From positions 33,795-97,794 of IMG/VR virus record IMGVR_UViG_3300036942_000180: 64,000 bases of DNA; one strand, written 5' to 3'. Positions 1 through 64,000 of the stretch are shown piece by piece. Both the position numbers and the translations under genes were made by a program. Numbering within the stretch: the first letter of the stretch is position 1; every line of letters starts with the position of its first letter. Under the pieces are notes generated by a model, which saw nothing but the letters and a program-made list of their open reading frames with translations, was not told where the DNA came from and searched no databases. The stretch is from a virus.

Positions 1-133
1 AAGATCCACTACTTATATCAGTAACGACTGTGGGATTTGAATAATCTCTTAATGTCTTATTTTTATATTTATTAAAAAGATATTTCATTTGATTTCGGAT
101 AACTTTATCTTTCTTAGTTAATTCATCACTCAA
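1..133 (-). CDS. Hypothetical protein, partial (runs off window start)
   Basis: AAGGAGG RBS then TTG at 133; frame MSDELTKKDKVIRNQMKYLFNKYKNKTLRD... stays open to the edge. Confidence 0.6.
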   Translation of the reverse strand, partial: MSDELTKKDKVIRNQMKYLFNKYKNKTLRDYSNPTVVTDISSGS

Positions 134-152
134 CTTCAAACCTCCTTAGAAT

Positions 153-192
153 AAAAAGAATTAATATCTAATTAAAGATATTAATTCCTTTA
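153..192 (-). terminator. Intrinsic terminator
   Basis: GAATTAATATCT/AGATATTAATTC stem, AATTAA loop, T-tract on minus strand. Confidence 0.65.
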
Positions 193-198
193 TTAGAT

Positions 199-696
199 TT
201 ATCTATAAGTCGGAATATAGATATTTCTAACTTTACTATTGGTCTCATACCAATATTCTTCGTCAAACTTATCCCCGTTGTAGATCATCTGACCTAGAGA
301 ATCTTTACAATGCATTCCAACTTTTATATCTTTATCATAAGAGTTAGTGTCAGAAATCAGTTCTAGCCAAATTTTATCAACACTATTAAAATATTTATTT
401 AATTTAGAGGGAATTTCTAATAGTATTTCAAACTCCTCTTCACTAAAGTTATTCTTAATGAATTCAAGAGCTTCATCTTCCACACTGTAATAAACATCAT
501 ACAATCTAGTCACGTCAGAATGAAAACTTATCTCTAGGTCTTCTTCCTTGAATTCTTCCTCATGCATCCAATTAAAATTAACTAGATACATTTTTTCTTC
601 TTTATCGTTGATTATTGCTTGGCGTATTCTACCTTCACCTATTTTAGTGATTACATTATCCCCTATTGAAAATTTAAAAGTGACTGTATTTTCCAT
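199..696 (-). CDS. Hypothetical protein
   Basis: 165-aa ORF with AGGAGG RBS. Confidence 0.7.
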   Translation of the reverse strand: MENTVTFKFSIGDNVITKIGEGRIRQAIINDKEEKMYLVNFNWMHEEEFKEEDLEISFHSDVTRLYDVYYSVEDEALEFIKNNFSEEEFEILLEIPSKLNKYFNSVDKIWLELISDTNSYDKDIKVGMHCKDSLGQMIYNGDKFDEEYWYETNSKVRNIYIPTYR

Positions 697-697
697 A

Positions 698-1348
698 TTA
701 ATTATTCCTCCTATTTTTTAAAGTTAATGTTGCTGTATTTTCTTGAGTGGTTTTTACTACGGATTCTGTTATTTTGTGTATATTAAAATCAGTTTTGTAA
801 GAGGTATCTCCAATAAACTTGCTTTTATTATCTATTAGTAATTTTAATATATAATCAATACTAACTCCTGTATCTATTTTGTATTCATTATCATAATCAT
901 ATTGAATACCGTATTCAGGTTTTAAATCTTTTATTTTAATCTTTTTCTTATTAAAACCCTCACCTCTTAATTGATTTATAGCATTTATTATATAATATTC
1001 TTTCTTTTCAGACATTTTAAATATATAGTCATCTAAACTAGTTGCTTGTGAGGGTTTAAACCCTCTCGGAATACTCACAGATTCAGAAACAGCAACTAAC
1101 TCTATTTCTTCTGGACTTATCATTACACTACTTACAAAACTACCAGTTTGATAGAAATAAAATAAATTATTATCTTCTTCTAATTCATTATTTATTAATA
1201 TTACTTGATGACCGTCAGGGTAAACATCATTAGGTCCATGACCAGTTCCCCCACCTGATTTTTGGGTAAATAATACTTGATAATTATATTTACCCTCAAG
1301 TATTCTTTCAGAATTAATTATATCTCCAACTTCTAATAAATTTTTCAT
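698..1348 (-). CDS. Hypothetical protein
   Basis: 216-aa ORF with RBS, tightly packed with neighbours. Confidence 0.7.
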   Translation of the reverse strand: MKNLLEVGDIINSERILEGKYNYQVLFTQKSGGGTGHGPNDVYPDGHQVILINNELEEDNNLFYFYQTGSFVSSVMISPEEIELVAVSESVSIPRGFKPSQATSLDDYIFKMSEKKEYYIINAINQLRGEGFNKKKIKIKDLKPEYGIQYDYDNEYKIDTGVSIDYILKLLIDNKSKFIGDTSYKTDFNIHKITESVVKTTQENTATLTLKNRRNN

Positions 1349-1350
1349 AT

Positions 1351-2268
1351 TTATCCCTCCATTTTATTAGTTAGTAGTTCTCTCAGGTACACAAACCTTC
1401 CCATAACCTCAAAAGGATAAGCGTGATAAACAGAATCGTAATAATAACTACCACGATTGTATGCCCCTGCTGTCCTTGTGTAGTTCTTATCATATTGTTC
1501 CAGATTATTTTTAATGAAAAATCCAACTACGTCAAAAGTAAGTTCTTTCATATCTAAGTTTTGATCGAATAATTTATATTTATACTGGGATACGAAATTA
1601 CTGTACCTTTCTGATTGATGTAACCAAGCTTTATTGGCATTAGGCTCGTTAGGAATATTGTAACCCATCTTATTTAAAGTTTCTCTGAAGACCATAATCT
1701 GCATAGAAAAAGCAGTCCAGCTTTCCCCATTATCATAAGTGTCATTACTTATCCAATGAGTTTCTTTATCTGCAAATGAAGCAAAGTAAAGAGGATGAAT
1801 ATTATATTTCTCGCCATATTTAATTAGCCAATCAGCATAATTATTAATCTTATCTATATGATTGGTTGCAGATGGGTAAGCTTGTTTCCTTATAAATTTA
1901 ATTCTATTTACTATTATATTTTTAGTAGTTTTAACTAATTCTCTATCATCAAAATCAAAGTTGAATATATCATAAGTTATTAGATCTTGATGAAGATTAT
2001 TTATATTTTTATTTAAGTTATTGATCTCCTGTTCTTTGGAGTTTATTACTTCGTTCAATTCAGAAATTTCTTGAGATTTCAAGTTATTGATTTCTTCTAC
2101 CTTTTTATTCTGAGACCTGACTCCCAAGTTAAAGCCAAAAGCAAAAATCATCCCTATAATAAAAAAGGATAGAAGAGTTATCTTAACCCTTCTATACTGC
2201 AATGCTGTCTTTACGGAGTATGAAATTTCTATCATTATTCTTTTTATTATATCTTTAATAATAATCAC
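1351..2268 (-). CDS. Membrane-anchored lytic transglycosylase-like protein
   Basis: N-terminal TM segment, coiled coil, SLT-like motifs FADKETHW and AGAYNRG. Confidence 0.5.
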   Translation of the reverse strand: MIIIKDIIKRIMIEISYSVKTALQYRRVKITLLSFFIIGMIFAFGFNLGVRSQNKKVEEINNLKSQEISELNEVINSKEQEINNLNKNINNLHQDLITYDIFNFDFDDRELVKTTKNIIVNRIKFIRKQAYPSATNHIDKINNYADWLIKYGEKYNIHPLYFASFADKETHWISNDTYDNGESWTAFSMQIMVFRETLNKMGYNIPNEPNANKAWLHQSERYSNFVSQYKYKLFDQNLDMKELTFDVVGFFIKNNLEQYDKNYTRTAGAYNRGSYYYDSVYHAYPFEVMGRFVYLRELLTNKMEG

Positions 2269-2276
2269 CTCTTTAT

Positions 2277-2420
2277 CTATTTTTTCTTTAATTTATTTAT
2301 AGTATTTTGTAACCTATTGATCTTTTCATTTTTAGCGTCGACAGTATTTGATGATAGAATACCACCGATGATGACTCCTACTGAACCACCTAATACTGCT
2401 CCGATTAATGCTTGTACCAT
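2277..2420 (-). CDS. Small membrane protein (47 aa, not in ORF track)
   Basis: AGGAGG RBS; MVQALIGAVLGGSVGVIIGGILSS... Confidence 0.55.
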   Translation of the reverse strand: MVQALIGAVLGGSVGVIIGGILSSNTVDAKNEKINRLQNTINKLKKK

Positions 2421-2433
2421 TTTAATTCCTCCT

Positions 2434-2829
2434 CTATTTATGTTTTAATTTGAACTCCATGTCGAATTTCTTAGTATCATTCGAATTAAATCTCAGCTTA
2501 TTATGATATTTTGTTCTCCTATCGATTAATACATCATAATTAATGAAATGTTCCTCAATGTAGTCAACAATGTCTTTTATCATATAGTTGTAAATAGAAG
2601 GATATGAGCTATAGACCACTATATCTTCTGAAAATTGATCCTTGATCACCATATACTTGTATTCGATGTTGATCCTCATCAATATTAGATGATTTTTAGA
2701 TTTTAACTTGACTCTGAAGATGTAGTTATCTTCGTTATTGATGGAGAGGATGTCGTAGCTCATGACTGTCAGGCGTCTTAGAATATCTATTATTTTTTCT
2801 TCTATTGATTTTCTAGTCATTATTATCAC
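2434..2829 (-). CDS. Hypothetical protein with C-terminal KKxxMExKL motif
   Basis: Ends KKFDMEFKLKHK. Confidence 0.65.
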   Translation of the reverse strand: MIIMTRKSIEEKIIDILRRLTVMSYDILSINNEDNYIFRVKLKSKNHLILMRINIEYKYMVIKDQFSEDIVVYSSYPSIYNYMIKDIVDYIEEHFINYDVLIDRRTKYHNKLRFNSNDTKKFDMEFKLKHK

Positions 2830-2859
2830 CTCACTTATAGACGATATTGTGAAATTATA

Positions 2860-3135
2860 TTACTCATTATCATCTATAAAATCTTTAATGAATTCCAAAT
2901 CATCTTGATTGATCTCATCTTGTATCCAATCAATATCTAGAACATCGTCATAGAAGTTTTTAACTGATTCATATATAAAGAAGTTCCAAGTTGGATAGTT
3001 TTCTAGATATTCTTCATACACCAATACTTTAAATGTTTTATCTTTTTGATTAGGGACAGGAACTGCTCTAAAAGTGTTGCCCTCAATATCTTGGATGTCT
3101 AAAAGTGCCGTCTTGCTATCATAATATTCTTGCAT
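2860..3135 (-). CDS. Hypothetical protein
   Basis: 91-aa ORF with AAGGAGG RBS. Confidence 0.65.
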   Translation of the reverse strand: MQEYYDSKTALLDIQDIEGNTFRAVPVPNQKDKTFKVLVYEEYLENYPTWNFFIYESVKNFYDDVLDIDWIQDEINQDDLEFIKDFIDDNE

Positions 3136-3366
3136 TATTAATTCCTCCTTATATTTTATTAATTTTTAAATATTGATGAATGTAATAAGTCAACTGTGAT
3201 ACCAATTAAAAATCCAATTAAAAAATTTTGAATCCCAATTATAGATACTAAAATTCCTCCAACTACCAATCCAATAATAAATGACATTATTAATTCCTCC
3301 TTATTTTTATTGATTGTAAAGGAATTAGGAAATTAATCCTAATTCCTTTAATATTGATATTCATTT

Positions 3367-3383
3367 TAATAATATATACTTAA
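3367..3383 (-). promoter_or_regulatory. Early-type promoter motif
   Basis: TTAAGTATATATTATTA; one of 9 similar intergenic copies; resembles phiKZ/AR9 early promoter core. Confidence 0.6.
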
Positions 3384-6300
3384 TTAATCTTTCAATACAG
3401 AATTTTGTTCGTCCTCATCGTTGGTTAGTTCAAGACCCATACTCTTAAGATACGAATCAAATATTCTTCTAGTAATATCAGTAGTATCAGAAGTCTCTAT
3501 TTTTTCCATATTGAATATATTCTCATTTAATAATTCATCAACCATTTTTTGTCTACTCTCTTTATTACTAGAATAGAGAGACAAGAACCTTTTTATCTCT
3601 TTTGGATTCTTTGTTAAGAGGAGATTTGATATCTCCATTTCCGTTTATATTCATATAAGTTTATTAATCTCATATCTGATTTCAGCTATATATTTCTATA
3701 TAGACTAGACTATATCTTTACCTAGTTAGGCATTTCCCGTTTCTATTGCATTCACAATATACTATTAGTCTTTGAACATTCTTATTATTAAATATAATAA
3801 GATTTGCTGCTTATTATCCTTTAATTAGGATTTTTAAGCAATTAGAGAAATTTTAATTGAGCTATTTTATTAACCCAATCTTAGAGGATTCTTACGATAT
3901 AAATTCTCATTTTCTTTGAATGCTTTACTCTTGGCAGGGATGTTTTTTATATTATTGTAAGCGACTGATCTAGCAGAGAACTTACTACTAGCAGTGTGCT
4001 TGAGCAACACAAAATACAAGTCCCCCATCACCATTTTATTTTCTATTCCTTTGAACTTGAATGGTTCGATGTCATACTTATGCATCACTTCAGATAGTTG
4101 ATCGAACTCAATATTATCGTAAAAAGGTGGTTGATGAAAGTATATCCCATCTTCGTAGATATCCTCCCAGAACTCATCCTTATCTTCTGAATTTAGATTG
4201 ATATAATATTCTTCTAGAGCTTTAGCTTGAGTTTCATTGATATCATTCATGAAGTTGAAAAATAGTTCTTCTCGTTCTTTGTGATTATCTAAATTTTCTA
4301 GTTTCTTTGACATCTGAATAGACATCATGCCGAAAGTGACAGTATATAATTGGGTTGGATTTACGTTTATATTCATATAGATTCGCTAATATCTATACAG
4401 TTCTCTCATGAACTTCTATATGTTTCCATATAGACTAGACTATATCTTCACTCCTTTCGAAGTGTCTCCTGTTTCGATTTAAAGGGTTTTCACCTACTCC
4501 AATAACTTGAGCCCTACTCCTGTTGTGAATTAACACTAAAGGATAGTCGTTGAATATAGTTTTCTAAAATAATTTCTATATTTTTAAAATCAGTGTGTGG
4601 AATTCTTAATAAATTTATATTATTTTCTTTACAATATTTATTTTTCTTTTTATCATGAATTTGGACTCTATTTATCCTATCTTCAGTAAATATAGTATTT
4701 TCTTTTTGTCTCATATGATATTTCCCATCATATTCAATTAATAAATTTAATTTACTAACAAATATATCAAATCTTAATTTCTTATTTGAAAATTCGGATT
4801 TTAAATCATTAAAAGTTTTTTCAGTTTCAAAATTTAAATTTCCATCTTTTAAAAATTCTTTTATCTTTATTATTCCTTTTGAATCTCCTAATAAATTATG
4901 AATTGGATTTTCAGTACAGGTTGGACATCTTTGTCCATTAGTAATAAAATTATTAGGTCTTATATCCATTACTGTACCACATTCTAAATGTTTAATTTTA
5001 ATATTAGTTCTAGATATTCCTTTAAAATTTTCTGGAATATAAATTACTTCATATTCATTATCTATTTTCTTTATTATTTCTTTTAATTCTTTTTTAGTAT
5101 ATGCGTGTTTATTGCAATTATTACACCTATATCCATTATAAAGAAAATCAGATGGTCGCATATAAAAGTTTGAATTACAATCTTTATGCCAAAATCTTTT
5201 TAGTTCTTGTAATTCTCCATGTTTATATTCATCTTTAAATTTATAGTTAGTTCCTTCTAATTCTTTTACTTTTTTTACTATTGATTTTTTATCTAATTTT
5301 GTTCCAGCACAAAATCCACATTTATTTCTTCTTGGATCTTTATAGTATTTATAAACAGTTTCTAAATTTCTATTACACTTTAAATGTTTAATTATTATTT
5401 GTGATCTTGGACCATCATGTTTTATTATTTTTACTAATTTAAATTCATTATCTTTTTCAATTTCATATTTAATTCTTCTTTTAGTCAATTGAGACGATTT
5501 TATTCCATGTTTTCTTTTTAATTTTGATACTTCCCATTTAGAACATGAAAACATATCTGCTACTTTTTGAATTGTATTTTCCCATAATAATAGTTCAAAT
5601 TTATCTTTATCAATTTCATTTAACTTTTTCATATTAATAATCCTTTCTTAAAAACTATACTGCTGATTGCCCATTGTAATATCTATAAGTATTTTTAAGC
5701 ATATCACGCTTACCAGCTAGGTTACGTTGTAGCTCTTATAGCTTTAGGGGTTTCCAGCAATTAAGGAGATGCAAATAAATGATTATTCATTTATAGGGCT
5801 AATTTAATAACCGATTGATAACCCCAAGAGGGTTCAATAATACTTCAGCTTTCTCTCCACTTTCAGTTGTAGGCATTTCTTCATCGGGAATGATTTTACT
5901 GATTATACCTTTATTTCCTGACCTTCCACTGATCTTACTCCCTACACGGCATTCCTTCTCTTGCAGTATTCTGAACTTCACAATAATGTTACTGAATTCC
6001 TTACCATTATTCCTCCACACAATTTCGTCATCTGTGATTTCCTTAGCTCTTTTATACTGGTAAGCTAGGTCATCTGAATAGTTTTCTTTGGAGTTTTCTT
6101 CAACTATTTCAGATAATACTTCATATACTTTTTCATAGTAAGCTTCATCTTTCTTTATATACTTAACTAACTGTTCATTGAATTTGTGTTTCTCCAATTT
6201 CTCAGTATCAGCATTACTATACACGCTGATATCAATGACTTCCCCATCACTGTAGAACACAGTGTCGTTACTGTAATTGATGTTGTTAAGTTCTTTGGTT

Positions 6301-7480
6301 TTAAGGTCAGTCAGTATCGAATCGTAATCAATTCTCCTTCGGGCACATAGAAATTTACTGAATTTCTCTCCAATATCAGGGAAAGATTTATATTCATCAT
6401 TATCCCCGAATAGATTGATCAATATATCGTTAGTATTAATATTGATACTAATTTCATCTATCCTATAAGAAGTTAATTTTTCCTTACCACTTTCTGATAT
6501 AACTATTGCCATTTACCTTTTACATAACTCGTTAAATTACATATGCTATATATTTCTATATAGATGAGACTATATCATTATTCAATTAAGAATAATCCCT
6601 TTTTCCACTTACTCTAAGTGTACTATTAGTCGTTGAATGTTCTTATTACTTTCATAATAAGATTCACTGCTTATCATCCTTTTAATCAGGATTTTTAAGC
6701 AATTAAAGGATTTTAACGAGGACTACAATAATTTATAATCCTCAAAAGTTAAGTTCTTGTAGGGTATAAATAGGGCTTTGAGGTTCGTTCCATACATAAA
6801 ATTAAGATCATCGTCATAAGTGGTACTCCTATAGACTAGATCATCTTTCTCGATACTGTCTCCTTTGCCTTTATCTTTAATCTTGTTGTCTATCTTATAA
6901 CCATACTTTTCAGTAGTCCTCTCTGCGTTCTTCACTTCTTCGATGTGGTAGTACTCTGAATTCTTATCTTTTAATACGTAGAGTATATTCTTTTCATTCT
7001 TCTCTATTCTTTCTATTATCTCCCAATCTCTGTCCGCTTTCTTGTACGCAGAAGAATACTTACCCACTTGATTCTCGAAGTTGGTGAATACTCTCGGAAA
7101 CTCGGGTTCCTTTAGAACTATTGCTTGCCTAATGTGATTGGTGAACATGTTGATCCTGTTTGACATTTATATTATTATAAGATTATTAATCCTATACTCA
7201 TAGTTACTTATGAGATTAGACTATATCTTTGTGCATACACACACTCTCTTTTTCCACTATATTTATAGTGTACTATTAGTCGTTGAACATTCTTATTATT
7301 AAATATAATAAGATTTGCTGCTTATTATCCTTCTAATTAGGATTTTTAAGCAATTAAAAGAGTTTTAAGCGAACCAATTTAATCCGCTTTATCAACATTA
7401 GGTGTTAATAGTTCCTCTGATAAGAATTCGTGTGAACCATCAAACTTTTCAATATCAATATCTCTAATTCCTAGACTCAT
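3384..7480 (-). CDS. rpoB: Phage RNA polymerase beta subunit, C-terminal half (probably non-virion RNAP, phiKZ gp71-73-like); 5 exons, 657 aa
   Basis: Exons 7480-7382, 7163-6738, 6509-5810, 4363-3873, 3641-3384 join in frame (1974 nt). Splicing restores beta motifs KAD|SNRINMFTNHIRQA, TFED|AIVISE, GSKISGRSGNKG, NPLGVINRL|NPTQ, RLG|EME. Confidence 0.92.
3642..3872 (-). mobile_element. Group I intron, ORF-less (231 nt)
   Basis: P1 UUGGGU/GCUCAA with U.G wobble; AAUUGCUUAAAA, AAUAAGCAG, UUCAAAGACUA and AAGAUAUAGUC core elements; terminal G. Confidence 0.9.
4364..5809 (-). mobile_element. Group I intron with homing endonuclease ORF (1446 nt)
   Basis: AAUUGCUGGAAA, AAUCAGCAG, UUCAACGACUA, AAGAUAUAGUC; ends AAACG; removal restores frame. 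Confidence 0.9.
4514..5632 (-). CDS. Intron-encoded endonuclease (Zn-ribbon repeats plus EDxHD/Vsr-like nuclease)
   Basis: Repeated HxxC...FLxxGxRCxxC units; C-terminal FDIF...IEYDGKYH...HD; ORF reads into the P7 core. Confidence 0.8.
   Translation of the reverse strand: MKKLNEIDKDKFELLLWENTIQKVADMFSCSKWEVSKLKRKHGIKSSQLTKRRIKYEIEKDNEFKLVKIIKHDGPRSQIIIKHLKCNRNLETVYKYYKDPRRNKCGFCAGTKLDKKSIVKKVKELEGTNYKFKDEYKHGELQELKRFWHKDCNSNFYMRPSDFLYNGYRCNNCNKHAYTKKELKEIIKKIDNEYEVIYIPENFKGISRTNIKIKHLECGTVMDIRPNNFITNGQRCPTCTENPIHNLLGDSKGIIKIKEFLKDGNLNFETEKTFNDLKSEFSNKKLRFDIFVSKLNLLIEYDGKYHMRQKENTIFTEDRINRVQIHDKKKNKYCKENNINLLRIPHTDFKNIEIILENYIQRLSFSVNSQQE
6510..6737 (-). mobile_element. Group I intron, ORF-less (228 nt)
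   Basis: P1 GAGGAU/GUCCUC; conserved core; terminal G; splits FED|AIV. Confidence 0.9.
7164..7381 (-). mobile_element. Group I intron, ORF-less (218 nt)
   Basis: P1 GCGGAU/GUUCGC; conserved core; terminal G. Confidence 0.9.
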
Positions 7481-8277
7481 TAAACCACTCCTTGATTGGT
7501 ATTTATATTATTTAATTCATCTATATCTCTGTTATGAATATCTTCACCAATAGTAGCCATTTGGTCGGCTAATGCTATGATCTTCACTATGTCGTATTTC
7601 TTCCTAGCTTTATTTAGCAATCCTTCTACTCCGTCTTTCTTCCAAGCTCCCATATGCCACCTAATAGCTAGTATGACATATTCTGGAAGATTAAAGACGT
7701 ATTTTTGAAGAAACAATACAGATTTCTCTCCATGACCAAACAATAAAGGATCTTCCTTATATTTCCATACATCTACGTTAATAGCTGGTGGTGGACCTTC
7801 AGGGTTCTCGGACAACCACGATATCAGATCGCTGAACCTATTTTTAGTCTTAAATGTCTTCAGTTTTAATACTTTATTGGTGATCCCTCTATCTACTAGA
7901 TCATCTCTATGTCTATCGAATAAACTCTTTAGGAACTTCTTCTGCTTTCTAGTAGGTTCTTCCCTATCTTTTATCTTTTCATATCTATCAATCTTGCATA
8001 GGTCATGAAACAGTCCTGCAAGCTTCACGTAATCGAGTTCGTAATCATCTAATACTCCATAGGTCTTTAGCAACATTATCAAATTCTTTTCAGTTTTAAC
8101 AGAATGATCTGCCAAACCTCCAGTGTAATTAGAGTGAAATTTGATACTGGCAGGCAATTGAAAGAAATCATTTTCAAAAAGAAACTCTATGAAATCATCC
8201 TTTTCTTCATTATTTATAACTTCGGTCTCGTCAATAAAATCTAATATATATTGTCTATTGTCTTCTACATAACTCAA
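7480..8277 (-). CDS. HD-domain phosphohydrolase
   Basis: GGLADHS, LFHDLCK, GHGEKS, IRWHMG, LADQMAT. Confidence 0.85.
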   Translation of the reverse strand: MSYVEDNRQYILDFIDETEVINNEEKDDFIEFLFENDFFQLPASIKFHSNYTGGLADHSVKTEKNLIMLLKTYGVLDDYELDYVKLAGLFHDLCKIDRYEKIKDREEPTRKQKKFLKSLFDRHRDDLVDRGITNKVLKLKTFKTKNRFSDLISWLSENPEGPPPAINVDVWKYKEDPLLFGHGEKSVLFLQKYVFNLPEYVILAIRWHMGAWKKDGVEGLLNKARKKYDIVKIIALADQMATIGEDIHNRDIDELNNINTNQGVV

Positions 8278-8296
8278 CTTGTCTTATTCCCCCTCA

Positions 8297-8650
8297 TTAT
8301 TTGTGCCACGGTTTAAAATTCTTTATTGAATCTATTAAATCTTTATTCCATTCACCTTTAAAAGTAATAGCTCTGTCATCTACTTGAACTACAGCGGGTA
8401 CTTTGTTCTCGACCACTTCATCTACTTCAATGTTGTATTTTTGAAGGTAATCTTTTATTGCATCCATTCCACCTTTCTGATGACACCTAGAGGAATGAAC
8501 TACAACTTTGAATTCTTTTCTCAATTCCTGTATCGCTTCATTGACTCCTTCTACTGGTTCGTCTGGAATGTTAGTTGCTCCACACCAACCACTTTCATAA
8601 CTATTAATAACTCCATCAAAATCTAATATTGCTGTCATCTTATTTGACAT
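8297..8650 (-). CDS. HAD-superfamily phosphatase
   Basis: DFDGVI motif I, KVP and VDDRA motifs. Confidence 0.8.
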   Translation of the reverse strand: MSNKMTAILDFDGVINSYESGWCGATNIPDEPVEGVNEAIQELRKEFKVVVHSSRCHQKGGMDAIKDYLQKYNIEVDEVVENKVPAVVQVDDRAITFKGEWNKDLIDSIKNFKPWHK

Positions 8651-8654
8651 AAAA

Positions 8655-9068
8655 TCACTCCTTAAAAATTATTTCTTTTATCATGTCTTCTCCAATAACA
8701 TTATAAATTCCATTATCTAAATTTTTAACTATATATTCATGATGACCATTAAAACCTTTAATTACATTTTTATGACCAAAAACATCTTTTACAATATCAT
8801 CCAAATCTAATTCAGTCTTAGATACTTTATAATTCTCATTATGAACAGCTAATTCATCAATAGGAACTATCTTATAATAATTATTACTACCACCTTGATA
8901 TTTTATAAGAAAGTTATTATCTTCATGAATATAATAAAGAACTTCACAGGGATCTGATATTTTCTGAAACCCTGAATATGTGTTTCCTAAATCATATTCT
9001 CTTACATAAAGAACATCATCTGAATTTAAAATTCTATTAACTTTTAATTCAATTTCTTCTTTTCTCAT
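8655..9068 (-). CDS. Hypothetical protein
   Basis: 137-aa ORF in operon. Confidence 0.65.
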   Translation of the reverse strand: MRKEEIELKVNRILNSDDVLYVREYDLGNTYSGFQKISDPCEVLYYIHEDNNFLIKYQGGSNNYYKIVPIDELAVHNENYKVSKTELDLDDIVKDVFGHKNVIKGFNGHHEYIVKNLDNGIYNVIGEDMIKEIIFKE

Positions 9069-9071
9069 ATA

Positions 9072-9419
9072 TTATTCATCCTCCATAATTATATTTACAA
9101 TACAATCGATCGTGCATTCAAAAGCTTCTGACAGTTCGAATATAGAAACTTCATCATCATTATAATATTTCTTTATTTCATTCTCATCATCTTTATCAAT
9201 ATCATTAATAGTCTTATTACCAGGGTTATAAACACTCCTCAACTTAGATTTACTCCCATTATTCCTGTTGGGTCTGAGATTATACTTCTCCAATATTTTT
9301 TCAACGTGGCTTGGTCCAGATAGACCATGTTGATTGGAAATGGAGTTAAGAGTCAAATCAGAATCATAATATTTTCTAATAATATTTCTGTCTCTTTCTA
9401 GATTTTTATTATCTTTCAT
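9072..9419 (-). CDS. Putative HTH DNA-binding protein
   Basis: Two HTH-like segments (TLNSISNQHGLS; SIFELSEAFECT). Confidence 0.5.
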   Translation of the reverse strand: MKDNKNLERDRNIIRKYYDSDLTLNSISNQHGLSGPSHVEKILEKYNLRPNRNNGSKSKLRSVYNPGNKTINDIDKDDENEIKKYYNDDEVSIFELSEAFECTIDCIVNIIMEDE

Positions 9420-9450
9420 ATACTATTCCTCCTTTTATTTTTATTCAAAA

Positions 9451-9467
9451 TAATAATATATATTTGA
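9451..9467 (-). promoter_or_regulatory. Early-type promoter motif
   Basis: TCAAATATATATTATTA upstream of 9419. Confidence 0.55.
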
Positions 9468-9593
9468 CTCTATTTTTATAATTTGTAGAAGACCTGTCAA
9501 ACCCTCTTTTTTATTTATTTAATTTAAATGAGCAGAGAATGGGATTTTAATGACTCTATCCACTTCTCTGCTCTATATTAAGGAGATGATACC

Positions 9594-12500
9594 TTATTCT
9601 TCGTCTTCTTCGATTTCAACTTCCACTTCGACGAATTCTCCTGTGTCTTCATCTTCTTTGTAGTACACTGTCTCTTCTCCACTGTTATCTATCCATAAAT
9701 CGTTTTCTTCATCGTACTCCAAGTTCTTCTGCTGACTCAATACCTTCGGTTCAGGGATCAAGTTTTCTAATTCTTCCTTAGCTAACTTGTTGAATTGCTC
9801 TCTGAATTCTTTATCTTCGTCATATTTTTCCTTTATTTCGTTCATCCTAAAGCTACTTTCATAGCCATCTAAACTTTTCCAAGCACTGCCCGAAATTCTC
9901 TTAGCATCATCAAGTAATAGATAGTTAGATAGAATATTATCATAACCATTAACTTGATCAAAAACACTATTGAAAGTGACTCCTGCGGCAGTTGACCTAG
10001 ATTTAATAAATTTACCTTCGATTTCAAATCCTTTGACGTAGAACTTCTTATCTGGTTTTAATTTTGATCCTGCTTCAAGTTTGATTAAATAGTTGCTTAG
10101 ATATAATGGAGCTTTTCCACCTGGGACATTTTCCGTTTATATTCATATAGATTCGCTACTATCCATACAGTTCTCTTATGAACTTCTACATATTTCTATA
10201 TAGACTAGACTATATCTTTTTCAAGACTTTTTCGAATACCAATAGCTTGTATTCTACTCCCTTTCGGGATAGTCGTTGAACTTTATATATTATATTATTC
10301 CAAATAATTTTAATATTTTCTTTAACTTTCCATATCTATAATATTTGTATTTTATTCTAAATATTTTATAATTATTTTTAATAGCTTTTTTAGATTTTTT
10401 ATAATCAATTTCTTTTCTTCTTTTTAAATCTTTATCAGTCATGCTCCATTTTTTCTTATCATGTTGTTCTCCATCAAATTCAATTAATATATTTTTATTT
10501 TTTATTAAAAAGTCGTAAGGTTTATTTGATAGAAAATTATCATTTGGAATTACAAACTGATGCTTGTACTTTATATTATATTCATCTAAAATTTCTATTA
10601 TTTTCTTTTCACCTTTAGATATAGTAATAGAGCAATGTGGACATCTATTTTTATTATCTACAAAATCATTATAAGTAGTTGTAAATTTATTATTACATTT
10701 CAAATGTTTAAGAATAATTTTAGTCTTATTGTTTTTATATTCTCCCTTTTTAACTTTAATAAACTCATAATTATTATTACTTTCTTTTCTTATAATAGAT
10801 TTTATATTATTTTTAATCCACATCTTTTTACCCATTGTATTATTTTCATTACACACTGGACATAATTCTTGATTTGATTCATTAATTGTTTGAGGTAAAC
10901 ATTCAAAGTTAGTACCACAATCTTTATGAATTAAATTAATTGATTTTTTACTACTATCATAATTAGATGAAATTATATAATTATCAGGTATATTTCTTTT
11001 TAATTTATTAAATGCTTTTTTTGATCTTTCTTTTAATCTACATTCTGGACATCTATTTCCATTACTAAGAAAATTATTAGGTTTTATTTTCCATATATGT
11101 CCACATATCATATGTTTACATCTAATTTCTGTAGAACTTCCATCATACTCATCTAAAAAAAAATATTCATCTTTAACTTTATCATAAACATCTTGTTGAA
11201 ACTCTTTATTAGTCTTTTTTCTTGGCATTCTAATCGCTTCCTTTAATAAAAAGGAATAATATAATATATTTTAGCTGCTGATTGCCCATTGTAACATCTA
11301 TAAGATTTTTAAGCATATCACGTTTACTAGTTAAGTTACGTTGTAGCTCTTATAGCTTTAGGGGTTTCCAGCAATTAAATCTTTTTATACAGAACTAAAG
11401 TTAATCCTGTTTCAAATAGTTAATTTCAGCCTTAGTTTTATTAAATCCAATTTCAATTTTCTTTGTGATGTGATTGACAACTAATAGGATTATATTAGCA
11501 TCATTCAAAAATGAAGGGATTCTTTTAAAGATTGAAGTGTTTACTTTTGCCACGGCTGAAGCACTCATACCCCCTGATAGCTCTTCCTCCTCCTCTATAT
11601 TTTGAGGACTCATTACAGCAAGACTGTCCAGTATAACAACTGTAGGTGGAAGAACTGTAATTGGTTGTCCTTCATCATCCACTTTCCCAGTATCTAACTC
11701 TAATTTTTCTCTATTCTTTATCTTGAGCTTACTTAAGGACTTGATGCCTTTGTAGAAAGTTTCGGCGTAAATATCACTCTTCAATAAAATATATTTATCT
11801 TTAATCTTCTTAGAAGGCCACTCTGATAATGATTGAATTCTATTCTTAGTTGTAGCTCTCTATAGTGATAGGTAAGCCTTTGATATTATCTCCAGCTTTT
11901 CCCCCACTTCACACTGTACGTGAGACTTTCACCTCATACAGCGTTCTAACATGTTTTAATATTCCTTATTTAACTCCACAATATTTCCTACTTAATTTTT
12001 CTCTTTGTGCTTTCAATCTTAGTTTATTCAATCTGTTGAACTTTCTTCTACCCAACCCAATTTTCTTGACTATTTTAGTAACTGTAGGTTTATTACCATG
12101 TATTAAACGATGCTCAAGTTTAGATACAATAATAAGGTTATGATATTCATCAGTGCCATCAAATTCTTTAGGTAGTTTGTGATGAATTTCAAAATTACCA
12201 GATTGAATATTTTCATTAGTAATCTTTGTCTTACCTTTTTGCTGTATATATAATCCAGGTAGATAACTGTATATGAGGTTATTAAATTTAATATTTTTCT
12301 TCATAACCTTAAGTATCCAACTACTACACCTCTTAGTATATACATTATTTCTAAACCCAAGTTTCTTTAAGTCTTTCTCATCATACACATTAATATTAGG
12401 TTTCCTCTGTATAAGTCTCTTTTGATTTACTCTGTATATAGGTATCATAGGATTTTCAGGTCTAATATAGAAGTATTTCACCTTATCCTTACCTTTCAAA

Positions 12501-14909
12501 GCAGAAACCAGCTGTCTTTCCACTTTGTAGTCTCTACCATATTTGACCTTATCCTTAAGTCCTTTAATTCTACTCCACAACTCATCATGTAGTTTGTATA
12601 ACTGACTACATACATCATTAGCTGCTGAATAATAATTATGAATACCGTTCACATATACATTGTATTTATAAATTTCTTTATCATTTTGGAATTTAGCTAT
12701 CCTGTCAATATGATATTTTACTTTCTCCCTGATATTCTCAAGAGCTTTATCACTTATCTTAATCCTAGTCATATAATTTCTATGAAGAGGATTATTGCTT
12801 TCCTGTTTATAAGGAAGTAGTTTAATATCAAATCCTAGAAATTTAGAGTTGTTGGAAGTGAGATTAACTATCTTACTCTTTCTTTCAGATATCTCCAGCT
12901 TTAGGTCTTTTTCAAAAAAATTTTTCACTCCATGATAAAACCTTTTAGCTTCCCAATAACTTTTACAAAGTATCTTAAAGTCATCAGCATATCTTACTAG
13001 GTATCCTTCCTTCATATCAGAACCCTTCTTTCTTAACATCTTCTTCATGTTTCTGATATTAGTGGATTTATTCTTGGAATTATAGTTGTTTAGAACGTCA
13101 CTATATTCCCACTGATTATTAATCCATTTATCCAATCTATCTAAATAAACATTGGCTAATAATGGGGATAATACACCACATTGAGGAACACCTTTAGTCA
13201 TTTTCTTACCATCAATCGTGCCCTTGAGAATAGCCTTGATAATCATCAAAACCTTCTCATCTCTAATTCCAAAATTCCAAAGTTGATTCATTAAGACTCT
13301 ATGATTAACATTATCAAAGAAACCCTTAATATCTACATCAACTGTGAATTTACATTCCTGATGCATAGTTTTTTGAACTACTCTAGCAAGTGCTTGATGA
13401 CATCCTCTAGTTGGTCTAAAGCCATAACTTTCTTCTTCAAATCTGGCTTCACAAATAGGCTCAAGGATTTGAACAATCATCTGTTGAATAATCCTATCCT
13501 CTATACAAGCTATACCTAAAGGTCTCTTCTTACCGCTCGCTTTTGGAATGTAAACTCTACGCGTGTCATTAGGTTCATAATAATCTAACCTATTTTTAAT
13601 GTGTTGATAATACTCATCTAAATCTTTCTTTAATATTTCCTTCATGGTAATACCATCAGTACCAGGAGTATTCTTCCCAGTATTGTTTTTAAGTTTATGA
13701 ATAGCTCTCAGAAAATTTTTCTTGGATATTATAAGATTGAACAGATTTTTAAAGTTAATATCTTTAGCACTTCGGCTATACAACCATTTATCTTGCTTAT
13801 TTAAACCAAAGTAATAACTGTTTGTATAATCTGTTACTAGTTGCTTATTGGATGACATTTGAGTTTCTCCTCCCTTCTAGAGGGATATTGCGTCCACTCT
13901 TATTTACTCATAAACGATTCTGTCATCATTGTTCTTTATTTTACTCTTTTAGTTTTAAGAGTTTGGAATATTAAACATGTACGAAGGACTATAACTCCAC
14001 AGTTCATTATCACTGCTTCAAAGTCTAGTGTCCTTGCTTTCACAACATTAAACTGATTTCCATCTATGATTGTGGAACATAGACTTTATACAGACCAGTT
14101 AGAGGATTAATTCCCTTATATAACTGTATGTTGTTTCCCTTGTTCCGATAGACTTATCTATTTAATACCCTTAGATGCCTTCTATGACTATGTGATATAT
14201 GATGTGACCATAACACACCAAGGATGTTCATGACCTCGATTTTACTTATCCTCATATCACGACACACTGTGTCCACCTGCATATTATACAGACTCTATAT
14301 AGCCTTCCATTCAAAGGTTCGTCAGACATTTTAAATTATATCATACTCATCATAGGTACTAAGAATCCAGCCCTATACACTCATGACCACCTCTGGTTCA
14401 TTTTTCGCATGGTATAAATGTATAATACCAGTAACGGAGTGATTCAGACTACTTTAACGGGCTTCACAGAATATAGTAACTAATCTATATATTCCATGCC
14501 GTAGCTTCAGACCTGTCATTTCGATACTATAAGTGTATCTCATTCTAACAGTCAGCCTATCAGTTATACCTTATAAAAGATACAGCATTTTTCTAACATC
14601 ATATAATGTTATTGTATGCTAACAAGTCACACCAAAATCATAATGGACAATTTGCCCATTTTCATAAGGCTCAACAATATTAGTTGCCATCTGTATTGCT
14701 AAAGTAGTCTTACCTGTACCAGATTTTCCAATTATAGTAGTAATCTTACCTCCATCAATACCAGCAATAATCTCTCCTGTCTCGGGGTCTTTCCTTCCAT
14801 TGGTGTAATCCAGAACGTCAATCCCTGTTCTATACGTGGGAAGATATGCATCCTCTGATCCAAGGTTTTCTTTTTTAATAGTACTTCTAAATTGATCTGT
14901 TAAATTCAC
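9594..14909 (-). CDS. recA: RecA/UvsX-like recombinase; 3 exons, 424 aa
   Basis: Exons 14909-14633, 11861-11404, 10133-9594 join in frame (1275 nt); Walker A GKSGTGKT, HYDFE, Walker B VILDS, VVNH, QD|ENVPGGKAP. Confidence 0.9.
10134..11403 (-). mobile_element. Group I intron with homing endonuclease ORF (1270 nt)
   Basis: P1 ACAGGAU/GUUCUGU; core nearly identical to introns at 4364-5809 and 20181-21553. Confidence 0.9.
10290..11228 (-). CDS. Intron-encoded endonuclease (Zn-ribbon repeats plus EDxHD/Vsr-like nuclease)
   Basis: HxxCG...RCPxC repeats; SKGEKKI...YDF...IEFDGEQH. Confidence 0.8.
   Translation of the reverse strand: MPRKKTNKEFQQDVYDKVKDEYFFLDEYDGSSTEIRCKHMICGHIWKIKPNNFLSNGNRCPECRLKERSKKAFNKLKRNIPDNYIISSNYDSSKKSINLIHKDCGTNFECLPQTINESNQELCPVCNENNTMGKKMWIKNNIKSIIRKESNNNYEFIKVKKGEYKNNKTKIILKHLKCNNKFTTTYNDFVDNKNRCPHCSITISKGEKKIIEILDEYNIKYKHQFVIPNDNFLSNKPYDFLIKNKNILIEFDGEQHDKKKWSMTDKDLKRRKEIDYKKSKKAIKNNYKIFRIKYKYYRYGKLKKILKLFGII
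11862..14632 (-). mobile_element. Group II intron (2771 nt), probably bacterial class B
   Basis: 5' GUGUG, 3' ...ACUAU; domain V ACGCUGUAUGAGGUGAAAGUCUCACGUACAGUGU at about 11911-11945, followed by domain VI; removal restores recA frame. Confidence 0.92.
11966..13858 (-). CDS. ltrA: Group II intron RT/maturase with HNH endonuclease domain
   Basis: TPGTDG, RPLGI, SYGFRP, DIKGFFD, PQCG, YADD; C-terminal EIHH...NL...H..IH. Confidence 0.95.
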   Translation of the reverse strand: MSSNKQLVTDYTNSYYFGLNKQDKWLYSRSAKDINFKNLFNLIISKKNFLRAIHKLKNNTGKNTPGTDGITMKEILKKDLDEYYQHIKNRLDYYEPNDTRRVYIPKASGKKRPLGIACIEDRIIQQMIVQILEPICEARFEEESYGFRPTRGCHQALARVVQKTMHQECKFTVDVDIKGFFDNVNHRVLMNQLWNFGIRDEKVLMIIKAILKGTIDGKKMTKGVPQCGVLSPLLANVYLDRLDKWINNQWEYSDVLNNYNSKNKSTNIRNMKKMLRKKGSDMKEGYLVRYADDFKILCKSYWEAKRFYHGVKNFFEKDLKLEISERKSKIVNLTSNNSKFLGFDIKLLPYKQESNNPLHRNYMTRIKISDKALENIREKVKYHIDRIAKFQNDKEIYKYNVYVNGIHNYYSAANDVCSQLYKLHDELWSRIKGLKDKVKYGRDYKVERQLVSALKGKDKVKYFYIRPENPMIPIYRVNQKRLIQRKPNINVYDEKDLKKLGFRNNVYTKRCSSWILKVMKKNIKFNNLIYSYLPGLYIQQKGKTKITNENIQSGNFEIHHKLPKEFDGTDEYHNLIIVSKLEHRLIHGNKPTVTKIVKKIGLGRRKFNRLNKLRLKAQREKLSRKYCGVK

Positions 14910-15031
14910 TTCAAATCATCTCCTTATTTATGATGTCTTAATAAAATACTGTATGAAATTGTTTCACTCGATTTTTACAAAAAAAAATCCCTAACCAATT
15001 TTTGAGGTTAAGGATTAATTTATTAATTGAA

Positions 15032-15979
15032 TTATTCAACTTTATAGTGCCAAGTATCAATGAATGTTTGAGTGAGGTCTTGATAATCAAAAATGTTCTG
15101 CCAATTAACGCTAGTTTCATACTCTTCGATAAATGTTTCAGAAAGGACTTGATACCTAGAAATAAGATCCCAATTAACTTCAGTATCATGAGTTCTAATG
15201 AAGTCCTCTGAAAGAGTTTGATATTGCGAAACAAGATTCCAATCTAGTTTATCAATATTATTCTCCATCTCTGCTTCTGTCAGTGATACGTACTTACACT
15301 GATAATTCCAGAAGGTATCATTCTGGTAAAATTCTACTTTATCCAAGTTGAGCTTGTAATCATATTCATCCACAAAATCCATATCTAATGATTGGTATCT
15401 GGAAATCAGTTCCCAATTTAGATTACTTTCATAATCCCTCATGAACTGGTTGGATAGGTTTTGCTTGGATGAAACAGCATCCCAGTCTAAATTGCTAGAA
15501 TTCTCCCTCATGAAATCTTCAGTCAAAAATTGATATATGCACACAGAGAACCAATCTAAGTTTTGAAGATTGTTCCTTAGAAATTCCATTGAAAATACTT
15601 TATTTTTAATAGCTTTCTCCATCTTTAATTTTCCCTGCTCAATCTGTTCTTGAAGGATGTCTTCGGGAACGTCTTGCCCTTCAACCAACCTTTCTGCGTT
15701 GAATTTTTCCAAGTTATCCCTGATGTATTGTTCTGATATCTCCTGTGTCTTAGCTACTAAGTTAGCACCTACTTCATCTATGCTTTCTTCAACTAAAATA
15801 GGTGGTATATTAGTCTTATTTATGAACACCCTCTTCAGATCCATTTCATCCTTATTTTCTCTAAAGAGAGCTATTTTCTCTTCTTCAGTAAGTACCTGAC
15901 TATCAAATATGAAGTCTTCCAACTTCTCCATCCCACTCAATATGAAATGTATCTTGAGCATCTTAGTCAACTCTGACAT
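15032..15979 (-). CDS. Tryptophan-repeat protein
   Basis: Repeated roughly 22-aa units L(D/N)WxxxSxYQxLSExFI. Confidence 0.7.
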   Translation of the reverse strand: MSELTKMLKIHFILSGMEKLEDFIFDSQVLTEEEKIALFRENKDEMDLKRVFINKTNIPPILVEESIDEVGANLVAKTQEISEQYIRDNLEKFNAERLVEGQDVPEDILQEQIEQGKLKMEKAIKNKVFSMEFLRNNLQNLDWFSVCIYQFLTEDFMRENSSNLDWDAVSSKQNLSNQFMRDYESNLNWELISRYQSLDMDFVDEYDYKLNLDKVEFYQNDTFWNYQCKYVSLTEAEMENNIDKLDWNLVSQYQTLSEDFIRTHDTEVNWDLISRYQVLSETFIEEYETSVNWQNIFDYQDLTQTFIDTWHYKVE

Positions 15980-16002
15980 TAAAATTTCCCCCTCAATATA
16001 TT

Positions 16003-16575
16003 TTATTTCATAGTTAATAATATTTCTTTATGTTTCTTTTCTGCATTTACTAAATTTCTAAATATATAAGATACGCTTGGGTCATTTGTATTCATATGAA
16101 TATGAGTATACAATTTAATAGCTTCATTTTCCTTATCAATAGAATGGTCGATAAATTCATCCATCTCGAACGGACCAGTAAATTCTATCTCCTCTTCTAG
16201 CTCTTCGAATTCATCTTCACTCATCTCTATTAAGTCCGCTATCAATTCACCATGTTCTTCTTCATGATGACTAACTCTTCTTAAAATAGCAATATTTCTA
16301 AGTTCATTTCTTTCCTTACATTCTTCCAGCATCGCTTCATATCTAACAGTATCTTCTATTTCCATTCTAATAGCTTTTTCTAATTTTTCTTTCATATCGT
16401 CTGTAATAGAAATTGAAGTAACTTTCTCCCATAAATCAGGATCCTTCATCTCAGTACCTTTGCTTCCACAGTAAGGACAAGTATCAGGTCTTTCTTCACC
16501 TAGATAAACATGATTACATACTTGACATCTATAAATATTCTATTTACTATTCTTCACTTCTTCGTCTAGGAACAT
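16003..16575 (-). CDS. Rubredoxin-like plus ferritin-like (rubrerythrin-type) protein with in-frame TAG at codon 12
   Basis: RBS GAAAGGAG, ATG at 16575, MFLDEEVKNSK*NIYRCQVCNH...CPYCG in frame with ORF 16003-16449 carrying EEEH/EKKH diiron motifs. Confidence 0.7.
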
Positions 16576-16601
16576 ATAAAATCTCCTTTCTTTTTATTAA
16601 T

Positions 16602-16613
16602 TATTACTTTGTT
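16602..16613 (-). promoter_or_regulatory. Late-type promoter AACA-N6-TA
   Basis: AACA-AAGTAA-TA; one of 12 copies. Confidence 0.6.
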
Positions 16614-16629
16614 ACAACACATTAAAAAT

Positions 16630-16674
16630 AAAAAAAAAATAGACTGAGATTTTATTTAAAATATCTCAGTCTAT
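16630..16674 (-). terminator. Intrinsic terminator
   Basis: ATAGACTGAGAT/ATCTCAGTCTAT stem plus long T-tract. Confidence 0.75.
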
Positions 16675-16689
16675 ATTATTAAATTTTAA

Positions 16690-17100
16690 TTATACTTCTA
16701 ATAACTGATATCCTTCTTTCTTATGTAAATCATCTATAGCAGTTATCAGATGAAATTTGCTTTCTTCAAACCTCATTATTATAGTGATGTTAAAATCACT
16801 ACTATATAAGTGAAATTTCTCATTTAATTTTATCTCGCAATCAAGTTCTTCATCGATGAAATGCTTAATCATAACCTTTACTTTCTTTAGAGATATCACT
16901 CGATTGTACATTCTATAATCGAAATGGAAAGAATTATAGAAGTTATAGAATCCGATTTTGATATTTTCTCTAAATCTCCGACTATATTCTTCTTGAGGTC
17001 TAAGTCTTCTCTTTCTTAGACCTCTCATTCCCTTAATCTTTACTAAATATCCATTACTATTATTTAACTTTTCTACCTTTTCAAGAATTCTTTCTTCCAT
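16690..17100 (-). CDS. Hypothetical protein
   Basis: 136-aa ORF with AGGAGG RBS. Confidence 0.65.
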   Translation of the reverse strand: MEERILEKVEKLNNSNGYLVKIKGMRGLRKRRLRPQEEYSRRFRENIKIGFYNFYNSFHFDYRMYNRVISLKKVKVMIKHFIDEELDCEIKLNEKFHLYSSDFNITIIMRFEESKFHLITAIDDLHKKEGYQLLEV

Positions 17101-17121
17101 TTTAATATCCTCCTTTTTAAG

Positions 17122-17421
17122 TTATTTAACTCTTACTTCTTGCAACTCAGTAGGGATATAAAGAGTTTGCCCTACTGTTAATGATTTACTTTGTAAATCA
17201 TTATATTTTACAATATAACTTATAAGAGTATGACCATCATATGAATCTCTATTTTTAATAATAGAGATGAAATCCCATAAACTATCTCCTCTTTCTACAG
17301 TAACTTCAGTTTCATATACATGAGTCAGTTCATAAGTTTCATCCATATATATTTGACTGATTAAAAACCCAGCAGTAATTCCTAAAACTAATATTAAAAT
17401 AATTAAATAACCTTTTTTCAT
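17122..17421 (-). CDS. TM plus LysM protein, YneA-like
   Basis: N-terminal TM; VTVERGDSLW...N...LTVGQTLYIP; 99 aa. Confidence 0.75.
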   Translation of the reverse strand: MKKGYLIILILVLGITAGFLISQIYMDETYELTHVYETEVTVERGDSLWDFISIIKNRDSYDGHTLISYIVKYNDLQSKSLTVGQTLYIPTELQEVRVK

Positions 17422-17558
17422 AATAAATACCTCCTAGTATTTTTAATAATAATTAAAGTCTAGTCAAATTATCATCCTCTGAAGGTTCTCTTTCTTCAGA
17501 AGGATCTACCACAATCTCATAATCATTCATTAAATCACCTCCTTGTTTCTATTCATTA

Positions 17559-17575
17559 TAATAATATAGGTTTAA
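17559..17575 (-). promoter_or_regulatory. Early-type promoter motif
   Basis: TTAAACCTATATTATTA. Confidence 0.55.
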
Positions 17576-17599
17576 GTATTTGACACTTACGGTTTTAAT

Positions 17600-17640
17600 A
17601 AAAAAAAAATAACCCATAGATAAATTAATATCTATGGGTA
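17600..17640 (-). terminator. Intrinsic terminator
   Basis: ACCCATAGATA/TATCTATGGGT stem plus T-tract. Confidence 0.75.
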
Positions 17641-17651
17641 TTATTATTAAA

Positions 17652-18239
17652 TTATAATTGACTTGTAGCTTCATCTTCATATCCTTGTTCTATTTTTTGT
17701 TGTTCTTCTTTGTATTCTTTTGGATAATATTCAATCATTACATCGGGAGTAATACTTGATCCAACCATTCCAAAATAAACTTTAATATCTTCGTTATCCC
17801 ACATGTACATTACTCCTACATGACCCATTTGTAAGGCTTCTTTAAACATTCCTGGTTGATCTTTATAAGTTTCATTATTCCATACTATGCCATAACTTCC
17901 ATCACTAGGATCCCCATATAAAGAATTTAATCGATCTGGCATATTTTTGTATATTTCAATATAATCCATTCCAGACAAATTTCTTTCCATAAGAATATAT
18001 CTAGCTAGTGAAAGTTTATTATCATAGAAAAAGTAACCAACAGCATAACTATTACCAGCGATATTAATTCCAGTATAAAATAATAAATTACTCTCTTCTT
18101 CATATAAACTAGCTGATTCATTTTCCTTTACTTCTTCTTTAGTCATACCCCAGTTTACATTTCTGAAATCTTGACCTAAAGCAGTAAAACTAATTCCTAT
18201 TACCAAGATAAATACTAATAAAACTGTTAATTTTTTCAT
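17652..18239 (-). CDS. Secreted or membrane protein
   Basis: Signal peptide MKKLTVLLVFILVIGISFTALG then DFRNVNWGM. Confidence 0.7.
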   Translation of the reverse strand: MKKLTVLLVFILVIGISFTALGQDFRNVNWGMTKEEVKENESASLYEEESNLLFYTGINIAGNSYAVGYFFYDNKLSLARYILMERNLSGMDYIEIYKNMPDRLNSLYGDPSDGSYGIVWNNETYKDQPGMFKEALQMGHVGVMYMWDNEDIKVYFGMVGSSITPDVMIEYYPKEYKEEQQKIEQGYEDEATSQL

Positions 18240-18497
18240 TAATGATCCTCCTAATTAATTTTTAATTATAAAAATTCTATACCATTTTGATGTAAAATAA
18301 CTTCTTTATTAGAAACATCTAAATGATTTTCTTCATCTAAAAATATATCTAACCACTCATCAGTTTCTAAATTCTTAACTGCAACGCCCCAAGGAAATTC
18401 AATCACTCCAAACTTATCTTTTTCTTTTTCTTCTTTATAATCTTCTAAACTAACTATTTTATTATTAATAAAATATCACTCCTTTCTCTATTCATTA

Positions 18498-18514
18498 TAA
18501 TAATATAGATTTAT
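18498..18514 (-). promoter_or_regulatory. Early-type promoter motif
   Basis: ATAAATCTATATTATTA. Confidence 0.5.
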
Positions 18515-18523
18515 AATTAAAGT

Positions 18524-18556
18524 AAAAACAGATAAGGAAATTAATCCTTATCTGTT
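18524..18556 (-). terminator. Intrinsic terminator
   Basis: AACAGATAAGGA/TCCTTATCTGTT, loop AATTAA. Confidence 0.7.
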
Positions 18557-18717
18557 ATTGTAGTTATTCGTCCTCATCTAATTTATCTTCTTCCTTCACT
18601 TCAATTTCAGCTTGTTGCTTAATGCCAAACGCACCGAGTCCATTATCTTCAATGATAACTTGCTCTTTTTCTTCTTTCTTTTTCTTATCTTTTTCAGTCA
18701 TATCTTATCATCCTTTC

Positions 18718-19170
18718 TTAATCATTAATAGGATTATTAATAAAATTGTTATATCTTAAAAAATCTTTAGTAGCGTCTGAAATTTGATTCAATTTTTTTA
18801 TCTCTTTTATAGTAAACCATCTAATTTCATCATGCTTATGAGGTTCCTTATTAATTAAATTACCTTTATAATTTATTATATTATATAAGAAACTTCTTAC
18901 TTTTATTACTTTGTTCATTCGTTTGTACTTCCTTGTTTCAAGAGATACCAAATCGTAATTCAATAAACTAATATTAAGTTCTTCAAACGCTTCTTTTCTC
19001 AATGTTTCTTCTTTAGTTTCACCATACTCTACTTTACCTACTGGAATAGTCCAAGTATCAAGTTTATTGTGCTTCATCAATAGATATTTATCTTCTTCAT
19101 TTCTTATTATCATGGCTATTCCATCGTGATCTCTCAAATCTGTCTTATTGAATTCAATACCTTCAACCAA
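18718..19170 (-). CDS. NUDIX hydrolase
   Basis: GKVEYGETKEETLRKEAFEE Nudix box. Confidence 0.85.
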   Translation of the reverse strand: MVEGIEFNKTDLRDHDGIAMIIRNEEDKYLLMKHNKLDTWTIPVGKVEYGETKEETLRKEAFEELNISLLNYDLVSLETRKYKRMNKVIKVRSFLYNIINYKGNLINKEPHKHDEIRWFTIKEIKKLNQISDATKDFLRYNNFINNPIND

Positions 19171-19190
19171 TCACAGCACTCCTTTAATCT

Positions 19191-19865
19191 CTATTCATTC
19201 AGATGTATTATGTGATCGTGTCCACAATTAGGACAAGATTCTCCATCATTTTCCCATTTTCTTTTCTTGCCACATAATTGACATTTTCCATATATTTTAG
19301 TTGATTCATTTAAACTTTTATTTATCAATTGAATGTCTAATAAATCTTTATCTCTTCCAAATATCTCTTTCCATTTTTTAATAGATTCTAGTGTTTCTAC
19401 TTGAAGCCCTTCTACTGTTTCAGTTTCGTAATCATACACTTCAGGAGCCCAAGAATCAATATTAAAACATTCTATATCATTATTTATTTCTATTCTTTTC
19501 CCATTAAATTTAGCAGATTCTATTTTATACTTTTTAGACAATTCATTAAAAAAATAATCATTCTCTACCACTAAATCAATATCATTAGTATAATCTTTGA
19601 CTCCATGTAATACTAATGCAGATCCAGAACCTACAAAAAATTTATCTCTTGGAATGTCAATTTCGTTATTAATCATTTTAATAATATTTTCTTTATTTAT
19701 TCCTGCATTATTAGTAGATTCATTCAATAATTCTAATTCTTTTTTATTAATATCCATCTCTTCAGCCAGTAAGTTCATATCATCAACTGAAGATATCTTT
19801 AATTCTTTTATTATTTCCTTTACTTTTTCTTTATTATTCATAAGCAACAACCTTTCAAAAATCAA
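19191..19865 (-). CDS. Nucleotidyltransferase-fold protein with C-terminal Zn ribbon
   Basis: GSGSALVLHG...TNDIDLVV; CQLC...CPNC. Confidence 0.65.
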   Translation of the reverse strand: MIFERLLLMNNKEKVKEIIKELKISSVDDMNLLAEEMDINKKELELLNESTNNAGINKENIIKMINNEIDIPRDKFFVGSGSALVLHGVKDYTNDIDLVVENDYFFNELSKKYKIESAKFNGKRIEINNDIECFNIDSWAPEVYDYETETVEGLQVETLESIKKWKEIFGRDKDLLDIQLINKSLNESTKIYGKCQLCGKKRKWENDGESCPNCGHDHIIHLNE

Positions 19866-19868
19866 TAT

Positions 19869-22463
19869 TTAATTCTTATTAGTTCTTTCATGACCTATTT
19901 CTCTTTTTTCTTTGTTTTTAAGAGTTCTAGGTAAAGCTAATCCACCTTGAAGGAGATCAGTATTGATTCCTGCAGCAGTCATATAAGCATCTATAACGTT
20001 CAATGTTTGCTTATCTTCAATATCGCTTTCTAATTCTCCTAGATTGGCGTAGCCTTCAAGAGATATTTTTTGCTCCATTTGCATTTTTTGCTTAGAGTCA
20101 TCAGATCGTGGTCCAAGGGCTTCTTTAAGGAACTTATCTGCACCCATAGCCACTAGACTTTCCATCTCTGGCTTGGTGATCGTTTATATTCATATAGATT
20201 CGCTAATATCTATACAGTTCTCTTATGAACTTCTATATGTTTCCATATAGACTAGACTATATCTTCACTTCTTTCGAAGTGTCTCCTGTTTCGAGTATCA
20301 ATAACTTATACTCTACTCCCTTTCGAGATAGTCGTTGAACATCTTATATTTAATTCAATATTTTTTCTTCTAGTATTTTTTCTATATTTTCTTTTTCCCA
20401 ATAAGGAATTCTAATTAATTTTATATTATTTTCATTACAAAAAATATTTTTTATTTCATCATTTTCTTTTTGTTTTTTAAATCTTTCTATTCCACCAAAA
20501 TAATCTATAGGTTGATAATGTTGTATTCCATCATATTCTAATAAAATAAAATCATCATCTGTTTCTATTTTAAAATCAAAAGGAAGATAGTTAATATTTT
20601 TACATTTTTCAATAACAAATTCATTTTCAAATTCTATATTTTTATCTTTCAACCAATTATGAATTATTTTTTCTCCTTTAGAAGCCTTACATTTAGGACA
20701 TCTAGTTCCTTCTAAAAAATGTAATGGTCGAACTGAATATTCATATCCACATTCTTCTATATCGTGTTTCATTATTACATTAGTATTATTATTAATATAT
20801 TTACTTAATAATATATAATCATTTCCTTCTAATTCATATATTTCCTGTTTAAATTCTTCAGTAGTTTTTCTTTCATTTCCAAAACACTTTGGACAACGTT
20901 GTCCATTATCTAAAAAATTATGTGGATTCATTTTAAATTCATGTCCACAACTTTCTATATTATGTTTAATTAATATTTTATCTTTATTATCTTTACCATA
21001 TTCAGTTAATGGAATATATCTATTACCAACTAATTTTTTCATTTCCCATTTAAATTGTTTATTTGATTTACCTTGTTTAAATTTTATATTATATTTTTTA
21101 ATTTTATTATAAATAGTTTTATAACTACAATTAAAATATTTACTGCATTCTTTTCTATTTAAAAATTTATCTTCTATTAATTCTTTTAGCTTTTTCCCAT
21201 TATTCTTATCAATATCTTTGTAACTTCTTTCTTCATTCAATTCTTCTTCTGTTATTAAATCTAACATATTTTACCTCCGATAGTAATTTATTTCCGATTT
21301 ATATAATAAATAGGAAACGAGACTCGGATAATCTCGCTTTCGGGTATATTGCCCTATCCTATTAAATATTTGTTTTATATTAAATTAATTAATAAAATGA
21401 TGCTGATTGCCCATTGTAATATCTATAAGGATTTTTAAGCATATCACGCTTACTGATTAAGTTACGTTGTAGCTCTTATAGCTTTAGGGTGTTCCAGCAA
21501 TTAAGGAGATTCTAACATGTATTTTAAATTAATACATGTCACGCTATTAAATAACGTGCAGCACGACTATCGCCAGTCACTTGATGAAACTTTTCATTGC
21601 GTTGCATATTATCTTGGGTATAAGTATTCTTTTTCATTAATTTTCATATAGAATCGTTAATTCTATATCTGATTCAGCTATACGTTTCCATATAGATAAG
21701 ACTATATCTTCACTAATTAAAGTGCTTCCTATTTCTACTATAAACTATAGTATACTATTAGTCGTTGGATGTTCTTATTATTAAAATATAATAAGATTCA
21801 CTGCTAATTACCATTTAAGGTTTCAAGCAATTAAGGAAATTTTACTTGAGCAAAATAGTTCACTCAATACCTGTTGTAATCTTTTCAAATGTAAATCGTG
21901 TTTTTTATATAGAATCATTAATTCTATACCATATAGCTATACGTTTCCATATAGACAAGATTATATCTTTACTAATCAATATAGCATTCTCTGTTTCTAT
22001 TGGATTTCCAATATACTAATAATCGTTGGATGTTCTTATTATTAAAATATAATAAGATTCACTGCTTATTATCTAATCAAAGACTTTCAAGCAATTAAGA
22101 GAATTTTAATTGGGCTATTTACGTGATTAACCCAACTGGAACTTTAGTTCTACTTCTAATCTCATTCCCGTCTTTATCAGGGTAATAGATATATTCTTCT
22201 AGCTCTATATCAAGTATGTCTGCCGCTTTCTTAACGCCTTCCATATCAAGTTCTTTTTCAAATGGCTCCGTCTCAAGATAGAAATTCTCACTATCATCTT
22301 CCAGAAAATCACTCAACCATTCGTCAAACTCCTTATTAGTGCTCATCTCTTCAAACTTATCCTTATATTTATCCTTATTATCACCTGAAGGGTCTAGTGT
22401 TTTCATAACATCATATACTAGGTTTTCTATTCTTTCTCTCTTATCAGTCGAAATTCCTGCCAT
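19869..22463 (-). CDS. Phage RNA polymerase beta C-terminal fragment (probably virion RNAP, phiKZ gp149-like); 4 exons, 253 aa
   Basis: Exons 22463-22130, 21896-21862, 21634-21554, 20180-19869 join in frame (762 nt): VPVGYLHLKRLQQVLS|KKN...QVTGDSRAAR|ITKPEMESLVAMGA...GPRSDD. Confidence 0.82.
20350..21267 (-). CDS. Intron-encoded endonuclease (HTH, Zn-ribbon repeats, EDxHD/Vsr-like nuclease)
   Basis: CGHEF...RCPKC x2; LPFDF...LEYDGIQH. Confidence 0.8.
   Translation of the reverse strand: MLDLITEEELNEERSYKDIDKNNGKKLKELIEDKFLNRKECSKYFNCSYKTIYNKIKKYNIKFKQGKSNKQFKWEMKKLVGNRYIPLTEYGKDNKDKILIKHNIESCGHEFKMNPHNFLDNGQRCPKCFGNERKTTEEFKQEIYELEGNDYILLSKYINNNTNVIMKHDIEECGYEYSVRPLHFLEGTRCPKCKASKGEKIIHNWLKDKNIEFENEFVIEKCKNINYLPFDFKIETDDDFILLEYDGIQHYQPIDYFGGIERFKKQKENDEIKNIFCNENNIKLIRIPYWEKENIEKILEEKILN
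21363..21374 (-). promoter_or_regulatory. Late-type promoter inside intron, upstream of endonuclease ORF
   Basis: AACA-AATATT-TA. Confidence 0.55.
21635..21861 (-). mobile_element. Group I intron, ORF-less (227 nt)
   Basis: P1 UUGAGU/GCUCAA; conserved core; terminal G. Confidence 0.9.
21897..22129 (-). mobile_element. Group I intron, ORF-less (233 nt)
   Basis: P1 UUGGGU/GCCCAA; P7 shows compensatory change (ACGAUUA / UAUAAUC). Confidence 0.9.
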
Positions 22464-22479
22464 AATTTAGCCTCCTATC

Positions 22480-22920
22480 TTAATCTATAATTTCTTCCAA
22501 TATTCCTTCGATAGTTTCCCTCTCAATGACATCTATTTCATCTATCAAGTTGTACAGCTTGAATTTATCTTCCTCTAAGTCGTAACAAATGTAATCATTA
22601 TCACTGAGATCTCCTATCACTACGTAGTTCATAGAAACAAAATCATAATCTAGAAACTCATTGACATTCAACATATTTTCATAACCAAGTATCATCACAT
22701 CTTTATCTTTATATTGAAAAAGAAATGGATCCTTAGACTTTATCAACTCGGTTACTTCGTCTGGAAACCTGTTGTTGTACTTTTTCTCCAGCTTATTTAT
22801 AGCTTTATTAGTTTTCGTATCGTGTTTCTTTTTCCTTATAGCATCCAACATAGAATTATTTTTAGAAGAAAACAGCCCTTCGCTAAGAAAGACTGTTTTA
22901 TTATAATTATTTAATTTCAT
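22480..22920 (-). CDS. SMI1/KNR4-like protein
   Basis: INKLEKKYNNRFPDE...VIGD...DYICYD pattern. Confidence 0.6.
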   Translation of the reverse strand: MKLNNYNKTVFLSEGLFSSKNNSMLDAIRKKKHDTKTNKAINKLEKKYNNRFPDEVTELIKSKDPFLFQYKDKDVMILGYENMLNVNEFLDYDFVSMNYVVIGDLSDNDYICYDLEEDKFKLYNLIDEIDVIERETIEGILEEIID

Positions 22921-23525
22921 TAATCATCACTCTTTTCTAACTTCTTTTCACCTTTATCTTTAATTTTCTTAGCATCTTTAACAAATTTATCATATTTTTT
23001 AGCTTTATTTTTATAAGTCTCAGATTTTTCTCCATCAGCTTTTTTAGCCTTATCTTCCATTTTATCTCTTTTCTTTTCATAAGTAGAAACATCTTTTCCA
23101 ATAGCTTTAACCATTACTTTAAGATCTGTTCCTTCCATTTTATCTACTTCTTTTTCTATTCCTTTCAAATAATCTTTTGCTCCATTATCTAAAATTTTTC
23201 CTTTAAGCGTCATGGCTTCCCCTAGTAAAGCTAAACTTCTAAACATTTCATCAAAATCATCATCTGTTTCCTCATCAATTATTTCTACATCCTCATTAGT
23301 TGATTTTTCTCCACTAACTGCGTCTTCTATCTGTTTGATGAGACCTTCTAACTGACCTTTGATGAGATTGAGATCATCTTCAGTTTCTTCATTCTCATCA
23401 TCTGCTTTGGCATCCTTGATATCTTTAAGAAAAGGTTTAGCAACCTTTAAAAATTCTTCTTTGTGCTTCTTAACAGCTTTCATAGCTTCACTTTCTTCAT
23501 TCAGTATGCTTTCATCTAAAAACAT
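22920..23525 (-). CDS. Charged coiled-coil protein, candidate internal head protein
   Basis: K/E/D-rich; begins MFLDESILNEE. Confidence 0.55.
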   Translation of the reverse strand: MFLDESILNEESEAMKAVKKHKEEFLKVAKPFLKDIKDAKADDENEETEDDLNLIKGQLEGLIKQIEDAVSGEKSTNEDVEIIDEETDDDFDEMFRSLALLGEAMTLKGKILDNGAKDYLKGIEKEVDKMEGTDLKVMVKAIGKDVSTYEKKRDKMEDKAKKADGEKSETYKNKAKKYDKFVKDAKKIKDKGEKKLEKSDD

Positions 23526-23544
23526 AATTATTCACTTCTCCTTT

Positions 23545-23739
23545 TTAATTTAATATTATTAATAATCTAACTATTAGACTAAATACAATCATTATCAAAA
23601 AATAATATAAAGCTTTTGATTGAAATAATTTATCAGTAGCTTTTCTATTGTTAAATATATAAAAATCAATAGCAAAAGAAAACACTAAAAATACAGTCAA
23701 TATTACCAATGAAAGAAATACATTAGAAAGGAATATCAT
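23545..23739 (-). CDS. Small two-TM membrane protein
   Basis: Two hydrophobic segments. Confidence 0.6.
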   Translation of the reverse strand: MIFLSNVFLSLVILTVFLVFSFAIDFYIFNNRKATDKLFQSKALYYFLIMIVFSLIVRLLIILN

Positions 23740-23999
23740 TTTAAATCATTCTTTTCAATGTATTCTCCAAGTTCTGAATCGTCACTGATGTTAATGTCGT
23801 ACTCATCTGCTTTCTTAATGATATTCTTTGCTAATATTTCTTTATCTTTACCTTTAGCGTGATAGAAGAATTGAATTGCTTTTCTAACATGTTCTTCATC
23901 ATGTAAAGGGAATTTTCTCTTCTCAGGTATTCCGAAATCGTCATCATCCAATTTTTCTCTTTCTTCTTTAGATAATTCTTCTTCATTTAAAAATAGCAT
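23736..23999 (-). CDS. DUF6582-like protein
   Basis: LSKEEREKLDDDDFGIPEKRKFPLHDEEHVRKAI motif. Confidence 0.65.
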   Translation of the reverse strand: MLFLNEEELSKEEREKLDDDDFGIPEKRKFPLHDEEHVRKAIQFFYHAKGKDKEILAKNIIKKADEYDINISDDSELGEYIEKNDLK

Positions 24000-24328
24000 T
24001 AATAATCACCTTTGTTTATCTTTCTATTTTTCCATCTTAATTTACCATCAAATTCATTGATTGAATATTGATCTTCTTCGAATTCACTTTCACACCAAGT
24101 TTTAAAGTCTTCTTTATAACCATCAAATAGAGGGAATAATTCTTCATCCTCTAAATATAAAATCGTATAACCGTCACCTTCTTCTCCATCGTAACACTTA
24201 GTGCTTTCACTTAAATTTAAAAATACTCCTTCAATTATATACTGCATTGAAGATATTTGCCCACATACTTCGTTGCTAGCATGACCAGTAGTTTCATAAC
24301 CATTTTCATAAAAATTTATTGTTATCAT
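23999..24328 (-). CDS. prp: Prp-like cysteine protease (ribosomal L27-processing family)
   Basis: GHA...VCGQISS catalytic His/Cys pattern; about 110 aa. Confidence 0.7.
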   Translation of the reverse strand: MITINFYENGYETTGHASNEVCGQISSMQYIIEGVFLNLSESTKCYDGEEGDGYTILYLEDEELFPLFDGYKEDFKTWCESEFEEDQYSINEFDGKLRWKNRKINKGDY

Positions 24329-24334
24329 CTATTA

Positions 24335-25504
24335 TCACTTTCCTGTGAAGGTCTGCTGGATTTCGAAGATAAAATACATGTAAGTCCCTCTGCGGAAGTT
24401 CGATAAAGTTGCAGCTCTGGAACTCTTAACGTATCTATCTGAATAGTTACTCAACCAATGATCTAATATTTCTTTAATTCTAATAACACTATCGTTCTTA
24501 GTATTGCTCTTGGAAAGTATCTTTTGACCTTGTAGGATGAACTTCTTTGACCCAACAGTGTCAGACTTATTACCTTCGTCCACCAAGTAAACCTGAAGTG
24601 TATTAGTTATTAATTCTTTTATTAATTCATTTTCATTTTCTATTATCTTTACTATAGCTTCATGAAGACCTTTTTCTGAAATACCAGATATATTAGCAGA
24701 TATCTTAACTACCTCTCTGTTTACCCCATCGTTGATAATAGTCATTGTAGCGTTGTTGGATAGCTTAGATATCAATAGAGAATTATTTTCTATTTCTCTA
24801 TAATCTTCTTCTTTAAAAGATTCATATTCTTGATTGATATAACGCCCCTCATCTGCTACGATATAATACTTGTTCGCTATATTTTTAATCACACTATTCA
24901 AGCGGTCGCGCCAATACATAAGGTAATCCTTAGCAGACTCATCATCAGCATCAACTAATAATTCAGTGTAGGTTGTCTGAAATACCTCCATCTTCTTATT
25001 GAGCATCTTGAACAAGTTACCTTCACTTTTAATATCATATTTATTACTCATCTCACTAACCGTATACCTCATGATATTATCATTAGGCTCGTAAGGAAAA
25101 AATTTATAATGTAATGATGAATAAAAATAAAGTGTAAGATACATTAAACATTTATAAGCTTCATCTTGTTTATTATTTACATAAAAATATCTAATAATTC
25201 CAAACATGACCCATGGAAAAGTATTAGGAAGTAATTGCCATCTACCATCTACAAATTTATTTTTCTTAATATAATTTTCCATAGTCCTTTTATCTAAACC
25301 AGTTAACTCGAAAGGTTTTTTAACTTGATACTCATTCTCCTTATTATTACCGAAGAAAAGTCTTTGAGTTATTAAATCAGTATATAATTTATCTGAATTA
25401 GAATCTATATATTCAGCTACTAGATCCAACATTTCTTTTTGATTTCTCTTTGTAAAGTTTTCTTCTATAATTGGATATATCTCTTCCAAATAGTATTTGC
25501 TCAA
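24335..25504 (-). CDS. Hypothetical jumbo phage protein
   Basis: 389-aa ORF heading a late-like operon. Confidence 0.7.
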   Translation of the reverse strand: MSKYYLEEIYPIIEENFTKRNQKEMLDLVAEYIDSNSDKLYTDLITQRLFFGNNKENEYQVKKPFELTGLDKRTMENYIKKNKFVDGRWQLLPNTFPWVMFGIIRYFYVNNKQDEAYKCLMYLTLYFYSSLHYKFFPYEPNDNIMRYTVSEMSNKYDIKSEGNLFKMLNKKMEVFQTTYTELLVDADDESAKDYLMYWRDRLNSVIKNIANKYYIVADEGRYINQEYESFKEEDYREIENNSLLISKLSNNATMTIINDGVNREVVKISANISGISEKGLHEAIVKIIENENELIKELITNTLQVYLVDEGNKSDTVGSKKFILQGQKILSKSNTKNDSVIRIKEILDHWLSNYSDRYVKSSRAATLSNFRRGTYMYFIFEIQQTFTGK

Positions 25505-25575
25505 CTCATTAACATCTCCTTTCTTTTATAAAAAAAAAATAGACGGGAAGATAATCCCGTCATATTTTAATGATT

Positions 25576-25587
25576 TATTTTATTGTT
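25576..25587 (-). promoter_or_regulatory. Late-type promoter AACA-N6-TA
   Basis: AACA-ATAAAA-TA. Confidence 0.5.
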
Positions 25588-25614
25588 ACAATTTATTTAA
25601 TTAAATAAACTATT

Positions 25615-25791
25615 TTAGTTAGTGATGGTTTTGGTGAAGTTATCACCTTTAAAATGTCCATTGAAAGAAGATATTTTTAATTTGGCTTCTTCATCACAAA
25701 GATCGCATTCTGCAGAATGTCTATCTTCGATCTTTTTCATTTTTTCAAATTCATTACCACAATTATTACACTTATATTTATATATTGGCAT
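25615..25791 (-). CDS. FmdB-family zinc-ribbon protein (58 aa, not in ORF track)
   Basis: MPIYKYKCNNCGNEFE...CDLC; AAGGAG RBS. Confidence 0.8.
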   Translation of the reverse strand: MPIYKYKCNNCGNEFEKMKKIEDRHSAECDLCDEEAKLKISSFNGHFKGDNFTKTITN

Positions 25792-25806
25792 TTTGATTGA
25801 TTCTCC

Positions 25807-26346
25807 TTACTTATATATTTTACCTTCTCTAGTTCTAATTATTCTAATTACTTTTTGAAGAAATTGAACCATATATTTAGATAATATTACTGGCTTTCCA
25901 TTAGGTTTTGTCATCCCTACTGTATTGCCTTTTCCTAAAATGTCATATTCGAACACTTGTTCTTGATATAAGAATTTTAGTATTCCTTCGACTACAGTAG
26001 AGTCTTCCTTGACCCATCCTTCTACTGCGAATATGTCGACTCCATTATGATGTTCATTGCGGAAATTGATTCTAATCTTATCATCTATTTTATATATCTC
26101 TTTCTCATAATCCATATGAATAAGGTTCTCACCGTACTTAACCTTCCAATCCAAGTACTCTTCCAAATAAGTGATTCTCTTAGGACCAACTTGATATATG
26201 TCTTCTATATCTTTTAGATCTTTCTTGGATATATTTTTATACCCAGCTTCTTTTAACCTTTCGGTAAGAGTTTCACCCCACTTAAGAGCATATTTAATAT
26301 CTTCTACTTTGACTCCTCTTTTTTTCAAAATATTCCTCCTTTTCAT
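25807..26346 (-). CDS. Hypothetical protein (true start probably a TTG about 6 codons in)
   Basis: AGGAGG precedes TTG AAA AAA AGA. Confidence 0.6.
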   Translation of the reverse strand: MKRRNILKKRGVKVEDIKYALKWGETLTERLKEAGYKNISKKDLKDIEDIYQVGPKRITYLEEYLDWKVKYGENLIHMDYEKEIYKIDDKIRINFRNEHHNGVDIFAVEGWVKEDSTVVEGILKFLYQEQVFEYDILGKGNTVGMTKPNGKPVILSKYMVQFLQKVIRIIRTREGKIYK

Positions 26347-26623
26347 GCACTTCTAAAATTAGAATATCCTCTTCTCCATTTAATTCTGAGATAATTTTAA
26401 AATTATTATTCTCGTTTAATAAAATTAACTTTTCTCCTTCTAACATATTTCTTCTCTCTTTTATCATCTTTTTTAGTTTTTCTAAACTTTTTTCTAATAC
26501 ATCTAAATCTATTCCTTTTTTATAGAAAACATCTTCTATGATGCAACTATAATTGATAATTTCATAACCAGTATCTTCACTTAAAAAATTAGCTATATCT
26601 TCATAGTTATCTAACTTAACCAT
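26294..26623 (-). CDS. Hypothetical protein
   Basis: 109-aa ORF with GGAGG RBS. Confidence 0.6.
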   Translation of the reverse strand: MVKLDNYEDIANFLSEDTGYEIINYSCIIEDVFYKKGIDLDVLEKSLEKLKKMIKERRNMLEGEKLILLNENNNFKIISELNGEEDILILEVHEKEEYFEKKRSQSRRY

Positions 26624-26816
26624 CTTTATTCCTCCCCATCAATTATTTCTTTAATATTGTGATAGATGTTATCAGTAGAATCCTTAATACCTTCAAAATA
26701 AGAGTAATCATCACTTTCATAACTCACATCATCTAATTTACTGTTCTCCTTTTTCTTTTCTAAAAATTCCAATATTTTCTCTAATTTTTCTTTATCATTC
26801 ATTTATTAAACCTCCT

Positions 26817-27476
26817 TTATTTATTTTCCATCTTATTTTCCATGAGTAATTTTTTATACTTAACTCCCACTCTTTCGTTTTCTGATTTATCAAATGTTTC
26901 TAAGAAACCAAATATATCCAAGTATTCTCCATTTATATATCTTCTTATATGAGTTCCATCAGAATAATTAAGATTTACTTCTTCTTCAGTTTCTATCATA
27001 TCGCAATAAGGATTGTCACCATAAAGTTTATCTAAATCATGAAAATAAACTTCCCTATCTATATAATCATTAGTATTTCTTATTAACCTATTGATTGACA
27101 AACCATGGGAGTTATATATAGCCTTTTCTAGTGAATCCCTAATGCTATCAAAAAGATCCTTCTTTTCCTCGCTCCATAGTGACTCTAAAGTTGTATAAAA
27201 ACTTACACTAAATTCTTTTCTATATATAGTATTGATAAATTTATCATGTTCTAAAAATTTTTGAAGAGTGTATGATAAATAATCTTGGTTATCAATTAAC
27301 TTATTTCTTTCTTTTTCATTCAATTTGTCTAAATAAACCATCCATTGCTCCATAAAATATTTAAAACCTTGATTCTCTTGATGCATATCAAATTCAAATA
27401 TAGAATCAATATATATTTTATAATACTTTAGAAAATTATCATCCTGATTTTCTAAATTGATTTCCATTTCTTTCAT
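26817..27476 (-). CDS. Hypothetical protein with C-terminal motif; paralog of 27661-28335
   Basis: Alignable by eye throughout; ends KKLLMENKMENK. Confidence 0.7.
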   Translation of the reverse strand: MKEMEINLENQDDNFLKYYKIYIDSIFEFDMHQENQGFKYFMEQWMVYLDKLNEKERNKLIDNQDYLSYTLQKFLEHDKFINTIYRKEFSVSFYTTLESLWSEEKKDLFDSIRDSLEKAIYNSHGLSINRLIRNTNDYIDREVYFHDLDKLYGDNPYCDMIETEEEVNLNYSDGTHIRRYINGEYLDIFGFLETFDKSENERVGVKYKKLLMENKMENK

Positions 27477-27660
27477 AAATTATTCATCTCCCTCTTCTTT
27501 TTCTATTTCTACATTAATTATGGGTTCCGAATCTGAAACTGGGATTAGAAATAGCAACGCTAATAAGGACTTAACATCTTTTGTCAGATACAAAGCTACT
27601 AAAACACATATGATTATTCCTATCGATATTATTATCTTGCTGGTTGAATTGTCATCCATG

Positions 27661-28335
27661 TTAATTCTCCTTTATTTTGTTTTCCATATTTTCTTTCTTG
27701 TAAGCAATACCCACTCTTACCTCGTCAGATTCTTCAAACGCTTTAACTATTCCAAAGACATCGTAGTAGCTCCCATCCACCAATATCTTTTTGTAACTTT
27801 CATCCCTCCAACCCAAATTGACTATCTCCTCTTCATAATCACCTTCGTAGAAAGGATTTTTAACTATATATTGATAGTCGTAATAAGTTTCTTTTCCATT
27901 AAAATATACTTGAGTGTTCCTAGCTATTCTTTTAGTAGCTGATAAGTGCATATTATAAAGCGACTTCTCCATATTATTTCTAATGACTTTTAATAGTTCC
28001 ATCCTATTATTTATTAATGATTCCATTTCTTCAGGGTAACTTTCATTATACCAACCTAAGCCATATCTTATCATTGATATAAACTCCCTATTCTCCATGA
28101 TCTTCGACATAGCCCAACTTAAGTAATCTGGATTATTTAATAATTTTTTTACTTGCTCATCAGTAATTCTATTTAAATATGCAATCATATGAGTAAGAAA
28201 ATAGTCTGTTGCTTTATTATGTCTATTTCTATTGTCAATACACATTGCATCTATATATGCTTTAAATGATTTTAAGAAAGCATCATTAGAATTTAATTTA
28301 AACTCCATTTCTTTTCTTTTTCTTTTACTAGGCAT
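27661..28335 (-). CDS. Hypothetical protein with C-terminal motif; paralog of 26817-27476
   Basis: Ends KKENMENKIKEN. Confidence 0.7.
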   Translation of the reverse strand: MPSKRKRKEMEFKLNSNDAFLKSFKAYIDAMCIDNRNRHNKATDYFLTHMIAYLNRITDEQVKKLLNNPDYLSWAMSKIMENREFISMIRYGLGWYNESYPEEMESLINNRMELLKVIRNNMEKSLYNMHLSATKRIARNTQVYFNGKETYYDYQYIVKNPFYEGDYEEEIVNLGWRDESYKKILVDGSYYDVFGIVKAFEESDEVRVGIAYKKENMENKIKEN

Positions 28336-28408
28336 TATAAATTCCTCCTTAATATTCTAAAAAATTAAAAGAGATACTAGGAATTAACCCAGTATCTCAA
28401 TAATTTGC

Positions 28409-28651
28409 TTAAGCTAAGAGTTCACAACTCGATTCATTCCAATCTGTAGTTTCTCCCTTTTTAGTTCCATTCAATCTTTCTACTCTAAATCGAAGAGTTT
28501 CTCCATCATTTCCATAATAGAATCCATCCACTCTTCCAACGTCGCCTTTTTCTGGATTGGGTAAGTTGTCGTTAATAACGACTGCACCATCTAAATAATT
28601 ATGATTAGGTTCACCATTGATTAACCTTTGTAAATTTCTACCTCTTGGCAT
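28409..28651 (-). CDS. Hypothetical protein (possible SH3-like barrel)
   Basis: 80-aa ORF with RBS. Confidence 0.6.
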   Translation of the reverse strand: MPRGRNLQRLINGEPNHNYLDGAVVINDNLPNPEKGDVGRVDGFYYGNDGETLRFRVERLNGTKKGETTDWNESSCELLA

Positions 28652-28720
28652 TTAAAACCACTCCTATTATTTATTTTTAATGGGGACATAGAAATTAATC
28701 TACATCCCTATTAAATTCCA

Positions 28721-30196
28721 CTACATATTCTCACTCATTTTAAGTTCCTTTACAACTCCATGAGGTTTTTCAACTGATAGGTTTTCTTTATTCTCAGTTA
28801 ATACCCAAATGATGTGATAGTTCTTATTTCTTAGATATTCATCGGGTATGCTACTCTCACCCCAACCATCTGTAAAATAAACTAATACATCACACTTAGG
28901 TTCTTTCTCCTCTTTAAGGTGCTTGAATACTGGAGTAAAAGCTGTTCCTCCTCTACCTGAAATACTCTTAACGTCAGATGATCTTTCAATAGGATAAATT
29001 CTGTTAATTTGCATGTCACACTCAATTACATATAACTTATCATTAACAGAATTAAGTATATCCATGATTTCATTGAAAGCCCATTCAACTTCAGTTTGAC
29101 TCATTGAACCTGAAGTATCTATTGCTGCACATACTCTTACAGCTCTCTTCTTCATTCTACCAGGTAAATCATAACGATTACGCTGTCTTCTGTTTCTCCT
29201 GAGCATGGTCTTCCTGTAAGGAATTTTAAGAGACCCAAGCATTCTTTTTAATTCCTTTTGCCAACTGATTACTGGTTTTTTGTTCAACTTATGGATAGCT
29301 TCTTCCATACCACCAGGTAGTTTACCTCGTGATTTGTTTTGAGCCTGTTGTGTGATCTTTTTAGCTACGTCTTTAGCTAATGACTCATCGCCCTCTGCTT
29401 TAGATTCATCCCAAGCATCATGGTTAGCGATTCCTTGTTTCCTCTTCTCTTCTTCAGACATCTCATCACCTTTACCACCACCAGATTCACCTTGACCTTC
29501 TTGCTCTTCTCCTTCTTCTTCACCCATGCCAAATGATCCACTGCCACCAGCTACAGACTCAGGAGATTTATTTCCACCACCAGATCCAGAACCATCATGA
29601 TTCTGACCTCTGAGTTTATCCATCATTTCTTTAAGATCTTTATTGTTCTTCTCTTCTTCAGCTAGTTTTTTAATGTAATACTCAGAACTCTCTCTAGCGT
29701 CAAGATCCAAACCTTTCTTTCTGAATTCTTCAAGGTTCATTGCTTCTTTTGGTAGGTTATCAATATATTGATTGATGGCTAAATCCATTCCAACGTTAAC
29801 TGTAGTATGATCATATTGTTTATGAAGCTTTTTACCACGAACTGGATGGATATTAACTATATGATATAATTCGTGTTTGATAATAGCTTCTATCTCAGAT
29901 AAATTAAAATTGAATAGAAATAATGGATTAATCATAATATTATAATGACTACCTACTAAATTACAAGCAGCAGGTGCAGGTAATTGATAGGTAATCTTTC
30001 TTTTAATCTGCATTAGTAGATGAGCTAGAAAACTGTCATCTACTAATAGTTTAAATACAGTAAGTTCAAAGAACTCTTTAATTTGTCCTTTTAATTCTCT
30101 TTCATTTAATTCATTTATATCTTCAACTTCTTCCAACTTACTTTGTATTTCTTCATGAAGTTGTTTGATGTTCTTATTCGACATATTACTCATCAC
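28721..30196 (-). CDS. Metallopeptidase-like plus VWA domain protein (DUF2201-type), MoxR partner
   Basis: HELYH; G/S/E-rich linker; MIDAS DTSGS, GRGGT, YFTDG. Confidence 0.88.
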   Translation of the reverse strand: MMSNMSNKNIKQLHEEIQSKLEEVEDINELNERELKGQIKEFFELTVFKLLVDDSFLAHLLMQIKRKITYQLPAPAACNLVGSHYNIMINPLFLFNFNLSEIEAIIKHELYHIVNIHPVRGKKLHKQYDHTTVNVGMDLAINQYIDNLPKEAMNLEEFRKKGLDLDARESSEYYIKKLAEEEKNNKDLKEMMDKLRGQNHDGSGSGGGNKSPESVAGGSGSFGMGEEEGEEQEGQGESGGGKGDEMSEEEKRKQGIANHDAWDESKAEGDESLAKDVAKKITQQAQNKSRGKLPGGMEEAIHKLNKKPVISWQKELKRMLGSLKIPYRKTMLRRNRRQRNRYDLPGRMKKRAVRVCAAIDTSGSMSQTEVEWAFNEIMDILNSVNDKLYVIECDMQINRIYPIERSSDVKSISGRGGTAFTPVFKHLKEEKEPKCDVLVYFTDGWGESSIPDEYLRNKNYHIIWVLTENKENLSVEKPHGVVKELKMSENM

Positions 30197-30404
30197 CTTC
30201 CTCTTTCTTTAATTTCTCTTCCATAAGATGTTTCTTATAAAGTTTATATAAATTCTCTGATGCTTCTTTATCTAAATTGATTTCTTTGGTAGGAGAGCTT
30301 TCACCATAATTTATATCTGCACATTTGATGATTTTCATCCTACCTTCTGAATCAACTTCTAAATAAGTATCTGGGAGCGTAGAAATTTTGGTAATTTCTA
30401 TCAT
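30186..30404 (-). CDS. 72-aa protein with C-terminal motif between MoxR and VWA genes
   Basis: Overlaps both neighbours; ends KKHLMEEKLKKEEGDE. Confidence 0.65.
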   Translation of the reverse strand: MIEITKISTLPDTYLEVDSEGRMKIIKCADINYGESSPTKEINLDKEASENLYKLYKKHLMEEKLKKEEGDE

Positions 30405-31841
30405 TAAAACCCTTCTGTTCTCGCATCAGCTTCATGGAAGAGGTCAAGGAATTTTTCTTCATTGAAGAGCTTTTCATAAATACTATCGGTATAGTTTCTC
30501 ATGATATCAGAGATAACTCCAACCATGCTGTCTTTAGGGATAGCATTTAGATATTCATAGAAAGCGTCCTTCATCCATGATTCCATTCTAGGAGCTTTAT
30601 CAAGATGTCTCACAACTCTATTGGATAGTACCGAAATCCTAGGCATTGTCTCTTCGTAGAGCTTATCTTTAATTTCTTCTGTTAATCCTTTCTTATTGAT
30701 AATCTCTTCAACTTTAATCATTGGGTTTTGCTTTTCCTCAATGAATTGTCTAAATGCAACAGAAGCAGATGATCCTACTGTACCTTTGATTACTGGATAT
30801 ATTAAGTGTTCTGGATTGCCTAGATCTTCATTGGATCTAATGACATCAGAAACAGCTTCCCATGATCTAGGAGTAGCCTTAACATCTTCATCAGTATTAG
30901 GTACGTGGAGCAGTTCAGGGTTTGTAGCGATGAAGTTAATGACATCTTCGTGAACCATTGTCATTTCTTCTCCCTCTACTTTCTTCTTTCTGTTAGCCCA
31001 TTTTAACCATTCTTCAACTTCAGGTTCCATTTCAAGCCAAATGAATCTATCTTTAAGAGCATCATTCATTACGTTTACCTGATAGTCTCCATATTCAGAG
31101 TTTTCAGGGTTACCTGCAGCAATGATCATTACATCGTCAGGTAGTTCAGTTTCATTGATTTTCTTATCTAGTATGAGCTGCATTAGTTCTTGCTGAGTCT
31201 GAATATCACTACGGTTTATTTCGTCGACAAAGAGGAGAGTTGCATATCCTTCCTTATGGTTATCCCATATCTCCTTCATTTTAGTATGCATTGTATATGT
31301 GTTTATGACTGTACCATCTTCTGTTTCTTTCGGTACGGGAATTCCGCCTCGTGTTATTCTATACTTTCGTATAGCACAGACTATATCTTATTCCTTCAGC
31401 ATTATCTGGTAAGGATCTCGGCACTTGGAATGATGCATTTCATCATCATTCTACTCTACTAACTATATTATATTAAAATATAATATGTTTTCGATAGTCG
31501 TTGCACCTTCCCTAATGGGCTTGGCACAGGATCGGCATATGATAATTTCTAATTATCTTTTAGCTTTCCCTGTTAGCATGATTAAAAATCATACACCCTG
31601 CAATTACAGGTTCACCGAGTTTTACTATCCGATATTTCTACCGGAAGAGAACCTAGATTGAATTAAGCTCTCCTTCTTTAATTAAAGATCCAAATAATGT
31701 TACCAGTCTGACATTTTCATACTTCTCACAAAATTCTTTACCAATGTTAGATTTACCAATACCAGCATGTCCAACTAAATATGGGGTTCTTCCACCTAAT
31801 ACACTGATCTCAATTGCCTGTAATGTGTCTTGAAAATTCAT
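30404..31841 (-). CDS. MoxR-family AAA+ ATPase; 2 exons, 373 aa
   Basis: Exons 31841-31666 and 31349-30404; GHAGIGKS, EGEL|GGIP, LFVDEINR, AAGN, ALKDRF, TPRSW. Confidence 0.88.
31350..31665 (-). mobile_element. Group I intron, ORF-less (316 nt), different lineage from the others
   Basis: P1 GGAGAGCU/GGUUCUCU; UGCAACGACUA and AAGAUAUAGUC; ends AACACG. Confidence 0.85.
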
Positions 31842-31902
31842 TATTAAACCACTCCTTTTAGTTTTTAATATAATTTAGTATAATAACTTCATTTAATCAT
31901 CA

Positions 31903-31919
31903 AAATAATATATATTTAA
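31903..31919 (-). promoter_or_regulatory. Early-type promoter motif upstream of MoxR-VWA operon
   Basis: TTAAATATATATTATTT. Confidence 0.55.
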
Positions 31920-32024
31920 ATTATAAGTTAAATAAAACAATTCCCCTCTCATTTATTTAATTCTCAAAAAAATACAAAATCCCTACCTAAAATTCAAATT
32001 TTTTAAGTAGGGATATCAACACTT

Positions 32025-32780
32025 TTAGTTCATTTTTTGTTCCATAATATATTTTCTAATATATTTATTATCAGATTTTTTAAGAAACTTTTTAAATTTT
32101 TCAATATCGAAATTTCCTAAATCTGTTTGATAAATTTCATCATCATATAAAAATCTAACTATTCTTAATATAGAAAGGTAATGTAGTTGTTCTATACCAA
32201 AAGTCAGTATTTCATATATTGAATACTCATTCTTTTTGAATTCTCTATTATAAATGGAATTTGAAAAATGATAAAAGAATTCTTTGTCACGTTTCATTAC
32301 TGTTTTAAGACATTCTTTAAATTCAACACTTTTAGTGTAATCAATCCCACTTTCTATTATGAACATTATATAAGCATTAAAAGTTCTAAAGAAATTATGT
32401 CCAGAAGTATTATCCCATTTATAATTTTCTCTATATTTAATATTAGTATTAAATAATGTTCTGGATACTCTTTCTTCAAATTCATTTAAATCTATTATAT
32501 CTTCTAATTCGCTTGTCTTAGATTTTAAAAAACCGTTTTTGTATCTCACTATTTTAGATACTTTTTTATGATTTAATTCTTCATAGTTATTATCATATGG
32601 AAAAGGAGTATACCCTTCAGTATCTACTTTTTCTAATAACTCATTCATATAATTATTAACTGGTTTCATTATCTCTTTATATTGATATTTAAATAACTCT
32701 GAATAGTTATTGTAATTTTCTAACCTAGCAATAAAGAAATCTATAACAGTAAATTTATTAATATTATCTTCTCCTTCCAT
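32025..32780 (-). CDS. Hypothetical protein with C-terminal motif
   Basis: Ends RKYIMEQKMN; start uncertain. Confidence 0.65.
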   Translation of the reverse strand: MEGEDNINKFTVIDFFIARLENYNNYSELFKYQYKEIMKPVNNYMNELLEKVDTEGYTPFPYDNNYEELNHKKVSKIVRYKNGFLKSKTSELEDIIDLNEFEERVSRTLFNTNIKYRENYKWDNTSGHNFFRTFNAYIMFIIESGIDYTKSVEFKECLKTVMKRDKEFFYHFSNSIYNREFKKNEYSIYEILTFGIEQLHYLSILRIVRFLYDDEIYQTDLGNFDIEKFKKFLKKSDNKYIRKYIMEQKMN

Positions 32781-32852
32781 AAAAAATGTATATTTAAGAC
32801 CAAATCTATCAAAAGTTGGCTTTCCCTTATAAAGACACTCTTCCGTTCTTTC

Positions 32853-33611
32853 TTATTTAAGAGATTCTTCCATTTGATACTTTTTAATTAAACTATTTTC
32901 ACTATTCTTTATTTCTTTTAAAACTTCTTCCCATAAGTAATAATCATAGTCACTATATTCACTTTTAAATATGCTATTAATATTACGTATAAATCTTTTC
33001 TTAGTCATAAAATGAATATCTTCTAAAACATCAATTATTGTATTTACTAAAAAGTCCCTTACTTCTTCATCTGTATGTTTCATTTGATATGTTGTATCAT
33101 AATTATCTAATAAATTAATAGTAAATTCAGTATCATCTTTTATAAACTGTTCTATTATAGAATAAGATAAATTTTGATATTCGGTAGTTAATAATTTATC
33201 TTTTTTATAAGCATCTTTACTTAAGTATATTACTGATGCAAGAAATAGTTTATTATTTCTTGATTTAGTTAATTTTTGAGTAGATAAAGCTTTTTCTATT
33301 AAGGTACATACAAAATCGAATTTAAAATCTATTTCTTCTTTATCTTTAATAATTTCTAAAGAGTTTGATATTAGGCTAGAAAATCTATTCATTGTACTAT
33401 ATAAATTTCTTCCATCTGAAGCGTAATACTCTTTAAAATCCTCTCTAGTAACTATATTGATATCATATTCTTCATATAAATAATCCATTAAATCAAATAA
33501 TATACTTCTTATTAATTTAACTTGAGTTTTATATTCTGATTGTGAATAAGCATAATTAATATTATTAATAAATTCTTTTAAAAAATCAATATTATTTTCT
33601 TTATTATTCAT
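32853..33611 (-). CDS. Hypothetical protein with C-terminal motif
   Basis: Ends KKYQMEESLK. Confidence 0.65.
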   Translation of the reverse strand: MNNKENNIDFLKEFINNINYAYSQSEYKTQVKLIRSILFDLMDYLYEEYDINIVTREDFKEYYASDGRNLYSTMNRFSSLISNSLEIIKDKEEIDFKFDFVCTLIEKALSTQKLTKSRNNKLFLASVIYLSKDAYKKDKLLTTEYQNLSYSIIEQFIKDDTEFTINLLDNYDTTYQMKHTDEEVRDFLVNTIIDVLEDIHFMTKKRFIRNINSIFKSEYSDYDYYLWEEVLKEIKNSENSLIKKYQMEESLK

Positions 33612-33628
33612 TTATTAATCCCTCCAAA

Positions 33629-34381
33629 TTAATTGTATTTTTCATATACAGCTTTAGGTAATACCATATGATATGTTGTTTTCATTCCAGATTTTGGATC
33701 ATAATATCTTCCATTTATATTAAAATGGAAAATGTTATCTGGGAAATTTAATTTTTCTTCAATTGTTTTAAATCCAACTTTTTCTCTACTAAAAAGGTTT
33801 TCATTTAGTATCAGATGTCTATCTAATTTCATTAACTTATCTTTATTCACAAGATTAATATTTTCTTTAGCCATAGAATAAATACCTAATAAATCAATTA
33901 ATTCCTTTTTTCTTTCTTTTTCATTCTTGGTTTCTTTTCTTAATTCTTCAATAGTTTCATCAGTTATTCTCTTAGATGATGAATAATGTTTAGATATTGG
34001 ATTATAATAATAACCATCTTTAATATCAAATTTAAATACTTCTGGAAATTTTATTTTCATTTGCAATACCCTATCTAAATTATTTTTATTATTTTGAATG
34101 TATGTTAAATATCTATCAACTACATCATTATCATAATATCTTCCAATAGGTTTCACTAAATGTTCTAATAAATATACTTTTTCTTGTTTTGATAAAAGTT
34201 TATTATCTATTTTAAATAATTTATACAATTTATTTAAATTATCTAATTTTGAATCTTTTCTATTTTTAACAGTTTCAGTATAATTATCAGTTTTATTAGG
34301 TGGGTTTATAATTGTGTAATAATAAATAATTGATACTACAATTGTAATTAAAATCATAACTAATAGTATTGAATATACCAT
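33629..34381 (-). CDS. Membrane-anchored hypothetical protein
   Basis: N-terminal TM; internal duplication (FPEVFKFDIKDGYYYNP / FPDNIFHFNINGRYYDP). Confidence 0.65.
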   Translation of the reverse strand: MVYSILLVMILITIVVSIIYYYTIINPPNKTDNYTETVKNRKDSKLDNLNKLYKLFKIDNKLLSKQEKVYLLEHLVKPIGRYYDNDVVDRYLTYIQNNKNNLDRVLQMKIKFPEVFKFDIKDGYYYNPISKHYSSSKRITDETIEELRKETKNEKERKKELIDLLGIYSMAKENINLVNKDKLMKLDRHLILNENLFSREKVGFKTIEEKLNFPDNIFHFNINGRYYDPKSGMKTTYHMVLPKAVYEKYN

Positions 34382-34591
34382 TCAATAACCTCCTTTAATT
34401 TAATTTTAGAAATAAGAAACCATACAGTATTTTTTCAACTGTATGGTTTGTATATTAAAATTATTATGAATAATATTTTAAATTTTCTTTTTGATTTTGG
34501 GAAATTTCTCTATACAATTTACCTAAATTTACACCCTGGTTAGTTTTATTGTTAGTTGGGACTTTTTTCTTTTAAAAATCTGTGTTACATA

Positions 34592-35821
34592 TTATTTGTC
34601 TAACTTTTGTTCTAGCTTAACCTTTTTTACTACATTCTTATATCTCTCTAGTCCATCAGGAATATCATTAATAAAGTCATAGTTAAATAGGTTATCGCTG
34701 TAATCGGTATAGACATCCTTCTCAAACTCAACTATATAGTTTTTAACCAAAGCCTTAAGAGTAAGACCATGTGTTAAATCACTATTATTAAATGTCTCTA
34801 ATATCATTCCTGCAACTATTTTATTTAAATCATCAATCATGCCATCTGAATAAGCTGTAAAGAAATATTTTTTAATTCTATAAAACTCGATATTATCTAC
34901 TGTATTTTCTATAAATTCCCTTATCATACCTAAATAGTCTTCATAATTATCTTTTGTTAGATAATTTTCTACAAATGCCATATATGCTTTGATTCTCTCT
35001 TTAAATTCTGTTACATTACCTGCCATTATAGAGTTTCCTTTTAGAAGAAATTGTTTTACTTCAAATGGTTGATCGTCAAAAGTATCTTTATCTATAATAT
35101 CTAAATTTTTAAATATTTCTTCATCATAATACTGTTTATCAAAATTACGCCTTCCAACATTTACGATTTTGAAATACTGTTCTAGTTCTTCTTTAGTAAC
35201 TGACTGTTTTACAATTGTTACATGTTCATATCTATAAAGATGTCTACTCATATAAGCTTTGGCTTCAGTACTTATTTTATCACTATTTTCCATAAATATC
35301 TTTTTCAACCAATAATCTCTACCTCTTCCTTTTTCATCACTTCCTACTATTCCATCTAATGCTAATTCTCCTCTATATGGATCTTCTTCTGTATTGAATA
35401 AGTCTATAGTTTTGCTTATTATTTCTTCTTCTCTATCTCTAATACCAACTTTCTCTAAGTATCTTGAAAATCTATATTGTGATAAATTATCAAATTCTAC
35501 ATAGTTATAAAGATCTTCAGTAGTAACTTCTTTCCCATCTCTATTAAGCATTAATAATGCTTCACTATTTAGATTTTTAATATTATCTCTTATCATTTCA
35601 GGATGTTTAGAAAGATATTTATAGTTATCATATAATTCTCTTCTCAGCATCTCTTCTATCTCATCTTTAGATATTTTTCTTTTAGTATTATAAGTATTTT
35701 TATCTATTTCATAATACACCATATCATTTATATCATTATAATATAAATCATCATTTATTTCTTCTACTGAATTAGCTATAAAAGCCCTGTCAGAGTTGGT
35801 GTTCAATACTAATATTTTCAT
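34592..35821 (-). CDS. Hypothetical protein with C-terminal motif
   Basis: Ends KKVKLEQKLDK. Confidence 0.7.
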   Translation of the reverse strand: MKILVLNTNSDRAFIANSVEEINDDLYYNDINDMVYYEIDKNTYNTKRKISKDEIEEMLRRELYDNYKYLSKHPEMIRDNIKNLNSEALLMLNRDGKEVTTEDLYNYVEFDNLSQYRFSRYLEKVGIRDREEEIISKTIDLFNTEEDPYRGELALDGIVGSDEKGRGRDYWLKKIFMENSDKISTEAKAYMSRHLYRYEHVTIVKQSVTKEELEQYFKIVNVGRRNFDKQYYDEEIFKNLDIIDKDTFDDQPFEVKQFLLKGNSIMAGNVTEFKERIKAYMAFVENYLTKDNYEDYLGMIREFIENTVDNIEFYRIKKYFFTAYSDGMIDDLNKIVAGMILETFNNSDLTHGLTLKALVKNYIVEFEKDVYTDYSDNLFNYDFINDIPDGLERYKNVVKKVKLEQKLDK

Positions 35822-35824
35822 GAT

Positions 35825-36262
35825 TTATCTCCTTTCATTATTTAGTTTTAAATCTACTTTAAGCATTTTGTAAGCTACATAAGCTTCTTGAATATTATTT
35901 CTTATTATTTCTTTAACCTCTTTGTTTTCCATACTGTCTGTTAATCTTATTCCTGATTCTTGTCTAAAATAATATGAGAATTTATTATATCTAAACTCGT
36001 TTATTAAAACAAAATCAGTTATCATTTGATACTTATTATTTTCAGAATAGTTTATTATAGCATCCTTTCTAACTTTAATTGTTTGAATTAGTTCTTCTTT
36101 AACAACAGATCTAAGATTCCTAGTAGCTAGTTCATTCAGTTCTTCGTTAATATTAAGTCTAAAGAAATTATTTATATTCTTTTCACTAGGTTCTATTCCA
36201 GCTTCTTTATACGCCTCAACGATATCATCAACATCAAAATTAATTTTAACTGTAATTTCCAT
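35825..36262 (-). CDS. Hypothetical protein
   Basis: N-terminus resembles 61612-61833; weak motif variant KMLKVDLKL. Confidence 0.6.
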   Translation of the reverse strand: MEITVKINFDVDDIVEAYKEAGIEPSEKNINNFFRLNINEELNELATRNLRSVVKEELIQTIKVRKDAIINYSENNKYQMITDFVLINEFRYNKFSYYFRQESGIRLTDSMENKEVKEIIRNNIQEAYVAYKMLKVDLKLNNERR

Positions 36263-36297
36263 GGTTATCTCTCCTTTATTTTTATTGAATTGATATA

Positions 36298-36309
36298 AAC
36301 AAAATAATA
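36298..36309 (+). promoter_or_regulatory. Late-type promoter AACA-N6-TA
   Basis: AACA-AAATAA-TA before plus-strand gene 36345. Confidence 0.6.
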
Positions 36310-36344
36310 ATAATAATTTAAAACATAAGGGATGTGAAATAATA

Positions 36345-36617
36345 ATGACTGCAACTCAAATAAACGCCATTTTAACCAATGATACACAAGAAAACATTTT
36401 ATATATTAAAGTTAGAAGTAGTTTGATGGTATATCCTGATAGGAACTCATTAGTAGAATTTAATGATACTGATGATTTATTACATGTTATTGATAATAAT
36501 GGAAATCATGAGTATTGGAGTTACGGAGATATAACAATGATTAGATTCAAGGGAGAAGAGTTAACTTCATATGAAGAAATGCTTATGCAGCCAAGTAGTA
36601 AAGTTATTAGAAATTAA
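36345..36617 (+). CDS. Hypothetical protein
   Basis: Isolated plus-strand ORF with promoter motif and downstream hairpin 36626-36657. Confidence 0.7.
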   Translation: MTATQINAILTNDTQENILYIKVRSSLMVYPDRNSLVEFNDTDDLLHVIDNNGNHEYWSYGDITMIRFKGEELTSYEEMLMQPSSKVIRN

Positions 36618-36660
36618 ATATTAAAATCCAAACCTATTTAATTATAGGTTTGGATTATAT

Positions 36661-37251
36661 TTAATATTTTTCTTGTTTTATTTTAGAGAGTAATAGGTAA
36701 TCAAATATTCTTTCTCTCGTTTCTTCTGGTGCATTACTAAATAGGGATACAAAGAAATTTCTACACTCTTTTGTATTTTCTATTTTTAAATTATTAGTAA
36801 TCATTAGTAAATTTAATAGATTATCTTTAATGTCAAATATTTCATTATCTTCTTTGGTCATAACTTCGATTAATAATTGATTTTCTTTAGTTTTTAATTG
36901 GTTTTCTATTCTAACTTCAGCAAGTTCACTATCTTCGATATCTTCAACTGAAAGGTAAAACATACTATCCTCATTGACAGTTTCATCTTCTAATCCTCTA
37001 CCTACACTATCTCCCAGAGTTTGATCTAGTATATCTTCTATGTAGGTTTTAATAGCATATTCTTTTTCACTATTTATTTCTTTAATATATTCATCCTCAA
37101 GTTCAGATTCAATCATTTCTTTAATTCCTGTAGTATTAAATATTTTTATTACTTCATCTTCAATCGTATCAGATAAATCATATTCTTTAATATTTTCTTT
37201 AATATCTTTATCTGAGATTGAAATTTGTAAAATATCCATAATATTCATCAC
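36661..37251 (-). CDS. Hypothetical acidic protein
   Basis: 196-aa ORF; early motif at 37284-37300. Confidence 0.65.
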   Translation of the reverse strand: MMNIMDILQISISDKDIKENIKEYDLSDTIEDEVIKIFNTTGIKEMIESELEDEYIKEINSEKEYAIKTYIEDILDQTLGDSVGRGLEDETVNEDSMFYLSVEDIEDSELAEVRIENQLKTKENQLLIEVMTKEDNEIFDIKDNLLNLLMITNNLKIENTKECRNFFVSLFSNAPEETRERIFDYLLLSKIKQEKY

Positions 37252-37517
37252 CTTTCATTAAAATAGTTTATTCTCTTTCAATATAATAATATATGTTTAA
37301 ATTAGGTATTAAACAGTGATATTTATATATTTAATAAATATCACTGTATTTATATTAAAATTTAAAGTGACCTCCGAAAAATGGTCTCTTCTTGCTATCT
37401 ACTGCCACAAATACTTCATAATTTTCTCCATCCATACTTTCTAATAGTTTAAATTTAAAATAAGGTTTTTTGTCTTTGAATATTCTCTTATGAAAACCCG
37501 AAAGTTTTAAACTAAAT

Positions 37518-37931
37518 TTAGTTCCCATTATTTTTCATCTCATCTATAGTGGCGTGTATGATGTCTTTGATGAAACAATCAATGTGATCAATAGCTATAT
37601 TTAAAATATTTAAAGAATTTTTATTTAAATTTTTCTTTATTCTATTTACTGCTTCTTCTAGTATTTCTTTCTGTCTACTTTCAGTAAAATTTCCTTTTTC
37701 TTTTAATTCATTTACTTTCTCTTGGTTTAAAGATCTTACCGTCACGGCTACTATTTCTTCAAGTTGTACCATGGCAGAGTCTAATTTTTCTAATTGTACT
37801 TTTGCCACTTTCTCATCATGCTCCAGTATCTTTCTAGACGTATATTGTGCCAGATATTTCACCAAAATCAACCCAGAAATAACAAATATAAATTCCACTG
37901 GATTGCTAAATATCTTATTTATAATTTCCAT
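37518..37931 (-). CDS. Holin-like (LL-H type) membrane protein
   Basis: One N-terminal TM then VAVTVRSLNQEKVNELK pattern; late motif 37961-37972. Confidence 0.5.
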   Translation of the reverse strand: MEIINKIFSNPVEFIFVISGLILVKYLAQYTSRKILEHDEKVAKVQLEKLDSAMVQLEEIVAVTVRSLNQEKVNELKEKGNFTESRQKEILEEAVNRIKKNLNKNSLNILNIAIDHIDCFIKDIIHATIDEMKNNGN

Positions 37932-37974
37932 ATTATCATTCCTTTCAAATTACTAATATTTAATATAATGTTGA

Positions 37975-38238
37975 AAAAATAATAAAGAGATAATCAATTA
38001 AGATTATCCCTTTATTATATCGAAAAACGGTAAGAATAAAAATACTAGGAGTGCATTTTATTACCTATTTATATGAATAAGAATCAAGGATACAACTAAG
38101 CTATACTGGCAAACACATAAAAAATATTCATCGAATTTTAGTCATGGGGTAATATTATTACATTTAGTCACATTTATTTATAATTCTGAAAGGAGATATC
38201 CATATCCTTGATTCTTAGTAGCAAAAGCAGAATATTGT
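37975..38238 (-). ncRNA. Candidate structured small RNA
   Basis: No ORF; AACA-N6-TA at 38249-38238; 15-bp inverted repeat 38078-38092/38203-38217; terminator 37981-38016. Confidence 0.35.
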
Positions 38239-38247
38239 ATTTATTTG

Positions 38248-38715
38248 TTATTTGATCTTGTGTACTTTCTGATTAGAAGTTGCTAACTCCATTCCATATT
38301 GAATATTATCATCAGTTTTATATTCAGGTAAATAACGTCCTGTTTTAATATAATCTAGCTCGCTTCTGATATACTTGGGAATTTGATCTATTTTATACCT
38401 AGTGAACATCCATAGATCCACGTCAAACTGATTTAAAAATTGAATTAAATCAATTAAACTAGTCATATCTTGATCCATTGGATCTCCACCAAAAAGCATT
38501 ATATTATCTATCAAATCAGGATAATCATTTATTTTTTCTTCTATATTATTATAATGTTCTTTATAATTTTTTCCTTTTAAAAAGTCCCACAATTCGGGGT
38601 TGTGGCAATTGGTACACTTAGGGGTTGCGTTACAACCCGCTAAGTATATATCTAAACTATTATATTTTAAAGTAAAGTCTATTTTAAATATATTCATCAT
38701 ATTAAATAGCCTCAC
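38248..38715 (-). CDS. nrdG: Anaerobic RNR activase (radical SAM)
   Basis: GCNATPKCTNCHNPELW, GGDP, LATSNQ. Confidence 0.92.
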   Translation of the reverse strand: MRLFNMMNIFKIDFTLKYNSLDIYLAGCNATPKCTNCHNPELWDFLKGKNYKEHYNNIEEKINDYPDLIDNIMLFGGDPMDQDMTSLIDLIQFLNQFDVDLWMFTRYKIDQIPKYIRSELDYIKTGRYLPEYKTDDNIQYGMELATSNQKVHKIK

Positions 38716-40621
38716 TTATGCTTGGATAGAACTTTCTATTTGGAGTGTCGTGTTCTCTCCTCGTCTTGTTAAAATGTTTTGTGTTTACTAAGAACCCCAC
38801 AACGCGCGTATAATGATCTGTTATAGGAGAACCACAAATTGGACAGATTTCTCCCGTAGTTACACTCATGTGTCCATTCTCACATTTACCTAGCATGTAA
38901 TTAATAGCAAAATAAACCACTCCCATATTAGCAGAAGACTCTATCAAATTAGCCATTTGCTCCCAATCTTTAAGCTTAGTATCTACGTTCCAATGCCCGA
39001 TACTTCCACCTGAGAAATTCTCATCAAACGTACCCTGTAATTTAATTCTATCAAGTAAATCAGCACCTGTAGTGAGTGGAATGAACTGGTTGCTATATAA
39101 CTTATAATCATAACTATCATCTAAATGTCCAATCATTCTATCTTTCTTAACTAACTTAACGGATGTTCCTTCAGCAGGAATCTGCTCGCAATTAACTGGA
39201 ACTCCGAAATCCTGACCATATTTATCATTTTCATTATTAATAGTTTTGATGATATCTTTACCTAACTGAATTCCATCCTCTTCTAAAATATCTTCACCCA
39301 TAAGTTCAATCATTTCATTAAAACCATTCACTCCAACTGTATGATACTGCTTGTCAATGTCCATGAATCCTAATGTATACAGTGGATGTTTACCTTTATC
39401 AATTACATCTTCTATAATTTTTCTTTTAGCATAATTAACTTTATTAGAAACTCCAACCAAGTGTCTCAACTGCTTGAATATCTCTTCTTTACTATCATAT
39501 TTTAAAGCAATTCTAGGGAGATTTATGGTAACAACTCCAAGGGAGCCGATCTTACTTGATCCTGTTCCAAAACTATTGAAATACTCGTTACTTGTATCAG
39601 ATCTAAGCCTACAACAACTAGATAGAGTGGAAGTTTCACCCATATAAATGTTGATAAAGCCATTTGGTAAATTCTTTTTAGAAATCATCTCTAGAAAGCC
39701 TTTATCTTTAAGATTATTGTTTTCATCCACACTAAAGCAAGCAGTAGTTACAGGAAAAGTTACCGGAGTCCTTTGAAGTTCTTCATTCATAATATCAATA
39801 TACATCTCTTGTAATTTCTGAACTGTTTCAATTTCTGGTGTAGCTCCTGTTTGAGGGTGGATATAATCATTAATCATATTTTCTAAGAAGTGTTGATCGT
39901 ATATACTTATATTAGAAAAAATTGATTGATTTGATCTAAGAGGTTGATTTAATGTATAAATAGTACTAGTTAATTGCTCCCTAACATATTTCCATACATC
40001 TCCATCAGTAGCAAATTTAAAATGCGATTCTTCTTTATCTTTAAGTATATTATCAATATAAAGAGATATTACTAATAAAACATCACTAATACCCGTTGCT
40101 CCCAATGTACTATTAGCCGCAAGTACCATAAATTGCTCCAATTGTTTCATAAATGATAATAAATGCTTTGGAGGTTTACTTTCTATTTTATTGACCATTG
40201 GTAAACCTTTAGTCATTACGTCATAAGTACTGAAATTGAAACAATAACTCTTACCTGCTGAAATTCCATGCATATCATTAATATAAATATCACCAATAAT
40301 ATTTCTTTCTATAATTTCATTAGCTTCATCCAAGCTAAATTCTTCTTTTAGAGTTTTCCACAGTCTATAATAACTATCTAATCTATGCATTGGTTTCTTA
40401 GACTCTACACTATAACTGATAACTGATACATCAGACACATTAGCATTTGGATCAATAGAACCATCTGCCGTAACATCTGAATCGAAGAACTGGTTTCTGA
40501 ACTTATTTAAATCAAGGTTACTACCTAAACCATCTAATTCAAATAACTCTTCAGGATAATTTTCTCTCAACCTTTCGAATAATTCGTCAAACTCTTTATC
40601 ATAACTGAATTCAATTTGCAT
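38702..40621 (-). CDS. nrdD: Anaerobic ribonucleoside-triphosphate reductase (class III)
   Basis: SCCRL, EQIPAE, Zn site CENGH/CPICG, glycyl-radical YTRVVGFL. Confidence 0.95.
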   Translation of the reverse strand: MQIEFSYDKEFDELFERLRENYPEELFELDGLGSNLDLNKFRNQFFDSDVTADGSIDPNANVSDVSVISYSVESKKPMHRLDSYYRLWKTLKEEFSLDEANEIIERNIIGDIYINDMHGISAGKSYCFNFSTYDVMTKGLPMVNKIESKPPKHLLSFMKQLEQFMVLAANSTLGATGISDVLLVISLYIDNILKDKEESHFKFATDGDVWKYVREQLTSTIYTLNQPLRSNQSIFSNISIYDQHFLENMINDYIHPQTGATPEIETVQKLQEMYIDIMNEELQRTPVTFPVTTACFSVDENNNLKDKGFLEMISKKNLPNGFINIYMGETSTLSSCCRLRSDTSNEYFNSFGTGSSKIGSLGVVTINLPRIALKYDSKEEIFKQLRHLVGVSNKVNYAKRKIIEDVIDKGKHPLYTLGFMDIDKQYHTVGVNGFNEMIELMGEDILEEDGIQLGKDIIKTINNENDKYGQDFGVPVNCEQIPAEGTSVKLVKKDRMIGHLDDSYDYKLYSNQFIPLTTGADLLDRIKLQGTFDENFSGGSIGHWNVDTKLKDWEQMANLIESSANMGVVYFAINYMLGKCENGHMSVTTGEICPICGSPITDHYTRVVGFLVNTKHFNKTRREHDTPNRKFYPSISEAI

Positions 40622-40658
40622 AACTAATTATCTCTCCCTTATATTATATATTTATATT

Positions 40659-40880
40659 TTAAACAGATTGTAAATCAGTAAACTGACCATCTTTAATAAT
40701 CATTGGAAATGATCTAACTCCTGCTTCACTAGCCCTGCTGATTAGTGAATTTGAATCTTCTATCTCTTCCTTTAATTTATATTCAAATTCTATACCTTTA
40801 CTTTTTAGAATATTTTTAACAACTGAACATCTTCCACAATTTTCTTTTCCTATTACTTGTACCATTAACATTACCTCCAA
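40659..40880 (-). CDS. nrdH: Glutaredoxin-like protein
   Basis: CGRC active site; RSFPMI. Confidence 0.8.
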   Translation of the reverse strand: MEVMLMVQVIGKENCGRCSVVKNILKSKGIEFEYKLKEEIEDSNSLISRASEAGVRSFPMIIKDGQFTDLQSV

Positions 40881-40937
40881 ATTTTTTGTTTTTTATATGA
40901 TATGATATAGTTAAATTTAATTACACTTTTTGAAAAG

Positions 40938-40949
40938 TATTAGTTTGTT
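40938..40949 (-). promoter_or_regulatory. Late-type promoter AACA-N6-TA
   Basis: AACA-AACTAA-TA upstream of nrdH-nrdD-nrdG. Confidence 0.55.
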
Positions 40950-41084
40950 TGATGCCAAAAATTGTTTTTTCTGTTAATTTTACACAATTTTACTCTATCT
41001 AAAAACTGAATCTCTTTGTATAAATGATATAGAATTCTAATGCTTTAGAAATTAAAAATTTATGAGAATATTAGGAACCAATGG

Positions 41085-41096
41085 AACAATAAATTA
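41085..41096 (+). promoter_or_regulatory. Late-type promoter AACA-N6-TA
   Basis: AACA-ATAAAT-TA upstream of amylase. Confidence 0.55.
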
Positions 41097-41143
41097 ATCA
41101 ACATGAAATTAAAAATAAATTAATTACAATAAAAATATATAGA

Positions 41144-42241
41144 TTGGATGATATAATGGTTATACTGCAAGGATTTCATTGGAATTGTTTAAATGAATGG
41201 TATAAAGTTCTAGAAGTACTGGCAGATACATTGGAAGAAAAGCAATTCGACCAAATATGGCTACCTCCTCCCTCTAAAGGGATGGCAGGAGATAGTTCTA
41301 TGGGTTATGACATTAAGGAACACTACAACTTAGATTCTAAGTTTGGAGATAAAAGAGAGCTAAAAAAGTTAATTAATAAACTACACGATAATAATATAGA
41401 AGTGATAGCAGATCTAGTGCTTGGGCATATGCTCGGTGGAGAGAAGCAATTCAACCCACTATTAAATAAAGAGACATATACCAAGTTTGATAATGATGAT
41501 TTTCCCATGAATTACAATCATTTTTGTCATGAATGTGGGAAGTGTAATGCAGACAACGAGTTTGGAGAAACTATATGCTACTATTCAGATAATAACTATA
41601 TGAGGGATAATCTAATAGAGTGGTCAAATTGGTTGGTAGAGGATATAGGTTTCGACAATTTCAGATTAGATAACGTCAAAGATATTAGGTGGGATTTTAT
41701 AGAAGAATTTAGTGATGAATTTGATGGTAGATTCATCGTGGGAGAATATTGGGATGGGGATGATGAGATACTTAAAGATCTAATAGGAAAAACTGATATA
41801 CACCTGTTCAACTTTCCTTTATTTTATAAACTAAGAGAGATGTGCATGAACCCGATGTATTCTATGAAAGAGATAGAGAATATTTCAACACATAATAAGG
41901 TTAACTTCGTTTCTAACCATGATATTGATAGAAGGGAAAGAGATAGTAATAAAGATGCTATAGTAAACAATAAGGAATTAGCATACGCTTATATACTATT
42001 TCAAGAGCAACCCGCTGTAGTCTTTTGGAACGATTACTTTGAATATAAGTTAAAGAAAGATATAGATAAGATGATAGAAGTAAGGAAATTAGTGGAAGAT
42101 GATCCATTAAAAGTATTATATTTAGATGATGATCTTTACGTAGCTAAACGAGGGAATTATAATTTATATATTAATAATAGTAATAATGAAAGATATTATA
42201 ATAAAATTAATATTAAACCACAAAGCTATAAACTAATATAA
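41144..42241 (+). CDS. Alpha-amylase (GH13)
   Basis: LQGFHW, IWLPPP, MGYD, FRLDNVK, VGEYW, FVSNHD (catalytic D/E/D intact). Confidence 0.92.
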   Translation: MDDIMVILQGFHWNCLNEWYKVLEVLADTLEEKQFDQIWLPPPSKGMAGDSSMGYDIKEHYNLDSKFGDKRELKKLINKLHDNNIEVIADLVLGHMLGGEKQFNPLLNKETYTKFDNDDFPMNYNHFCHECGKCNADNEFGETICYYSDNNYMRDNLIEWSNWLVEDIGFDNFRLDNVKDIRWDFIEEFSDEFDGRFIVGEYWDGDDEILKDLIGKTDIHLFNFPLFYKLREMCMNPMYSMKEIENISTHNKVNFVSNHDIDRRERDSNKDAIVNNKELAYAYILFQEQPAVVFWNDYFEYKLKKDIDKMIEVRKLVEDDPLKVLYLDDDLYVAKRGNYNLYINNSNNERYYNKINIKPQSYKLI

Positions 42242-42244
42242 AAA

Positions 42245-42374
42245 TAAAAAAGATAAAGTAGATTTTACTCTACTTTATCTTTAATTATTCTAACTATTTA
42301 ATGCCCAGTTTAAATAGCTATCAATCCTAGCATTACTTTATTTAAAGTAATTACAGAAAGGAGGTGATATTATT
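42245..42374 (-). ncRNA. Candidate small RNA or structured 3' UTR with 16S-like anti-SD
   Basis: AACA-N6-TA at 42385-42374; AUCACCUCCUUUCU near the 5' end; two hairpins; terminator 42247-42282. Confidence 0.35.
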
Positions 42375-42384
42375 ATATTATTGT

Positions 42385-45300
42385 TTATCTAACAGGACAC
42401 ACGCCTGCTTCACAATCACTGCCAATCTCTTCTTCTCTTTCTTTATCTACGTCATCTCCACCATAAATTCTTTCATTCTTGTTAACAATTGAAGAATTAA
42501 ATGGAGTAATTTTACTTGCTCTTTCTTCATATTCTTCTTGATCTATCTCTTCGTAAGGCATAAGTGGATAAGAGCTATCATTGTAAGATAAGAAAGAAAC
42601 ACCAACAACATCATCCCAGTTATTCCATAGCCATTCTTCTACATAACTCCATTCATTATCTCTAACATGAACAGTGATACTAGCATTATGATCCACATAA
42701 TTCTTCATGAATAATCTATAAATCTCTAACTGTTCGATTGCATATACATCTTTCTTAACTTTACCTTCTGGAGCTTTAATTGGAAATTCTATTACTGCTG
42801 TATTATCCTTACCTGGATCTTGTTTGATAGGATAGTTTAATTCTTCAGCAGTTTTTAATAGAGGATCACTATTAGTAGTCCTAACTCTTCTGATGTAATA
42901 CTCAGAGTGTGAGAAATGTAATCCACTGGAAACTGTAGGCATCTGTGATTGAGTATTGTGTGATTTTAAACCACCTTGATAATACATATGGCTATTTTCT
43001 ACAGTAATATCATAAGTTCTTTTATCTTTTATAATTTCTTTATTTACTACAATATATGGATTTTTACTTCGAACTAATCCTTCACTGATTGGTCTATTTT
43101 GAGCCTTTACTGAATGCTTATTTATATAATCAATAGAATATTGATCACTAAAAGCTCTTGCCATTCTAGTTTTATACATTGGTTTATTAGAATATGATCC
43201 TTTTCTTACTGAATTTACTATAAAACTCATTGCTAATCCTACTGCTTCACCAACTTCTTGTAAGTGTCTTATAAATTCACTATTAGCTGAATCTATAGCA
43301 AATGTTTTACTAGTAAAACTTCCGTCATTATCAGCATAACCAGTTATAAATGCTAAAATAACATCTTTAGATGAAGTTCTAATAGGTTTAGGAATTCTAT
43401 TAAAATTATCTTTTTTGTCTAAATTATTTTCTCTCAACCATTTTCTTATTTGAACCCTGCAAAAATTTTGTACATATGAATCTTTTCCTTTTGGTCTTTT
43501 TAATGTAGTTTCAACATTGAATTGTTCTTTCCATATCCTTTGAACTCTTTCATGTACATTTTTATGTTGGCAATGAAATTTTATTCTAGATTGATTTTTT
43601 CTAGCACTATCTTCGGGGAAACTTCCATTTGCAAGATAAGCACCTATTAACCATGCTAAATCTTCATTCATTTCACTAGGAAAAGTACAATCTTCAATTC
43701 CATTTTCTCCCTGTCTATATTCATCAAGTGAAATACTTTTTAACTTAATATTAGTTTTTTTGTTATAAGAACCTAATTTATAATCTAATTGATCCCCAAT
43801 TTTTATATCCCTTGCTTCTACCCATTGATTATTTATTGAAAGAGGATGTTCTTTTGTCAATTCTAATTTTCTTCCATTTTGCAAGGTTAATTTAATTATT
43901 TCTTTTTTATCACTGCTATAAACTTTATCAATATAATCTCCATTAGATAAGTATAACTTATCTAATTCTTTCCAACCATTATTATTATAAATATTTTTAT
44001 CAATTTCATCCATAAATAAAATTCCATCATCTAAAGTTCGAACATGATCTTTTGTTAAACAACCTTCAGGTTTTACTGAAGTCACCAATAGGGGTTTGTT
44101 AGTTCCATGTTCTTCAGCTATTTCATTTGCCGCATTCTGACCTGTTTCTCTCATTTTTTTCATAAGTTCAGCTTGTTTTTTATAATTTTCAGAAGTTCTA
44201 ATCATTTCACTGATAGTATCTACTAAGTCTTTTTCATTACCTTTATACTCTTCTAATAGTTCTTCATATTCTTCTGAAGATGGTAAATTAAAACTATTCC
44301 ATCCTAGAAGATTCATAGCATCTTGCCACCCCGTAACTGATAATCCCACTAACATATCTCTTTTATTAATATTATCCCAATCATTAAGTTCAAAATCAAC
44401 AGAAGCCATTCTATATCCTGCTCTAGCAGACATTCTTTGAGCTTCTAATAATTCATCTAACATTAATTCATTATCATCATTTACAAATGAAACCATGTTA
44501 AGTGAAGTTAAATTACAAACACCTTGAGAGGACAATAGTATTTCGCTACATGGGTTAACCACTTCAAAGTTTTTCCTACGTTTACTGGCTTCTACTGCAT
44601 TTACAAATCCTGGTTCTCCTGTATATCTCATTTGCTTCACATGCCAGTTTAATTTATCTCTACTAGGTTTATCTCTATAAAAAATAGAGTTATTGCTATT
44701 AGTCCTATGTGCAACTTCTTCATTTGTTTTCCATTCTCCATTCTCTTGAGTATAGAGATTACTCTTAGCTTGAGCTACTTCAGTATCTTCTGCATCAAAT
44801 AAAGCAATCTGGGCTGACCTTCTAACTCCACCAGATACTACATTCTCTGCAATAATATTTCCAAAATCAAGAGCATCAATTGGCTTTAAATTATATTCTT
44901 TTGTGTTCTTATTTTTTAATACTTTATCTAATTTATCATACATTTTCTTTAAAGCGCCAAACCCGCTAGCTTCTCCGCCGAATGTTTTTAAGCGTTCACC
45001 TTTAGGTCTAATATTATCATAGTTAAAGATAATGTGTTCTAAATCTCTATAGAAACTATTAGTAAGAAAATCCAAGAAGTATTCTAAAGATTTAACCCAT
45101 GCTTCTTTACTATCTCCAACAGTAATTTCAACAATATTAGCATCAGTGTCAAACTCAAATTCAGTTTGTTCATTTCTTTCATCTGTTGGAACTGGTTCAT
45201 AGAATTTATGAGTAATACTAACATCAGTCCTAAATTTAGGTAATTTTTCCACATCTTCTGGAAGGATTCTGTATCCTGTACCAGAACCGATTAATAATAA

Positions 45301-45969
45301 ATAAAACATATCAGTAAATCTATCTAGTGAATCAATTACTACTCCTGAGCAATTATAGTTACTCATAGGAAACTTTTCAGATCCACCAGTTTGAGCAGTA
45401 AATAAAGTCCTTCCAGCTACAAAGTTTCTAAAATTATAAATATTATCGAATAATTTTTTCTTTTCATCTTCTGAAGTTGGAAGTAAACTAGTATTATATT
45501 CAACAGCTCTTCTCACTGTCTCCCACCATTTTTCCCTTCTAGTTTCTTCTGGTACATATCTTGAATAGGTTCTGTAATAAATATATTCTCCAAGCTCAGT
45601 AGGAAAAGGGTTAGGTTGATGTTTATAATTACTAATAAAATCATCGGGTAATTCATTTTTATTACTTTTCTTATCTCTATTCTTATCTCTATTGTATCTA
45701 TATAAGATATAAGATTTTCCAATATTGAAGTAACCATTGTTAAGAAGTTCAAACTCAACTCTATCTTGAATGTCTTCTACTTTAATAATTTCTTCTTCAT
45801 AATTTAAAATAATATTCTCATTAATATCATCTGCTACTTCTTTAGCTATTTCCTTAGCTTCTTCCATATCAGTAACCTGTTCCAGTGAAGCTTGATAAAT
45901 AGCATTTTCTATCTTATCAATATCAAAGTCGACTAGTTCTCCGTCTCTCTTTCTTACTTTTAAATCCAT
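42385..45969 (-). CDS. nrdJ: Class II (B12-dependent) ribonucleotide reductase with ATP cone and intein
   Basis: KVRKRDG ATP cone; YRTYSR, NYNCS, GGVRRSA, NPCSEI, VKPEG, C-terminal CEAGVCPVR. Confidence 0.93.
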   Translation of the reverse strand: MDLKVRKRDGELVDFDIDKIENAIYQASLEQVTDMEEAKEIAKEVADDINENIILNYEEEIIKVEDIQDRVEFELLNNGYFNIGKSYILYRYNRDKNRDKKSNKNELPDDFISNYKHQPNPFPTELGEYIYYRTYSRYVPEETRREKWWETVRRAVEYNTSLLPTSEDEKKKLFDNIYNFRNFVAGRTLFTAQTGGSEKFPMSNYNCSGVVIDSLDRFTDMFYLLLIGSGTGYRILPEDVEKLPKFRTDVSITHKFYEPVPTDERNEQTEFEFDTDANIVEITVGDSKEAWVKSLEYFLDFLTNSFYRDLEHIIFNYDNIRPKGERLKTFGGEASGFGALKKMYDKLDKVLKNKNTKEYNLKPIDALDFGNIIAENVVSGGVRRSAQIALFDAEDTEVAQAKSNLYTQENGEWKTNEEVAHRTNSNNSIFYRDKPSRDKLNWHVKQMRYTGEPGFVNAVEASKRRKNFEVVNPCSEILLSSQGVCNLTSLNMVSFVNDDNELMLDELLEAQRMSARAGYRMASVDFELNDWDNINKRDMLVGLSVTGWQDAMNLLGWNSFNLPSSEEYEELLEEYKGNEKDLVDTISEMIRTSENYKKQAELMKKMRETGQNAANEIAEEHGTNKPLLVTSVKPEGCLTKDHVRTLDDGILFMDEIDKNIYNNNGWKELDKLYLSNGDYIDKVYSSDKKEIIKLTLQNGRKLELTKEHPLSINNQWVEARDIKIGDQLDYKLGSYNKKTNIKLKSISLDEYRQGENGIEDCTFPSEMNEDLAWLIGAYLANGSFPEDSARKNQSRIKFHCQHKNVHERVQRIWKEQFNVETTLKRPKGKDSYVQNFCRVQIRKWLRENNLDKKDNFNRIPKPIRTSSKDVILAFITGYADNDGSFTSKTFAIDSANSEFIRHLQEVGEAVGLAMSFIVNSVRKGSYSNKPMYKTRMARAFSDQYSIDYINKHSVKAQNRPISEGLVRSKNPYIVVNKEIIKDKRTYDITVENSHMYYQGGLKSHNTQSQMPTVSSGLHFSHSEYYIRRVRTTNSDPLLKTAEELNYPIKQDPGKDNTAVIEFPIKAPEGKVKKDVYAIEQLEIYRLFMKNYVDHNASITVHVRDNEWSYVEEWLWNNWDDVVGVSFLSYNDSSYPLMPYEEIDQEEYEERASKITPFNSSIVNKNERIYGGDDVDKEREEEIGSDCEAGVCPVR
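42955..44061 (-). mobile_element. Intein (369 aa) with LAGLIDADG endonuclease
   Basis: KPEG|CLTKDH...TYDITVENSHMYYQGGLKSHN|T; LIGAYLANG and ITGYADNDG motifs. Confidence 0.92.
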
Positions 45970-46033
45970 ATTAACAAAACACTCCTTTTTATTTGTTGGG
46001 ATATAATAAAAATCAATTTTAATAAATCTTTGG

Positions 46034-46045
46034 TATTATTTTGTT
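46034..46045 (-). promoter_or_regulatory. Late-type promoter AACA-N6-TA
   Basis: AACA-AAATAA-TA upstream of nrdJ. Confidence 0.55.
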
Positions 46046-46139
46046 GTATATGGAATTTATATTTTTCATTTAAAATATCTCTAATAAGAAGATAAAAAAA
46101 AATAAGGTAAAATTAATTACCTTATTTAATATATTATAA

Positions 46140-46376
46140 CTATTCGATATACTGGATGTAAATTTTAGACAAAACATGGTACTTCTCGTTAAAATTATTG
46201 AAAGTATCCATGTCTATACTTAACCGATCGTCTTGCTCCTCCTTAAACTTTTTGAACAAAGCTTCTTCCTCTTTATTTAATTTTTCTTCTAATAACTCAT
46301 CTACCTTTTCTCTTTCAAATTCATCTAGTTTCTCTCCACCCAATATTTTGTCAAACAACTCTTGATAATTAAACAT
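46140..46376 (-). CDS. Hypothetical protein
   Basis: 78 aa; RBS; early motif 46407-46423. Confidence 0.65.
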   Translation of the reverse strand: MFNYQELFDKILGGEKLDEFEREKVDELLEEKLNKEEEALFKKFKEEQDDRLSIDMDTFNNFNEKYHVLSKIYIQYIE

Positions 46377-46423
46377 AATTTAAACCCTCCTAGTTTTTAT
46401 TCAATATAATAATATATACTTAA

Positions 46424-47611
46424 TTATAAAGCTAATATCAGTTTATCACTAGCTCTAGTTACCGCAGTATACAACCAATTCTTATGATACTTCCTATTCA
46501 ATACTTCATTGAAGACCAACACTGAATCCCATTCAGATCCTTGAGACTTATGACAAGTAATCGCATAGCCAAAGTTGAATAGGTTCAAATTATCTACATT
46601 TCTTTTATAGAACTTTAATTCACTTTCATAATCTATAAATGATTGAGTATCTACTAAAATTTCTTTAAAATTATTATCAAAGCCAATAGGTCTAAAATCA
46701 AGACTAAATGTTCTAGCATAACTAGTATCATCTTCAGAAACATCATTCATAGCAGTTCCTATTAAGCCATTTATCAATGGAAAGTTGTCTCCGTTTTCAT
46801 GTATAACTTTACCCCAATTATTTCTTTCACATATTAGTTTATCACCTTTAACTGGTAGATCGCCTTCAAAACCTTTAAGTTTCCTAATTTGTCTATTTAT
46901 TCTATCTTTAGTTATATTCTTTCCTACTATAATTTGATCCATATTGAGTAACATCTTTTTATTAATTTCATATTTTGGAATAACCATTACTTTTATTTCA
47001 CCTTTATCATTTTTATAAACTCCATAATCTATTTTTTCACCTTTATTAATCTTATTACTTATTTTAATGATAGGATTATTTAATGATTGTCGGTGAGGGG
47101 TATCAAAATTATAATCGGGGTTATCGAAGTAATCGATATGACCGGAGTTTGCAATTGCAGGCAATTGTGCAGAGTCGCCAATTAGTATTATATTTCTATT
47201 ATAATCTAATAAGTCTTTCATAATCTTATCAGAAACCATAGCTGCTTCATCTATCACAAGTAGTTTTATTCTCTTATCAATTTCATCTCTTTTCTTAAAT
47301 TTAACTTCAGTTTTCTTAGTTTTCGGGTTAAACTTTTCATAAGGTTGATAGATTAATTTATGAATAGTACTTGAATTTTTATTTCCTTTTTGTTTTAAAA
47401 CTAATGAAGCTTTACCCGTAAACGCTAAGTATCTGATTTCATTTTCTTCCAGATTTAACTCATCTGTGGCAATCTTAATCACAGAGCTTTTACCACTTCC
47501 AGCTACTCCTGAAAGAGTGAATACTTGTTTATCTTTTTGCATTCTATACCATAATTTAATCTTCTTTACTGCTGTTCTTTGATCTTTAGAAAGATCATCA
47601 AAAGTTAACAA
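46424..47611 (-). CDS. SF1B helicase (Dda/RecD-like)
   Basis: GVAGSGKS, VIDEA, GDSAQLP, HRQ, YAITCHKSQGSE, YTAVTRA. Confidence 0.92.
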   Translation of the reverse strand: MLTFDDLSKDQRTAVKKIKLWYRMQKDKQVFTLSGVAGSGKSSVIKIATDELNLEENEIRYLAFTGKASLVLKQKGNKNSSTIHKLIYQPYEKFNPKTKKTEVKFKKRDEIDKRIKLLVIDEAAMVSDKIMKDLLDYNRNIILIGDSAQLPAIANSGHIDYFDNPDYNFDTPHRQSLNNPIIKISNKINKGEKIDYGVYKNDKGEIKVMVIPKYEINKKMLLNMDQIIVGKNITKDRINRQIRKLKGFEGDLPVKGDKLICERNNWGKVIHENGDNFPLINGLIGTAMNDVSEDDTSYARTFSLDFRPIGFDNNFKEILVDTQSFIDYESELKFYKRNVDNLNLFNFGYAITCHKSQGSEWDSVLVFNEVLNRKYHKNWLYTAVTRASDKLILAL

Positions 47612-47614
47612 ACT

Positions 47615-48034
47615 TTAATCACCTTCTTTCTTTAATTTATACTCCATCTTTAATTTTTGGTAATATGGTTTTAATTGATGAAAATTTATATGAGATTTTC
47701 CATTTCCATCATCAACTAAAATAGAAAAATTATTAGATAGTGTAGACTCTAAATTAAATATTATCAATGAAATTAGTTTCTTTTTACTTTCTAAGTCTAA
47801 TTTTAATCCTAATTCTTTAAATTCAATTACTACTTTATTATTTTCCATAAAAATATTTAATACTTTATTCTCTTTATATTCATCGTCAAGTCCAATATTA
47901 TAAGAAAATTCTATATTTTCAGTTATATCATTAATATTAAAAATAATATTATTACCAAATACTTCATCTCTAAAAGTTTTTATGATATAATCATCTGGAT
48001 GAGGAATGGAACCCCTAAAATATATTTTCATCAC
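47615..48034 (-). CDS. Hypothetical protein with C-terminal motif
   Basis: Ends QKLKMEYKLKKEGD. Confidence 0.65.
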   Translation of the reverse strand: MMKIYFRGSIPHPDDYIIKTFRDEVFGNNIIFNINDITENIEFSYNIGLDDEYKENKVLNIFMENNKVVIEFKELGLKLDLESKKKLISLIIFNLESTLSNNFSILVDDGNGKSHINFHQLKPYYQKLKMEYKLKKEGD

Positions 48035-48441
48035 TAATCATCCTTTTTCTTTAATTTATACTCCATAAAATATTTTTTTATATCATTTGCCTTAATCTTA
48101 TCTTCTTCATTTTTATATTTAATTATAATAGAATATTTTTTAATATCAATATCAGTGTTAAAAAGGATTATCGATGTAATATTTTTTCTTATTTTTGAAC
48201 TGTAGTCAAATCTTTCTTTAAACTCTATAGTTATTTCTCCATCTTTTAATTTTAATTCTAAAATTTCAATCTCACTATTATCTAGTTCATAAGTGATAGT
48301 AATTGATTTATCCTTATTTAGAACAAATGAATTTTCACTTTTTATTAGATCTTCAATCATGCTTTTCATCATAGAATCTCTAAACATATCTTTTAAAAAA
48401 TCATGCTTATCATCTGATATTGACATAGCCGGATTTTTCAT
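48034..48441 (-). CDS. Hypothetical protein with C-terminal motif
   Basis: Ends KKYFMEYKLKKKDD. Confidence 0.65.
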   Translation of the reverse strand: MKNPAMSISDDKHDFLKDMFRDSMMKSMIEDLIKSENSFVLNKDKSITITYELDNSEIEILELKLKDGEITIEFKERFDYSSKIRKNITSIILFNTDIDIKKYSIIIKYKNEEDKIKANDIKKYFMEYKLKKKDD

Positions 48442-48444
48442 ATA

Positions 48445-48780
48445 TTAATCATCCTTCTTATAATGGGTATAATATTCCACTATGGCTCTAAAAATAGTCT
48501 TATTCTTATGTTTACCGTTCTTTTTTATTTTAATTGTAGGGGAAGTTATAACTACTTCCCATTCATTGAATTTTAATTTATAATAAGTTAATCTTCTTTT
48601 ACCATCTTCTTCTAAGAGAAATTGTTCTATTAAATAATCCATATGCCTATTAAATTCAATAGGATCATAGAAATCTAACGTAGAATCTTTAGATGCTAAC
48701 AATGGTTTCTCTCCAGTGAAATAGATGTTCTTATCTTCATTCCTATTAGGTATCAATAAATACTTATCAGATAGTCTCAA
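48445..48780 (-). CDS. Hypothetical protein
   Basis: 111-aa ORF in array, lacks motif. Confidence 0.6.
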   Translation of the reverse strand: MRLSDKYLLIPNRNEDKNIYFTGEKPLLASKDSTLDFYDPIEFNRHMDYLIEQFLLEEDGKRRLTYYKLKFNEWEVVITSPTIKIKKNGKHKNKTIFRAIVEYYTHYKKDD

Positions 48781-48782
48781 TA

Positions 48783-49238
48783 TTATTCCTCCTTATTTAA
48801 TTTATTTTCCATTACGCATTTTTTAAGTTCTTTCTTACTCACTTTTTTAATGACAGACTTTTTTACATAAGGATTATGAGCTTTAATTTCAAAACTGTTA
48901 ATATTATCTATTAAATCTTTAAAGACCATCGAGTAATTTTTCAGAACCTTAAGATCGATATCATTTAAATCGTCAGTATTGAATTTATAAGAATATCTTT
49001 CAAAATGAGAAAATATTCTTTCTACTATGATGACATCAATGGTTTCACCATTAATCACAACATTCATTTCATTATTTAGCGTTGCTTTCTTCCAGACCTT
49101 CGAAACCTCTATATTATTGAAGGTTGATTCAATATTATATTGGCTTTCATCTATTTCTTCCACAAATACTTCATTTTCATTAAATTTTGTTACAAGTTGC
49201 AACAAATTTCTTTGAAGTATATCTTTAATGTTATCCAT
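48783..49238 (-). CDS. Hypothetical protein with C-terminal motif
   Basis: Ends KKCVMENKLNKEE. Confidence 0.65.
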   Translation of the reverse strand: MDNIKDILQRNLLQLVTKFNENEVFVEEIDESQYNIESTFNNIEVSKVWKKATLNNEMNVVINGETIDVIIVERIFSHFERYSYKFNTDDLNDIDLKVLKNYSMVFKDLIDNINSFEIKAHNPYVKKSVIKKVSKKELKKCVMENKLNKEE

Positions 49239-49864
49239 TAATCATCATCCTTATTTAATTTATTTTCCATTTTCAATTTTTTGACCATTACATCAACATT
49301 CTCTTCTTCTATTTCATTTACTATCTTTAAATTCTTATATTCTCTATAAATATATTTATCTGATATTATATCTTTATTAATATCATATTCTTTTAATTTT
49401 TCATCAACTATTGATTTTACTTTATAAAAATAATTTTTATATCCCTTAATTCTCTGTTTACTACTTTTAGAATTTAACATGATGTTTATGATATACTTAA
49501 TTTCTATAATATTTTCACTATTATATGGATGAATATGAATTTCAAATCCGTTTTCTCCATATTTATCAGTAGTATTTACTATCAATATTTCTTTTTCATC
49601 ATCTTCGTGTCTATATTTATTAACATCTATCAATTCTATATTTTCGTCATCCTTAGAAAAATTTCCTCTTTCTCGATAATGGTAATAATCTGAGATGAAA
49701 TAACTATAGATGTCTAAAGCTAATAATCTACACTTATTATAATTATTCAATTTCATTATTAAACCCCCTTTATTAATTTTACCAACTAGTTCCATTTTTA
49801 TTGTATGAATAAGGAGTTGAAAGATCATTGAAGAAATCTTTGATATCAGAAAAACTATCTTCAT
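49238..49864 (-). CDS. Hypothetical protein with C-terminal motif (true start probably MKLNNY)
   Basis: Ends KKLKMENKLNKDDD. Confidence 0.65.
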   Translation of the reverse strand: MKIVFLISKISSMIFQLLIHTIKMELVGKINKGGLIMKLNNYNKCRLLALDIYSYFISDYYHYRERGNFSKDDENIELIDVNKYRHEDDEKEILIVNTTDKYGENGFEIHIHPYNSENIIEIKYIINIMLNSKSSKQRIKGYKNYFYKVKSIVDEKLKEYDINKDIISDKYIYREYKNLKIVNEIEEENVDVMVKKLKMENKLNKDDD

Positions 49865-50297
49865 CTTTATCTTGGAGATTTACGTCATTCAATCTATTTT
49901 CTAATAATTGTTTTTTAAACTCTTCACTGGTCATTTTTATTATATCTAACTCATCTGCTTCTTTATTAATTATATAAATATTAACTAGTTTAACGTATCC
50001 AATTATATTTTTCATGGATTGCTCTATTGCAAACAACATCCTATTTACTATATCTTCATTGGTATAAATATCCCTAGCTGAATGGTAAGCTTCCATTCTA
50101 ATATTCAATTCATCATCTTCGGTAAACATCAATTTTAATCTAAACGAATCACTTCCGTGTCCTGTAAAGAACTTATTGAAATGTAAGTTCAATCCATTAT
50201 TTATCTTAGATAATCTAAAATCTAAATCATCTTCCATGAATAGATTCACCAAGTTATTATTGATCTTATTCTTTATTTCTTCTAATTCTTTACTCAT
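49779..50297 (-). CDS. Hypothetical protein with near-terminal motif
   Basis: KKQLLENRL about 30 aa before the stop. Confidence 0.65.
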   Translation of the reverse strand: MSKELEEIKNKINNNLVNLFMEDDLDFRLSKINNGLNLHFNKFFTGHGSDSFRLKLMFTEDDELNIRMEAYHSARDIYTNEDIVNRMLFAIEQSMKNIIGYVKLVNIYIINKEADELDIIKMTSEEFKKQLLENRLNDVNLQDKDEDSFSDIKDFFNDLSTPYSYNKNGTSW

Positions 50298-50773
50298 TCT
50301 GATCTCTCCTTCAATTTATTTTCCATCTTGTATTTCTTAATCTTATTATTAATTAAATTAATATCTACCTTCTTTCTATCTATTTCGTTTACATGAGTTG
50401 GCGTGATATTAAAATTTTTAGATAAATAAGTAGAATGTATTATAAAACTATCTATATTATTTTCTAAATCTATTAATATAGGAAGAACTAATTTAATAGA
50501 TTCTTTATCAATATGATTTAACTCCCTTATAAATTTATATTCACCTCTCATATGACCTCTTTCAATATTATCATCAAGTTCTATATCAAGTTCAATAGTT
50601 ATTTTATCACTATCTTTTTCTATTCCTATAACTCTTATTTTTAATCTATTTACTTCAAATATAAAAATATTTCTATTTTTAGAATTATCATATTTAAAGA
50701 ATTCAAAATCAAGCCGACTATTATCGAAGCAAAATTTACCTATATTCCTGTAAAATATTTCTATAGTATTCAT
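50294..50773 (-). CDS. Hypothetical protein with C-terminal motif
   Basis: Ends KKYKMENKLKERSE. Confidence 0.65.
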   Translation of the reverse strand: MNTIEIFYRNIGKFCFDNSRLDFEFFKYDNSKNRNIFIFEVNRLKIRVIGIEKDSDKITIELDIELDDNIERGHMRGEYKFIRELNHIDKESIKLVLPILIDLENNIDSFIIHSTYLSKNFNITPTHVNEIDRKKVDINLINNKIKKYKMENKLKERSE

Positions 50774-51206
50774 CTACTTTACCACCTTCCAGATAATGAT
50801 AATTAAACTTACCTAGCTTTCTTTCCATTATACTTTTTCTTATCATATTAGTAGTTATTATATAATAATATCTGTCATCAAACCATTCACTTAATTCTTT
50901 ATATTTCCAATTAAATTCCATAGCAACTTCAAAATCATCATTATGTTTTCCTTCTTTGTATAAGTTAAATAAGACTTCATAATATAATGAATCAAATGTT
51001 TCTTCTAAATCTAAATAAGAATATTCGTTTGTATTAACTATTTTAAATATCACTAATTTAATATTATCTTTATAATCAACTTTTAATTCAATAAAATCAT
51101 TTGAATAATAATTTCCATTAATAAATGTGTTATCTCCACTTTTTTTATTATAATTTATATTAGAAGAAACTATATCTATAACTTCATCTCTATTCATTGT
51201 GATCAT
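50736..51206 (-). CDS. Hypothetical protein with near-terminal motif
   Basis: RKSIMERKL near the end. Confidence 0.65.
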   Translation of the reverse strand: MITMNRDEVIDIVSSNINYNKKSGDNTFINGNYYSNDFIELKVDYKDNIKLVIFKIVNTNEYSYLDLEETFDSLYYEVLFNLYKEGKHNDDFEVAMEFNWKYKELSEWFDDRYYYIITTNMIRKSIMERKLGKFNYHYLEGGKVDEYYRNILQEYR

Positions 51207-51690
51207 CTCCTATAATAAAATTAACTCCTTTATTTTTTACTTTTAGTTCCATTATTATCTTTTTATATAAATTATCTAAATCTTGTCTCATTGATTGTCC
51301 TCTGCTTTTATCATAATTCCATAATATTAACGTCCCAGGTTTAATTATATTTAATTCATATTTAATTATTATTTTCCTAAGATAATAATAGATATTCTGA
51401 AAGCAGATCTTCCAAAAGTGGTCGACTCCTTCTAGATCGTCATAAGAATTAAAATGAATCTCTATCTCTAAACTATAGTCTTCAAAGATATTTTTAAAGA
51501 TTATATTGAAATTGACCAGTGGATACTCCAGTTTCATCTCTATCTTGTTCTTATCTGTTTTGTATCTATATTCAAACTTAAATTCAAGCTCTTCTAAACG
51601 AGTCAATAACTTTATAGGATTATTTACATCTTTATCATTATATTTCATTAACAGTTTTTCTAGATCTTTTCCAATCAGTTTTAATTCCAT
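51190..51690 (-). CDS. Hypothetical protein with near-terminal motif
   Basis: KKIIMELKV near the end; first gene after early motif. Confidence 0.65.
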   Translation of the reverse strand: MELKLIGKDLEKLLMKYNDKDVNNPIKLLTRLEELEFKFEYRYKTDKNKIEMKLEYPLVNFNIIFKNIFEDYSLEIEIHFNSYDDLEGVDHFWKICFQNIYYYLRKIIIKYELNIIKPGTLILWNYDKSRGQSMRQDLDNLYKKIIMELKVKNKGVNFIIGDDHNE

Positions 51691-51763
51691 TCATTTTTCC
51701 CCCTTTCTGTTAATCCCCTCTAATTAATTTATTCGAAATAAAATTTATTTTTCCTACTCAAAA

Positions 51764-51780
51764 TAATAATATATACTTAA
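51764..51780 (-). promoter_or_regulatory. Early-type promoter motif
   Basis: TTAAGTATATATTATTA, identical to 3367 and 46407 copies. Confidence 0.6.
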
Positions 51781-51790
51781 TTTTGTATTT

Positions 51791-51802
51791 AACAATTCTA
51801 TA
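51791..51802 (+). promoter_or_regulatory. Late-type promoter AACA-N6-TA
   Basis: AACA-ATTCTA-TA upstream of the baseplate module. Confidence 0.6.
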
Positions 51803-51822
51803 ATATAGTGTAATATGAGGGA

Positions 51823-52887
51823 GTGATTTTATTGGAAATTAATGATATCAATGAGTTAGAAAAATATAACTTGAATGGTTTCCTAACGGGGACGGTAATG
51901 ATAAATGATGATCCTAAGAAAGAAGGAAGAATAGGTGTTTGGATGCCTAAATTAATGGGAAACATTAGTAAAAACGGTCAGCCTAAGATGGATAAAGAAA
52001 GCTTTACCAACAATATGCAAGCTAATGAAAATAATATAAATCCCAATTCTCCTATTAGTAACAGTAATTACTGGTGGGTGAGACCTACTAACATGGTAGA
52101 TGTAGCCAAGCAAACTGAGCAGTACAAGGAAAACGGTGATAAAGTAGAGTCATATAATCTAGAGACAGTTCAAAGTTCTCAAGGCTCTTATAGAGTTCCT
52201 AGACTCGGTCAAGAAATCATAGTAATATTTCTTGATGGAGATCCTCAGAAAGGTTATTATTTACCATTGACTCCGACAACAACTCAAGAAGTTATAGATG
52301 CTTTACACATTTATAATAAAGATAATTGGAATGATTTGAGTAAGAAAAAGAATATAGAAGTTATCAGAGAGTATTGGAATGGAAATATAATAGCAGTAGA
52401 CACTAATCCAGAGACTAATACTTTAACTATTACTTTCGATGATGGAGAAGGAAGCAAAGGACATGAATTTAGGATAGAGTATAATGACAATGTGTCACAG
52501 ATCGAAATAACTACTAAAGAAGGTCACAACTTTCTCATAGATGATTACCATAAGAATATTAAGATAAACACTATTAATGGACATTTCATAGAGATGAATG
52601 ACCCTGGCGGAACTGCTGACGATGAAACTTCGGAAGATTACATTCACCTTGAGACAGTCAAAGGGCACAAGATAAAGATGGATGATAAAAACAATGTAAT
52701 AGATATTCAAGATTTTAATGGAAATCAAATAATATTTAAAACTGACAGCAATGATATAGATATTACAGTTGCTAATAATCTTAATATAACTGCTGCAAAC
52801 AACGTTAATGTTAATGCAGGGAACGCTATTAACCATACTGCAGGTAGTGCTATTAATGACAATGCAGGTGCTATCCATCATAATTAA
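51823..52887 (+). CDS. Baseplate central spike (gp5/gpV/VgrG-like)
   Basis: DDPKKEGRI, VPRLGQEIIVIFLDGDP OB-fold; GHxxxxDD repeats; C-terminal beta-helix repeats ending IHHN. Confidence 0.85.
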   Translation: MILLEINDINELEKYNLNGFLTGTVMINDDPKKEGRIGVWMPKLMGNISKNGQPKMDKESFTNNMQANENNINPNSPISNSNYWWVRPTNMVDVAKQTEQYKENGDKVESYNLETVQSSQGSYRVPRLGQEIIVIFLDGDPQKGYYLPLTPTTTQEVIDALHIYNKDNWNDLSKKKNIEVIREYWNGNIIAVDTNPETNTLTITFDDGEGSKGHEFRIEYNDNVSQIEITTKEGHNFLIDDYHKNIKINTINGHFIEMNDPGGTADDETSEDYIHLETVKGHKIKMDDKNNVIDIQDFNGNQIIFKTDSNDIDITVANNLNITAANNVNVNAGNAINHTAGSAINDNAGAIHHN

Positions 52888-52910
52888 TATATGAAAGGAA
52901 TGATTACTAT

Positions 52911-53195
52911 ATGCCAGCGATAACTAGATTAGGAGATGATACAAAAGGACACGGATGCTTTCCAGCCAGACCGAGTGTAGCAGCTAGTGGAGATGTTTTT
53001 GCTAATGGAAAAGGAATGGTTAGATTGGGAGACGCTTATGATACACACTGTTGTGGTCCAGATTGCCATGATGGAGTACTTTCAGCAGGGAGTCCGAATG
53101 TATTCGTTAATGGCAAACCTGTAGGAAGGGTCAATGATCCTGTAGATTGTGGAGACACAGTTGGAGTGGGATCTCCAAACGTTTTTGCCAATTAA
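52911..53195 (+). CDS. PAAR spike-tip protein (T4 gp5.4-like)
   Basis: RLGD x2, GSPNVFVNGKPVGRVND. Confidence 0.92.
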   Translation: MPAITRLGDDTKGHGCFPARPSVAASGDVFANGKGMVRLGDAYDTHCCGPDCHDGVLSAGSPNVFVNGKPVGRVNDPVDCGDTVGVGSPNVFAN

Positions 53196-53211
53196 AGAAG
53201 GAGGTAATTAT

Positions 53212-53667
53212 ATGAAATACAAAGAATTAATAGAACAAAAAGCTGAAGAACACGGAATACCTAGCGATTTATTAAAAGCTTTAATAGAAACTGAATCTAG
53301 TTTTAATACCTATGCAATTAGATATGAAAAAGGATATCCATATTTAGTTGAACCATTCGACCAATTCCATTTCCATACTAATACAGAAAAAGTTTCACAG
53401 CAAATAAGCTGGGGTTTGATGCAAATTTTAGGATCTGTTGCAAGAGAACGTGGCTTTGAAGGAAGATTTAATAGTGAATTAATGGAGCCTGAAGTTGGAT
53501 TAGAATACGGATGTAGGCATCTTAAATATTACTATAATAGATATAATAATTGGAATGATGCTGTTTCTGCATATAACCAAGGAAGTAATAGAAAAGATGA
53601 TGAGGGAAACTATCAAAACCAAAGTTATGTTAACAAAATAATAAAAAGAAAAAAGAAATATAATTAA
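53212..53667 (+). CDS. Lytic transglycosylase (SLT), candidate endolysin
   Basis: ALIETESS, WGLMQI, SAYNQG; RBS GGAGG supports ATG at 53212. Confidence 0.9.
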   Translation: MKYKELIEQKAEEHGIPSDLLKALIETESSFNTYAIRYEKGYPYLVEPFDQFHFHTNTEKVSQQISWGLMQILGSVARERGFEGRFNSELMEPEVGLEYGCRHLKYYYNRYNNWNDAVSAYNQGSNRKDDEGNYQNQSYVNKIIKRKKKYN

Positions 53668-53685
53668 ATCTAGGAGGAATAATTT

Positions 53686-53985
53686 ATGTTAGAAAAATTA
53701 CAAAAAGCTAGAGGAATTTTAGGATTCTTGGCAGAACTGATCCAACACATTATGGATTTTGTAAAGATCGCTGAAAAGGAAGACACTGAAGACGGACAAA
53801 AGCATGGTGCAGAGAAGAAGAAAGTTGTAATGGATCTCATCGACACTGTAGTAGAAGCTTTAGAAGAAAATGGAGTGGAACTTCCAGTTAAAAGGGAAAC
53901 AATTATGGATGTAACAGATAAAGTTATAGATATCGCTGTTGCTTTCTATAATGCAGTTAATTTTTTTCGAAGCAAATCTGAGTAA
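53686..53985 (+). CDS. Holin-like or hypothetical protein
   Basis: Amphipathic N-terminus, GAEKK motif, follows the lysin. Confidence 0.45.
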   Translation: MLEKLQKARGILGFLAELIQHIMDFVKIAEKEDTEDGQKHGAEKKKVVMDLIDTVVEALEENGVELPVKRETIMDVTDKVIDIAVAFYNAVNFFRSKSE

Positions 53986-54270
53986 TATAGACATAGAATA
54001 TTGGACACAAACTAAAGAACAGAGATTCATAAAGATGACCGAAGAAAAATGGAATAAGATAGAGAAAGATATCCGTGAGAAATTTGAAAAAGAGACAGAA
54101 GAAATCCAAGACAACCTATTACAACAAGAAGAATTGGATTTTGACAAAAAGATAGAACAAGCAGGAAAGGATTATTTTGAAAGAAATAGTTAATTCCTAA
54201 ATATAGACCTTTGGATATTATTATATCTGAAGGTCTTTTTATTTTTTATAGATAGGAGTGTATAATAGAG

Positions 54271-54852
54271 ATGTATAAAATTCATAATTATAAAAAGAAT
54301 AAAAGAGATAAAAGAGTCGACCATATAATTCTAACTCAAGCTAAAAATTTATATGAAAAGGGAACTTACTTACAGCCAGATAATATGCTGGGTAGTTACC
54401 ATTATACTTGGGGAGATTGGCAGAAGTATTTTTACGAAGAATTGAAGCGCAGGAGACTTCCTATGCATTATTATACAGAACTTGTAGATCAAGATTATGT
54501 AATATATAAAGGATTGAATAAGTATACGAGAAGTAACTTTCTCCAAGATCTAGTTAAACATCAAATAATACCTTATAGATATTTGGATGCGTTGCTAGTG
54601 GTCATTGGGGAAGATTATACGGTTGACCCTATGGATAAGAGGATGTTCAACCATCTTTCTGACAAATTATTTTCTGAAATTATGTATTATAACGATATTA
54701 ATTTGAACCAAGTTATCTATTTAGATGACATTTTAGTGAGAGATTGGAAGAAATTATTAAAAGATTCTCCACTAGAATATCAGATAGAAACAGCAAAATT
54801 TTTCGACCCGCACTACATGTATATACAGATGAAAGATTATAAGAAGCATTAA
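54271..54852 (+). CDS. Hypothetical protein, possibly degenerate amidase fold
   Basis: HIILT...MHYY pattern. Confidence 0.45.
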   Translation: MYKIHNYKKNKRDKRVDHIILTQAKNLYEKGTYLQPDNMLGSYHYTWGDWQKYFYEELKRRRLPMHYYTELVDQDYVIYKGLNKYTRSNFLQDLVKHQIIPYRYLDALLVVIGEDYTVDPMDKRMFNHLSDKLFSEIMYYNDINLNQVIYLDDILVRDWKKLLKDSPLEYQIETAKFFDPHYMYIQMKDYKKH

Positions 54853-54875
54853 TATGAAGGTAGGTGAATATCTAA

Positions 54876-55316
54876 ATGCCTAAGTTTTCAGAACAGTACG
54901 ATAGTGGAAATTATCCAGATATTAGAGATAGTATAAATAATAGTAAGGGTAATAAACTAAATATCAAAAATGTTAGCGATAAGATAAATTCTAATGATCA
55001 AATTGTATGGACTACTAATAATGTATTTAAGAAATATAAAGATATATTGAGTCAGTACACGATAGAGATTGAACTGAAAGATAACGAAAAATTTAAACCT
55101 CATTTCCTATCCAAGAGATACTACGGAGTTCAAGATCTTTGGTATTTAATACTTTTAATGAATGACATGCATAGCATAATGGAATTCAATAAGAAAAAAG
55201 TGAAAGTGTTTAATAGAAAATATATCGAAATTATTAATAAAATATTAATAGAAAATGAAGATAAGATAGGAAAAATAAGAAAATTAAGTGATTTAACCTA
55301 TAAAAAAATTAAATAA
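54876..55316 (+). CDS. Baseplate wedge protein (T4 gp53-like)
   Basis: KPHFLSKRYYGVQDLWYLILLMN. Confidence 0.75.
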   Translation: MPKFSEQYDSGNYPDIRDSINNSKGNKLNIKNVSDKINSNDQIVWTTNNVFKKYKDILSQYTIEIELKDNEKFKPHFLSKRYYGVQDLWYLILLMNDMHSIMEFNKKKVKVFNRKYIEIINKILIENEDKIGKIRKLSDLTYKKIK

Positions 55317-55323
55317 AAATAAA

Positions 55324-55356
55324 AATCCTAATACATCTATAAAATGTATTAGGATT
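55324..55356. terminator. Terminator hairpin between convergent genes
   Basis: AATCCTAATACAT/ATGTATTAGGATT. Confidence 0.7.
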
Positions 55357-55365
55357 AACTTTATT

Positions 55366-57213
55366 TTAATTAAAACCTAAATTAAATGAATCAGAATCGT
55401 TCATATCTAATTTTTTATTCTTGCTCTTCTTTTGTTTTATCTTAGGTTGTAGATTGCTGTTGGAATTACTCTTTGGAGTGAACTCTTCTAACTCGTCTGC
55501 TAAACTCTCCACGCAGTAATTTTCTCCTGTATTATAATCTTCTTTGAGTTTCATACCATTTTCGAATTCGTAATTAATATATTTCGGTCCAGTTTCTTTA
55601 CCTCTCATTTTCACTCTCTTCATAGCTAAGTACTCTTTATCAGTTGAAACTTGCAGTTCTTTATTAAGAATAATAGCAACATCAGTGTTCTCGACGATCA
55701 ACATTGAATCCCCTACATTGTGCTGACCTAGTAGTTTACCTTTATCAGCCTTCCCATCGGCAACCTCTTCTAATTTTCTGTATGAATCTCTATTAAGTTG
55801 AGAAGCAGTTACTACTGGAATATTATGGGTTTTGGCGATAACGCTGAGTTCATTTACAATAGCCATTCTATATTCATCTAGATTTGTTAGATCTATATAA
55901 GTTTGATACTTCTATATATTTCTATATAGTTTAGACTATATCTTCATCTTTATTATAAGATGTCTTCCTATTTCCACTTCACTTAAAGCGTACTGATAGT
56001 CGTTGAATGTTCTTATTATCAAAATATAATAAGATTCACTGCTTATTACCATAATGGTTTCCAAGCAATTAAGGAAGAACCGGCACTATTGCTGTTTACC
56101 GTACTCTTGATACTTGTTATCACTAAAGCTTTCGATAGATTTAATTCTCTTAATGTAATCATGAATGAGCATTTTAACTTCGTAACCTTCTGTGGCTAAT
56201 TCGTCAATATACGCATCAAGATCAGATGTGTCGATACTTCTATTAGGTTTATATACATTTTTAAAGTTATCAGAAACAAAACCCGCTTTATTAAGTTCGT
56301 AGACCGCTTTTTTAGGACTGAATGTAGCAATTGCAACTTCCTCACCCACAAAATGTGACCAAATTCTTTCAAAAGTTTCTTGATTGGTATTTTCTTGAGA
56401 TACCATCAAGATTAAAGGTTTTTTAGTTGGATCTTCTGTTTGCATATCTTTATTATATTTTAATCCCCAAAGTGCAGAGTTGAGTAACATACCAGATTTC
56501 CACCCACCACTGATAGCAAAATAGGTATATACTCTTCCTGCTTCATAACCATGTCCACCTAACATATCATTTAAACCTTTTAATCCAGTAGTGATGTAAT
56601 TACTATTTTTATTTTTATTATTGATAGTTATTTCTGCAATATTCATTAATGAATCAGAATTATTACCAAAATCAGTCATTTCGTACTTCTTCTTAGCTTC
56701 TACTTCTTTAAGTTTGTTCAATAATGTATTTAAATTACTCGTCAGAGGATTAACTATTTCCATTAGATTTTTAAAATCACCTGTATCTAATTTTAATAGA
56801 AGATTACTTAACTTATCTTTCTTTTTAAATAGTACTTTATACTGTAGCATATTTGAAATTCTTCCATCAATAAAAGCAACCATATCATTACTTAAATCAT
56901 CATCGTTATTAATTAATTCTTGATATATATCATTGATTTCTTTATCAAATTCTCCACCAATTGGATAGTACTTTAACATATTATAATCTTGAATGCCCTT
57001 ATCGATGTAACCTTCTACTAATTTATTAATAAGATAAATCCTAACTTCCATAGCTCTATTATCATTAAAGTCTTCGATATCTATAATATCAAAGAGCTTC
57101 TTAATTTTATAATAAGATTTTTTAGTAACCAGTGTATTCTCTGAGAAAATCATCTGGATAATATTATCTAATAGTGAAATATCTAAGTGTATTTTGTAAG
57201 CATCGCTGTTCAT
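55366..57213 (-). CDS. dnaB: DnaB-like replicative helicase; 2 exons, 537 aa
   Basis: Exons 57213-56098 and 55863-55366; ITTGLKGLNDML, SGGWKSG, VSQEN, IHDYI, EYG|AIVNEL, VTASQLNR. Confidence 0.9.
55864..56097 (-). mobile_element. Group I intron, ORF-less (234 nt)
   Basis: P1 CGGU/GCCG; same mini-intron core and P6a hairpin; terminal G. Confidence 0.9.
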
Positions 57214-57571
57214 AACTAAAAATTACCCCCTGAGTTTGTATTTTTATCTTGATCTGTATTAATTAGTTCGGAAAGTAAAAAATATTTTTTCGTTTAAAAT
57301 TTTTGCTCTGTTTCTCACGTGAGTAATTATTTAGTTTGTCGAGGGAAAAAAATTAACGAGTAAAAAAAGAAAAGCAGATTTATTTCTGCTTTTCTTTTAG
57401 ATTTTGAATGAATTCTCCGATGATGACTTCTTCATTTTCTTTATCATTTAAGTGGATGTTTTCTATTATCTCCTCTTGCTTACTCTCCAGGGCGGTGTTT
57501 TGGAATTGAATCTTATTACTGTTTGGATTAAAATTGATATTACTTTCTTTTTCTTCACTGCTCATTAACTT

Positions 57572-58975
57572 TCACCTCTTATTTAATATTAAACAATGAT
57601 CTATTTTTTCTTTGACATATTTATTAAAGTTATTTATATTTTTTTGATCAATATTATTTTTTAATGAGTTAATTATTATTTCTTCATAATTTGACGAATG
57701 ATGAAGTCTTAATAATTTATTAAAATTGTTATTATTTGAATTTATAAATTCATGTTTGTTTAAATCTAATTTCATCCTATAATCAAAATCTGCATTAAAA
57801 TAGTCTTCTAAATTTTTATTATAAAAATGATATTGTCCATCAACTTCAATTATTAAATTTTTATTAGGTAGATAAAAATCAAATTCTTGTTTTACTTTAT
57901 AGTTACATTTATGATCTCTAAAATAAGGAATAAATTCTATATTTAATTTTTTTAAAATTTTAGAAACTTTCCATTCATAAGATGACATTGTTTTTTTAAA
58001 ACCAAATTTTTCTCTTAATGAATTAATACTACCATGATAGTTATTTAAATATACTAAAAAATTATAATAACCCTCTTCTTGTAATATAGAACTACTAGGA
58101 ATAGTCCCAAATTCTTCTATAATTTTTTCGGCTTCTTTTAATATATTTTCCTCTTTTTTCCAATAATTAGTTGATTTAGTTGTTGGTTCAATTCCAAATT
58201 CTTTTTTTATATCATTAAAACTACCTTTATAATATAAAGTAACTGCACCTAAGAAATTATAATAATTATTATCTCTTAAAATATCAGCAGTTGGAATAGT
58301 CCCAAATTCTTCTATAATTTTTTCAGCTTCTTTTAATATATTTTCCTCTTTTTTCCAATAATTTCTCTTTTTTCTTGTTCTTTTTAAACCAAATTTTTCT
58401 CTTAATTCTTCTAGTCCAAAATTATGATGGATAGCTAAAGCATTAATAATTTTTTTATATTTACTATTTAATAATATAGAAGTTTTAGGAATAGTCCCAA
58501 ATTCTTCTATAATTTTTTCAGCTTCTTTTAATATATTTTCCTCTTTTTTCCAATAAATAGTTGATTTGCGACTATTGGAAACTATACCTAAATCTTGTTT
58601 TAATTGAACTATCCCTCCACCATAATGTCTCTGAACTGCAATTAAAAAACCTGAATTTATTTCTTTATATTTAGGAAAACCACCATTATTATTTGAAGCT
58701 ATTTTTTTAGCTTCTTTTATTATTTTTTCTTTTGTCCAAATATAACCGCCTTTTCTCTTCATTTTAAATTTTATATTATATTTTTTACAATATTTTCTTA
58801 ATGTATTTTTACTTATGTTAATATTTTTTGAAGCTTCATTTAAATTCAAGTATGTTTTAGACAATTCTAATAAAAATTGTTTGAAGGGTTTTTCTCCAAA
58901 CTTTTTCTTTACTAATTTAAAATTAAATATTTTATTTTTAAATAATTCATTAAATTTCTCTTCAGTTATTTTCAT
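57572..58975 (-). CDS. Free-standing putative homing endonuclease with tandem repeats
   Basis: HTH, 65-aa repeats YWKKEENILKEAEKIIEEFGTIP, C-terminal EFDFYLP...IEVDGQYH. Confidence 0.75.
   Translation of the reverse strand: MKITEEKFNELFKNKIFNFKLVKKKFGEKPFKQFLLELSKTYLNLNEASKNINISKNTLRKYCKKYNIKFKMKRKGGYIWTKEKIIKEAKKIASNNNGGFPKYKEINSGFLIAVQRHYGGGIVQLKQDLGIVSNSRKSTIYWKKEENILKEAEKIIEEFGTIPKTSILLNSKYKKIINALAIHHNFGLEELREKFGLKRTRKKRNYWKKEENILKEAEKIIEEFGTIPTADILRDNNYYNFLGAVTLYYKGSFNDIKKEFGIEPTTKSTNYWKKEENILKEAEKIIEEFGTIPSSSILQEEGYYNFLVYLNNYHGSINSLREKFGFKKTMSSYEWKVSKILKKLNIEFIPYFRDHKCNYKVKQEFDFYLPNKNLIIEVDGQYHFYNKNLEDYFNADFDYRMKLDLNKHEFINSNNNNFNKLLRLHHSSNYEEIIINSLKNNIDQKNINNFNKYVKEKIDHCLILNKR
58098..58555. 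repeat. Three 68-bp near-identical direct repeats, 195-bp period (coding)
   Basis: Copies at 58098-58165, 58293-58360, 58488-58555 with one mismatch. Confidence 0.9.
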
Positions 58976-59048
58976 TAATATTTCAATCCCCCTAATTATT
59001 TAAAAAAATTATCCTAGATGCTATCAACATCTAGGAATATTAATAATT

Positions 59049-59429
59049 CTACCAAAGCCCTTTTACTTTTCTATCATTATATTTAACTTCTTTCTTTTTT
59101 TCTCTAACAGTATTTGACTGTAAATTATTCTCATGTCTCCATTTAGCTATTGCAGAAGGATGAGAATTTAATTCACGTGCAATACTATTATCATTTAAAC
59201 CTCTTTCATATAATTCTCTTCTCTTTTCTTTTTTATCTTTCTTTTTAAAATTAGATTCTAATCTTTCTTTATTCATTTCTTTTCTTTCTTTACTAACATT
59301 TTCCTGTAAGTTATTCTTTCTCCTCCAATTCTCCACTATTCTTGGACTTATATTTAACCGACTGGCAATTTCCCTATCAGACATTCCTCTCATAAATAAT
59401 TGCTGTATAAACATTTCTAATCTTTTCAT
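59049..59429 (-). CDS. Tandem HTH DNA-binding protein
   Basis: GMSDREIASRLNIS...WRRKNNL and GLNDNSIARELN...WRHENNL; early motif 59503-59519. Confidence 0.75.
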   Translation of the reverse strand: MKRLEMFIQQLFMRGMSDREIASRLNISPRIVENWRRKNNLQENVSKERKEMNKERLESNFKKKDKKEKRRELYERGLNDNSIARELNSHPSAIAKWRHENNLQSNTVREKKKEVKYNDRKVKGLW

Positions 59430-59516
59430 AATTAATCCCTCCTAATTATTTTAATAAATCAGACTTAAGCATAGTTAAATGCTTAAGTCCATTTGTTCAT
59501 TATAATAATATATCTT

Positions 59517-59726
59517 TCATTTTTTATTTATTACACTAGCTATCGCTCTCATTGTGATGAACGCAAAGTATACTATAAATGTCTGATAAAAGAGCTTCAT
59601 GAATATAGTCGTAACAAGAGTCACATGTAGTACGTTATATACAAGAGTCAGTACAATGGAAGTCTTTAAAATCTTAATAAACTTGTTCCAAAAAGAATTA
59701 GAAACCATTCCATCAAAGTAGTTCAT
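59517..59726 (-). CDS. Small membrane protein
   Basis: Hydrophobic ORF; start uncertain. Confidence 0.45.
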   Translation of the reverse strand: MNYFDGMVSNSFWNKFIKILKTSIVLTLVYNVLHVTLVTTIFMKLFYQTFIVYFAFITMRAIASVINKK

Positions 59727-59830
59727 TAATGAATAACCATCTAATATAAATTTATCGATAACTAAGACTGCTATAAATGACTGTAAAAATTGAAAGAAAC
59801 TAAATACTATTATATTAATATTATCACATC

Positions 59831-60970
59831 CTAGTCAGATGGAGTAGTCAATTCCACAATTTTTTCTTCTGAAATTTCTATATCTTGTTCCATCTCTATA
59901 TATTTTTGAACTGTGATAGGTAAAGTATATTCCCTATCAGTAATAAACTTATACTTATCTAGTTCCTCTTCTTTCTTCTCTTTTTCTTTCTCAAACTTTT
60001 CACTATTATCTATTTTAACACCCTTTTGATTGTTAAATTTTTCTTGGATAATAGATAGATTACTAGCGTCTTCCGCAGTTTGATTGCCTAACTTGAACTT
60101 CACATTGTCATACTTATTTTTAAGGGATTCTAACTTCTCCACCTGTTCTTCAATATCTTTATTAAGATCTACTACTTCATTGATTCTGAAAGTCATGTAT
60201 TCAGGAGCTTCAGTGTTCTCTATGAAATCAACATCCAGTTCGGTGCTGTCAGGGTCATACAAAATAGATAGGAAACCTTTAGGTTTTTCTTCTCCATAAG
60301 CAAACCTACTAAAAGATCCTGGATAGTAAAAATCGTTATAGAACTTTCTACTATGAATATGTCCCATCATCATCCCAGCATGATAATATTCAGCAAATTC
60401 TTTACTATCAAATATAGGTGCAGAGCTTAACGTACTTTCACTCTCTTGTTGTTGCGAGGTAAATGCAGAAAAGTCCATGGTACAATGTGCAAAGATCATA
60501 TCATACTTAGTCTCTTCATCTACTTCTTCAAAATATTCCTTATAGTATTCATGATAGTCACTCATATATTCCTCTGGCATATGAAGTACTACGAAATTTT
60601 CTCTCATTTCTTCAGCGTGGACTTTATTGATTATTTTAATGTCACCCTTACGTTCTAAATATTTAAAATTATCCAATTGTTGATAATCATGAGTTTGAGT
60701 TCCTTTAAGTATTCTCAATGAAATATCATTATCTAAACATAATTGAGCTAGATCATCTATAAAATCAATAGCCAATCTAACTGTCTTATGATTAAAACTA
60801 AACTTTCTATGAAAGATATCTCCACCCACAACTATAAAGTCTAAATCATGTTTATCTTTTTTAGCTTTACTTAAAAATATGTTATACAATTCATCTGTTA
60901 ATTTTTTATCATCATTCGCACCATAGTGTAAATCAGTAACAAATAGTCCATATATCTTATCATTTCTCAT
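59831..60970 (-). CDS. sbcD: SbcD/Mre11-like nuclease
   Basis: TDLHYG, GGDIFH, KGTQTHD, GHIH, YPGS; late motif 60994-61005. Confidence 0.88.
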   Translation of the reverse strand: MRNDKIYGLFVTDLHYGANDDKKLTDELYNIFLSKAKKDKHDLDFIVVGGDIFHRKFSFNHKTVRLAIDFIDDLAQLCLDNDISLRILKGTQTHDYQQLDNFKYLERKGDIKIINKVHAEEMRENFVVLHMPEEYMSDYHEYYKEYFEEVDEETKYDMIFAHCTMDFSAFTSQQQESESTLSSAPIFDSKEFAEYYHAGMMMGHIHSRKFYNDFYYPGSFSRFAYGEEKPKGFLSILYDPDSTELDVDFIENTEAPEYMTFRINEVVDLNKDIEEQVEKLESLKNKYDNVKFKLGNQTAEDASNLSIIQEKFNNQKGVKIDNSEKFEKEKEKKEEELDKYKFITDREYTLPITVQKYIEMEQDIEISEEKIVELTTPSD

Positions 60971-61017
60971 TAATTAATTCCCCCTTATATAATTATATTT
61001 TTGTTTCCTTTAATTTT

Positions 61018-61599
61018 TTAATTTATTTTAAATCCTTCCATTCTAATTTCCATTATTGCTTTTTGAAATTCGATATTATAATTCCATTCATTGCAATAGT
61101 CGCTGATAAATTCTTTTTCTTTACTTTTTAATATTAAAGAAGAAATAACTCTTGATTTATTATCGCAAGTATCAATCATTGCTTTTATTATTCTTTTATA
61201 TTTTACTTCTTTTATATTATGATAATTATTTAAAGGATCTATTAAAGGGAAAACTTCATCATTAAAATTGAAATAATGAGTGAAAAAATTATTGAACTCA
61301 TCATATCCAATTTTCCAATAATCTAATAATTGATATACAGCCATAAATAAGTCATAATATTCCGAGTTACTATCACATAGTTCTATTATTTTTAATATAG
61401 AACTTGAAACTTCAGATTCACTTAGTATTTTTATTTTTCGATTAAGATAATTTCTAAATAAACTTATTATTTCTCTTACATCTTCTATATCTTTATATTC
61501 TTCATCTTCTAAAGCAAGAATAAATTCGTTTCTCATATGGAACATCCTGTCTCTATTTCTTAGTTTCTCTAATCTATTAATAAGTTTAGGATCATTCAT
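61018..61599 (-). CDS. Hypothetical protein with C-terminal motif
   Basis: Ends QKAIMEIRMEGFKIN. Confidence 0.65.
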   Translation of the reverse strand: MNDPKLINRLEKLRNRDRMFHMRNEFILALEDEEYKDIEDVREIISLFRNYLNRKIKILSESEVSSSILKIIELCDSNSEYYDLFMAVYQLLDYWKIGYDEFNNFFTHYFNFNDEVFPLIDPLNNYHNIKEVKYKRIIKAMIDTCDNKSRVISSLILKSKEKEFISDYCNEWNYNIEFQKAIMEIRMEGFKIN

Positions 61600-61611
61600 A
61601 TAATAACCTCC

Positions 61612-61833
61612 TTATTCTTCTTCCATGTAACCACCAGAAATATTATCATCCAATATCTTATTCAATTCGTCTTTAGAAACTGTATCATTATAAATATGCC
61701 CTAATTCTGTTTGCAATATTTCTTTAGCTTGCATGAAATTACTTAAGTTAACATCTCTCCCATTTCTTTTAAGTGCCTTTTCTATTACATCAGCATCAAT
61801 GCTAAACTTGATATCTACTTTTTCCATTTCCAT
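61612..61833 (-). CDS. Hypothetical protein
   Basis: 73-aa ORF in array. Confidence 0.6.
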   Translation of the reverse strand: MEMEKVDIKFSIDADVIEKALKRNGRDVNLSNFMQAKEILQTELGHIYNDTVSKDELNKILDDNISGGYMEEE

Positions 61834-61835
61834 TA

Positions 61836-62315
61836 TTAACCTCTCCTTTTTAATTTGATTTCTAATAATAATTTTTTTCTAATAGTTTCTATTTGTTTAT
61901 AATTTTTTTTAATATAATTTATTACTTCTTTATCATTTAATAATCTTAAAATACGATCAATCATAAAGATATCTATATATTCTTTATTATAATATATTAA
62001 TTCCATCAAATCAGGGATTAAATACATTTTTTGAATTTCGTCTGTCTTTGCTCCATAAGATATACTATTAAATAACATACTTATATATCCAAATATTATA
62101 GGTTCATAATATCTATTGTCAGTAGGAATATATTCATTTAATAGGTAATTAAATTCCTTATTGAACTGATTCAACGAAAAATCAGTATTGTCTATATTTT
62201 CCCTTAATGAATTCCTATACATTGTGTAAAATTCAGTTGCTCTCTGATCTGCACTCTTATTAACTTTTAAGAGTCTTAAAGATTCCTTATCATTTAGATA
62301 TTCCATATTAATCAT
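61836..62315 (-). CDS. Hypothetical protein with C-terminal motif
   Basis: Ends KKLLLEIKLKRRG. Confidence 0.65.
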   Translation of the reverse strand: MINMEYLNDKESLRLLKVNKSADQRATEFYTMYRNSLRENIDNTDFSLNQFNKEFNYLLNEYIPTDNRYYEPIIFGYISMLFNSISYGAKTDEIQKMYLIPDLMELIYYNKEYIDIFMIDRILRLLNDKEVINYIKKNYKQIETIRKKLLLEIKLKRRG

Positions 62316-63048
62316 CTCCTAACTTCATTTCCATTTCAATCTTGATCCTATCTTTTTTAGGAAAGAATTGAAGTAAAATATGGTAATCATTATTTATATA
62401 GTTTAAAGCCAAGCAAATTTCTTTTCTTTCTTTATAGTTACTGAGATAAGAAGAAAGAATCTCTAAAATTTCTTTGTTATAATCATAATCAGAACAGTAG
62501 TAATAGAAATGAGAAATTACATTTACTATAAAATCAATTTTATTATATTCTTCATAATATAATAAAAAATCTAAGATAGATTTAATCAAAGAATCTAATT
62601 TCTCTTTTTCTATGAATTTATAATAATACTTGTATCCATTAAAAATGCTATAGCTATTAACTACAAAATTCTTCTTAACTAGATGTTTATACATATCAGT
62701 TATCTTTATTAGTTCCTCAATAGCTATTCCTTCTCGATTTTTAACATATCTATCTAAATGATAAATAATTTCATCAAAAGGAATCATATTCTCCATTAAT
62801 TCTATATCAAAACTTGTATAGGTGTAGACCATCTCTCTTAATTTATTATAAAATGGATAATACGTGTTAATATAATCCCACTCAGTCATTTCAATAGTTA
62901 ACTCACTATAGTTAAGAAACCTATCAATAGTTTCCCTCCATAATACACTGTTAGTATCTCCATCAAAGACAAAATCGTTTACGACTTTTCTATCAGAAGA
63001 ATGACTCCAAAATCTTTTTTCATTAGTAGTATCCATTATTTTCCTCAT
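62308..63048 (-). CDS. Hypothetical protein with C-terminal motif; paralog of 63023-63766
   Basis: Ends IKIEMEMKLGDD. Confidence 0.7.
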   Translation of the reverse strand: MRKIMDTTNEKRFWSHSSDRKVVNDFVFDGDTNSVLWRETIDRFLNYSELTIEMTEWDYINTYYPFYNKLREMVYTYTSFDIELMENMIPFDEIIYHLDRYVKNREGIAIEELIKITDMYKHLVKKNFVVNSYSIFNGYKYYYKFIEKEKLDSLIKSILDFLLYYEEYNKIDFIVNVISHFYYYCSDYDYNKEILEILSSYLSNYKERKEICLALNYINNDYHILLQFFPKKDRIKIEMEMKLGDD

Positions 63049-63766
63049 CTCCCAATTTGAGTTCCATTCTTATCTTCTTTTGTTCTTTATCGGTAAAGTA
63101 TTTAGTTAATTCTTCATCACCCACCCAGTATTTCGAAAGTAAAAATTCACAAGCTCTTTTCTTAGATTTGAAAGTAGTTAAATATTTGACTAATATTTTA
63201 ATTATTTTTTCCCTATGAGGAGTATTTCCCATCTCAAACAAAGGGAATCCATACTGTAAGATCAAATTTTCTGGGAGTTTACTGAATTCCACAAAAGTAT
63301 CAAACGATTGCCTTATAAACCCCTCCACATATGGGAAATCATTTTCATATAAATAACTATACCACATTATTATATGATCAGCATTAACTATTCTATTTTT
63401 ACTCAGTAGATCATTATAGATATCATTAAATAATATTTTTTCATGAGTCAAAACTTTTCCTTCAAATGTACTTAAATAAGTAAAGAATATATCTATAATA
63501 TGATTAAAATCTAATGGTGTGAGTGTATTAGAAGATTCCATTATTTCTTCGTGTTTTTTAATTAATTTATTCAGTTGAGTTACAAATAAATAGTCTACAG
63601 TAGTAACTGATGCCATTGTAGGTTTATATGTCTCTTGCATATTTTTCTTTTCTTCATATTGAGTTTTCATATATTCTATATCTAAAAATTCGTTAATTGT
63701 TAGTTTCCAGTTAACTTCACCATCTATATACACAATCTCATTAAATCCATCGAAGTTTTCTATCAT
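63023..63766 (-). CDS. Hypothetical protein with C-terminal motif
   Basis: Ends KKIRMELKLGDEENNGYY. Confidence 0.7.
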   Translation of the reverse strand: MIENFDGFNEIVYIDGEVNWKLTINEFLDIEYMKTQYEEKKNMQETYKPTMASVTTVDYLFVTQLNKLIKKHEEIMESSNTLTPLDFNHIIDIFFTYLSTFEGKVLTHEKILFNDIYNDLLSKNRIVNADHIIMWYSYLYENDFPYVEGFIRQSFDTFVEFSKLPENLILQYGFPLFEMGNTPHREKIIKILVKYLTTFKSKKRACEFLLSKYWVGDEELTKYFTDKEQKKIRMELKLGDEENNGYY

Positions 63767-63768
63767 TA

Positions 63769-64000
63769 TTAATACCCCTTTTCTAATCTGAACTCCATTT
63801 TTAAACGCTTTCTATCTTTTTCAGAAAAATATTTTGCTAACCTTTCATAATGAATATCTGAGTTTTCTAAGTATTCACAAACTCTTTTTTTATACTTATA
63901 TGAATCAAAATATTTAGATATTATTTTTATTATTTTTTCACTATGATTTAATTTTTGACTTCTAAACAATAATAAATTACCTAAAATTAATTTGTCATAT
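63769..64000 (-). CDS. Partial third paralog with C-terminal motif
   Basis: Frame open to window end; ends KRLKMEFRLEKGY. Confidence 0.65.
   Translation of the reverse strand, partial: YDKLILGNLLLFRSQKLNHSEKIIKIISKYFDSYKYKKRVCEYLENSDIHYERLAKYFSEKDRKRLKMEFRLEKGY

Follow-up and report, generated by a model that had tools for sequence, protein, structure and literature searches.

A short terminal helix recurs on about a quarter of the predicted proteins of an oil-field jumbo phage contig and may act as a docking tag

Known terminal address peptides, such as degrons, the signals of T4 internal proteins and those of microcompartment enzymes, cover a handful of cargoes. In the microcompartment (BMC) encapsulation peptides of PduP, PduD, EutC and CcmN, a short N- or C-terminal helix suffices to address unrelated proteins to one structure. 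Terminal degrons read by AAA+ machines include the ssrA tag, the ClpX N- and C-motifs, lambda O and MuA, with phage early regulators being classic substrates. Through a common C-terminal peptide, as in the clamp-binding ends of T4 proteins and the acidic tails of T7 gp2.5 and gp4, several replication proteins dock on one hub. The internal proteins of T4 and the Dar proteins of P1 place N-terminal capsid targeting or packaging signals on unlike proteins, with a Glu at a fixed place. The T4 capsid targeting and P1 Dar packaging signals have been reviewed (PMC3012670, PMC9024508). For the element described here, a search of the literature on shared terminal tags of jumbo-phage or early proteins found no published equivalent.

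The element belongs to an uncultured oil-field jumbo phage. The window, meaning the whole 64,000-nt stretch of DNA analysed, comprises bases 33795-97794 of a 97.8-kb viral contig that represents only ~38% of the phage genome, and all feature coordinates are window positions. The gene set was a crude call of 149 non-overlapping ORFs on the contig, with no curated annotation. The tag has the consensus K-K-x-x-M-E-x-K-L and forms a short helix at one end of proteins that are otherwise unrelated. The window holds 20 C-terminal copies, all on the minus strand, and one N-terminal copy; the first-pass annotation had listed the 20 C-terminal instances, and each was found at its ORF with the peptide given. 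The tagged ORFs are as follows.

2446..2472, minus strand: C-terminal tag KKFDMEFKL of ORF 2434-2829 (131 aa)
26829..26855, minus strand: C-terminal tag KKLLMENKM of ORF 26817-27476 (219 aa), kept in population variants
27673..27699, minus strand: C-terminal tag KKENMENKI of ORF 27661-28335 (224 aa), a paralogue of ORF 26817
28294..28320, minus strand: second, N-terminal tag KRKEMEFKL of ORF 27661-28335, residues 6-14, with a proper SD and ATG upstream
30210..30236, minus strand: C-terminal tag KKHLMEEKL of the 72-aa ORF 30186-30404, between the MoxR exon and the zincin-VWA gene
32031..32057, minus strand: tag RKYIMEQKM of ORF 32025-32780, one residue before the stop, no close downstream gene
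32859..32885, minus strand: tag KKYQMEESL of ORF 32853-33611, with S at position 8
34601..34627, minus strand: tag KKVKLEQKL of ORF 34592-35821 (409 aa)
47633..47659, minus strand: tag QKLKMEYKL of ORF 47615-48034, final gene in the tagged array predicted to be early
48052..48078, minus strand: tag KKYFMEYKL of ORF 48034-48441, terminal helix in a low-confidence model
48798..48824, minus strand: tag KKCVMENKL of ORF 48783-49238, changed in population variants only by K to R at position 8
49256..49282, minus strand: tag KKLKMENKL of ORF 49238-49864
49890..49916, minus strand: tag KKQLLENRL of ORF 49779-50297, followed by 36 more residues, into the next gene
50312..50338, minus strand: tag KKYKMENKL of ORF 50294-50773
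50814..50840, minus strand: tag RKSIMERKL of ORF 50736-51206, with an extension of 25 residues
51238..51264, minus strand: tag KKIIMELKV of ORF 51190-51690, first gene of the array
61039..61065, minus strand: tag QKAIMEIRM of ORF 61018-61599
61851..61877, minus strand: tag KKLLLEIKL of ORF 61836-62315
62320..62346, minus strand: tag IKIEMEMKL of ORF 62308-63048 (246 aa)
63053..63079, minus strand: tag KKIRMELKL of ORF 63023-63766 (247 aa), last helix (226-242) of a confident all-alpha model
63784..63810, minus strand: tag KRLKMEFRL of ORF 63769-63969+, truncated where the window stops

The rest of the contig outside the window adds 15 C-terminal and four N-terminal copies, so that 39 of the 149 ORFs on the 98-kb contig (~26%) carry 40 copies, 35 of them C-terminal, where shuffled tails lead to an expectation of 0.4. 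Enrichment at C-termini over shuffled sequence, which the initial proposal required, is pronounced: the core pattern occurs within the last 45 residues of 33 proteins among the 149 ORFs, compared with 0.43 on average and at most 4 across 2000 composition-matched tail shuffles, and the strict pattern gives 29 observed against a shuffle mean of 0.08. Scores from a position matrix, which was trained on the same instances that it scores, are bimodal, with 38 ORFs at 18-31 bits and none between 18 bits and 9.3 bits, the 99.9th percentile of shuffles. The Glu is invariant in all 40 tags, and the carriers range from 66 to 409 aa. In most ORFs the tag ends 1-9 residues before the stop, three (49779, 50736 and 51190) continue for 15-36 residues past it, into the next gene, and a small P-loop NTPase has one strong internal copy. 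These more distant tags and the internal copy indicate that a free end is not strictly required. Four proteins have the tag at the N-terminus and one has it at both ends, and the N-terminal copies have their own SD and ATG.

The tag resembles the BMC encapsulation peptides in being a short helix at either terminus of unrelated bodies, with one face that would pack or bind while the rest varies. It differs in its invariant Glu and fixed K-K...M-E...K-L face, the BMC peptides having a loose hydrophobic pattern, and in marking ~26% of ORFs, all of unknown function; no match to the BMC shell domain (PF00936) was found in the 98-kb contig (~38% of the genome). With AAA+ degrons it shares the use of a short peptide at either end, the possibility of one machine for many unlike substrates and a position at the extreme terminus, subject to the three tags 15-36 residues in and the internal copy. 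The tag sequence differs from known degrons, however, and what follows L9 varies in length and composition, being set by the SD of the next gene, so that a free carboxylate is not part of the signal, unlike in a degron of the ssrA/ClpX type. The 98-kb contig has no ClpP or Clp-type AAA_2 genes. The T4 capsid targeting and P1 Dar signals are likewise short common terminal peptides with a fixed Glu, and one tagged family matches DarA_C, but the tag is mostly C-terminal, lies in a predicted early-gene context, shows conservation to either side of the Glu and occurs on far more proteins. The replication hub tails are also common C-terminal peptides across several proteins, but sit on DNA enzymes; in this phage the tag is missing from the helicase, ligase, polymerase pieces and RNRs, and its carriers are ORFans.

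That the carriers are mutually unrelated, as first suggested, was borne out by sequence searches. The 35 C-tagged proteins fall into 29 BLAST groups, which become 28 after iterative HMM searches, and hhalign of two carrier families gives an alignment covering the tag region only. None of the 35 has a Pfam or PHROG match. The same annotation of the contig agrees with the early remark that recognisable enzymes and baseplate genes lack the tag: no tag is present on the RNRs, helicase, DnaB-like protein, ligase, PolB pieces, RNAP piece, portal or baseplate genes. Of the tagged ORFs, 2 of 39 have a homologue in AR9 or a related locus, as against 36 of 110 among those without the tag. The carriers are accessory proteins that evolve fast and are specific to this lineage. 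The predicted helix at the protein end was recovered in two models, as the last helix of the confidently modelled all-alpha protein of ORF 63023-63766 and as the terminal helix of an array protein (ORF 48034-48441) predicted to be alpha+beta in a low-confidence model. In the confident model the pLDDT of the tag helix is high, which implies that the tag may be an integral packed helix and not a free handle. Foldseek found nothing significantly similar to this model in PDB or BFVD, and an ESM Atlas look-up with the 409-aa carrier gave nothing above chance level. A membrane-targeting amphipathic helix is disfavoured by the invariant Glu, the few hydrophobic residues and the occurrence of a TM-like segment of any sort in only 3 of the 35 carriers.

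Three N-tagged proteins are paralogues within a repeat family of more than 3000 homologues that matches the DarA_C repeat model, and none of the 120 nearest homologues elsewhere has the tag. Together with the unrelatedness of the other carriers, this indicates that the tag is a lineage-specific overlay, in line with the address label that the first-pass annotation had proposed. The tag is portable: either terminus is used, and only in this phage is the tag laid on the widespread repeat family. The related jumbo phages, where a search had been suggested, lack it. The cultured relatives AR9, BpSp, LPJP1 and S6 have only 0-1 chance matches, AR9 has no other recurrent C-terminal motif either, and among ~150 related loci from a portal alignment (80 viral and 72 metagenome) none has the tag or another recurrent C-terminal motif. 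The sole close relative is a 3.9-kb fragment (L209). A scan of IMG/VR for the DNA form of the tag gave scattered single matches, apparently chance, and no second multi-tag contig; the neighbouring helicase has no close relative in IMG/VR, and an amylase-like gene has none in prokaryote genomes. Two carriers do have orthologues that retain the tag. At 51% identity, that of the 409-aa protein (ORF 34592) has KKVKLELKL, and at 72% identity, that of the 247-aa protein (ORF 63023) has the tag unchanged. No motif-breaking change occurred in 13 variant comparisons, and variation in the few close variants (5 of 119 tag positions, 226 of 2885 body positions) is not dramatically lower in the tag.

Most carriers lie behind matches to early promoters of the AR9 type, which were scored against the AR9 consensus, AAATATATATTAT-(6N)-G (PMC5312081). 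The tagged arrays are co-oriented with replication genes and not with structural modules. Two such sites and the genes adjoining the 72-aa tagged ORF are listed here.

51763..51774, minus strand: site matching the AR9 early-promoter consensus, immediately upstream of the eight-tag array from 51690 to 47615
31902..31913, minus strand: early-promoter-like site upstream of the unit of MoxR, 72-aa tagged ORF and zincin-VWA gene
30404-31291: MoxR exon
28721-30196: zincin-VWA gene, with DUF2201_N and DUF2201

We consider it fairly probable that the tag serves as a portable docking helix at protein ends, recognised by one partner, a single reader whose existence and function we infer. The recognition helix would comprise ~9-15 residues, roughly [YF]-K-N-K-h-K-K-h-h-M-E-x-K-L (h, hydrophobic), and would mark about a quarter of the phage proteins, usually at the extreme C-terminus and in a minority at the N-terminus; most of these proteins come from predicted early transcription units. 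On a helical wheel with 100 degrees per residue, positions 0, 3, 4 and 7, which are variable but hydrophobic, would lie on one face and pack on the carrier's own body, and the conserved K1, K2, M5, E6, K8 and L9 would lie on the opposite face, where M and L would make a small hydrophobic patch surrounded by charges, a surface that a common partner could read. A conserved exposed face of this kind suggests a docking handle, through which one reader would treat many unlike proteins as a class. The reader that we favour, tentatively, is a machine engaging protein ends, for example an AAA+ unfoldase/protease or its adaptor, phage- or host-derived, by which early proteins would be cleared or remodelled as a group; a localisation hub seems less likely, and capsid loading is a doubtful candidate. 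It is also possible, if far from assured, that the tag addresses its carriers to a hitherto undescribed system for sorting or turnover, specific to the lineage, in which one reader handles about a quarter of the phage proteome as a class. The gene for such a reader would lie in the host or in the 60% of the phage genome that is unsequenced; the early accessory set as a whole might for example be cleared or relocated at the switch to late development, and new accessory genes would join the system by gaining the nine-residue helix at either end.

If this is true, a single tag on about a quarter of viral genes, nearly all of them orphans, would mean that the phage manages its fast-evolving accessory proteins through one interface. 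It would open a way into the 'dark matter' genes of jumbo phages, in that one peptide could serve to isolate the reader by pull-down and to label, relocate or destabilise all members of the class at once, and orphan genes could be assigned to a functional class simply by the tag in their sequence. As the tag has only nine residues and works at either end, it could serve as a portable engineering tag once the reader is known.

Of the competing explanations, a signal at gene junctions that acts in the nucleic acid or in translation (a promoter, an RNase site, or a standby or coupling element) and is translated only incidentally would account for the location of the tags within ~50 nt of a junction and for the next gene's SD usually lying a few codons after the tag; where a close downstream gene is present, the residues after the tag correspond to its Shine-Dalgarno in 25 of 26 cases. 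Judging from codons and reading frame, however, selection acts on the peptide and not on the DNA. The AAA/AAG, GAA/GAG and Leu codons within the tag follow genome usage, which upholds the peptide-level selection originally proposed from synonymous variation, and substitutions are conservative (K/R, M/L, L/M/I/V), multi-base changes included. All 21 matches to a degenerate DNA pattern lie in frame on the coding strand, with zero on the opposite strand and zero in a reversed control. One frame thus serves for all copies, third positions vary as they do genome-wide, and the class of amino acid is kept despite two- or three-base differences. Nine tags without a close downstream gene still end 1-7 residues before the stop, and the N-terminal copies stand within ORFs, after a normal SD and ATG. 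By its placement, the tag is tied to the protein end and not to the next gene, and on these coding patterns the junction signal is close to refuted. A recombination or cassette boundary sequence was dropped, there being no DNA-level conservation at synonymous sites. Repeated duplication of one ancestral gene, with the terminal helix as the slowest-evolving structural element of a hidden paralogue superfamily and no common reader, would fit the tandem arrays of similar-sized carriers (eight at 47615-51690, five at 61018-63969), the six small paralogue groups that are still detectable and the modelling of the tag helix as part of the fold. We regard it as unlikely, since BLAST, iterative HMM and hhalign comparisons show no similarity outside the tag, lengths spread over 66-409 aa, one family is all-alpha while the array protein is predicted, at low confidence, to be alpha+beta, and the opposite end is tagged in four proteins and both ends in one. 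Moreover, some members of a widespread repeat family are tagged here while their 120 nearest homologues elsewhere are not, and a purely structural helix on different bodies would have no need of identical exposed K, K, M, E, K and L.

The tag could also be a substrate label for the phage's own MoxR AAA+/zincin-VWA pair, its Glu captured by the VWA MIDAS and the protein then remodelled or cut. MIDAS sites bind an acidic ligand residue, as in integrin I domains and CbbQO, and the Glu is shared by all 40 tags. The pair is encoded here with its HExxH and DxSxS...T...D motifs intact, and the MIDAS residues D360, S362, S364, T418 and D443 are conserved in 83 homologues. The 72-aa tagged ORF is wedged between the two genes, unlike in AR9, which has no such ORF there, and tagged genes flank the unit. 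A chaperone-plus-peptidase role has been proposed for the pair in jumbo phages (Iyer et al. 2021, PMC7824862). The same pair, however, is conserved behind an early promoter in AR9, BpSp, LPJP1 and S6, so that its presence does not track the tag; this weakens the case for the pair, which had been among the receptor candidates named at the outset, and makes it an improbable reader. No more probable is a capsid-loading signal and/or prohead-protease site, by which tagged proteins would be packed and injected like T4 internal or P1 Dar proteins. The T4 prohead cleavage rule is L/I-x-E, and the tags resemble it in having I, L or V two positions before the Glu in 22 of 40; the N-terminal copies end ~12 residues in, similar to the T4 signal length, the N-tagged family matches DarA_C, and phages of the AR9 group have a T4-type prohead protease. 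Yet 35 of the 40 tags are C-terminal where a T4-type L/I-x-E leader is N-terminal, ~10 residues long and removed in the prohead, a cut after the Glu would remove only 4-12 residues, and conservation extends to both sides of it. The tagged arrays lie behind early-promoter matches, co-oriented with replication genes, and roughly 100 packaged species per genome would be extreme. Binding of the tags to each other, with tagged proteins co-assembling as a mixed oligomer or condensate without a separate reader, appears very improbable: the conserved face, with K1, K2, K8 and E6 around a hydrophobic pair, could in principle be self-complementary, but with two helical turns the tag is short for forming a stable coiled coil. 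The E-x-K-h portion of the tag resembles an inverted SUMO consensus, a likeness that was set aside as probably coincidental.

All 20 C-terminal peptides listed in the first-pass annotation as copies of the nine-residue tag K-K-x-x-M-E-x-K-L (x, free position) were found at the ORFs named, and in 17 of them the tag lies 1-9 residues from the stop codon. In the array ORFs 49779, 50736, and 51190, the frame goes on for 15-36 residues past the tag and into the next gene, and in ORF 27661-28335 the tag occurs again at residues 6-14. The 34 kb of contig (G000, locus L004) that precede the window yielded 15 further C-terminal copies and four N-terminal copies, the latter in three paralogues beginning MSSKKMKKLLMEVKL or similar and in one other protein. 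With a crudely called set of 149 non-overlapping ORFs, the core pattern was detected within the last 45 residues of 33, compared to an average of 0.43, and never more than 4, across 2000 trials with composition-matched shuffled tails, so that the enrichment withstands the shuffling control proposed for it. A 14-column matrix, trained on the same tag instances that it scores, placed 38 ORFs at 18-31 bits and the remainder below 9.3 bits, with an empty gap between; the motif reaches upstream of K-K as roughly [YF]-K-N-K-h (h, hydrophobic).

Two further occurrences lie outside this pattern. A 145-aa ORF (window 35825-36262), directly upstream of a 409-aa carrier, ends in KMLKVDLKLNNERR, which scores below threshold and looks like a decayed tag with V-D replacing M-E. 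A 196-aa P-loop NTPase (AAA_15/AAA_21-like; contig 10517-11107, L004) has a strong tag-like SIKKLLMEERM mid-protein, between its Walker A part and its C-terminal part. This is the sole clearly internal copy and the sole recognizable enzyme with the motif, and two cassettes may have fused to give this protein.

The carriers had been described as unrelated, and the sequence comparisons say that they do not form one family. With the tag removed, BLAST sorts the 35 C-tagged proteins into 29 groups, which iterative profile searches within this small set reduce to 28, and in a profile-profile comparison of two carrier families only the tag region aligns. Pfam and PHROG gave no match for any of the 35, and a homologue in AR9 or in approximately 150 related loci was found for 2 of 39 tagged ORFs compared to 36 of 110 untagged ORFs. 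The tagged proteins are not membrane proteins, and their length and pI are ordinary. The model of a 247-aa family is confident (pLDDT 83, pTM 0.80) and all-alpha, and places the tag within the last helix, at residues 226-242, with no significant match to this model in the PDB or BFVD; a 135-aa array protein is predicted, in a low-confidence model (pLDDT 51), as alpha+beta with the tag in a terminal helix.

The tag is retained in orthologues found in other metagenome samples: at 72% and 51% identity, these differ from the carriers by at most a single x-position change within the tag. In 13 close-variant comparisons there were zero motif-breaking changes, the only changes being K to R at position 8 and those at x positions, and one truncated variant was without the tag; changed positions numbered 5/119 in the tag compared to 226/2885 in the body, although these are small numbers. 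The search of related jumbo phages that had been suggested showed the complete AR9, BpSp, LPJP1, and S6 to be without the tag (0-1 matches per 220-270 kb), and it was not found in 84 related viral loci. Of four 22-kb slices cut from this contig, three showed a recurrent C-terminal motif; AR9 and 105 related loci have no other motif of that kind.

Selection on the peptide, which had been proposed from synonymous codon variation, is supported by Lys, Glu, and Leu codons occurring in the tag at genome-wide proportions, with AAA at 72 of 102 Lys codons (72% genome-wide) and GAA at 30 of 40 Glu codons (79% genome-wide). Substitutions stay within residue class: Lys and Arg interchange (AAG to CGT among them), Leu replaces Met, and Met, Ile, or Val replaces Leu. 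The competing explanation is a DNA or RNA signal at gene junctions. For 26 tags with a gene start no more than 30 nt downstream, the tail does hold the Shine-Dalgarno sequence of that gene in 25, and gene packing accounts for the residues beyond the tag. Nine tags without a near downstream gene are still 1-7 residues from the stop, and the N-terminal copies are preceded by a normal Shine-Dalgarno sequence and ATG. A degenerate DNA form of the tag gave 21 matches in the contig, 21/21 in frame on the coding strand, with zero on the opposite strand and zero in a reversed control. Given the genome-like codon use, the exclusively in-frame matches, the tags lacking a next gene, and the ordinary starts ahead of N-terminal copies, a nucleic acid signal is very unlikely.

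The clearest case for portability of the tag is the set of three tandem paralogues with N-terminal tags upstream of the window (contig 7126-8928, L004). Their repeat unit is like LSEEFIxEFKDKLDW, their bodies match the DarA_C model, and homologues carry PF08004. This repeat family is very widespread, with more than 3000 homologues, some in eukaryote assemblies, and the 120 nearest were all without the tag; in this phage, the family's ordinary K/E-rich helix at the N-terminus has been brought to tag consensus. A distant relative (33% portal identity; L150/L131/L133, 21879-22361) has a repeat-family homologue that begins MKKLSKKQLFDLRF. This start has the tag shape, K-K-x-x-F-D-x-R-F, which no other ORF in its 22-kb locus does, and may hint at the origin of the tag.

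The phage is represented by a linear 97.8-kb IMG/VR contig, of which the window is bases 33795-97794, with approximately 28% GC and almost all genes on the minus strand. The contig is estimated at 38% of the genome, which implies a jumbo phage. Its portal shares 34% identity with the portals of Bacillus phages AR9 and PBS1; the relationship to those of Listeria LPJP1, Staphylococcus S6, and Yersinia phiR1-37 is more distant. The AR9 early-promoter consensus is AAATATATATTAT-(6N)-G (PMC5312081); this consensus, for which the AR9 annotation was also used, recurs on the minus strand of the contig. The core ATATATTATWWT has nine matches on both strands of the window compared to 2.3 expected, including:

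9450-9461, minus strand, early-promoter core match
11258-11269, minus strand, early-promoter core match
31902-31913, minus strand, match before the MoxR unit (MoxR, a 72-aa tagged ORF, and zincin-VWA)
37283-37294, minus strand, early-promoter core match
46406-46417, minus strand, early-promoter core match
51763-51774, minus strand, match directly upstream of the eight-tag array
59502-59513, minus strand, early-promoter core match

On this excess, the virion-RNAP promoter seems to be conserved despite portal identity of only about 34%. The eight-tag array (51690-47615) continues into the helicase gene, and other consensus copies stand ahead of further tagged clusters. From homology to AR9 promoters, we infer that the tagged arrays are probably expressed early.

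On a helical wheel at 100 degrees per residue, from which helix faces were inferred, the variable, mainly hydrophobic positions 0, 3, 4, and 7 would lie on one face and the conserved K1, K2, M5, E6, K8, and L9 (composition counted from the tags) on the opposite face. The variable face would pack on each carrier's own body, and a shared partner would meet the same Met-Leu patch, with Lys and Glu around it, on every carrier. The tag's strong preference for a terminus, at either end, is typical of peptides recognized by machines that act on protein ends (AAA+ unfoldases and their adaptors) and of encapsulation or loading peptides. We slightly favor the tag as a docking handle for one reader, and within that reading lean toward class-wide turnover or remodeling of early proteins, then localization, then capsid loading. 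The MoxR/zincin-VWA pair, put forward earlier among candidate receptors, has some appeal in the invariant Glu of the tag, the intact MIDAS and HExxH motifs of the zincin-VWA protein, and the tagged mini-ORF lying between the two genes. However, AR9-group phages, which are without the tag, conserve the pair as an early unit, and in AR9 the two genes have no ORF between them, which counts against this candidate; an assembly role has been proposed for the pair (Iyer et al., PMC7824862).

By mode of action, the nearest analogues of such a docking handle are microcompartment encapsulation peptides, terminal degrons, the capsid-loading signals of T4 and P1, and the hub-binding tails of T4 and T7 replication proteins. 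Encapsulation peptides would be expected with a shell gene, and none is present in the contig (approximately 38% of the genome); degrons would be expected to conserve their last residues, unlike this tag; the T4 and P1 signals differ from a mostly C-terminal tag in a probably early-gene context; and the T4/T7 tails are on DNA enzymes, whereas the carriers here are not. As each analogue thus departs from the tag in one tested defining feature, we file it under none of them and class it, by analogy, as a putative "short terminal address peptide" in general kind. A literature search found no paper on such a proteome-wide tag, in agreement with the initial statement that no described equivalent was known. 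What is remarkable is its reach, at approximately 26% of ORFs (crude calls, contig approximately 38% of the genome), and its occurrence on orphan, probably early genes.

Oil-field and shale-gas metagenome runs contain this phage DNA. Recognizable genes on the contig include class II and class III ribonucleotide reductases, an SF1 helicase, a DnaB-like ATPase, NAD ligase, split PolB pieces, an RNAP beta piece, a sigma-70-like protein, a group II intron reverse transcriptase, a MoxR ATPase seemingly split into 62-aa and 295-aa exons, and a zincin-VWA (DUF2201) protein. The sigma-70-family protein (regions 2, 3, and 4; contig 3365-4228, L004) is encoded beside the portal; the phage has multisubunit RNAP pieces of its own as well. 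Several genes, among them those for the RNAP beta piece and MoxR, are interrupted by gaps with a recurring core …GATATAGTCT…TATAG…. The intervening elements in the window include:

42385-45969, class II ribonucleotide reductase with an intein containing a LAGLIDADG domain (Intein_splicing, PT-HINT, and LAGLIDADG_3 matches at residues 664-1005)
11966-13858, reverse transcriptase (RVT_1, E 9e-38) within a gap interrupting a gene
31300-31660, gap with the recurring core
3640-3870, 6513-6722, 7167-7479, and 19171 onward, examples of the many further intergenic gaps with this core

The reverse transcriptase is consistent with a group II intron, and the gaps with the recurring core agree with small ORF-less group I introns.

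What the first reader, a model, noticed from the sequence alone, without database searches (positions are those of the whole stretch)
3642..56097. Family of six ORF-less mini group I introns (218-234 nt) spread over three genes
Seen: introns at 3642, 6510, 7164, 21635, 21897 and 55864 share a compact core (AAUUGCUU, very short P5, AAU(A/U)AGCAG) and a near-identical P6a hairpin AAUCUUAUUAUAUUUUAAUAAUAAGAA. Each has its own guide sequence matched to a different exon. They sit near the lower size range of group I ribozymes and encode no endonuclease. Inference: a lineage that colonised unrelated sites within one genome, perhaps by reverse splicing plus the co-resident group II RT, or by trans-acting nucleases.
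Basis: partly seen in the sequence, partly recalled or inferred. Interest (0 to 1): 0.72.

Follow-up and report, generated by a model that had tools for sequence, protein, structure and literature searches.

The report
Multi-copy ORF-less group I intron family
Six small self-splicing (group I) introns without genes of their own really do interrupt three essential genes of an uncultured AR9-like giant phage. They belong to a multi-copy family that reaches new sites matching its short guide sequence and whose copies recombine with each other. This is an instructive case of a phenomenon already known in these phages.

Summary
All six elements are minus-strand group I introns at exactly the stated coordinates, 218-234 nt long, without ORFs, and they form one structural family. 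25 of 61 base pairs show compensatory changes.

- A seventh member lies outside the window, in the DNA polymerase gene.
- Four more lie on a contig that probably adjoins this one.
- I1, I4 and I5 do not have separate guides. They share GC(U/C)CAA and sit after UUG(G/A)GU.
- The near-identical P4-P6 region, including the 'P6a' hairpin, is largely a product of recombination between copies.

The family is not confined to this genome. Related uncultured AR9-like jumbo phage contigs carry 4-17 model matches each, at partly different sites.

- Spread to unrelated sites fits the reuse of one target hexamer at five or more unrelated sites.
- It also fits intron-free alleles in close relatives (I2, I4).
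- No endonuclease-bearing relative was found at any of the six sites.
- The mechanism (reverse splicing or DNA-level insertion filtered by P1 fit) is not settled, and nothing links the group II RT to it.

Intron-rich AR9-like phages are already in the literature, and this scan noted similar families on other DNA (e1-1960691, e1-5379655). I class it as a new member of a known kind, of moderate interest.

The parts
3642..3872 (-). Mini intron I1 (231 nt) in the non-virion RNAP beta C-half gene, between codons RLG and EMEIS. Guide GCUCAAUU pairs with exon GAUUGGGU.
   Evidence: Rfam 71.5 bits; own model R1 212 bits; AR9 colinearity; P1
6510..6737 (-). Mini intron I2 (228 nt) in the same gene, between TFED and AIVIS. 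Guide GUCCUCG pairs with UGAGGAU.
   Evidence: Rfam 63.6 bits; R1 179.7 bits; AR9 residues 176/177 are contiguous; the site is empty in L079 and G004
7164..7381 (-). Mini intron I3 (218 nt) in the same gene, between VDKAD and SNRINMF. Guide GUUCGCUU pairs with AAGCGGAU.
   Evidence: Rfam 63.6 bits (its 5' border is misplaced); R1 204.8 bits; AR9 colinearity; orthologous intron in L079, 83% identical
21635..21861 (-). Mini intron I4 (227 nt) in the virion RNAP beta gene, between QQVLS and KKNTY. Guide GCUCAA pairs with UUGAGU.
   Evidence: Rfam 55.8 bits; R1 205.7 bits; AR9 colinearity; an intron-free allele joins 21634 to 21862 in run X2
21862..21896 (-). 35-nt micro-exon (YLHLKRLQQVLS, phase 1) between I5 and I4.
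   Evidence: The spliced frame matches AR9 gp077 (VPVGYITIKRVQQILSKKNTY)
21897..22129 (-). Mini intron I5 (233 nt) in the virion RNAP beta gene, after KVPVG (phase 1). Guide GCCCAAUU pairs with AGUUGGGU.
   Evidence: Rfam 53 bits; R1 195.4 bits. P7 carries a compensatory C-G to U-A change.
55864..56097 (-). Mini intron I6 (234 nt) in the DnaB-like helicase gene, between QEYG and AIVNEL. Short P1: CGGU with GCCG.
   Evidence: Rfam 59.4 bits only when a small region is searched (missed); R1 182.1 bits. AR9 DnaB has the same 13-residue spacing and no intron.
4364..5809 (-). Context, not a family member: ORF-bearing group I intron (377-aa ORF in the P6 loop, long P5, two hairpins between P7 and P3') in the same beta C-half gene.
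   Evidence: Rfam 38.5 bits and R1 64.8 bits on the 3' half; sequence; separate clade, support 99
20181..21553 (-). Context: ORF-bearing group I intron (305-aa CapR/DUF4379 plus Vsr-like ORF) in the virion RNAP beta gene, between SRAAR and ITKPEME.
   Evidence: Absent in a contig of run X2 (joint 20181 to 21557).
10134..11403 (-). Context: ORF-bearing group I intron (312-aa CapR/DUF559 ORF) in the UvsX-like recombinase gene.

Best explanation
The six elements are genuine ORF-less group I introns of the phage IA type: a P3-P9 core, one extra hairpin between P7 and P3', and no P2. They must splice themselves out of the mRNAs of essential genes: two RNA polymerase beta genes and the DnaB helicase.

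They belong to one multi-copy family that lives in a clade of uncultured AR9-like jumbo phages from oil-field and shale metagenomes. There are 7 copies on this 97.8-kb contig, 4 on the contig that probably adjoins it, and 4-17 model matches on related contigs.

Three processes shape the family.
1. Copies reach new sites whose last 4-8 exon bases pair with the intron's guide. One sub-lineage with guide GC(U/C)CAA sits after UUG(G/A)GU at five or more unrelated places. This is shown as a pattern. The path is inferred: reverse splicing followed by cDNA recombination, or DNA-level insertion that survives only where P1 can form.
2. Copies are gained or lost between close relatives. This is shown for I2 and I4.
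3. Copies exchange modules by recombination, above all those in one gene. This is shown, and it accounts for the near-identical P4-P6 block with the 'P6a' hairpin.
For: Group I identity and structure:
- Rfam RF00028 matches all six.
- 94.7% of cells pair and 25 of 61 pairs change on both sides, with 0 of 500 shuffles as high.
- Every 5' exon ends in U opposite a guide G, every intron ends in G, and the spliced frames are colinear with intronless AR9 proteins.

Family beyond this genome:
- My model R1 finds 6, 4, 6 and 17 matches in contigs G001-G004, 4 in L079, and the ORF-less AR9 gp077 intron.

Guide-matched spread:
- UUGGGU with GCYCAA occurs at the I1 and I5 sites, at a prohead-protease site (G002, G003), and at an NPLG site (L079). 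UUGAGU occurs at I4.
- The contig's coding strand holds only 12 TTGGGT and 35 TTGRGT. The chance that 3 of 7 random sites follow TTGRGT is about 2e-9.
- The flanks share nothing beyond the hexamer.
- Empty orthologous sites differ by synonymous changes that break P1.

Gain and loss:
- I2 is absent in L079, which is 76-84% identical to this contig in the exons.
- L079 has introns at two sites that are empty here.
- I4 is absent in a contig of run X2.
- G003 has a TerL intron whose site is empty in G002.

Recombination:
- I1 and I3 are 100% identical over P4-P6 but only 36-58% identical in P7.1, P8 and P9.
- Informative sites for I1 favour I3 over I5 by 15:0 inside that block and favour I5 by 34:18 outside it, Fisher p = 3e-6. 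Two other triplets give p of about 2e-7 and 2e-6.
- At the I1 site, L079 keeps the same guide, but the intron body is only 52% identical and groups with the large-intron family.
Against: - No RNA data exist, so splicing in vivo is inferred from gene essentiality and restored frames (one search listed no RNA holder).
- Guide-target reuse does not separate reverse splicing from any insertion route followed by selection for a working P1.
- Occupied sites must keep P1, so the synonymous differences at empty sites could be drift after loss rather than a barrier to entry.
- Tree nodes inside the mini family are mostly weak (29-67% bootstrap), and recombination blurs them.
- The intron-free I4 allele rests on one Logan contig laid at 85% likeness, with 56 letters on the shorter side.
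- The region for the mosaic test was chosen after looking at the data.
Confidence: 0.75

Rival explanations
1. Independent ORF loss plus homogenisation. Each mini intron descends from an endonuclease-bearing intron that homed into its own site. The ORFs were lost separately, and gene conversion between copies then made them look like one family.
For: - Module exchange is real.
- At a DNA polymerase site (before NSFYG), contig G003 has a mini intron and G001 has an ORF-bearing intron with the same P1-P3 and P8 but different P5, P6, P7.1 and P9.
- At the I1 site, L079 has a body of the large-intron type.
- The ORFs of the large introns sit in the P6 loop, exactly where the minis have the P6a hairpin.
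Against: - No ORF-bearing relative was found at any of the six sites in AR9, G004, L079 or run X2.
- Reuse of the same guide and hexamer at unrelated sites is not expected from endonucleases with long, site-specific targets.
- The minis and the large introns form separate clades (support 99 for the large-intron clade).
Confidence: 0.15
2. Trans (collaborative) homing. Free-standing or intron-borne nucleases of the phage cut intron-free alleles of co-infecting relatives, and repair copies the ORF-less introns in. This maintains and spreads them between phages at the same sites. It could act alongside the best explanation.
For: - The genome encodes CapR/DUF4379 plus DUF559/Vsr-like nucleases in three introns, and a free-standing homologue lies at genome 24529-25932.
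- Presence/absence polymorphism among close strains is what homing acts on.
- The mechanism is established for other phages (review PMC3984707).
Against: - No cleavage site is known for any of these proteins, and none was tested here.
- This route does not explain arrival at new sites that share only a hexamer.
- Only dnaB has a neighbouring candidate.
Confidence: 0.3
3. Retrotransposition driven by the co-resident group II intron RT. Reverse-spliced RNA is copied by the 630-aa RT and recombined into the genome.
For: An intact RVT_1 ORF lies in a complete group II intron in the UvsX-like gene. Guide-matched targets fit a reverse-splicing first step.
Against: - Contigs of runs X2 and X3 join 11861 to 14633, so they lack the group II intron. 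X2 contigs of the related strain still cover the 3' parts of I1 and I2.
- Related contigs rich in minis were not checked for an RT.
- Group II RTs are specific for their own intron RNA (general knowledge).
- No experimental case of group I retrotransposition exists (PMC3984707).
Confidence: 0.07

Closest known systems
Group I introns of AR9/PBS1 and the MarsHill-like Staphylococcus jumbo phages (Lavysh 2016 as cited in PMC12350094; bioRxiv 10.1101/2020.12.14.422802)
   Same: - The phage group is the same: the beta C-half is 46% identical in protein to AR9's.
- The same gene classes are hit: RNAP subunits, DNA polymerase, terminase, prohead protease.
- Intron positions vary between relatives.
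- The AR9 gp077 ORF-less intron matches my family model at 113.7 bits.
- The endonuclease family is the same one described in PMC12350094, CapR plus a Vsr-like domain.
   Different: - The sites differ. AR9 is intron-free at all six sites, and its two gp077 introns sit elsewhere.
- The minis are shorter (218-234 nt against 307 nt) and have one hairpin between P7 and P3'.
- I did not find family-level features described in the papers I read: guide reuse and module exchange.
Staphylococcus phage Twort orf142, with three ORF-less group I introns in one gene (Landthaler and Shub 1999; recalled from memory, paper not held)
   Same: Several small ORF-less group I introns lie in a single phage gene, and the genome has many introns in all.
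   Different: This is a different phage group. No close sequence match exists: blastn finds only 55-nt core matches to K-like phages. There are more copies here, and guide sharing between sites is documented.
rDNA group I introns proposed to spread by reverse splicing (PMC1299323; review PMC3984707)
   Same: Related introns sit at heterologous sites that share only the few bases complementary to the guide. The evidence is circumstantial and phylogenetic.
   Different: Here the targets are protein-coding genes of a phage rather than rRNA. Recombination between copies is strong, and no RT link is shown.
Collaborative homing of ORF-less introns with free-standing endonucleases (cyanophage psbA with F-CphI, T-even phages; PMC3984707)
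   Same: ORF-less introns lie in a genome that also encodes free-standing nuclease genes, one of them next to an intron-bearing gene.
   Different: No nuclease target has been shown to coincide with an insertion site here.

Membership tests
Group I intron (Rfam RF00028) | Match to the covariance model above the curated gathering score | tested here: met
   53-71.5 bits against a cut-off of 50 for all six
Group I intron (Rfam RF00028) | Conserved P3-P8 core with the P3/P7 pseudoknot, kept by compensatory changes | tested here: met
   94.7% of cells pair and 25 of 61 pairs change on both sides. P7 has one C-G to U-A double change, in I5.
Group I intron (Rfam RF00028) | 5' exon ends in U, wobble-paired to a G of the internal guide (P1); the intron ends in G | tested here: met
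   True for all seven minis. P1 is 4-8 bp; it is only 4 bp in I6.
Group I intron (Rfam RF00028) | Removal restores a reading frame colinear with intronless homologues | tested here: met
   AR9 beta C-half, DnaB and gp077. For the polymerase, the PHROG profile positions are contiguous, 246 to 248.
Group I intron (Rfam RF00028) | Guanosine-dependent self-splicing | not testable with these tools
   No RNA runs hold this DNA. This needs in vitro transcription and splicing.
Subgroup IA2 (phage-type) group I introns | Extra helices P7.1 and P7.2 between P7 and P3' | tested here: inconclusive
   The minis have one covarying hairpin there (helix 6). The ORF-bearing introns and the AR9 intron have two. 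No subgroup-specific model was available.
Mobile (homing) group I introns | Intron-encoded homing endonuclease | tested here: not met
   At 218-234 nt, no frame inside can hold a nuclease.
Collaborative (trans) homing pair | A free-standing endonuclease whose cleavage site coincides with the intron insertion site | not tested
   Candidate genes exist (window 57572-58975 next to dnaB), but no target is known.
Intron lineage dispersed by reverse splicing | Related introns at heterologous sites that share only the 4-6 nt complementary to the guide | tested here: met
   UUGGGU or UUGAGU with GCYCAA at five or more unrelated sites, p about 2e-9
Intron lineage dispersed by reverse splicing | [quoted passage not shown] | not testable with these tools
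   There is only an RT in a group II intron, and it is absent from related strains.

The most novel reading that the evidence does not exclude
This phage clade may hold an actively transposing ORF-less group I intron family that chooses new sites in protein-coding genes by its 6-nt guide, that is, by reverse splicing in vivo. Its copies then evolve in concert by recombination. If so, it would be a natural multi-site system in which the long-proposed but never demonstrated RNA-level mobility of group I introns could be tested directly.
Probability: 0.3. Interest if true: 0.75.

Novelty: new member of a known kind. Interest (0 to 1): 0.55.

Why it matters
Group I introns without endonucleases are usually seen as stranded passengers, and how they reach new sites is an old open question. 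The review read here (PMC3984707) says there is no direct evidence for reverse-splicing mobility and that the best hints come from rDNA.

This family offers many natural replicates in phage protein genes:
- the same guide and hexamer at unrelated sites;
- empty and filled alleles in close relatives;
- clear module swapping between copies.

That makes the question testable with simple ribozyme assays and with population metagenomics.

There is also a practical point. Gene callers and Rfam's default filters miss these introns in AT-rich phage DNA, so RNA polymerase, helicase, polymerase, terminase and protease genes of such phages are annotated as fragments.

Tried and rejected
- **Rfam on large stretches.** It lost real introns. 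The dnaB intron and the 31358-31623 intron appear only when 1-6 kb is searched. Nothing was found in the rest of the genome, although the seventh mini is there.
- **Rfam 5' borders.** Those for I3 and I6 are wrong. My first guess for the I3 junction (FDG|SNR) was also wrong and was corrected with AR9.
- **Megablast and blastn against cultured phages.** These gave only short core matches. The best was Enterococcus phage EF1, 71% over 163 nt.
- **RNA evidence.** No RNA holder was listed for this DNA, so splicing could not be observed.
- **Joints between paralogous introns** (for example 3720 to 21994, 6674 to 7343). I rejected these as partial matches of other intron copies, not deletions.
- **The exact junctions of the G001 beta' intron c.** They could not be reconciled with a U at -1 and a terminal G, so I did not count that site.
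- **P1 of several relatives with a hairpin-type 5' end** (for example G002 c, G003 f). These were left unresolved.
- **Two papers were not held**.
- **The viral-contig search with a beta C-half exon** gave only four loci. **The metagenome scan** gave one.
Full report
**What the DNA is.** The window is the last 64 kb of a 97,794-bp virus contig. Nearly all genes are on the minus strand. Its proteins are closest to Bacillus jumbo phage AR9/PBS1 and to the Staphylococcus and Listeria jumbo phages. The beta C-half exon is 46% identical to AR9's, and the virion beta and DnaB pieces are 39-44% identical. DNA runs that hold it are oil-field and shale-gas metagenomes.

**The observation.** Rfam RF00028 matches five minus-strand introns above threshold in the whole window. 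It matches the sixth, in dnaB, when only 6 kb is searched.

I fixed the borders with three kinds of evidence:
- colinear tblastn to intronless AR9 proteins;
- a U at -1 paired to a guide G;
- a terminal G.

The resulting coordinates are I1 3642-3872, I2 6510-6737, I3 7164-7381, I4 21635-21861, I5 21897-22129 and I6 55864-56097.

The hosts are three genes:
- the non-virion RNAP beta C-half gene (I1-I3; Pfam Rpb2_6);
- the virion RNAP beta gene (I4 and I5, separated by a 35-nt micro-exon);
- a DnaB-like helicase gene (I6).

The six share 66-79% identity and one architecture: P1, no P2, P3, P4, a 5-bp P5, P6 with a long AU-rich P6a, P7, one hairpin between P7 and P3', P8, P9 and a 3' hairpin. On this structure 94.7% of cells pair and 25 of 61 pairs have compensatory changes. 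No shuffle of 500 reaches that, and slid controls give 30-51%.

- The motif GATATAGTC (P7 3' strand) occurs 11 times on the minus strand of the genome and never on the plus strand.
- My covariance model R1 finds a seventh mini at genome 12058-12288, in a DNA polymerase exonuclease motif outside the window.
- Three ORF-bearing group I introns share the 3' core but have a long P5, two hairpins after P7 and an ORF in the P6 loop. They lie at 4364-5809, 20181-21553 and 10134-11403.
- A group I intron of another type lies at about 31358-31623.
- There is also the group II intron.
- That makes ten group I introns in the window and eleven on the contig.

**The family elsewhere.** A conserved pattern and R1 retrieve close relatives from IMG/VR.

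| Contig | Size | R1 matches | Where |
|---|---|---|---|
| G001 | 78.6 kb | 6 | RNAP beta' and beta-N genes |
| G002 | 32.8 kb | 4 | prohead protease and terminase genes |
| G003 | 31.9 kb | 6 | same four sites as G002, plus two more |
| G004 | 247 kb, complete | 17 | many genes |

G002's last 127 nt equal this contig's first 127 nt, so it is probably the adjoining piece of the same assembly. One metagenome contig, L079, is a sister of the beta C-half gene, with exons 76-84% identical. AR9's ORF-less gp077 intron also matches R1, at 113.7 bits. Published work already reports that AR9-like phages have many intron-split genes with variable positions.

I found no endonuclease-bearing relative at any of the six sites.
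- AR9 is uninterrupted at the I1, I2, I3 and I6 sites, and also at I4 and I5. Its two gp077 introns lie at two other places.
- G004 is contiguous across I2 and I6.
- L079 has an orthologous mini at the I3 site (83% identical, similar to the exons) and an ORF-less intron at the I1 site. It has no intron at the I2 site, and it has two introns at sites that are empty here.
- A contig in run X2 joins 21634 to 21862, which is the exact absence of I4.

**Evidence for guide-matched spread.**
- I1, I5 and I4 have guides GCUCAA, GCCCAA and GCUCAA and follow UUGGGU, UUGGGU and UUGAGU.
- The same pair recurs at a protease site in G002 and G003 and at an NPLG site in L079.
- A CUGGGU/GCUCAG variant occurs in G004.
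- The contig's coding strand has only 12 TTGGGT and 35 TTGRGT. Three of seven random sites falling after TTGRGT has a probability of about 2e-9. The motif was chosen after the fact, but the margin is large.
- The flanks show no other likeness, which argues against a long protein-recognised target.
- Empty orthologous sites differ by synonymous changes that remove the U at -1 or break P1.
- With P1 columns removed, I1, I4, I5 and the protease-site introns still fall near each other, but support is weak.

**Evidence for recombination between copies.** Likeness depends on the domain.
- I1 and I3 are 100% identical through P4-P6, and I2 is 97% identical to them in P4-P5. Yet I1 and I3 are only 36-58% alike in P7.1, P8 and P9.
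- I3's P7.1 is 95% like I7's. I5's P7.1 is 100% like that of introns in G001 and G002. I4 and I5 share P6 and P9.
- Informative sites switch partner at the borders of the P4-P6 block (15:0 against 18:34, p = 3e-6; two other triplets give p of about 2e-7 and 2e-6).
- In L079 three introns of the same gene share a different P4-P6 block. Its I1-site intron keeps the I1 guide, but its body is 52% identical to I1 and groups with the large introns.
- At a polymerase site, G003 has a mini and G001 an ORF-bearing intron with the same P1-P3 and P8.
- All 13 G004 introns in the tree form one clade (support 99), although G004 shares a terminase site and the beta' DFDG site with other contigs.
In P6, 8 of 12 pairs never vary, against 0-1 invariant pairs in P3, P7.1 and P8. 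A sequence-specific role for P6a is not excluded.

**Mechanism.**
- Shown: ribozyme architecture, exact junctions, guide-target reuse, gain and loss between relatives, and mosaic copies.
- Inferred: that the introns self-splice, because the host genes are essential and the frames are restored. Also inferred: that new sites are entered through pairing with the guide.
- Not settled: whether entry is by reverse splicing with cDNA recombination, or by DNA-level events that survive only where P1 forms.
- The group II RT has no demonstrated role. Contigs of runs X2 and X3 lack that intron, while X2 contigs of the related strain still cover the 3' parts of I1 and I2.
- Nucleases acting in trans are plausible for spread between co-infecting phages at a given site, but this was not tested.

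**Novelty.** These are new members of a known kind. Intron-rich AR9-like phages and multi-intron phage genes are documented, and earlier notes of this scan describe similar families on other DNA (e1-1960691, e1-5379655). The value lies in the number of natural replicates for the question of how ORF-less group I introns move.

Noticed in passing
genome 12058-12288 (L001:12058-12288, minus strand; outside the window): Seventh member of the mini family (231 nt), in a family B DNA polymerase exonuclease motif between DKPDFAGA and WNQTFD. Its guide GGUCCCU pairs with AGGGGCU.
   Followed up: yes
window 31358-31623 (minus strand): A further ORF-less group I intron of a different, more GC-rich type in an AAA-ATPase gene (exon 30404-31291). 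Rfam gives 55.7 bits, but only when 1 kb is searched. My family model does not match it.
   Followed up: partly
window 11862-14632 (minus strand): A complete group II intron with a 630-aa RT in the UvsX-like recombinase gene, which also holds a group I intron. Contigs of runs X2 and X3 join 11861 to 14633, so related strains lack it.
   Followed up: partly
window 1-127 and contig G002 (IMGVR_UViG_3300036942_000123) 32690-32816: 100% identity over exactly 127 nt at the contig ends. The two contigs are probably neighbours in one assembly graph, which would add four more mini introns (protease and terminase genes) to the same phage.
   Followed up: partly
window 1-64000: Rfam cmscan with default filters loses AT-rich group I introns when long stretches are searched. 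Two real introns were found only in short sub-windows. Rfam's 5' ends for I3 and I6 are misplaced by 40-50 nt.
   Followed up: yes
window 57572-58975 and genome 24529-25932 (L002:7530-8933): Two free-standing 467-aa genes. The second has DUF4379/CapR repeats like the intron ORFs. The first lies directly upstream of the intron-bearing dnaB and gave no Pfam family above threshold. Both are candidates for nucleases acting in trans.
   Followed up: partly
G001 (L037) 8910-9846: The RNAP beta' gene of a related contig has three mini introns. Two of them flank a micro-exon of about 15 nt that encodes the catalytic DFDG. I could not place the junctions of the middle intron with both a U at -1 and a terminal G.
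   Followed up: partly
G003 3986-4206 and G001 about 2945-4142: At the same DNA polymerase site (before NSFYG), one phage has a 221-nt mini and the other an intron with a 283-aa ORF. P1-P3 and P8 are nearly identical, while P5, P6, P7.1 and P9 are of different types.
   Followed up: partly
G004 (IMGVR_UViG_3300031555_002387), 17 places: A complete 247-kb relative has 17 matches to the family model. Many of them are the 3' halves of ORF-bearing introns. All end in an almost identical 3' hairpin and tail (TAAGATTAACGACCTTATGTGAACATAAA).
   Followed up: partly
genome 7126-8928 (outside the window): Three tandem paralogous genes (175, 214 and 197 aa) with nearly identical N-termini (MSSKKMKKLLMEVKLARGD...).
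   Followed up: no

What the first reader, a model, noticed from the sequence alone, without database searches (positions are those of the whole stretch)
28721..31919. MoxR AAA+ / peptidase-VWA pair with a tag-bearing mini-protein between them: candidate reader of the C-terminal tag
Seen: early motif, then MoxR, then a 72-aa ORF ending KKHLMEEKL (overlapping both neighbours), then HExxH-VWA. Tagged genes flank the operon on both sides (26817, 27661, 32025, 32853, 34592). Established: MoxR-VWA pairs are chaperone-like remodellers whose MIDAS site binds an acidic residue of the client (e.g. CbbQ/CbbO). Inference: the near-invariant Glu of the tag could complete the MIDAS site, making tagged proteins clients or adaptors that bring host targets to the machine.
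Basis: inference. Interest (0 to 1): 0.75.

Follow-up and report, generated by a model that had tools for sequence, protein, structure and literature searches.

The report
Phage MoxR–VWA operon with tagged mini-protein
An early operon of an uncultured AR9-like giant phage encodes a known ATP-driven remodelling pair (MoxR ATPase plus peptidase-VWA protein), here with a self-splicing intron and an extra 72-residue protein carrying the phage's shared "address tag"; whether the pair reads that tag is still unproven, though no test here refuted it.

Summary
On the minus strand an exact AR9-type early promoter (31917-31898) drives a MoxR AAA+ gene, a 72-aa ORF and a zincin(HExxH)-VWA(MIDAS) gene. 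An 80-aa ORF follows, and terminators bracket the unit. P1 covariation in a relative and an intron-less natural allele both support it.

The mini-ORF is a real gene. It sits in the same slot in four related contigs, with dN/dS 0.3-0.5. Its most conserved part is the tag YKKxLMExKLK. AR9, BpSp and S6 lack it.

The "tag reader" idea is neither shown nor refuted. In my 15-genome survey, broad terminal tags occur in 4 of 9 phages with the pair and 0 of 6 without it (p about 0.09, kinship uncorrected). One of the four is an unrelated Vibrio phage with a ...PExFI tail.

Against the idea: five phages with the pair lack a broad tag repertoire (phiR1-37, PA5oct and AD45-P1 have none; AR9 and LPJP1 only small families). 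The MIDAS is invariant while tags differ between lineages. The S6 and BpSp tags have no invariant acidic residue. A phage GroEL co-occurs with tags at least as well.

Earlier notes of this scan describe the same tag-plus-MoxR/VWA layout on other, unrelated DNA.

The parts
31979..32014 (-). Terminator-like hairpin ending the upstream (tagged-gene) unit
   Evidence: 14-bp stem followed by a T run. It lies just before the early promoter.
31898..31917 (-). AR9-type early (virion-RNAP) promoter with predicted start G31898
   Evidence: Exact AAATATATATTAT-N6-G. The consensus comes from PMC5312081. The AR9 orthologue g028 has a mapped early TSS.
31666..31841 (-). MoxR AAA+ exon 1 (Walker A GHAGIGKS)
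   Evidence: The exon ends in U31666, which pairs with G of the intron guide sequence.
31350..31665 (-). Group I intron, 316 nt, no ORF
   Evidence: Rfam RF00028, 55.7 bits (gathering score 50), E 2e-13, in a local scan. P1 is AGGAGAGCU/GGUUCUCUU with a U.G pair. Relative L038 keeps the intron, with compensatory C-G to U-A changes in P1 and in the next hairpin. A contig of run X2 joins 31666 to 31345 with 4 replaced letters and gives the same peptide, KEGELGGIPVP.
30404..31349 (-). MoxR AAA+ exon 2 (Walker B LLFVDE, sensor-1-like AAGN); spliced product 373 aa
   Evidence: Pfam AAA_5/AAA_3 and PHROG 1297 at 1.9e-49. The spliced protein is 41% identical to AR9 gp028 and to BpSp gp083 over 371-372 aligned residues.
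30186..30404 (-). 72-aa mini-protein gene: small beta unit plus a C-terminal helix carrying the tag YKKHLMEEKLK. The last residues (KEEGDE) are encoded by the Shine-Dalgarno site of the next gene.
   Evidence: Homologues of 43-61% identity sit in the same slot in L037, L038 and L043; P0122 is a further homologue whose context could not be fetched. dN/dS is 0.29-0.49, against 0.10-0.17 for the neighbours. AF2 gives pLDDT 62, strands 13-17, 23-27 and 40-43, and helix 46-69. Only 2 clusters exist among 1.84 billion representatives.
28721..30184 (-). Zincin peptidase (HELYH) - acidic/Gly-rich linker - VWA domain with an intact MIDAS (D360, S362, S364, T418, D443)
   Evidence: Pfam PF13203 and PF09967, PHROG 1314. 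AF2 pLDDT is 74, and the VWA part matches integrin/CMG2 I-domains. The conserved start is MSNKNIK.
28409..28651 (-). 80-aa ORF, last gene of the unit, no family match
   Evidence: No ORF of 45 aa or more occupies the corresponding position in relative L037.
28371..28398 (-). Terminator-like hairpin closing the unit
   Evidence: 11-bp stem followed by a T run.

Best explanation
This is the early MoxR-class AAA+ ATPase / zincin-peptidase-VWA operon that AR9/PBS1-like jumbo phages share (AR9 g028-g029). It sits in an uncultured relative found in oil-field and shale-gas metagenomes.

Shown:
- The promoter is an exact AR9 early (virion RNA polymerase) promoter, and terminators bracket the unit.
- The ATPase gene is interrupted between Walker A and Walker B by a mobile, ORF-less group I intron. 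Splicing must remove it to give a 373-aa protein.
- The partner protein keeps HExxH and a complete MIDAS.
- A lineage-specific 72-aa gene has been inserted between the two and is translationally coupled to both. It is under purifying selection, and its best-conserved part is the phage's portable KKxxMExKL helix.

Inferred, by analogy with NorQD and CbbQO: the VWA domain plugs into the MoxR hexamer, and ATP hydrolysis turns or pulls it. The MIDAS and the N-terminal peptidase domain grip and remodel, or cut, a client that supplies a carboxylate.

Most likely role of the mini-protein (inferred): it is a small stoichiometric partner of this machine. Either it is an accessory subunit that gives the untagged machine the same address helix as about 35 other early proteins, or it is a tag-bearing regulator or pseudo-client. 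That the machine is the general reader of the tag is possible but not shown.
For: Anatomy.

Orthology and early timing: AR9 g028/g029 lie adjacent, behind an annotated early promoter. They have a mapped early TSS and RNA present at 5 min.

Intron: Rfam match, P1 covariation and an intron-less allele.

Mini-gene: conserved slot, reading frame kept through 3n indels, dN/dS below 1, tag residues 56-66 invariant. There is one base between its stop and the VWA start, and one shared base with the MoxR stop.

Mechanism by analogy: PMC4660213 and PMC13036017.

The pair is conserved with intact motifs in five AR9-group/phiR1-37 phages. It lies next to its partner ATPase in most of about 80 metagenome loci.
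Against: No client is known for any phage DUF2201-type pair. AR9, BpSp and S6 work without a mini-gene, so it is not a core subunit. The AF2 model of the mini-protein has low confidence. A tagged ORF could simply have been inserted here by chance, since 23% of ORFs carry the tag. Iyer et al. 2021 propose a late, virion-assembly role for this pair. Weak virion mass-spectrometry signals exist for the ATPase in DC4 (one peptide) and in PA5oct.
Confidence: 0.55

Rival explanations
1. First reader's model. The MoxR/peptidase-VWA machine is the reader of the terminal tags. It docks tagged early proteins, either by the tag's Glu completing the MIDAS, or by the helix binding the MoxR ring or the peptidase groove, and uses them as clients or adaptors. 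The mini-protein would be a built-in adaptor, decoy or regulator.
For: Broad tags occur only in pair-bearing genomes in my survey (4/9 against 0/6). Presence of the pair was scored with the A1 profile. An unrelated Vibrio phage, phiKT1024, has 85 proteins ending ...PExFI (Glu 89%), and tagged genes flank both its VWA and its MoxR gene. MoxR and VWA are 2 of only 6 proteins that it shares with both S6 and BpSp. Glu is invariant in this phage's tag (34 E + 1 D of 35). A tag-bearing gene is translationally coupled inside the operon in four related contigs. In S6, BpSp and AR9 the pair also lies among tagged genes. One variant contig has a 1-nt deletion that would fuse the mini-ORF in frame to the VWA ORF (unverified). 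Other agents' notes report the same layout on other DNA; these are leads only.
Against: Fisher p is about 0.09 before any correction for kinship. Own, S6 and BpSp are one clade, so there are only two independent origins. The pair is present without a broad tag repertoire in phiR1-37, PA5oct and AD45-P1 (none) and in AR9 and LPJP1 (one small family each). Sister taxa on the VWA tree are discordant. 45 other pair-bearing loci show no tag cluster, although the positive controls do. The MIDAS loops are invariant while the tags differ completely between lineages. S6 and BpSp tags lack any invariant acidic position. Some tags are N-terminal. GroEL co-occurs at least as well. There are no binding data.
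Confidence: 0.22
2. The tags are read by something else: a phage-encoded GroEL-type chaperonin, a host factor, or each other (self-association of amphipathic helices). In that case the MoxR-VWA operon merely lies in the early region where tagged genes abound. The mini-gene is then one more tagged accessory gene that landed between two conserved genes.
For: A Cpn60/GroEL protein is one of the 6 proteins shared by phiKT1024, S6 and BpSp. It is absent from all 6 pair-less genomes and also from tagless PA5oct and AD45-P1. The tag is an amphipathic helix with hydrophobic positions at -5, -2/-1, 0 and +4. 23% of ORFs are tagged, and flanking on both sides is expected for 12-28% of loci. The mini-gene is absent from AR9, BpSp and S6.
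Against: GroEL is also present in tagless phiR1-37 and in AR9. No GroEL gene lies on the 98-kb contig, which is only 38% complete, so this says little. The mini-gene keeps its slot and its coupling in all four relatives despite about 50% sequence divergence. Only 3 of 41 ORFs of 100 aa or fewer carry the tag.
Confidence: 0.3
3. The pair is a virion-assembly chaperone/protease, as proposed for 'group 2.2' jumbo phages and as shown for the MoxR-VWA pair of Acidianus two-tailed virus. It would have nothing to do with early proteins.
For: This is the proposal of Iyer et al. 2021. The MoxR-like ATPase was detected in purified DC4 particles (1 peptide) and is marked ESI-MS/MS in PA5oct.
Against: The promoter here is an exact early promoter. 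AR9 g028/g029 have a mapped early TSS and RNA at 5 min. The DC4 authors themselves call for confirmation.
Confidence: 0.12
4. The 72-aa ORF is a chance ORF or a decaying remnant.
For: It is short, has no family match, and its structure model has low confidence.
Against: It is kept open in four diverged relatives, with in-frame indels and dN/dS of 0.29-0.49. It has 25 invariant residues, 10 of them in the tag.
Confidence: 0.03

Closest known systems
MoxR AAA+ ATPase + metallopeptidase-vWA pair of jumbo phages (Iyer et al. 2021, PMC7824862; AR9 g028/g029; PHROG 1297/1314)
   Same: The two proteins, their order and their adjacency are the same. Identity is 41% for MoxR and 33-36% for VWA. HExxH and the MIDAS are present, and the unit has an early promoter as in AR9.
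   Different: Here the ATPase gene carries a group I intron. A conserved 72-aa tag-bearing gene sits between the two genes, and an 80-aa ORF follows. The published proposal is virion assembly; the expression signals here are early.
NorQ-NorD and CbbQ-CbbO (bacterial MoxR-VWA remodellers)
   Same: A MoxR-class ATPase is encoded next to a VWA protein with a perfect MIDAS. In those systems the VWA domain docks in the ring, and the MIDAS plus a client carboxylate are needed for function.
   Different: The partner here has an N-terminal zincin peptidase domain in place of the NorD/CbbO N-domains. No client is known. Whether a VWA 'finger' exists here was not examined.
Acidianus two-tailed virus p618 (MoxR) / p892 (VWA)
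   Same: It is a virus-encoded MoxR-VWA pair, cited as the precedent for a viral chaperone role.
   Different: It is an archaeal virus, has no peptidase domain, acts late and outside the cell on tail growth, and has no tag repertoire.
Rea1/Midasin MIDAS binding Rsa4/Ytm1
   Same: An AAA+ ring plus a MIDAS domain pulls on several different clients through one conserved acidic residue presented by a shared module. This rests on my own knowledge; the system is cited.
   Different: It is eukaryotic, and the shared module is a folded UBL domain rather than a 10-residue helix. It is an analogy only.
ORF-less group I introns of AR9-like and other Firmicute phages
   Same: The intron matches RF00028, its 5' exon ends in U, it ends in G, and it sits in a conserved motif region of an essential-looking gene. 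The same window holds at least five more.
   Different: I did not find a description of an intron in a MoxR gene. The literature was not searched exhaustively for this.

Membership tests
MoxR-class AAA+ ATPase | Walker A and Walker B motifs in one polypeptide | tested here: met
   GHAGIGKS at residue 24 and LLFVDE at residue 97 of the spliced 373-aa product.
MoxR-class AAA+ ATPase | Profile match to AAA_5/AAA_3 (MoxR/dynein-related) | tested here: met
   Exon 2 alone scores 24.1 bits on AAA_5 (cut-off 22) and 24.1 bits on AAA_3, which is below that model's cut-off of 27. AR9 orthologue: AAA_5 30.3 bits. PHROG 1297: 1.9e-49. The spliced protein itself could not be handed to the profile tool.
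MoxR-class AAA+ ATPase | Encoded next to a VWA/MIDAS partner | tested here: met
MoxR-class AAA+ ATPase | Hexamer with ATPase activity stimulated by partner or client | not testable with these tools
   Needs purified proteins.
DUF2201-type zincin-VWA co-chaperone | Pfam PF13203 (N-terminal peptidase) plus PF09967 (VWA-like) above cut-off | tested here: met
   63.2 bits (cut-off 23.2) and 49.3 bits (cut-off 26.4).
DUF2201-type zincin-VWA co-chaperone | HExxH metal site | tested here: met
   HELYH is present. H108, H112 and H117 are invariant in 15 sequences. The Glu is replaced by Gln in 2 distant members.
DUF2201-type zincin-VWA co-chaperone | Complete MIDAS DxSxS...T...D on a VWA fold | tested here: met
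   D360, S362, S364, T418 and D443 are invariant. They are also conserved in AR9, BpSp, S6 and phiR1-37. Foldseek matches CMG2 and integrin I-domains at probability 1.0.
DUF2201-type zincin-VWA co-chaperone | Peptidase activity | not testable with these tools
   No solved relative was found by sequence.
Group I intron | Covariance-model match above the Rfam gathering score | tested here: met
   55.7 bits against 50 in a local scan. The whole-window scan with the default filters missed it.
Group I intron | 5' exon ends in U paired to G in P1; intron ends in G; splicing restores the reading frame | tested here: met
   U31666.G, G31350, junction KEGEL|GGIPVP aligned to AR9 KEGELTGMPIN. P1 shows a compensatory change in L038.
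Group I intron | Intron-less allele with the same exon junction | tested here: met
   A run X2 contig joins 31666 and 31345 with 4 replaced letters and gives the identical peptide. It is one contig with only 30 letters on the shorter side, so support is moderate.
Group I intron | Self-splicing | not testable with these tools
   No RNA data were available.
Portable KKxxMExKL terminal tag of this phage | Motif match near a protein end on an otherwise unrelated protein | tested here: met
   The mini-protein is a PSSM hit, with its tag 7 residues from the C-terminus. 35 tagged proteins fall into 26 BLAST-unrelated groups, and the mini-protein is a singleton.
Tag reader (functional claim for the pair) | Co-occurrence of tags with the pair across phages | tested here: inconclusive
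   4/9 against 0/6 genomes, p about 0.09, kin not independent, and five pair-bearing genomes without a broad tag repertoire.
Tag reader (functional claim for the pair) | Physical binding of the tag to the MIDAS or the ring | not testable with these tools
   No complex prediction is offered, and no chimeric sequences are allowed.

The most novel reading that the evidence does not exclude
Large phages of at least two unrelated groups label a quarter or more of their accessory proteins with a lineage-specific terminal peptide. The MoxR/peptidase-VWA machine would be the common hub that docks these labels, by the MIDAS, the ring or the peptidase groove. In this phage, a tag-bearing 72-aa protein is made in step with the machine as its built-in adaptor or regulator.
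Probability: 0.22. Interest if true: 0.85.

Novelty: new variant of a known kind. Interest (0 to 1): 0.58.

Why it matters
No client is known for the phage MoxR/peptidase-VWA pair, which more than a hundred large phages carry. No reader is known for the terminal tags that mark 23-35% of proteins in several large phages. If the two belong together, that would define a protein-addressing system in viruses and explain two unknowns at once.

This locus gives the cleanest handle for a test. It has one small tagged protein, co-translated with the machine, and an invariant Glu to mutate. Cultured relatives (S6, BpSp, AR9, phiKT1024) differ in tag load.

Independently of that, the locus adds a mobile group I intron in a MoxR gene, with both intron-plus and intron-minus alleles found in nature.

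Tried and rejected
The contexts of P0122/P0129 and of the 37-39% VWA relatives on 90-100 kb contigs could therefore not be fetched.
- No close relative exists in IMG/VR.
- No RNA holder was listed for the stretch, so splicing and expression could not be seen.
- The N-terminal part of the mini-protein has no homologue in AR9, S6, BpSp or 80 related loci. It has none among 1.84 billion representatives apart from its own two clusters; three weak hits are long repetitive proteins. No fused mini-VWA protein is on record.
- I asked whether the tagged families next to the pair are one conserved family. AR9 g030-g036 has relatives in BpSp and LPJP1. It shows no detectable relation to 26817/27661 here (hhalign probability 3%).
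- No solved structure is related by sequence to the DUF2201 protein. The fold search of the whole model reported only VWA matches, so the peptidase domain was not placed.
- I considered the tag as a nucleotide-level signal (RBS or promoter) and rejected it. Only the residues after the tag (KEEGDE and similar) are encoded by the next gene's Shine-Dalgarno site. The core shows conservative amino-acid replacements (M/L/I, K/R, L/M/V/I) and also occurs at N-termini.
- I considered the tag as a prohead-protease site (L/I-x-E). Only about half of the tags fit, and the genes are early. This was not pursued.
Full report
WHAT IS THERE

The window is bases 33795-97794 of a 97.8-kb IMG/VR virus contig, estimated 38% complete. 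It has 28% G+C, and nearly all genes lie on the minus strand. By protein similarity the nearest cultured phages are the uracil-DNA jumbo phages of Firmicutes: AR9/PBS1, BpSp, Listeria LPJP1 and the Staphylococcus S6/PALS2 group. Near-identical DNA lies in oil-field and shale-gas metagenomes from several studies.

TRANSCRIPTION UNIT

A terminator-like hairpin (32014-31979) ends the upstream gene. The sequence AAATATATATTAT-TTTGAT-G then follows (31917-31898). This is an exact copy of the experimentally defined AR9 early-promoter consensus, which the injected virion RNA polymerase reads. A second hairpin at 28398-28371 closes the unit.

The unit holds MoxR, a 72-aa ORF, the peptidase-VWA gene and an unassigned 80-aa ORF. 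In AR9 the orthologues g028/g029 lie behind an annotated early promoter. They have a mapped early start site and RNA present at 5 min.

THE ATPASE GENE IS SPLIT

Walker A lies in a 62-aa ORF and Walker B in a 295-aa ORF, about 360 nt apart.

- A local Rfam scan finds a group I intron between them: RF00028, 55.7 bits against a gathering score of 50. The whole-window scan missed it.
- Among all U...G splice combinations that keep the frame, the best fit to AR9 gp028 and BpSp gp083 removes 31665-31350 (316 nt). It gives KEGEL|GGIPVP, opposite AR9 KEGELTGMPIN.
- The 5' exon end AGGAGAGCU pairs with the intron's GGUUCUCUU, with the hallmark U.G pair at the splice site.
- In relative L038 (78% protein identity) the intron is retained. 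A C-G pair of P1 becomes U-A, and the next hairpin shows the same kind of double change.
- A contig of an independent shale-gas run joins 31666 to 31345 with four replaced letters. This is an intron-less allele that encodes exactly the same junction peptide. It rests on one contig with only 30 letters on the shorter side, so I rate it as moderate support. Even so, it coincides to the base with the predicted sites.
- The spliced product is 373 aa and 41% identical to AR9 gp028.

THE PARTNER PROTEIN

The partner matches Pfam DUF2201_N (putative metallopeptidase) and DUF2201 (VWA-like), and PHROG 1314.

In an alignment of 15 relatives at 32-84% identity, the following are invariant: H108, H112 and H117 of HELYHxxxxH, and the MIDAS residues D360, S362, S364, T418 and D443. 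AR9, BpSp, S6 and phiR1-37 keep the same motifs.

The AF2 model (pLDDT 74) has a helical N-domain, a disordered acidic/Gly-rich linker (residues 200-250) and a VWA domain. The VWA domain matches integrin and CMG2 I-domains. One natural variant has an in-frame 54-nt deletion in the linker.

Relatives begin at MSNKNIK. The true start is therefore most likely ATG30184, preceded by a strong Shine-Dalgarno site that also encodes the last residues of the mini-protein.

THE MINI-PROTEIN IS A REAL GENE

- Homologues of 70-78 aa (43-61% identity) exist in the related contigs L037, L038 and L043, and as P0122. In the three contigs whose DNA I could read, the gene lies between MoxR and VWA with the same start/stop coupling. 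P0122's context could not be fetched.
- Indels are multiples of three. dN/dS is 0.29-0.49, compared with 0.10-0.17 for the flanking genes.
- Ten of its 25 invariant residues lie in Y56-K66, which is the tag.
- AF2 (low confidence, pLDDT 62) gives three short strands and a helix at 46-69 that carries the tag.
- The N-terminal part has no detectable relative anywhere else.
- AR9, BpSp and S6 have no gene in this slot.

It is therefore a young, fast-evolving but selected addition to an old operon.

THE TAG

A PSSM built from the motif finds 35 tagged proteins among 152 ORFs of the contig (shuffles give 0-0.2). Twenty-eight are near the C-terminus, 6 near the N-terminus and 1 is internal. With the tag removed they fall into 26 BLAST-unrelated groups. 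K-K at positions -4/-3, M at 0, E at +1, K at +3 and L at +4 are nearly invariant; the Glu is E in 34 and D in 1 of 35. This agrees with an earlier report of this scan on the same genome, which I re-derived independently.

TESTING THE 'READER' IDEA

(a) The exact tag occurs only in the close relatives. It is absent from AR9, S6 and about 840 kb of other pair-bearing loci.

(b) Other phages have their own tags. As a measure I took the largest cluster of similar C-terminal 28-mers, with mid-protein segments as the control:

- Phages with the pair: own contig 44 (control 5); S6 94 (5), tag ...KKYLVKENFK-COOH; BpSp 62 (19), tag ...TLxKLxEL-COOH; Vibrio phage phiKT1024 85 (2), tag ...[YHF]PEx[FL][IV]-COOH; AR9 6; LPJP1 12; phiR1-37 10, which are acidic low-complexity tails only; PA5oct 5; AD45-P1 3.
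- Phages without the pair: phiKZ 3; SPO1 4; T4 3; KVP40 4; T5 6; phage K 6.

Presence of the pair was scored with the A1 profile. Broad tags thus occur in 4 of 9 pair-bearing genomes and 0 of 6 pair-less ones. The one-sided Fisher p is 0.09, and three of the four positives are kin.

(c) On a VWA tree the sister pairs BpSp/AR9 and phiKT1024/AD45-P1 are discordant for tags. Tags come and go while the pair stays.

(d) Of 45 further pair-bearing metagenome loci of 9-21 kb, none shows a tag cluster: 44 have a largest cluster of 3 or less, and the cluster of 5 in L103 also appears in the N-terminal and mid-protein controls, so those are paralogues. Same-sized windows in own, AR9, BpSp and S6 give 5-11.

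(e) The MIDAS loops are the same in all lineages, whatever their tag. No position of the S6 or BpSp tag is acidic in more than 32-37% of members. In those phages the tag ends exactly at the C-terminus, so the terminal carboxylate could substitute. That would not fit this phage, where 1-15 residues follow the tag or the tag is N-terminal.

(f) I made an unbiased phyletic comparison. Only six phiKT1024 proteins have BLAST homologues in both S6 and BpSp: GroEL/Cpn60, the peptidase-VWA protein, MoxR, gyrase B, tail sheath and ribonucleotide reductase. If one homologous phage-encoded reader serves both groups, it is among MoxR/VWA and GroEL. GroEL is absent from tagless PA5oct and AD45-P1, so its fit is at least as good.

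(g) Local clues: in S6, BpSp, AR9 and phiKT1024 the pair also lies among tagged genes. Tagged genes are so common, however, that flanking on both sides is expected for 12-28% of loci in this contig.

(h) One variant contig lacks a base at 30187, which would fuse the mini-ORF in frame to the VWA ORF. No such protein is on record, and I could not verify the contig.

COMPARISON WITH WHAT IS KNOWN

The pair itself is known. Iyer et al. 2021 described a MoxR/metallopeptidase-vWA pair in jumbo phages and proposed a virion-assembly role, by analogy with Acidianus two-tailed virus. Weak virion mass-spectrometry signals exist. The early promoter and the AR9 time course argue for an early function.

Mechanistic models come from two bacterial systems. 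In CbbQO the MIDAS plus one client carboxylate are needed. In the 2026 NorQD structures a VWA finger sits in the pore, the hydrophobic C-terminus lies on the post-sensor-1 loops, and the MIDAS is proposed to face the client. The NorQD work also offers a second possible docking site for a hydrophobic terminal peptide, on the ATPase ring rather than on the MIDAS.

Earlier notes of this scan report tag arrays around MoxR/VWA pairs on several unrelated genomes, including a Pro-Glu tail like the one I found in phiKT1024. I treat these as leads, not as evidence. My phiKT1024 result was obtained before I read them.

VERDICT

The anatomy is confirmed and refined: an intron, the true VWA start, the limits of the unit, and a conserved mini-gene. 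The locus is a new variant of a known phage module.

The proposal that the module reads the tag survives its own refutation test and gains one independent lineage. It remains circumstantial and has clear counter-indications. I put the odds that the pair handles tagged proteins at about 0.2-0.25. The specific Glu-MIDAS contact has lower odds.

Noticed in passing
window 31350-31665 and 31345/31666: Natural populations hold both intron-plus and intron-minus MoxR alleles. The intron-less contig (run X2) differs from the spliced form by synonymous changes in the first 4 exon-2 bases (AGGC against CGGG).
   Followed up: partly
window 30187: A run X2 contig lacks one base in the mini-ORF stop region (GAG TAA T ATG becomes GAG TAT ATG). 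This would fuse the mini-protein in frame to the peptidase-VWA protein. It rests on one contig and is unverified. No fused protein is on record.
   Followed up: partly
window 29481-29534: An in-frame 54-nt deletion variant lies in the acidic/Gly-rich linker between the peptidase and VWA domains (run X2). The linker is disordered in the model and varies in length among relatives.
   Followed up: no
Staphylococcus phage S6 (LC680885; loci L019-L032): About 94 of 268 ORFs end in a shared ...E(K/E)E(I/Y)KKY(L/I)VK(E/N)NFK-COOH tail. Several other proteins begin MKWIME. I found no description of either in the two Staphylococcus jumbo-phage papers I looked at.
   Followed up: partly
Bacillus phage BpSp (KT895374; loci L129-L141): About 62 of 305 ORFs end in ...(E/D)(K/R)(L/I)xT(L/I)xKLx(E/D)(L/I/V)-COOH, mostly in tandem arrays of 130-190-aa genes. 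The close relative AR9 has only one such family, g030-g036 (...RVRKYEAxxLLExL-COOH). That family flanks the MoxR-VWA pair in AR9, BpSp and LPJP1.
   Followed up: partly
Vibrio phage phiKT1024 (OM249648; loci L198-L207): 85 of 317 ORFs (median 107 aa) end in h(K/R)xx(Y/H/F)-P-E-x-(F/L)-(I/V)-COOH, with Pro at 86% and Glu at 89%. Tagged genes flank both the VWA gene (about 82 kb) and the separately located MoxR gene (about 128 kb).
   Followed up: partly
phiKT1024 51689-53269, with homologues in S6, BpSp, AR9, LPJP1 and phiR1-37: A phage-encoded GroEL/Cpn60 is one of only six proteins shared by the two unrelated tag-bearing phage groups. It is an alternative candidate for handling tagged proteins.
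   Followed up: partly
window 31495-31592: The intron core is about 75% identical at DNA level to unannotated or 'hypothetical' stretches of 57-59-kb Enterococcus faecalis phages (EF-P10, EF-P29, Toszka and others). Related unannotated introns probably lie there.
   Followed up: no
window 3686-22139: The Rfam gathering scan lists five more group I introns (at 3686-3882, 6546-6761, 7197-7434, 21678-21871 and 21937-22139). It also lists two group II intron hits: domains 1-4 at 14357-14568 and the RF00029 hit at 11862-11946. The MoxR intron was missed by that whole-window scan, so further introns may be hidden.
   Followed up: no
window 28409-28651: The 80-aa ORF at the end of the operon matches no family. 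No ORF of 45 aa or more lies at the same place in relative L037. G+C is locally higher (33%).
   Followed up: no
window 27661-28335: This protein carries the tag twice: near its N-terminus (KRKEMEFKL) and at its C-terminus (KKENMENKI). Its paralogue 26817-27476 keeps a degraded N-terminal copy (MKEMEINLEN).
   Followed up: no
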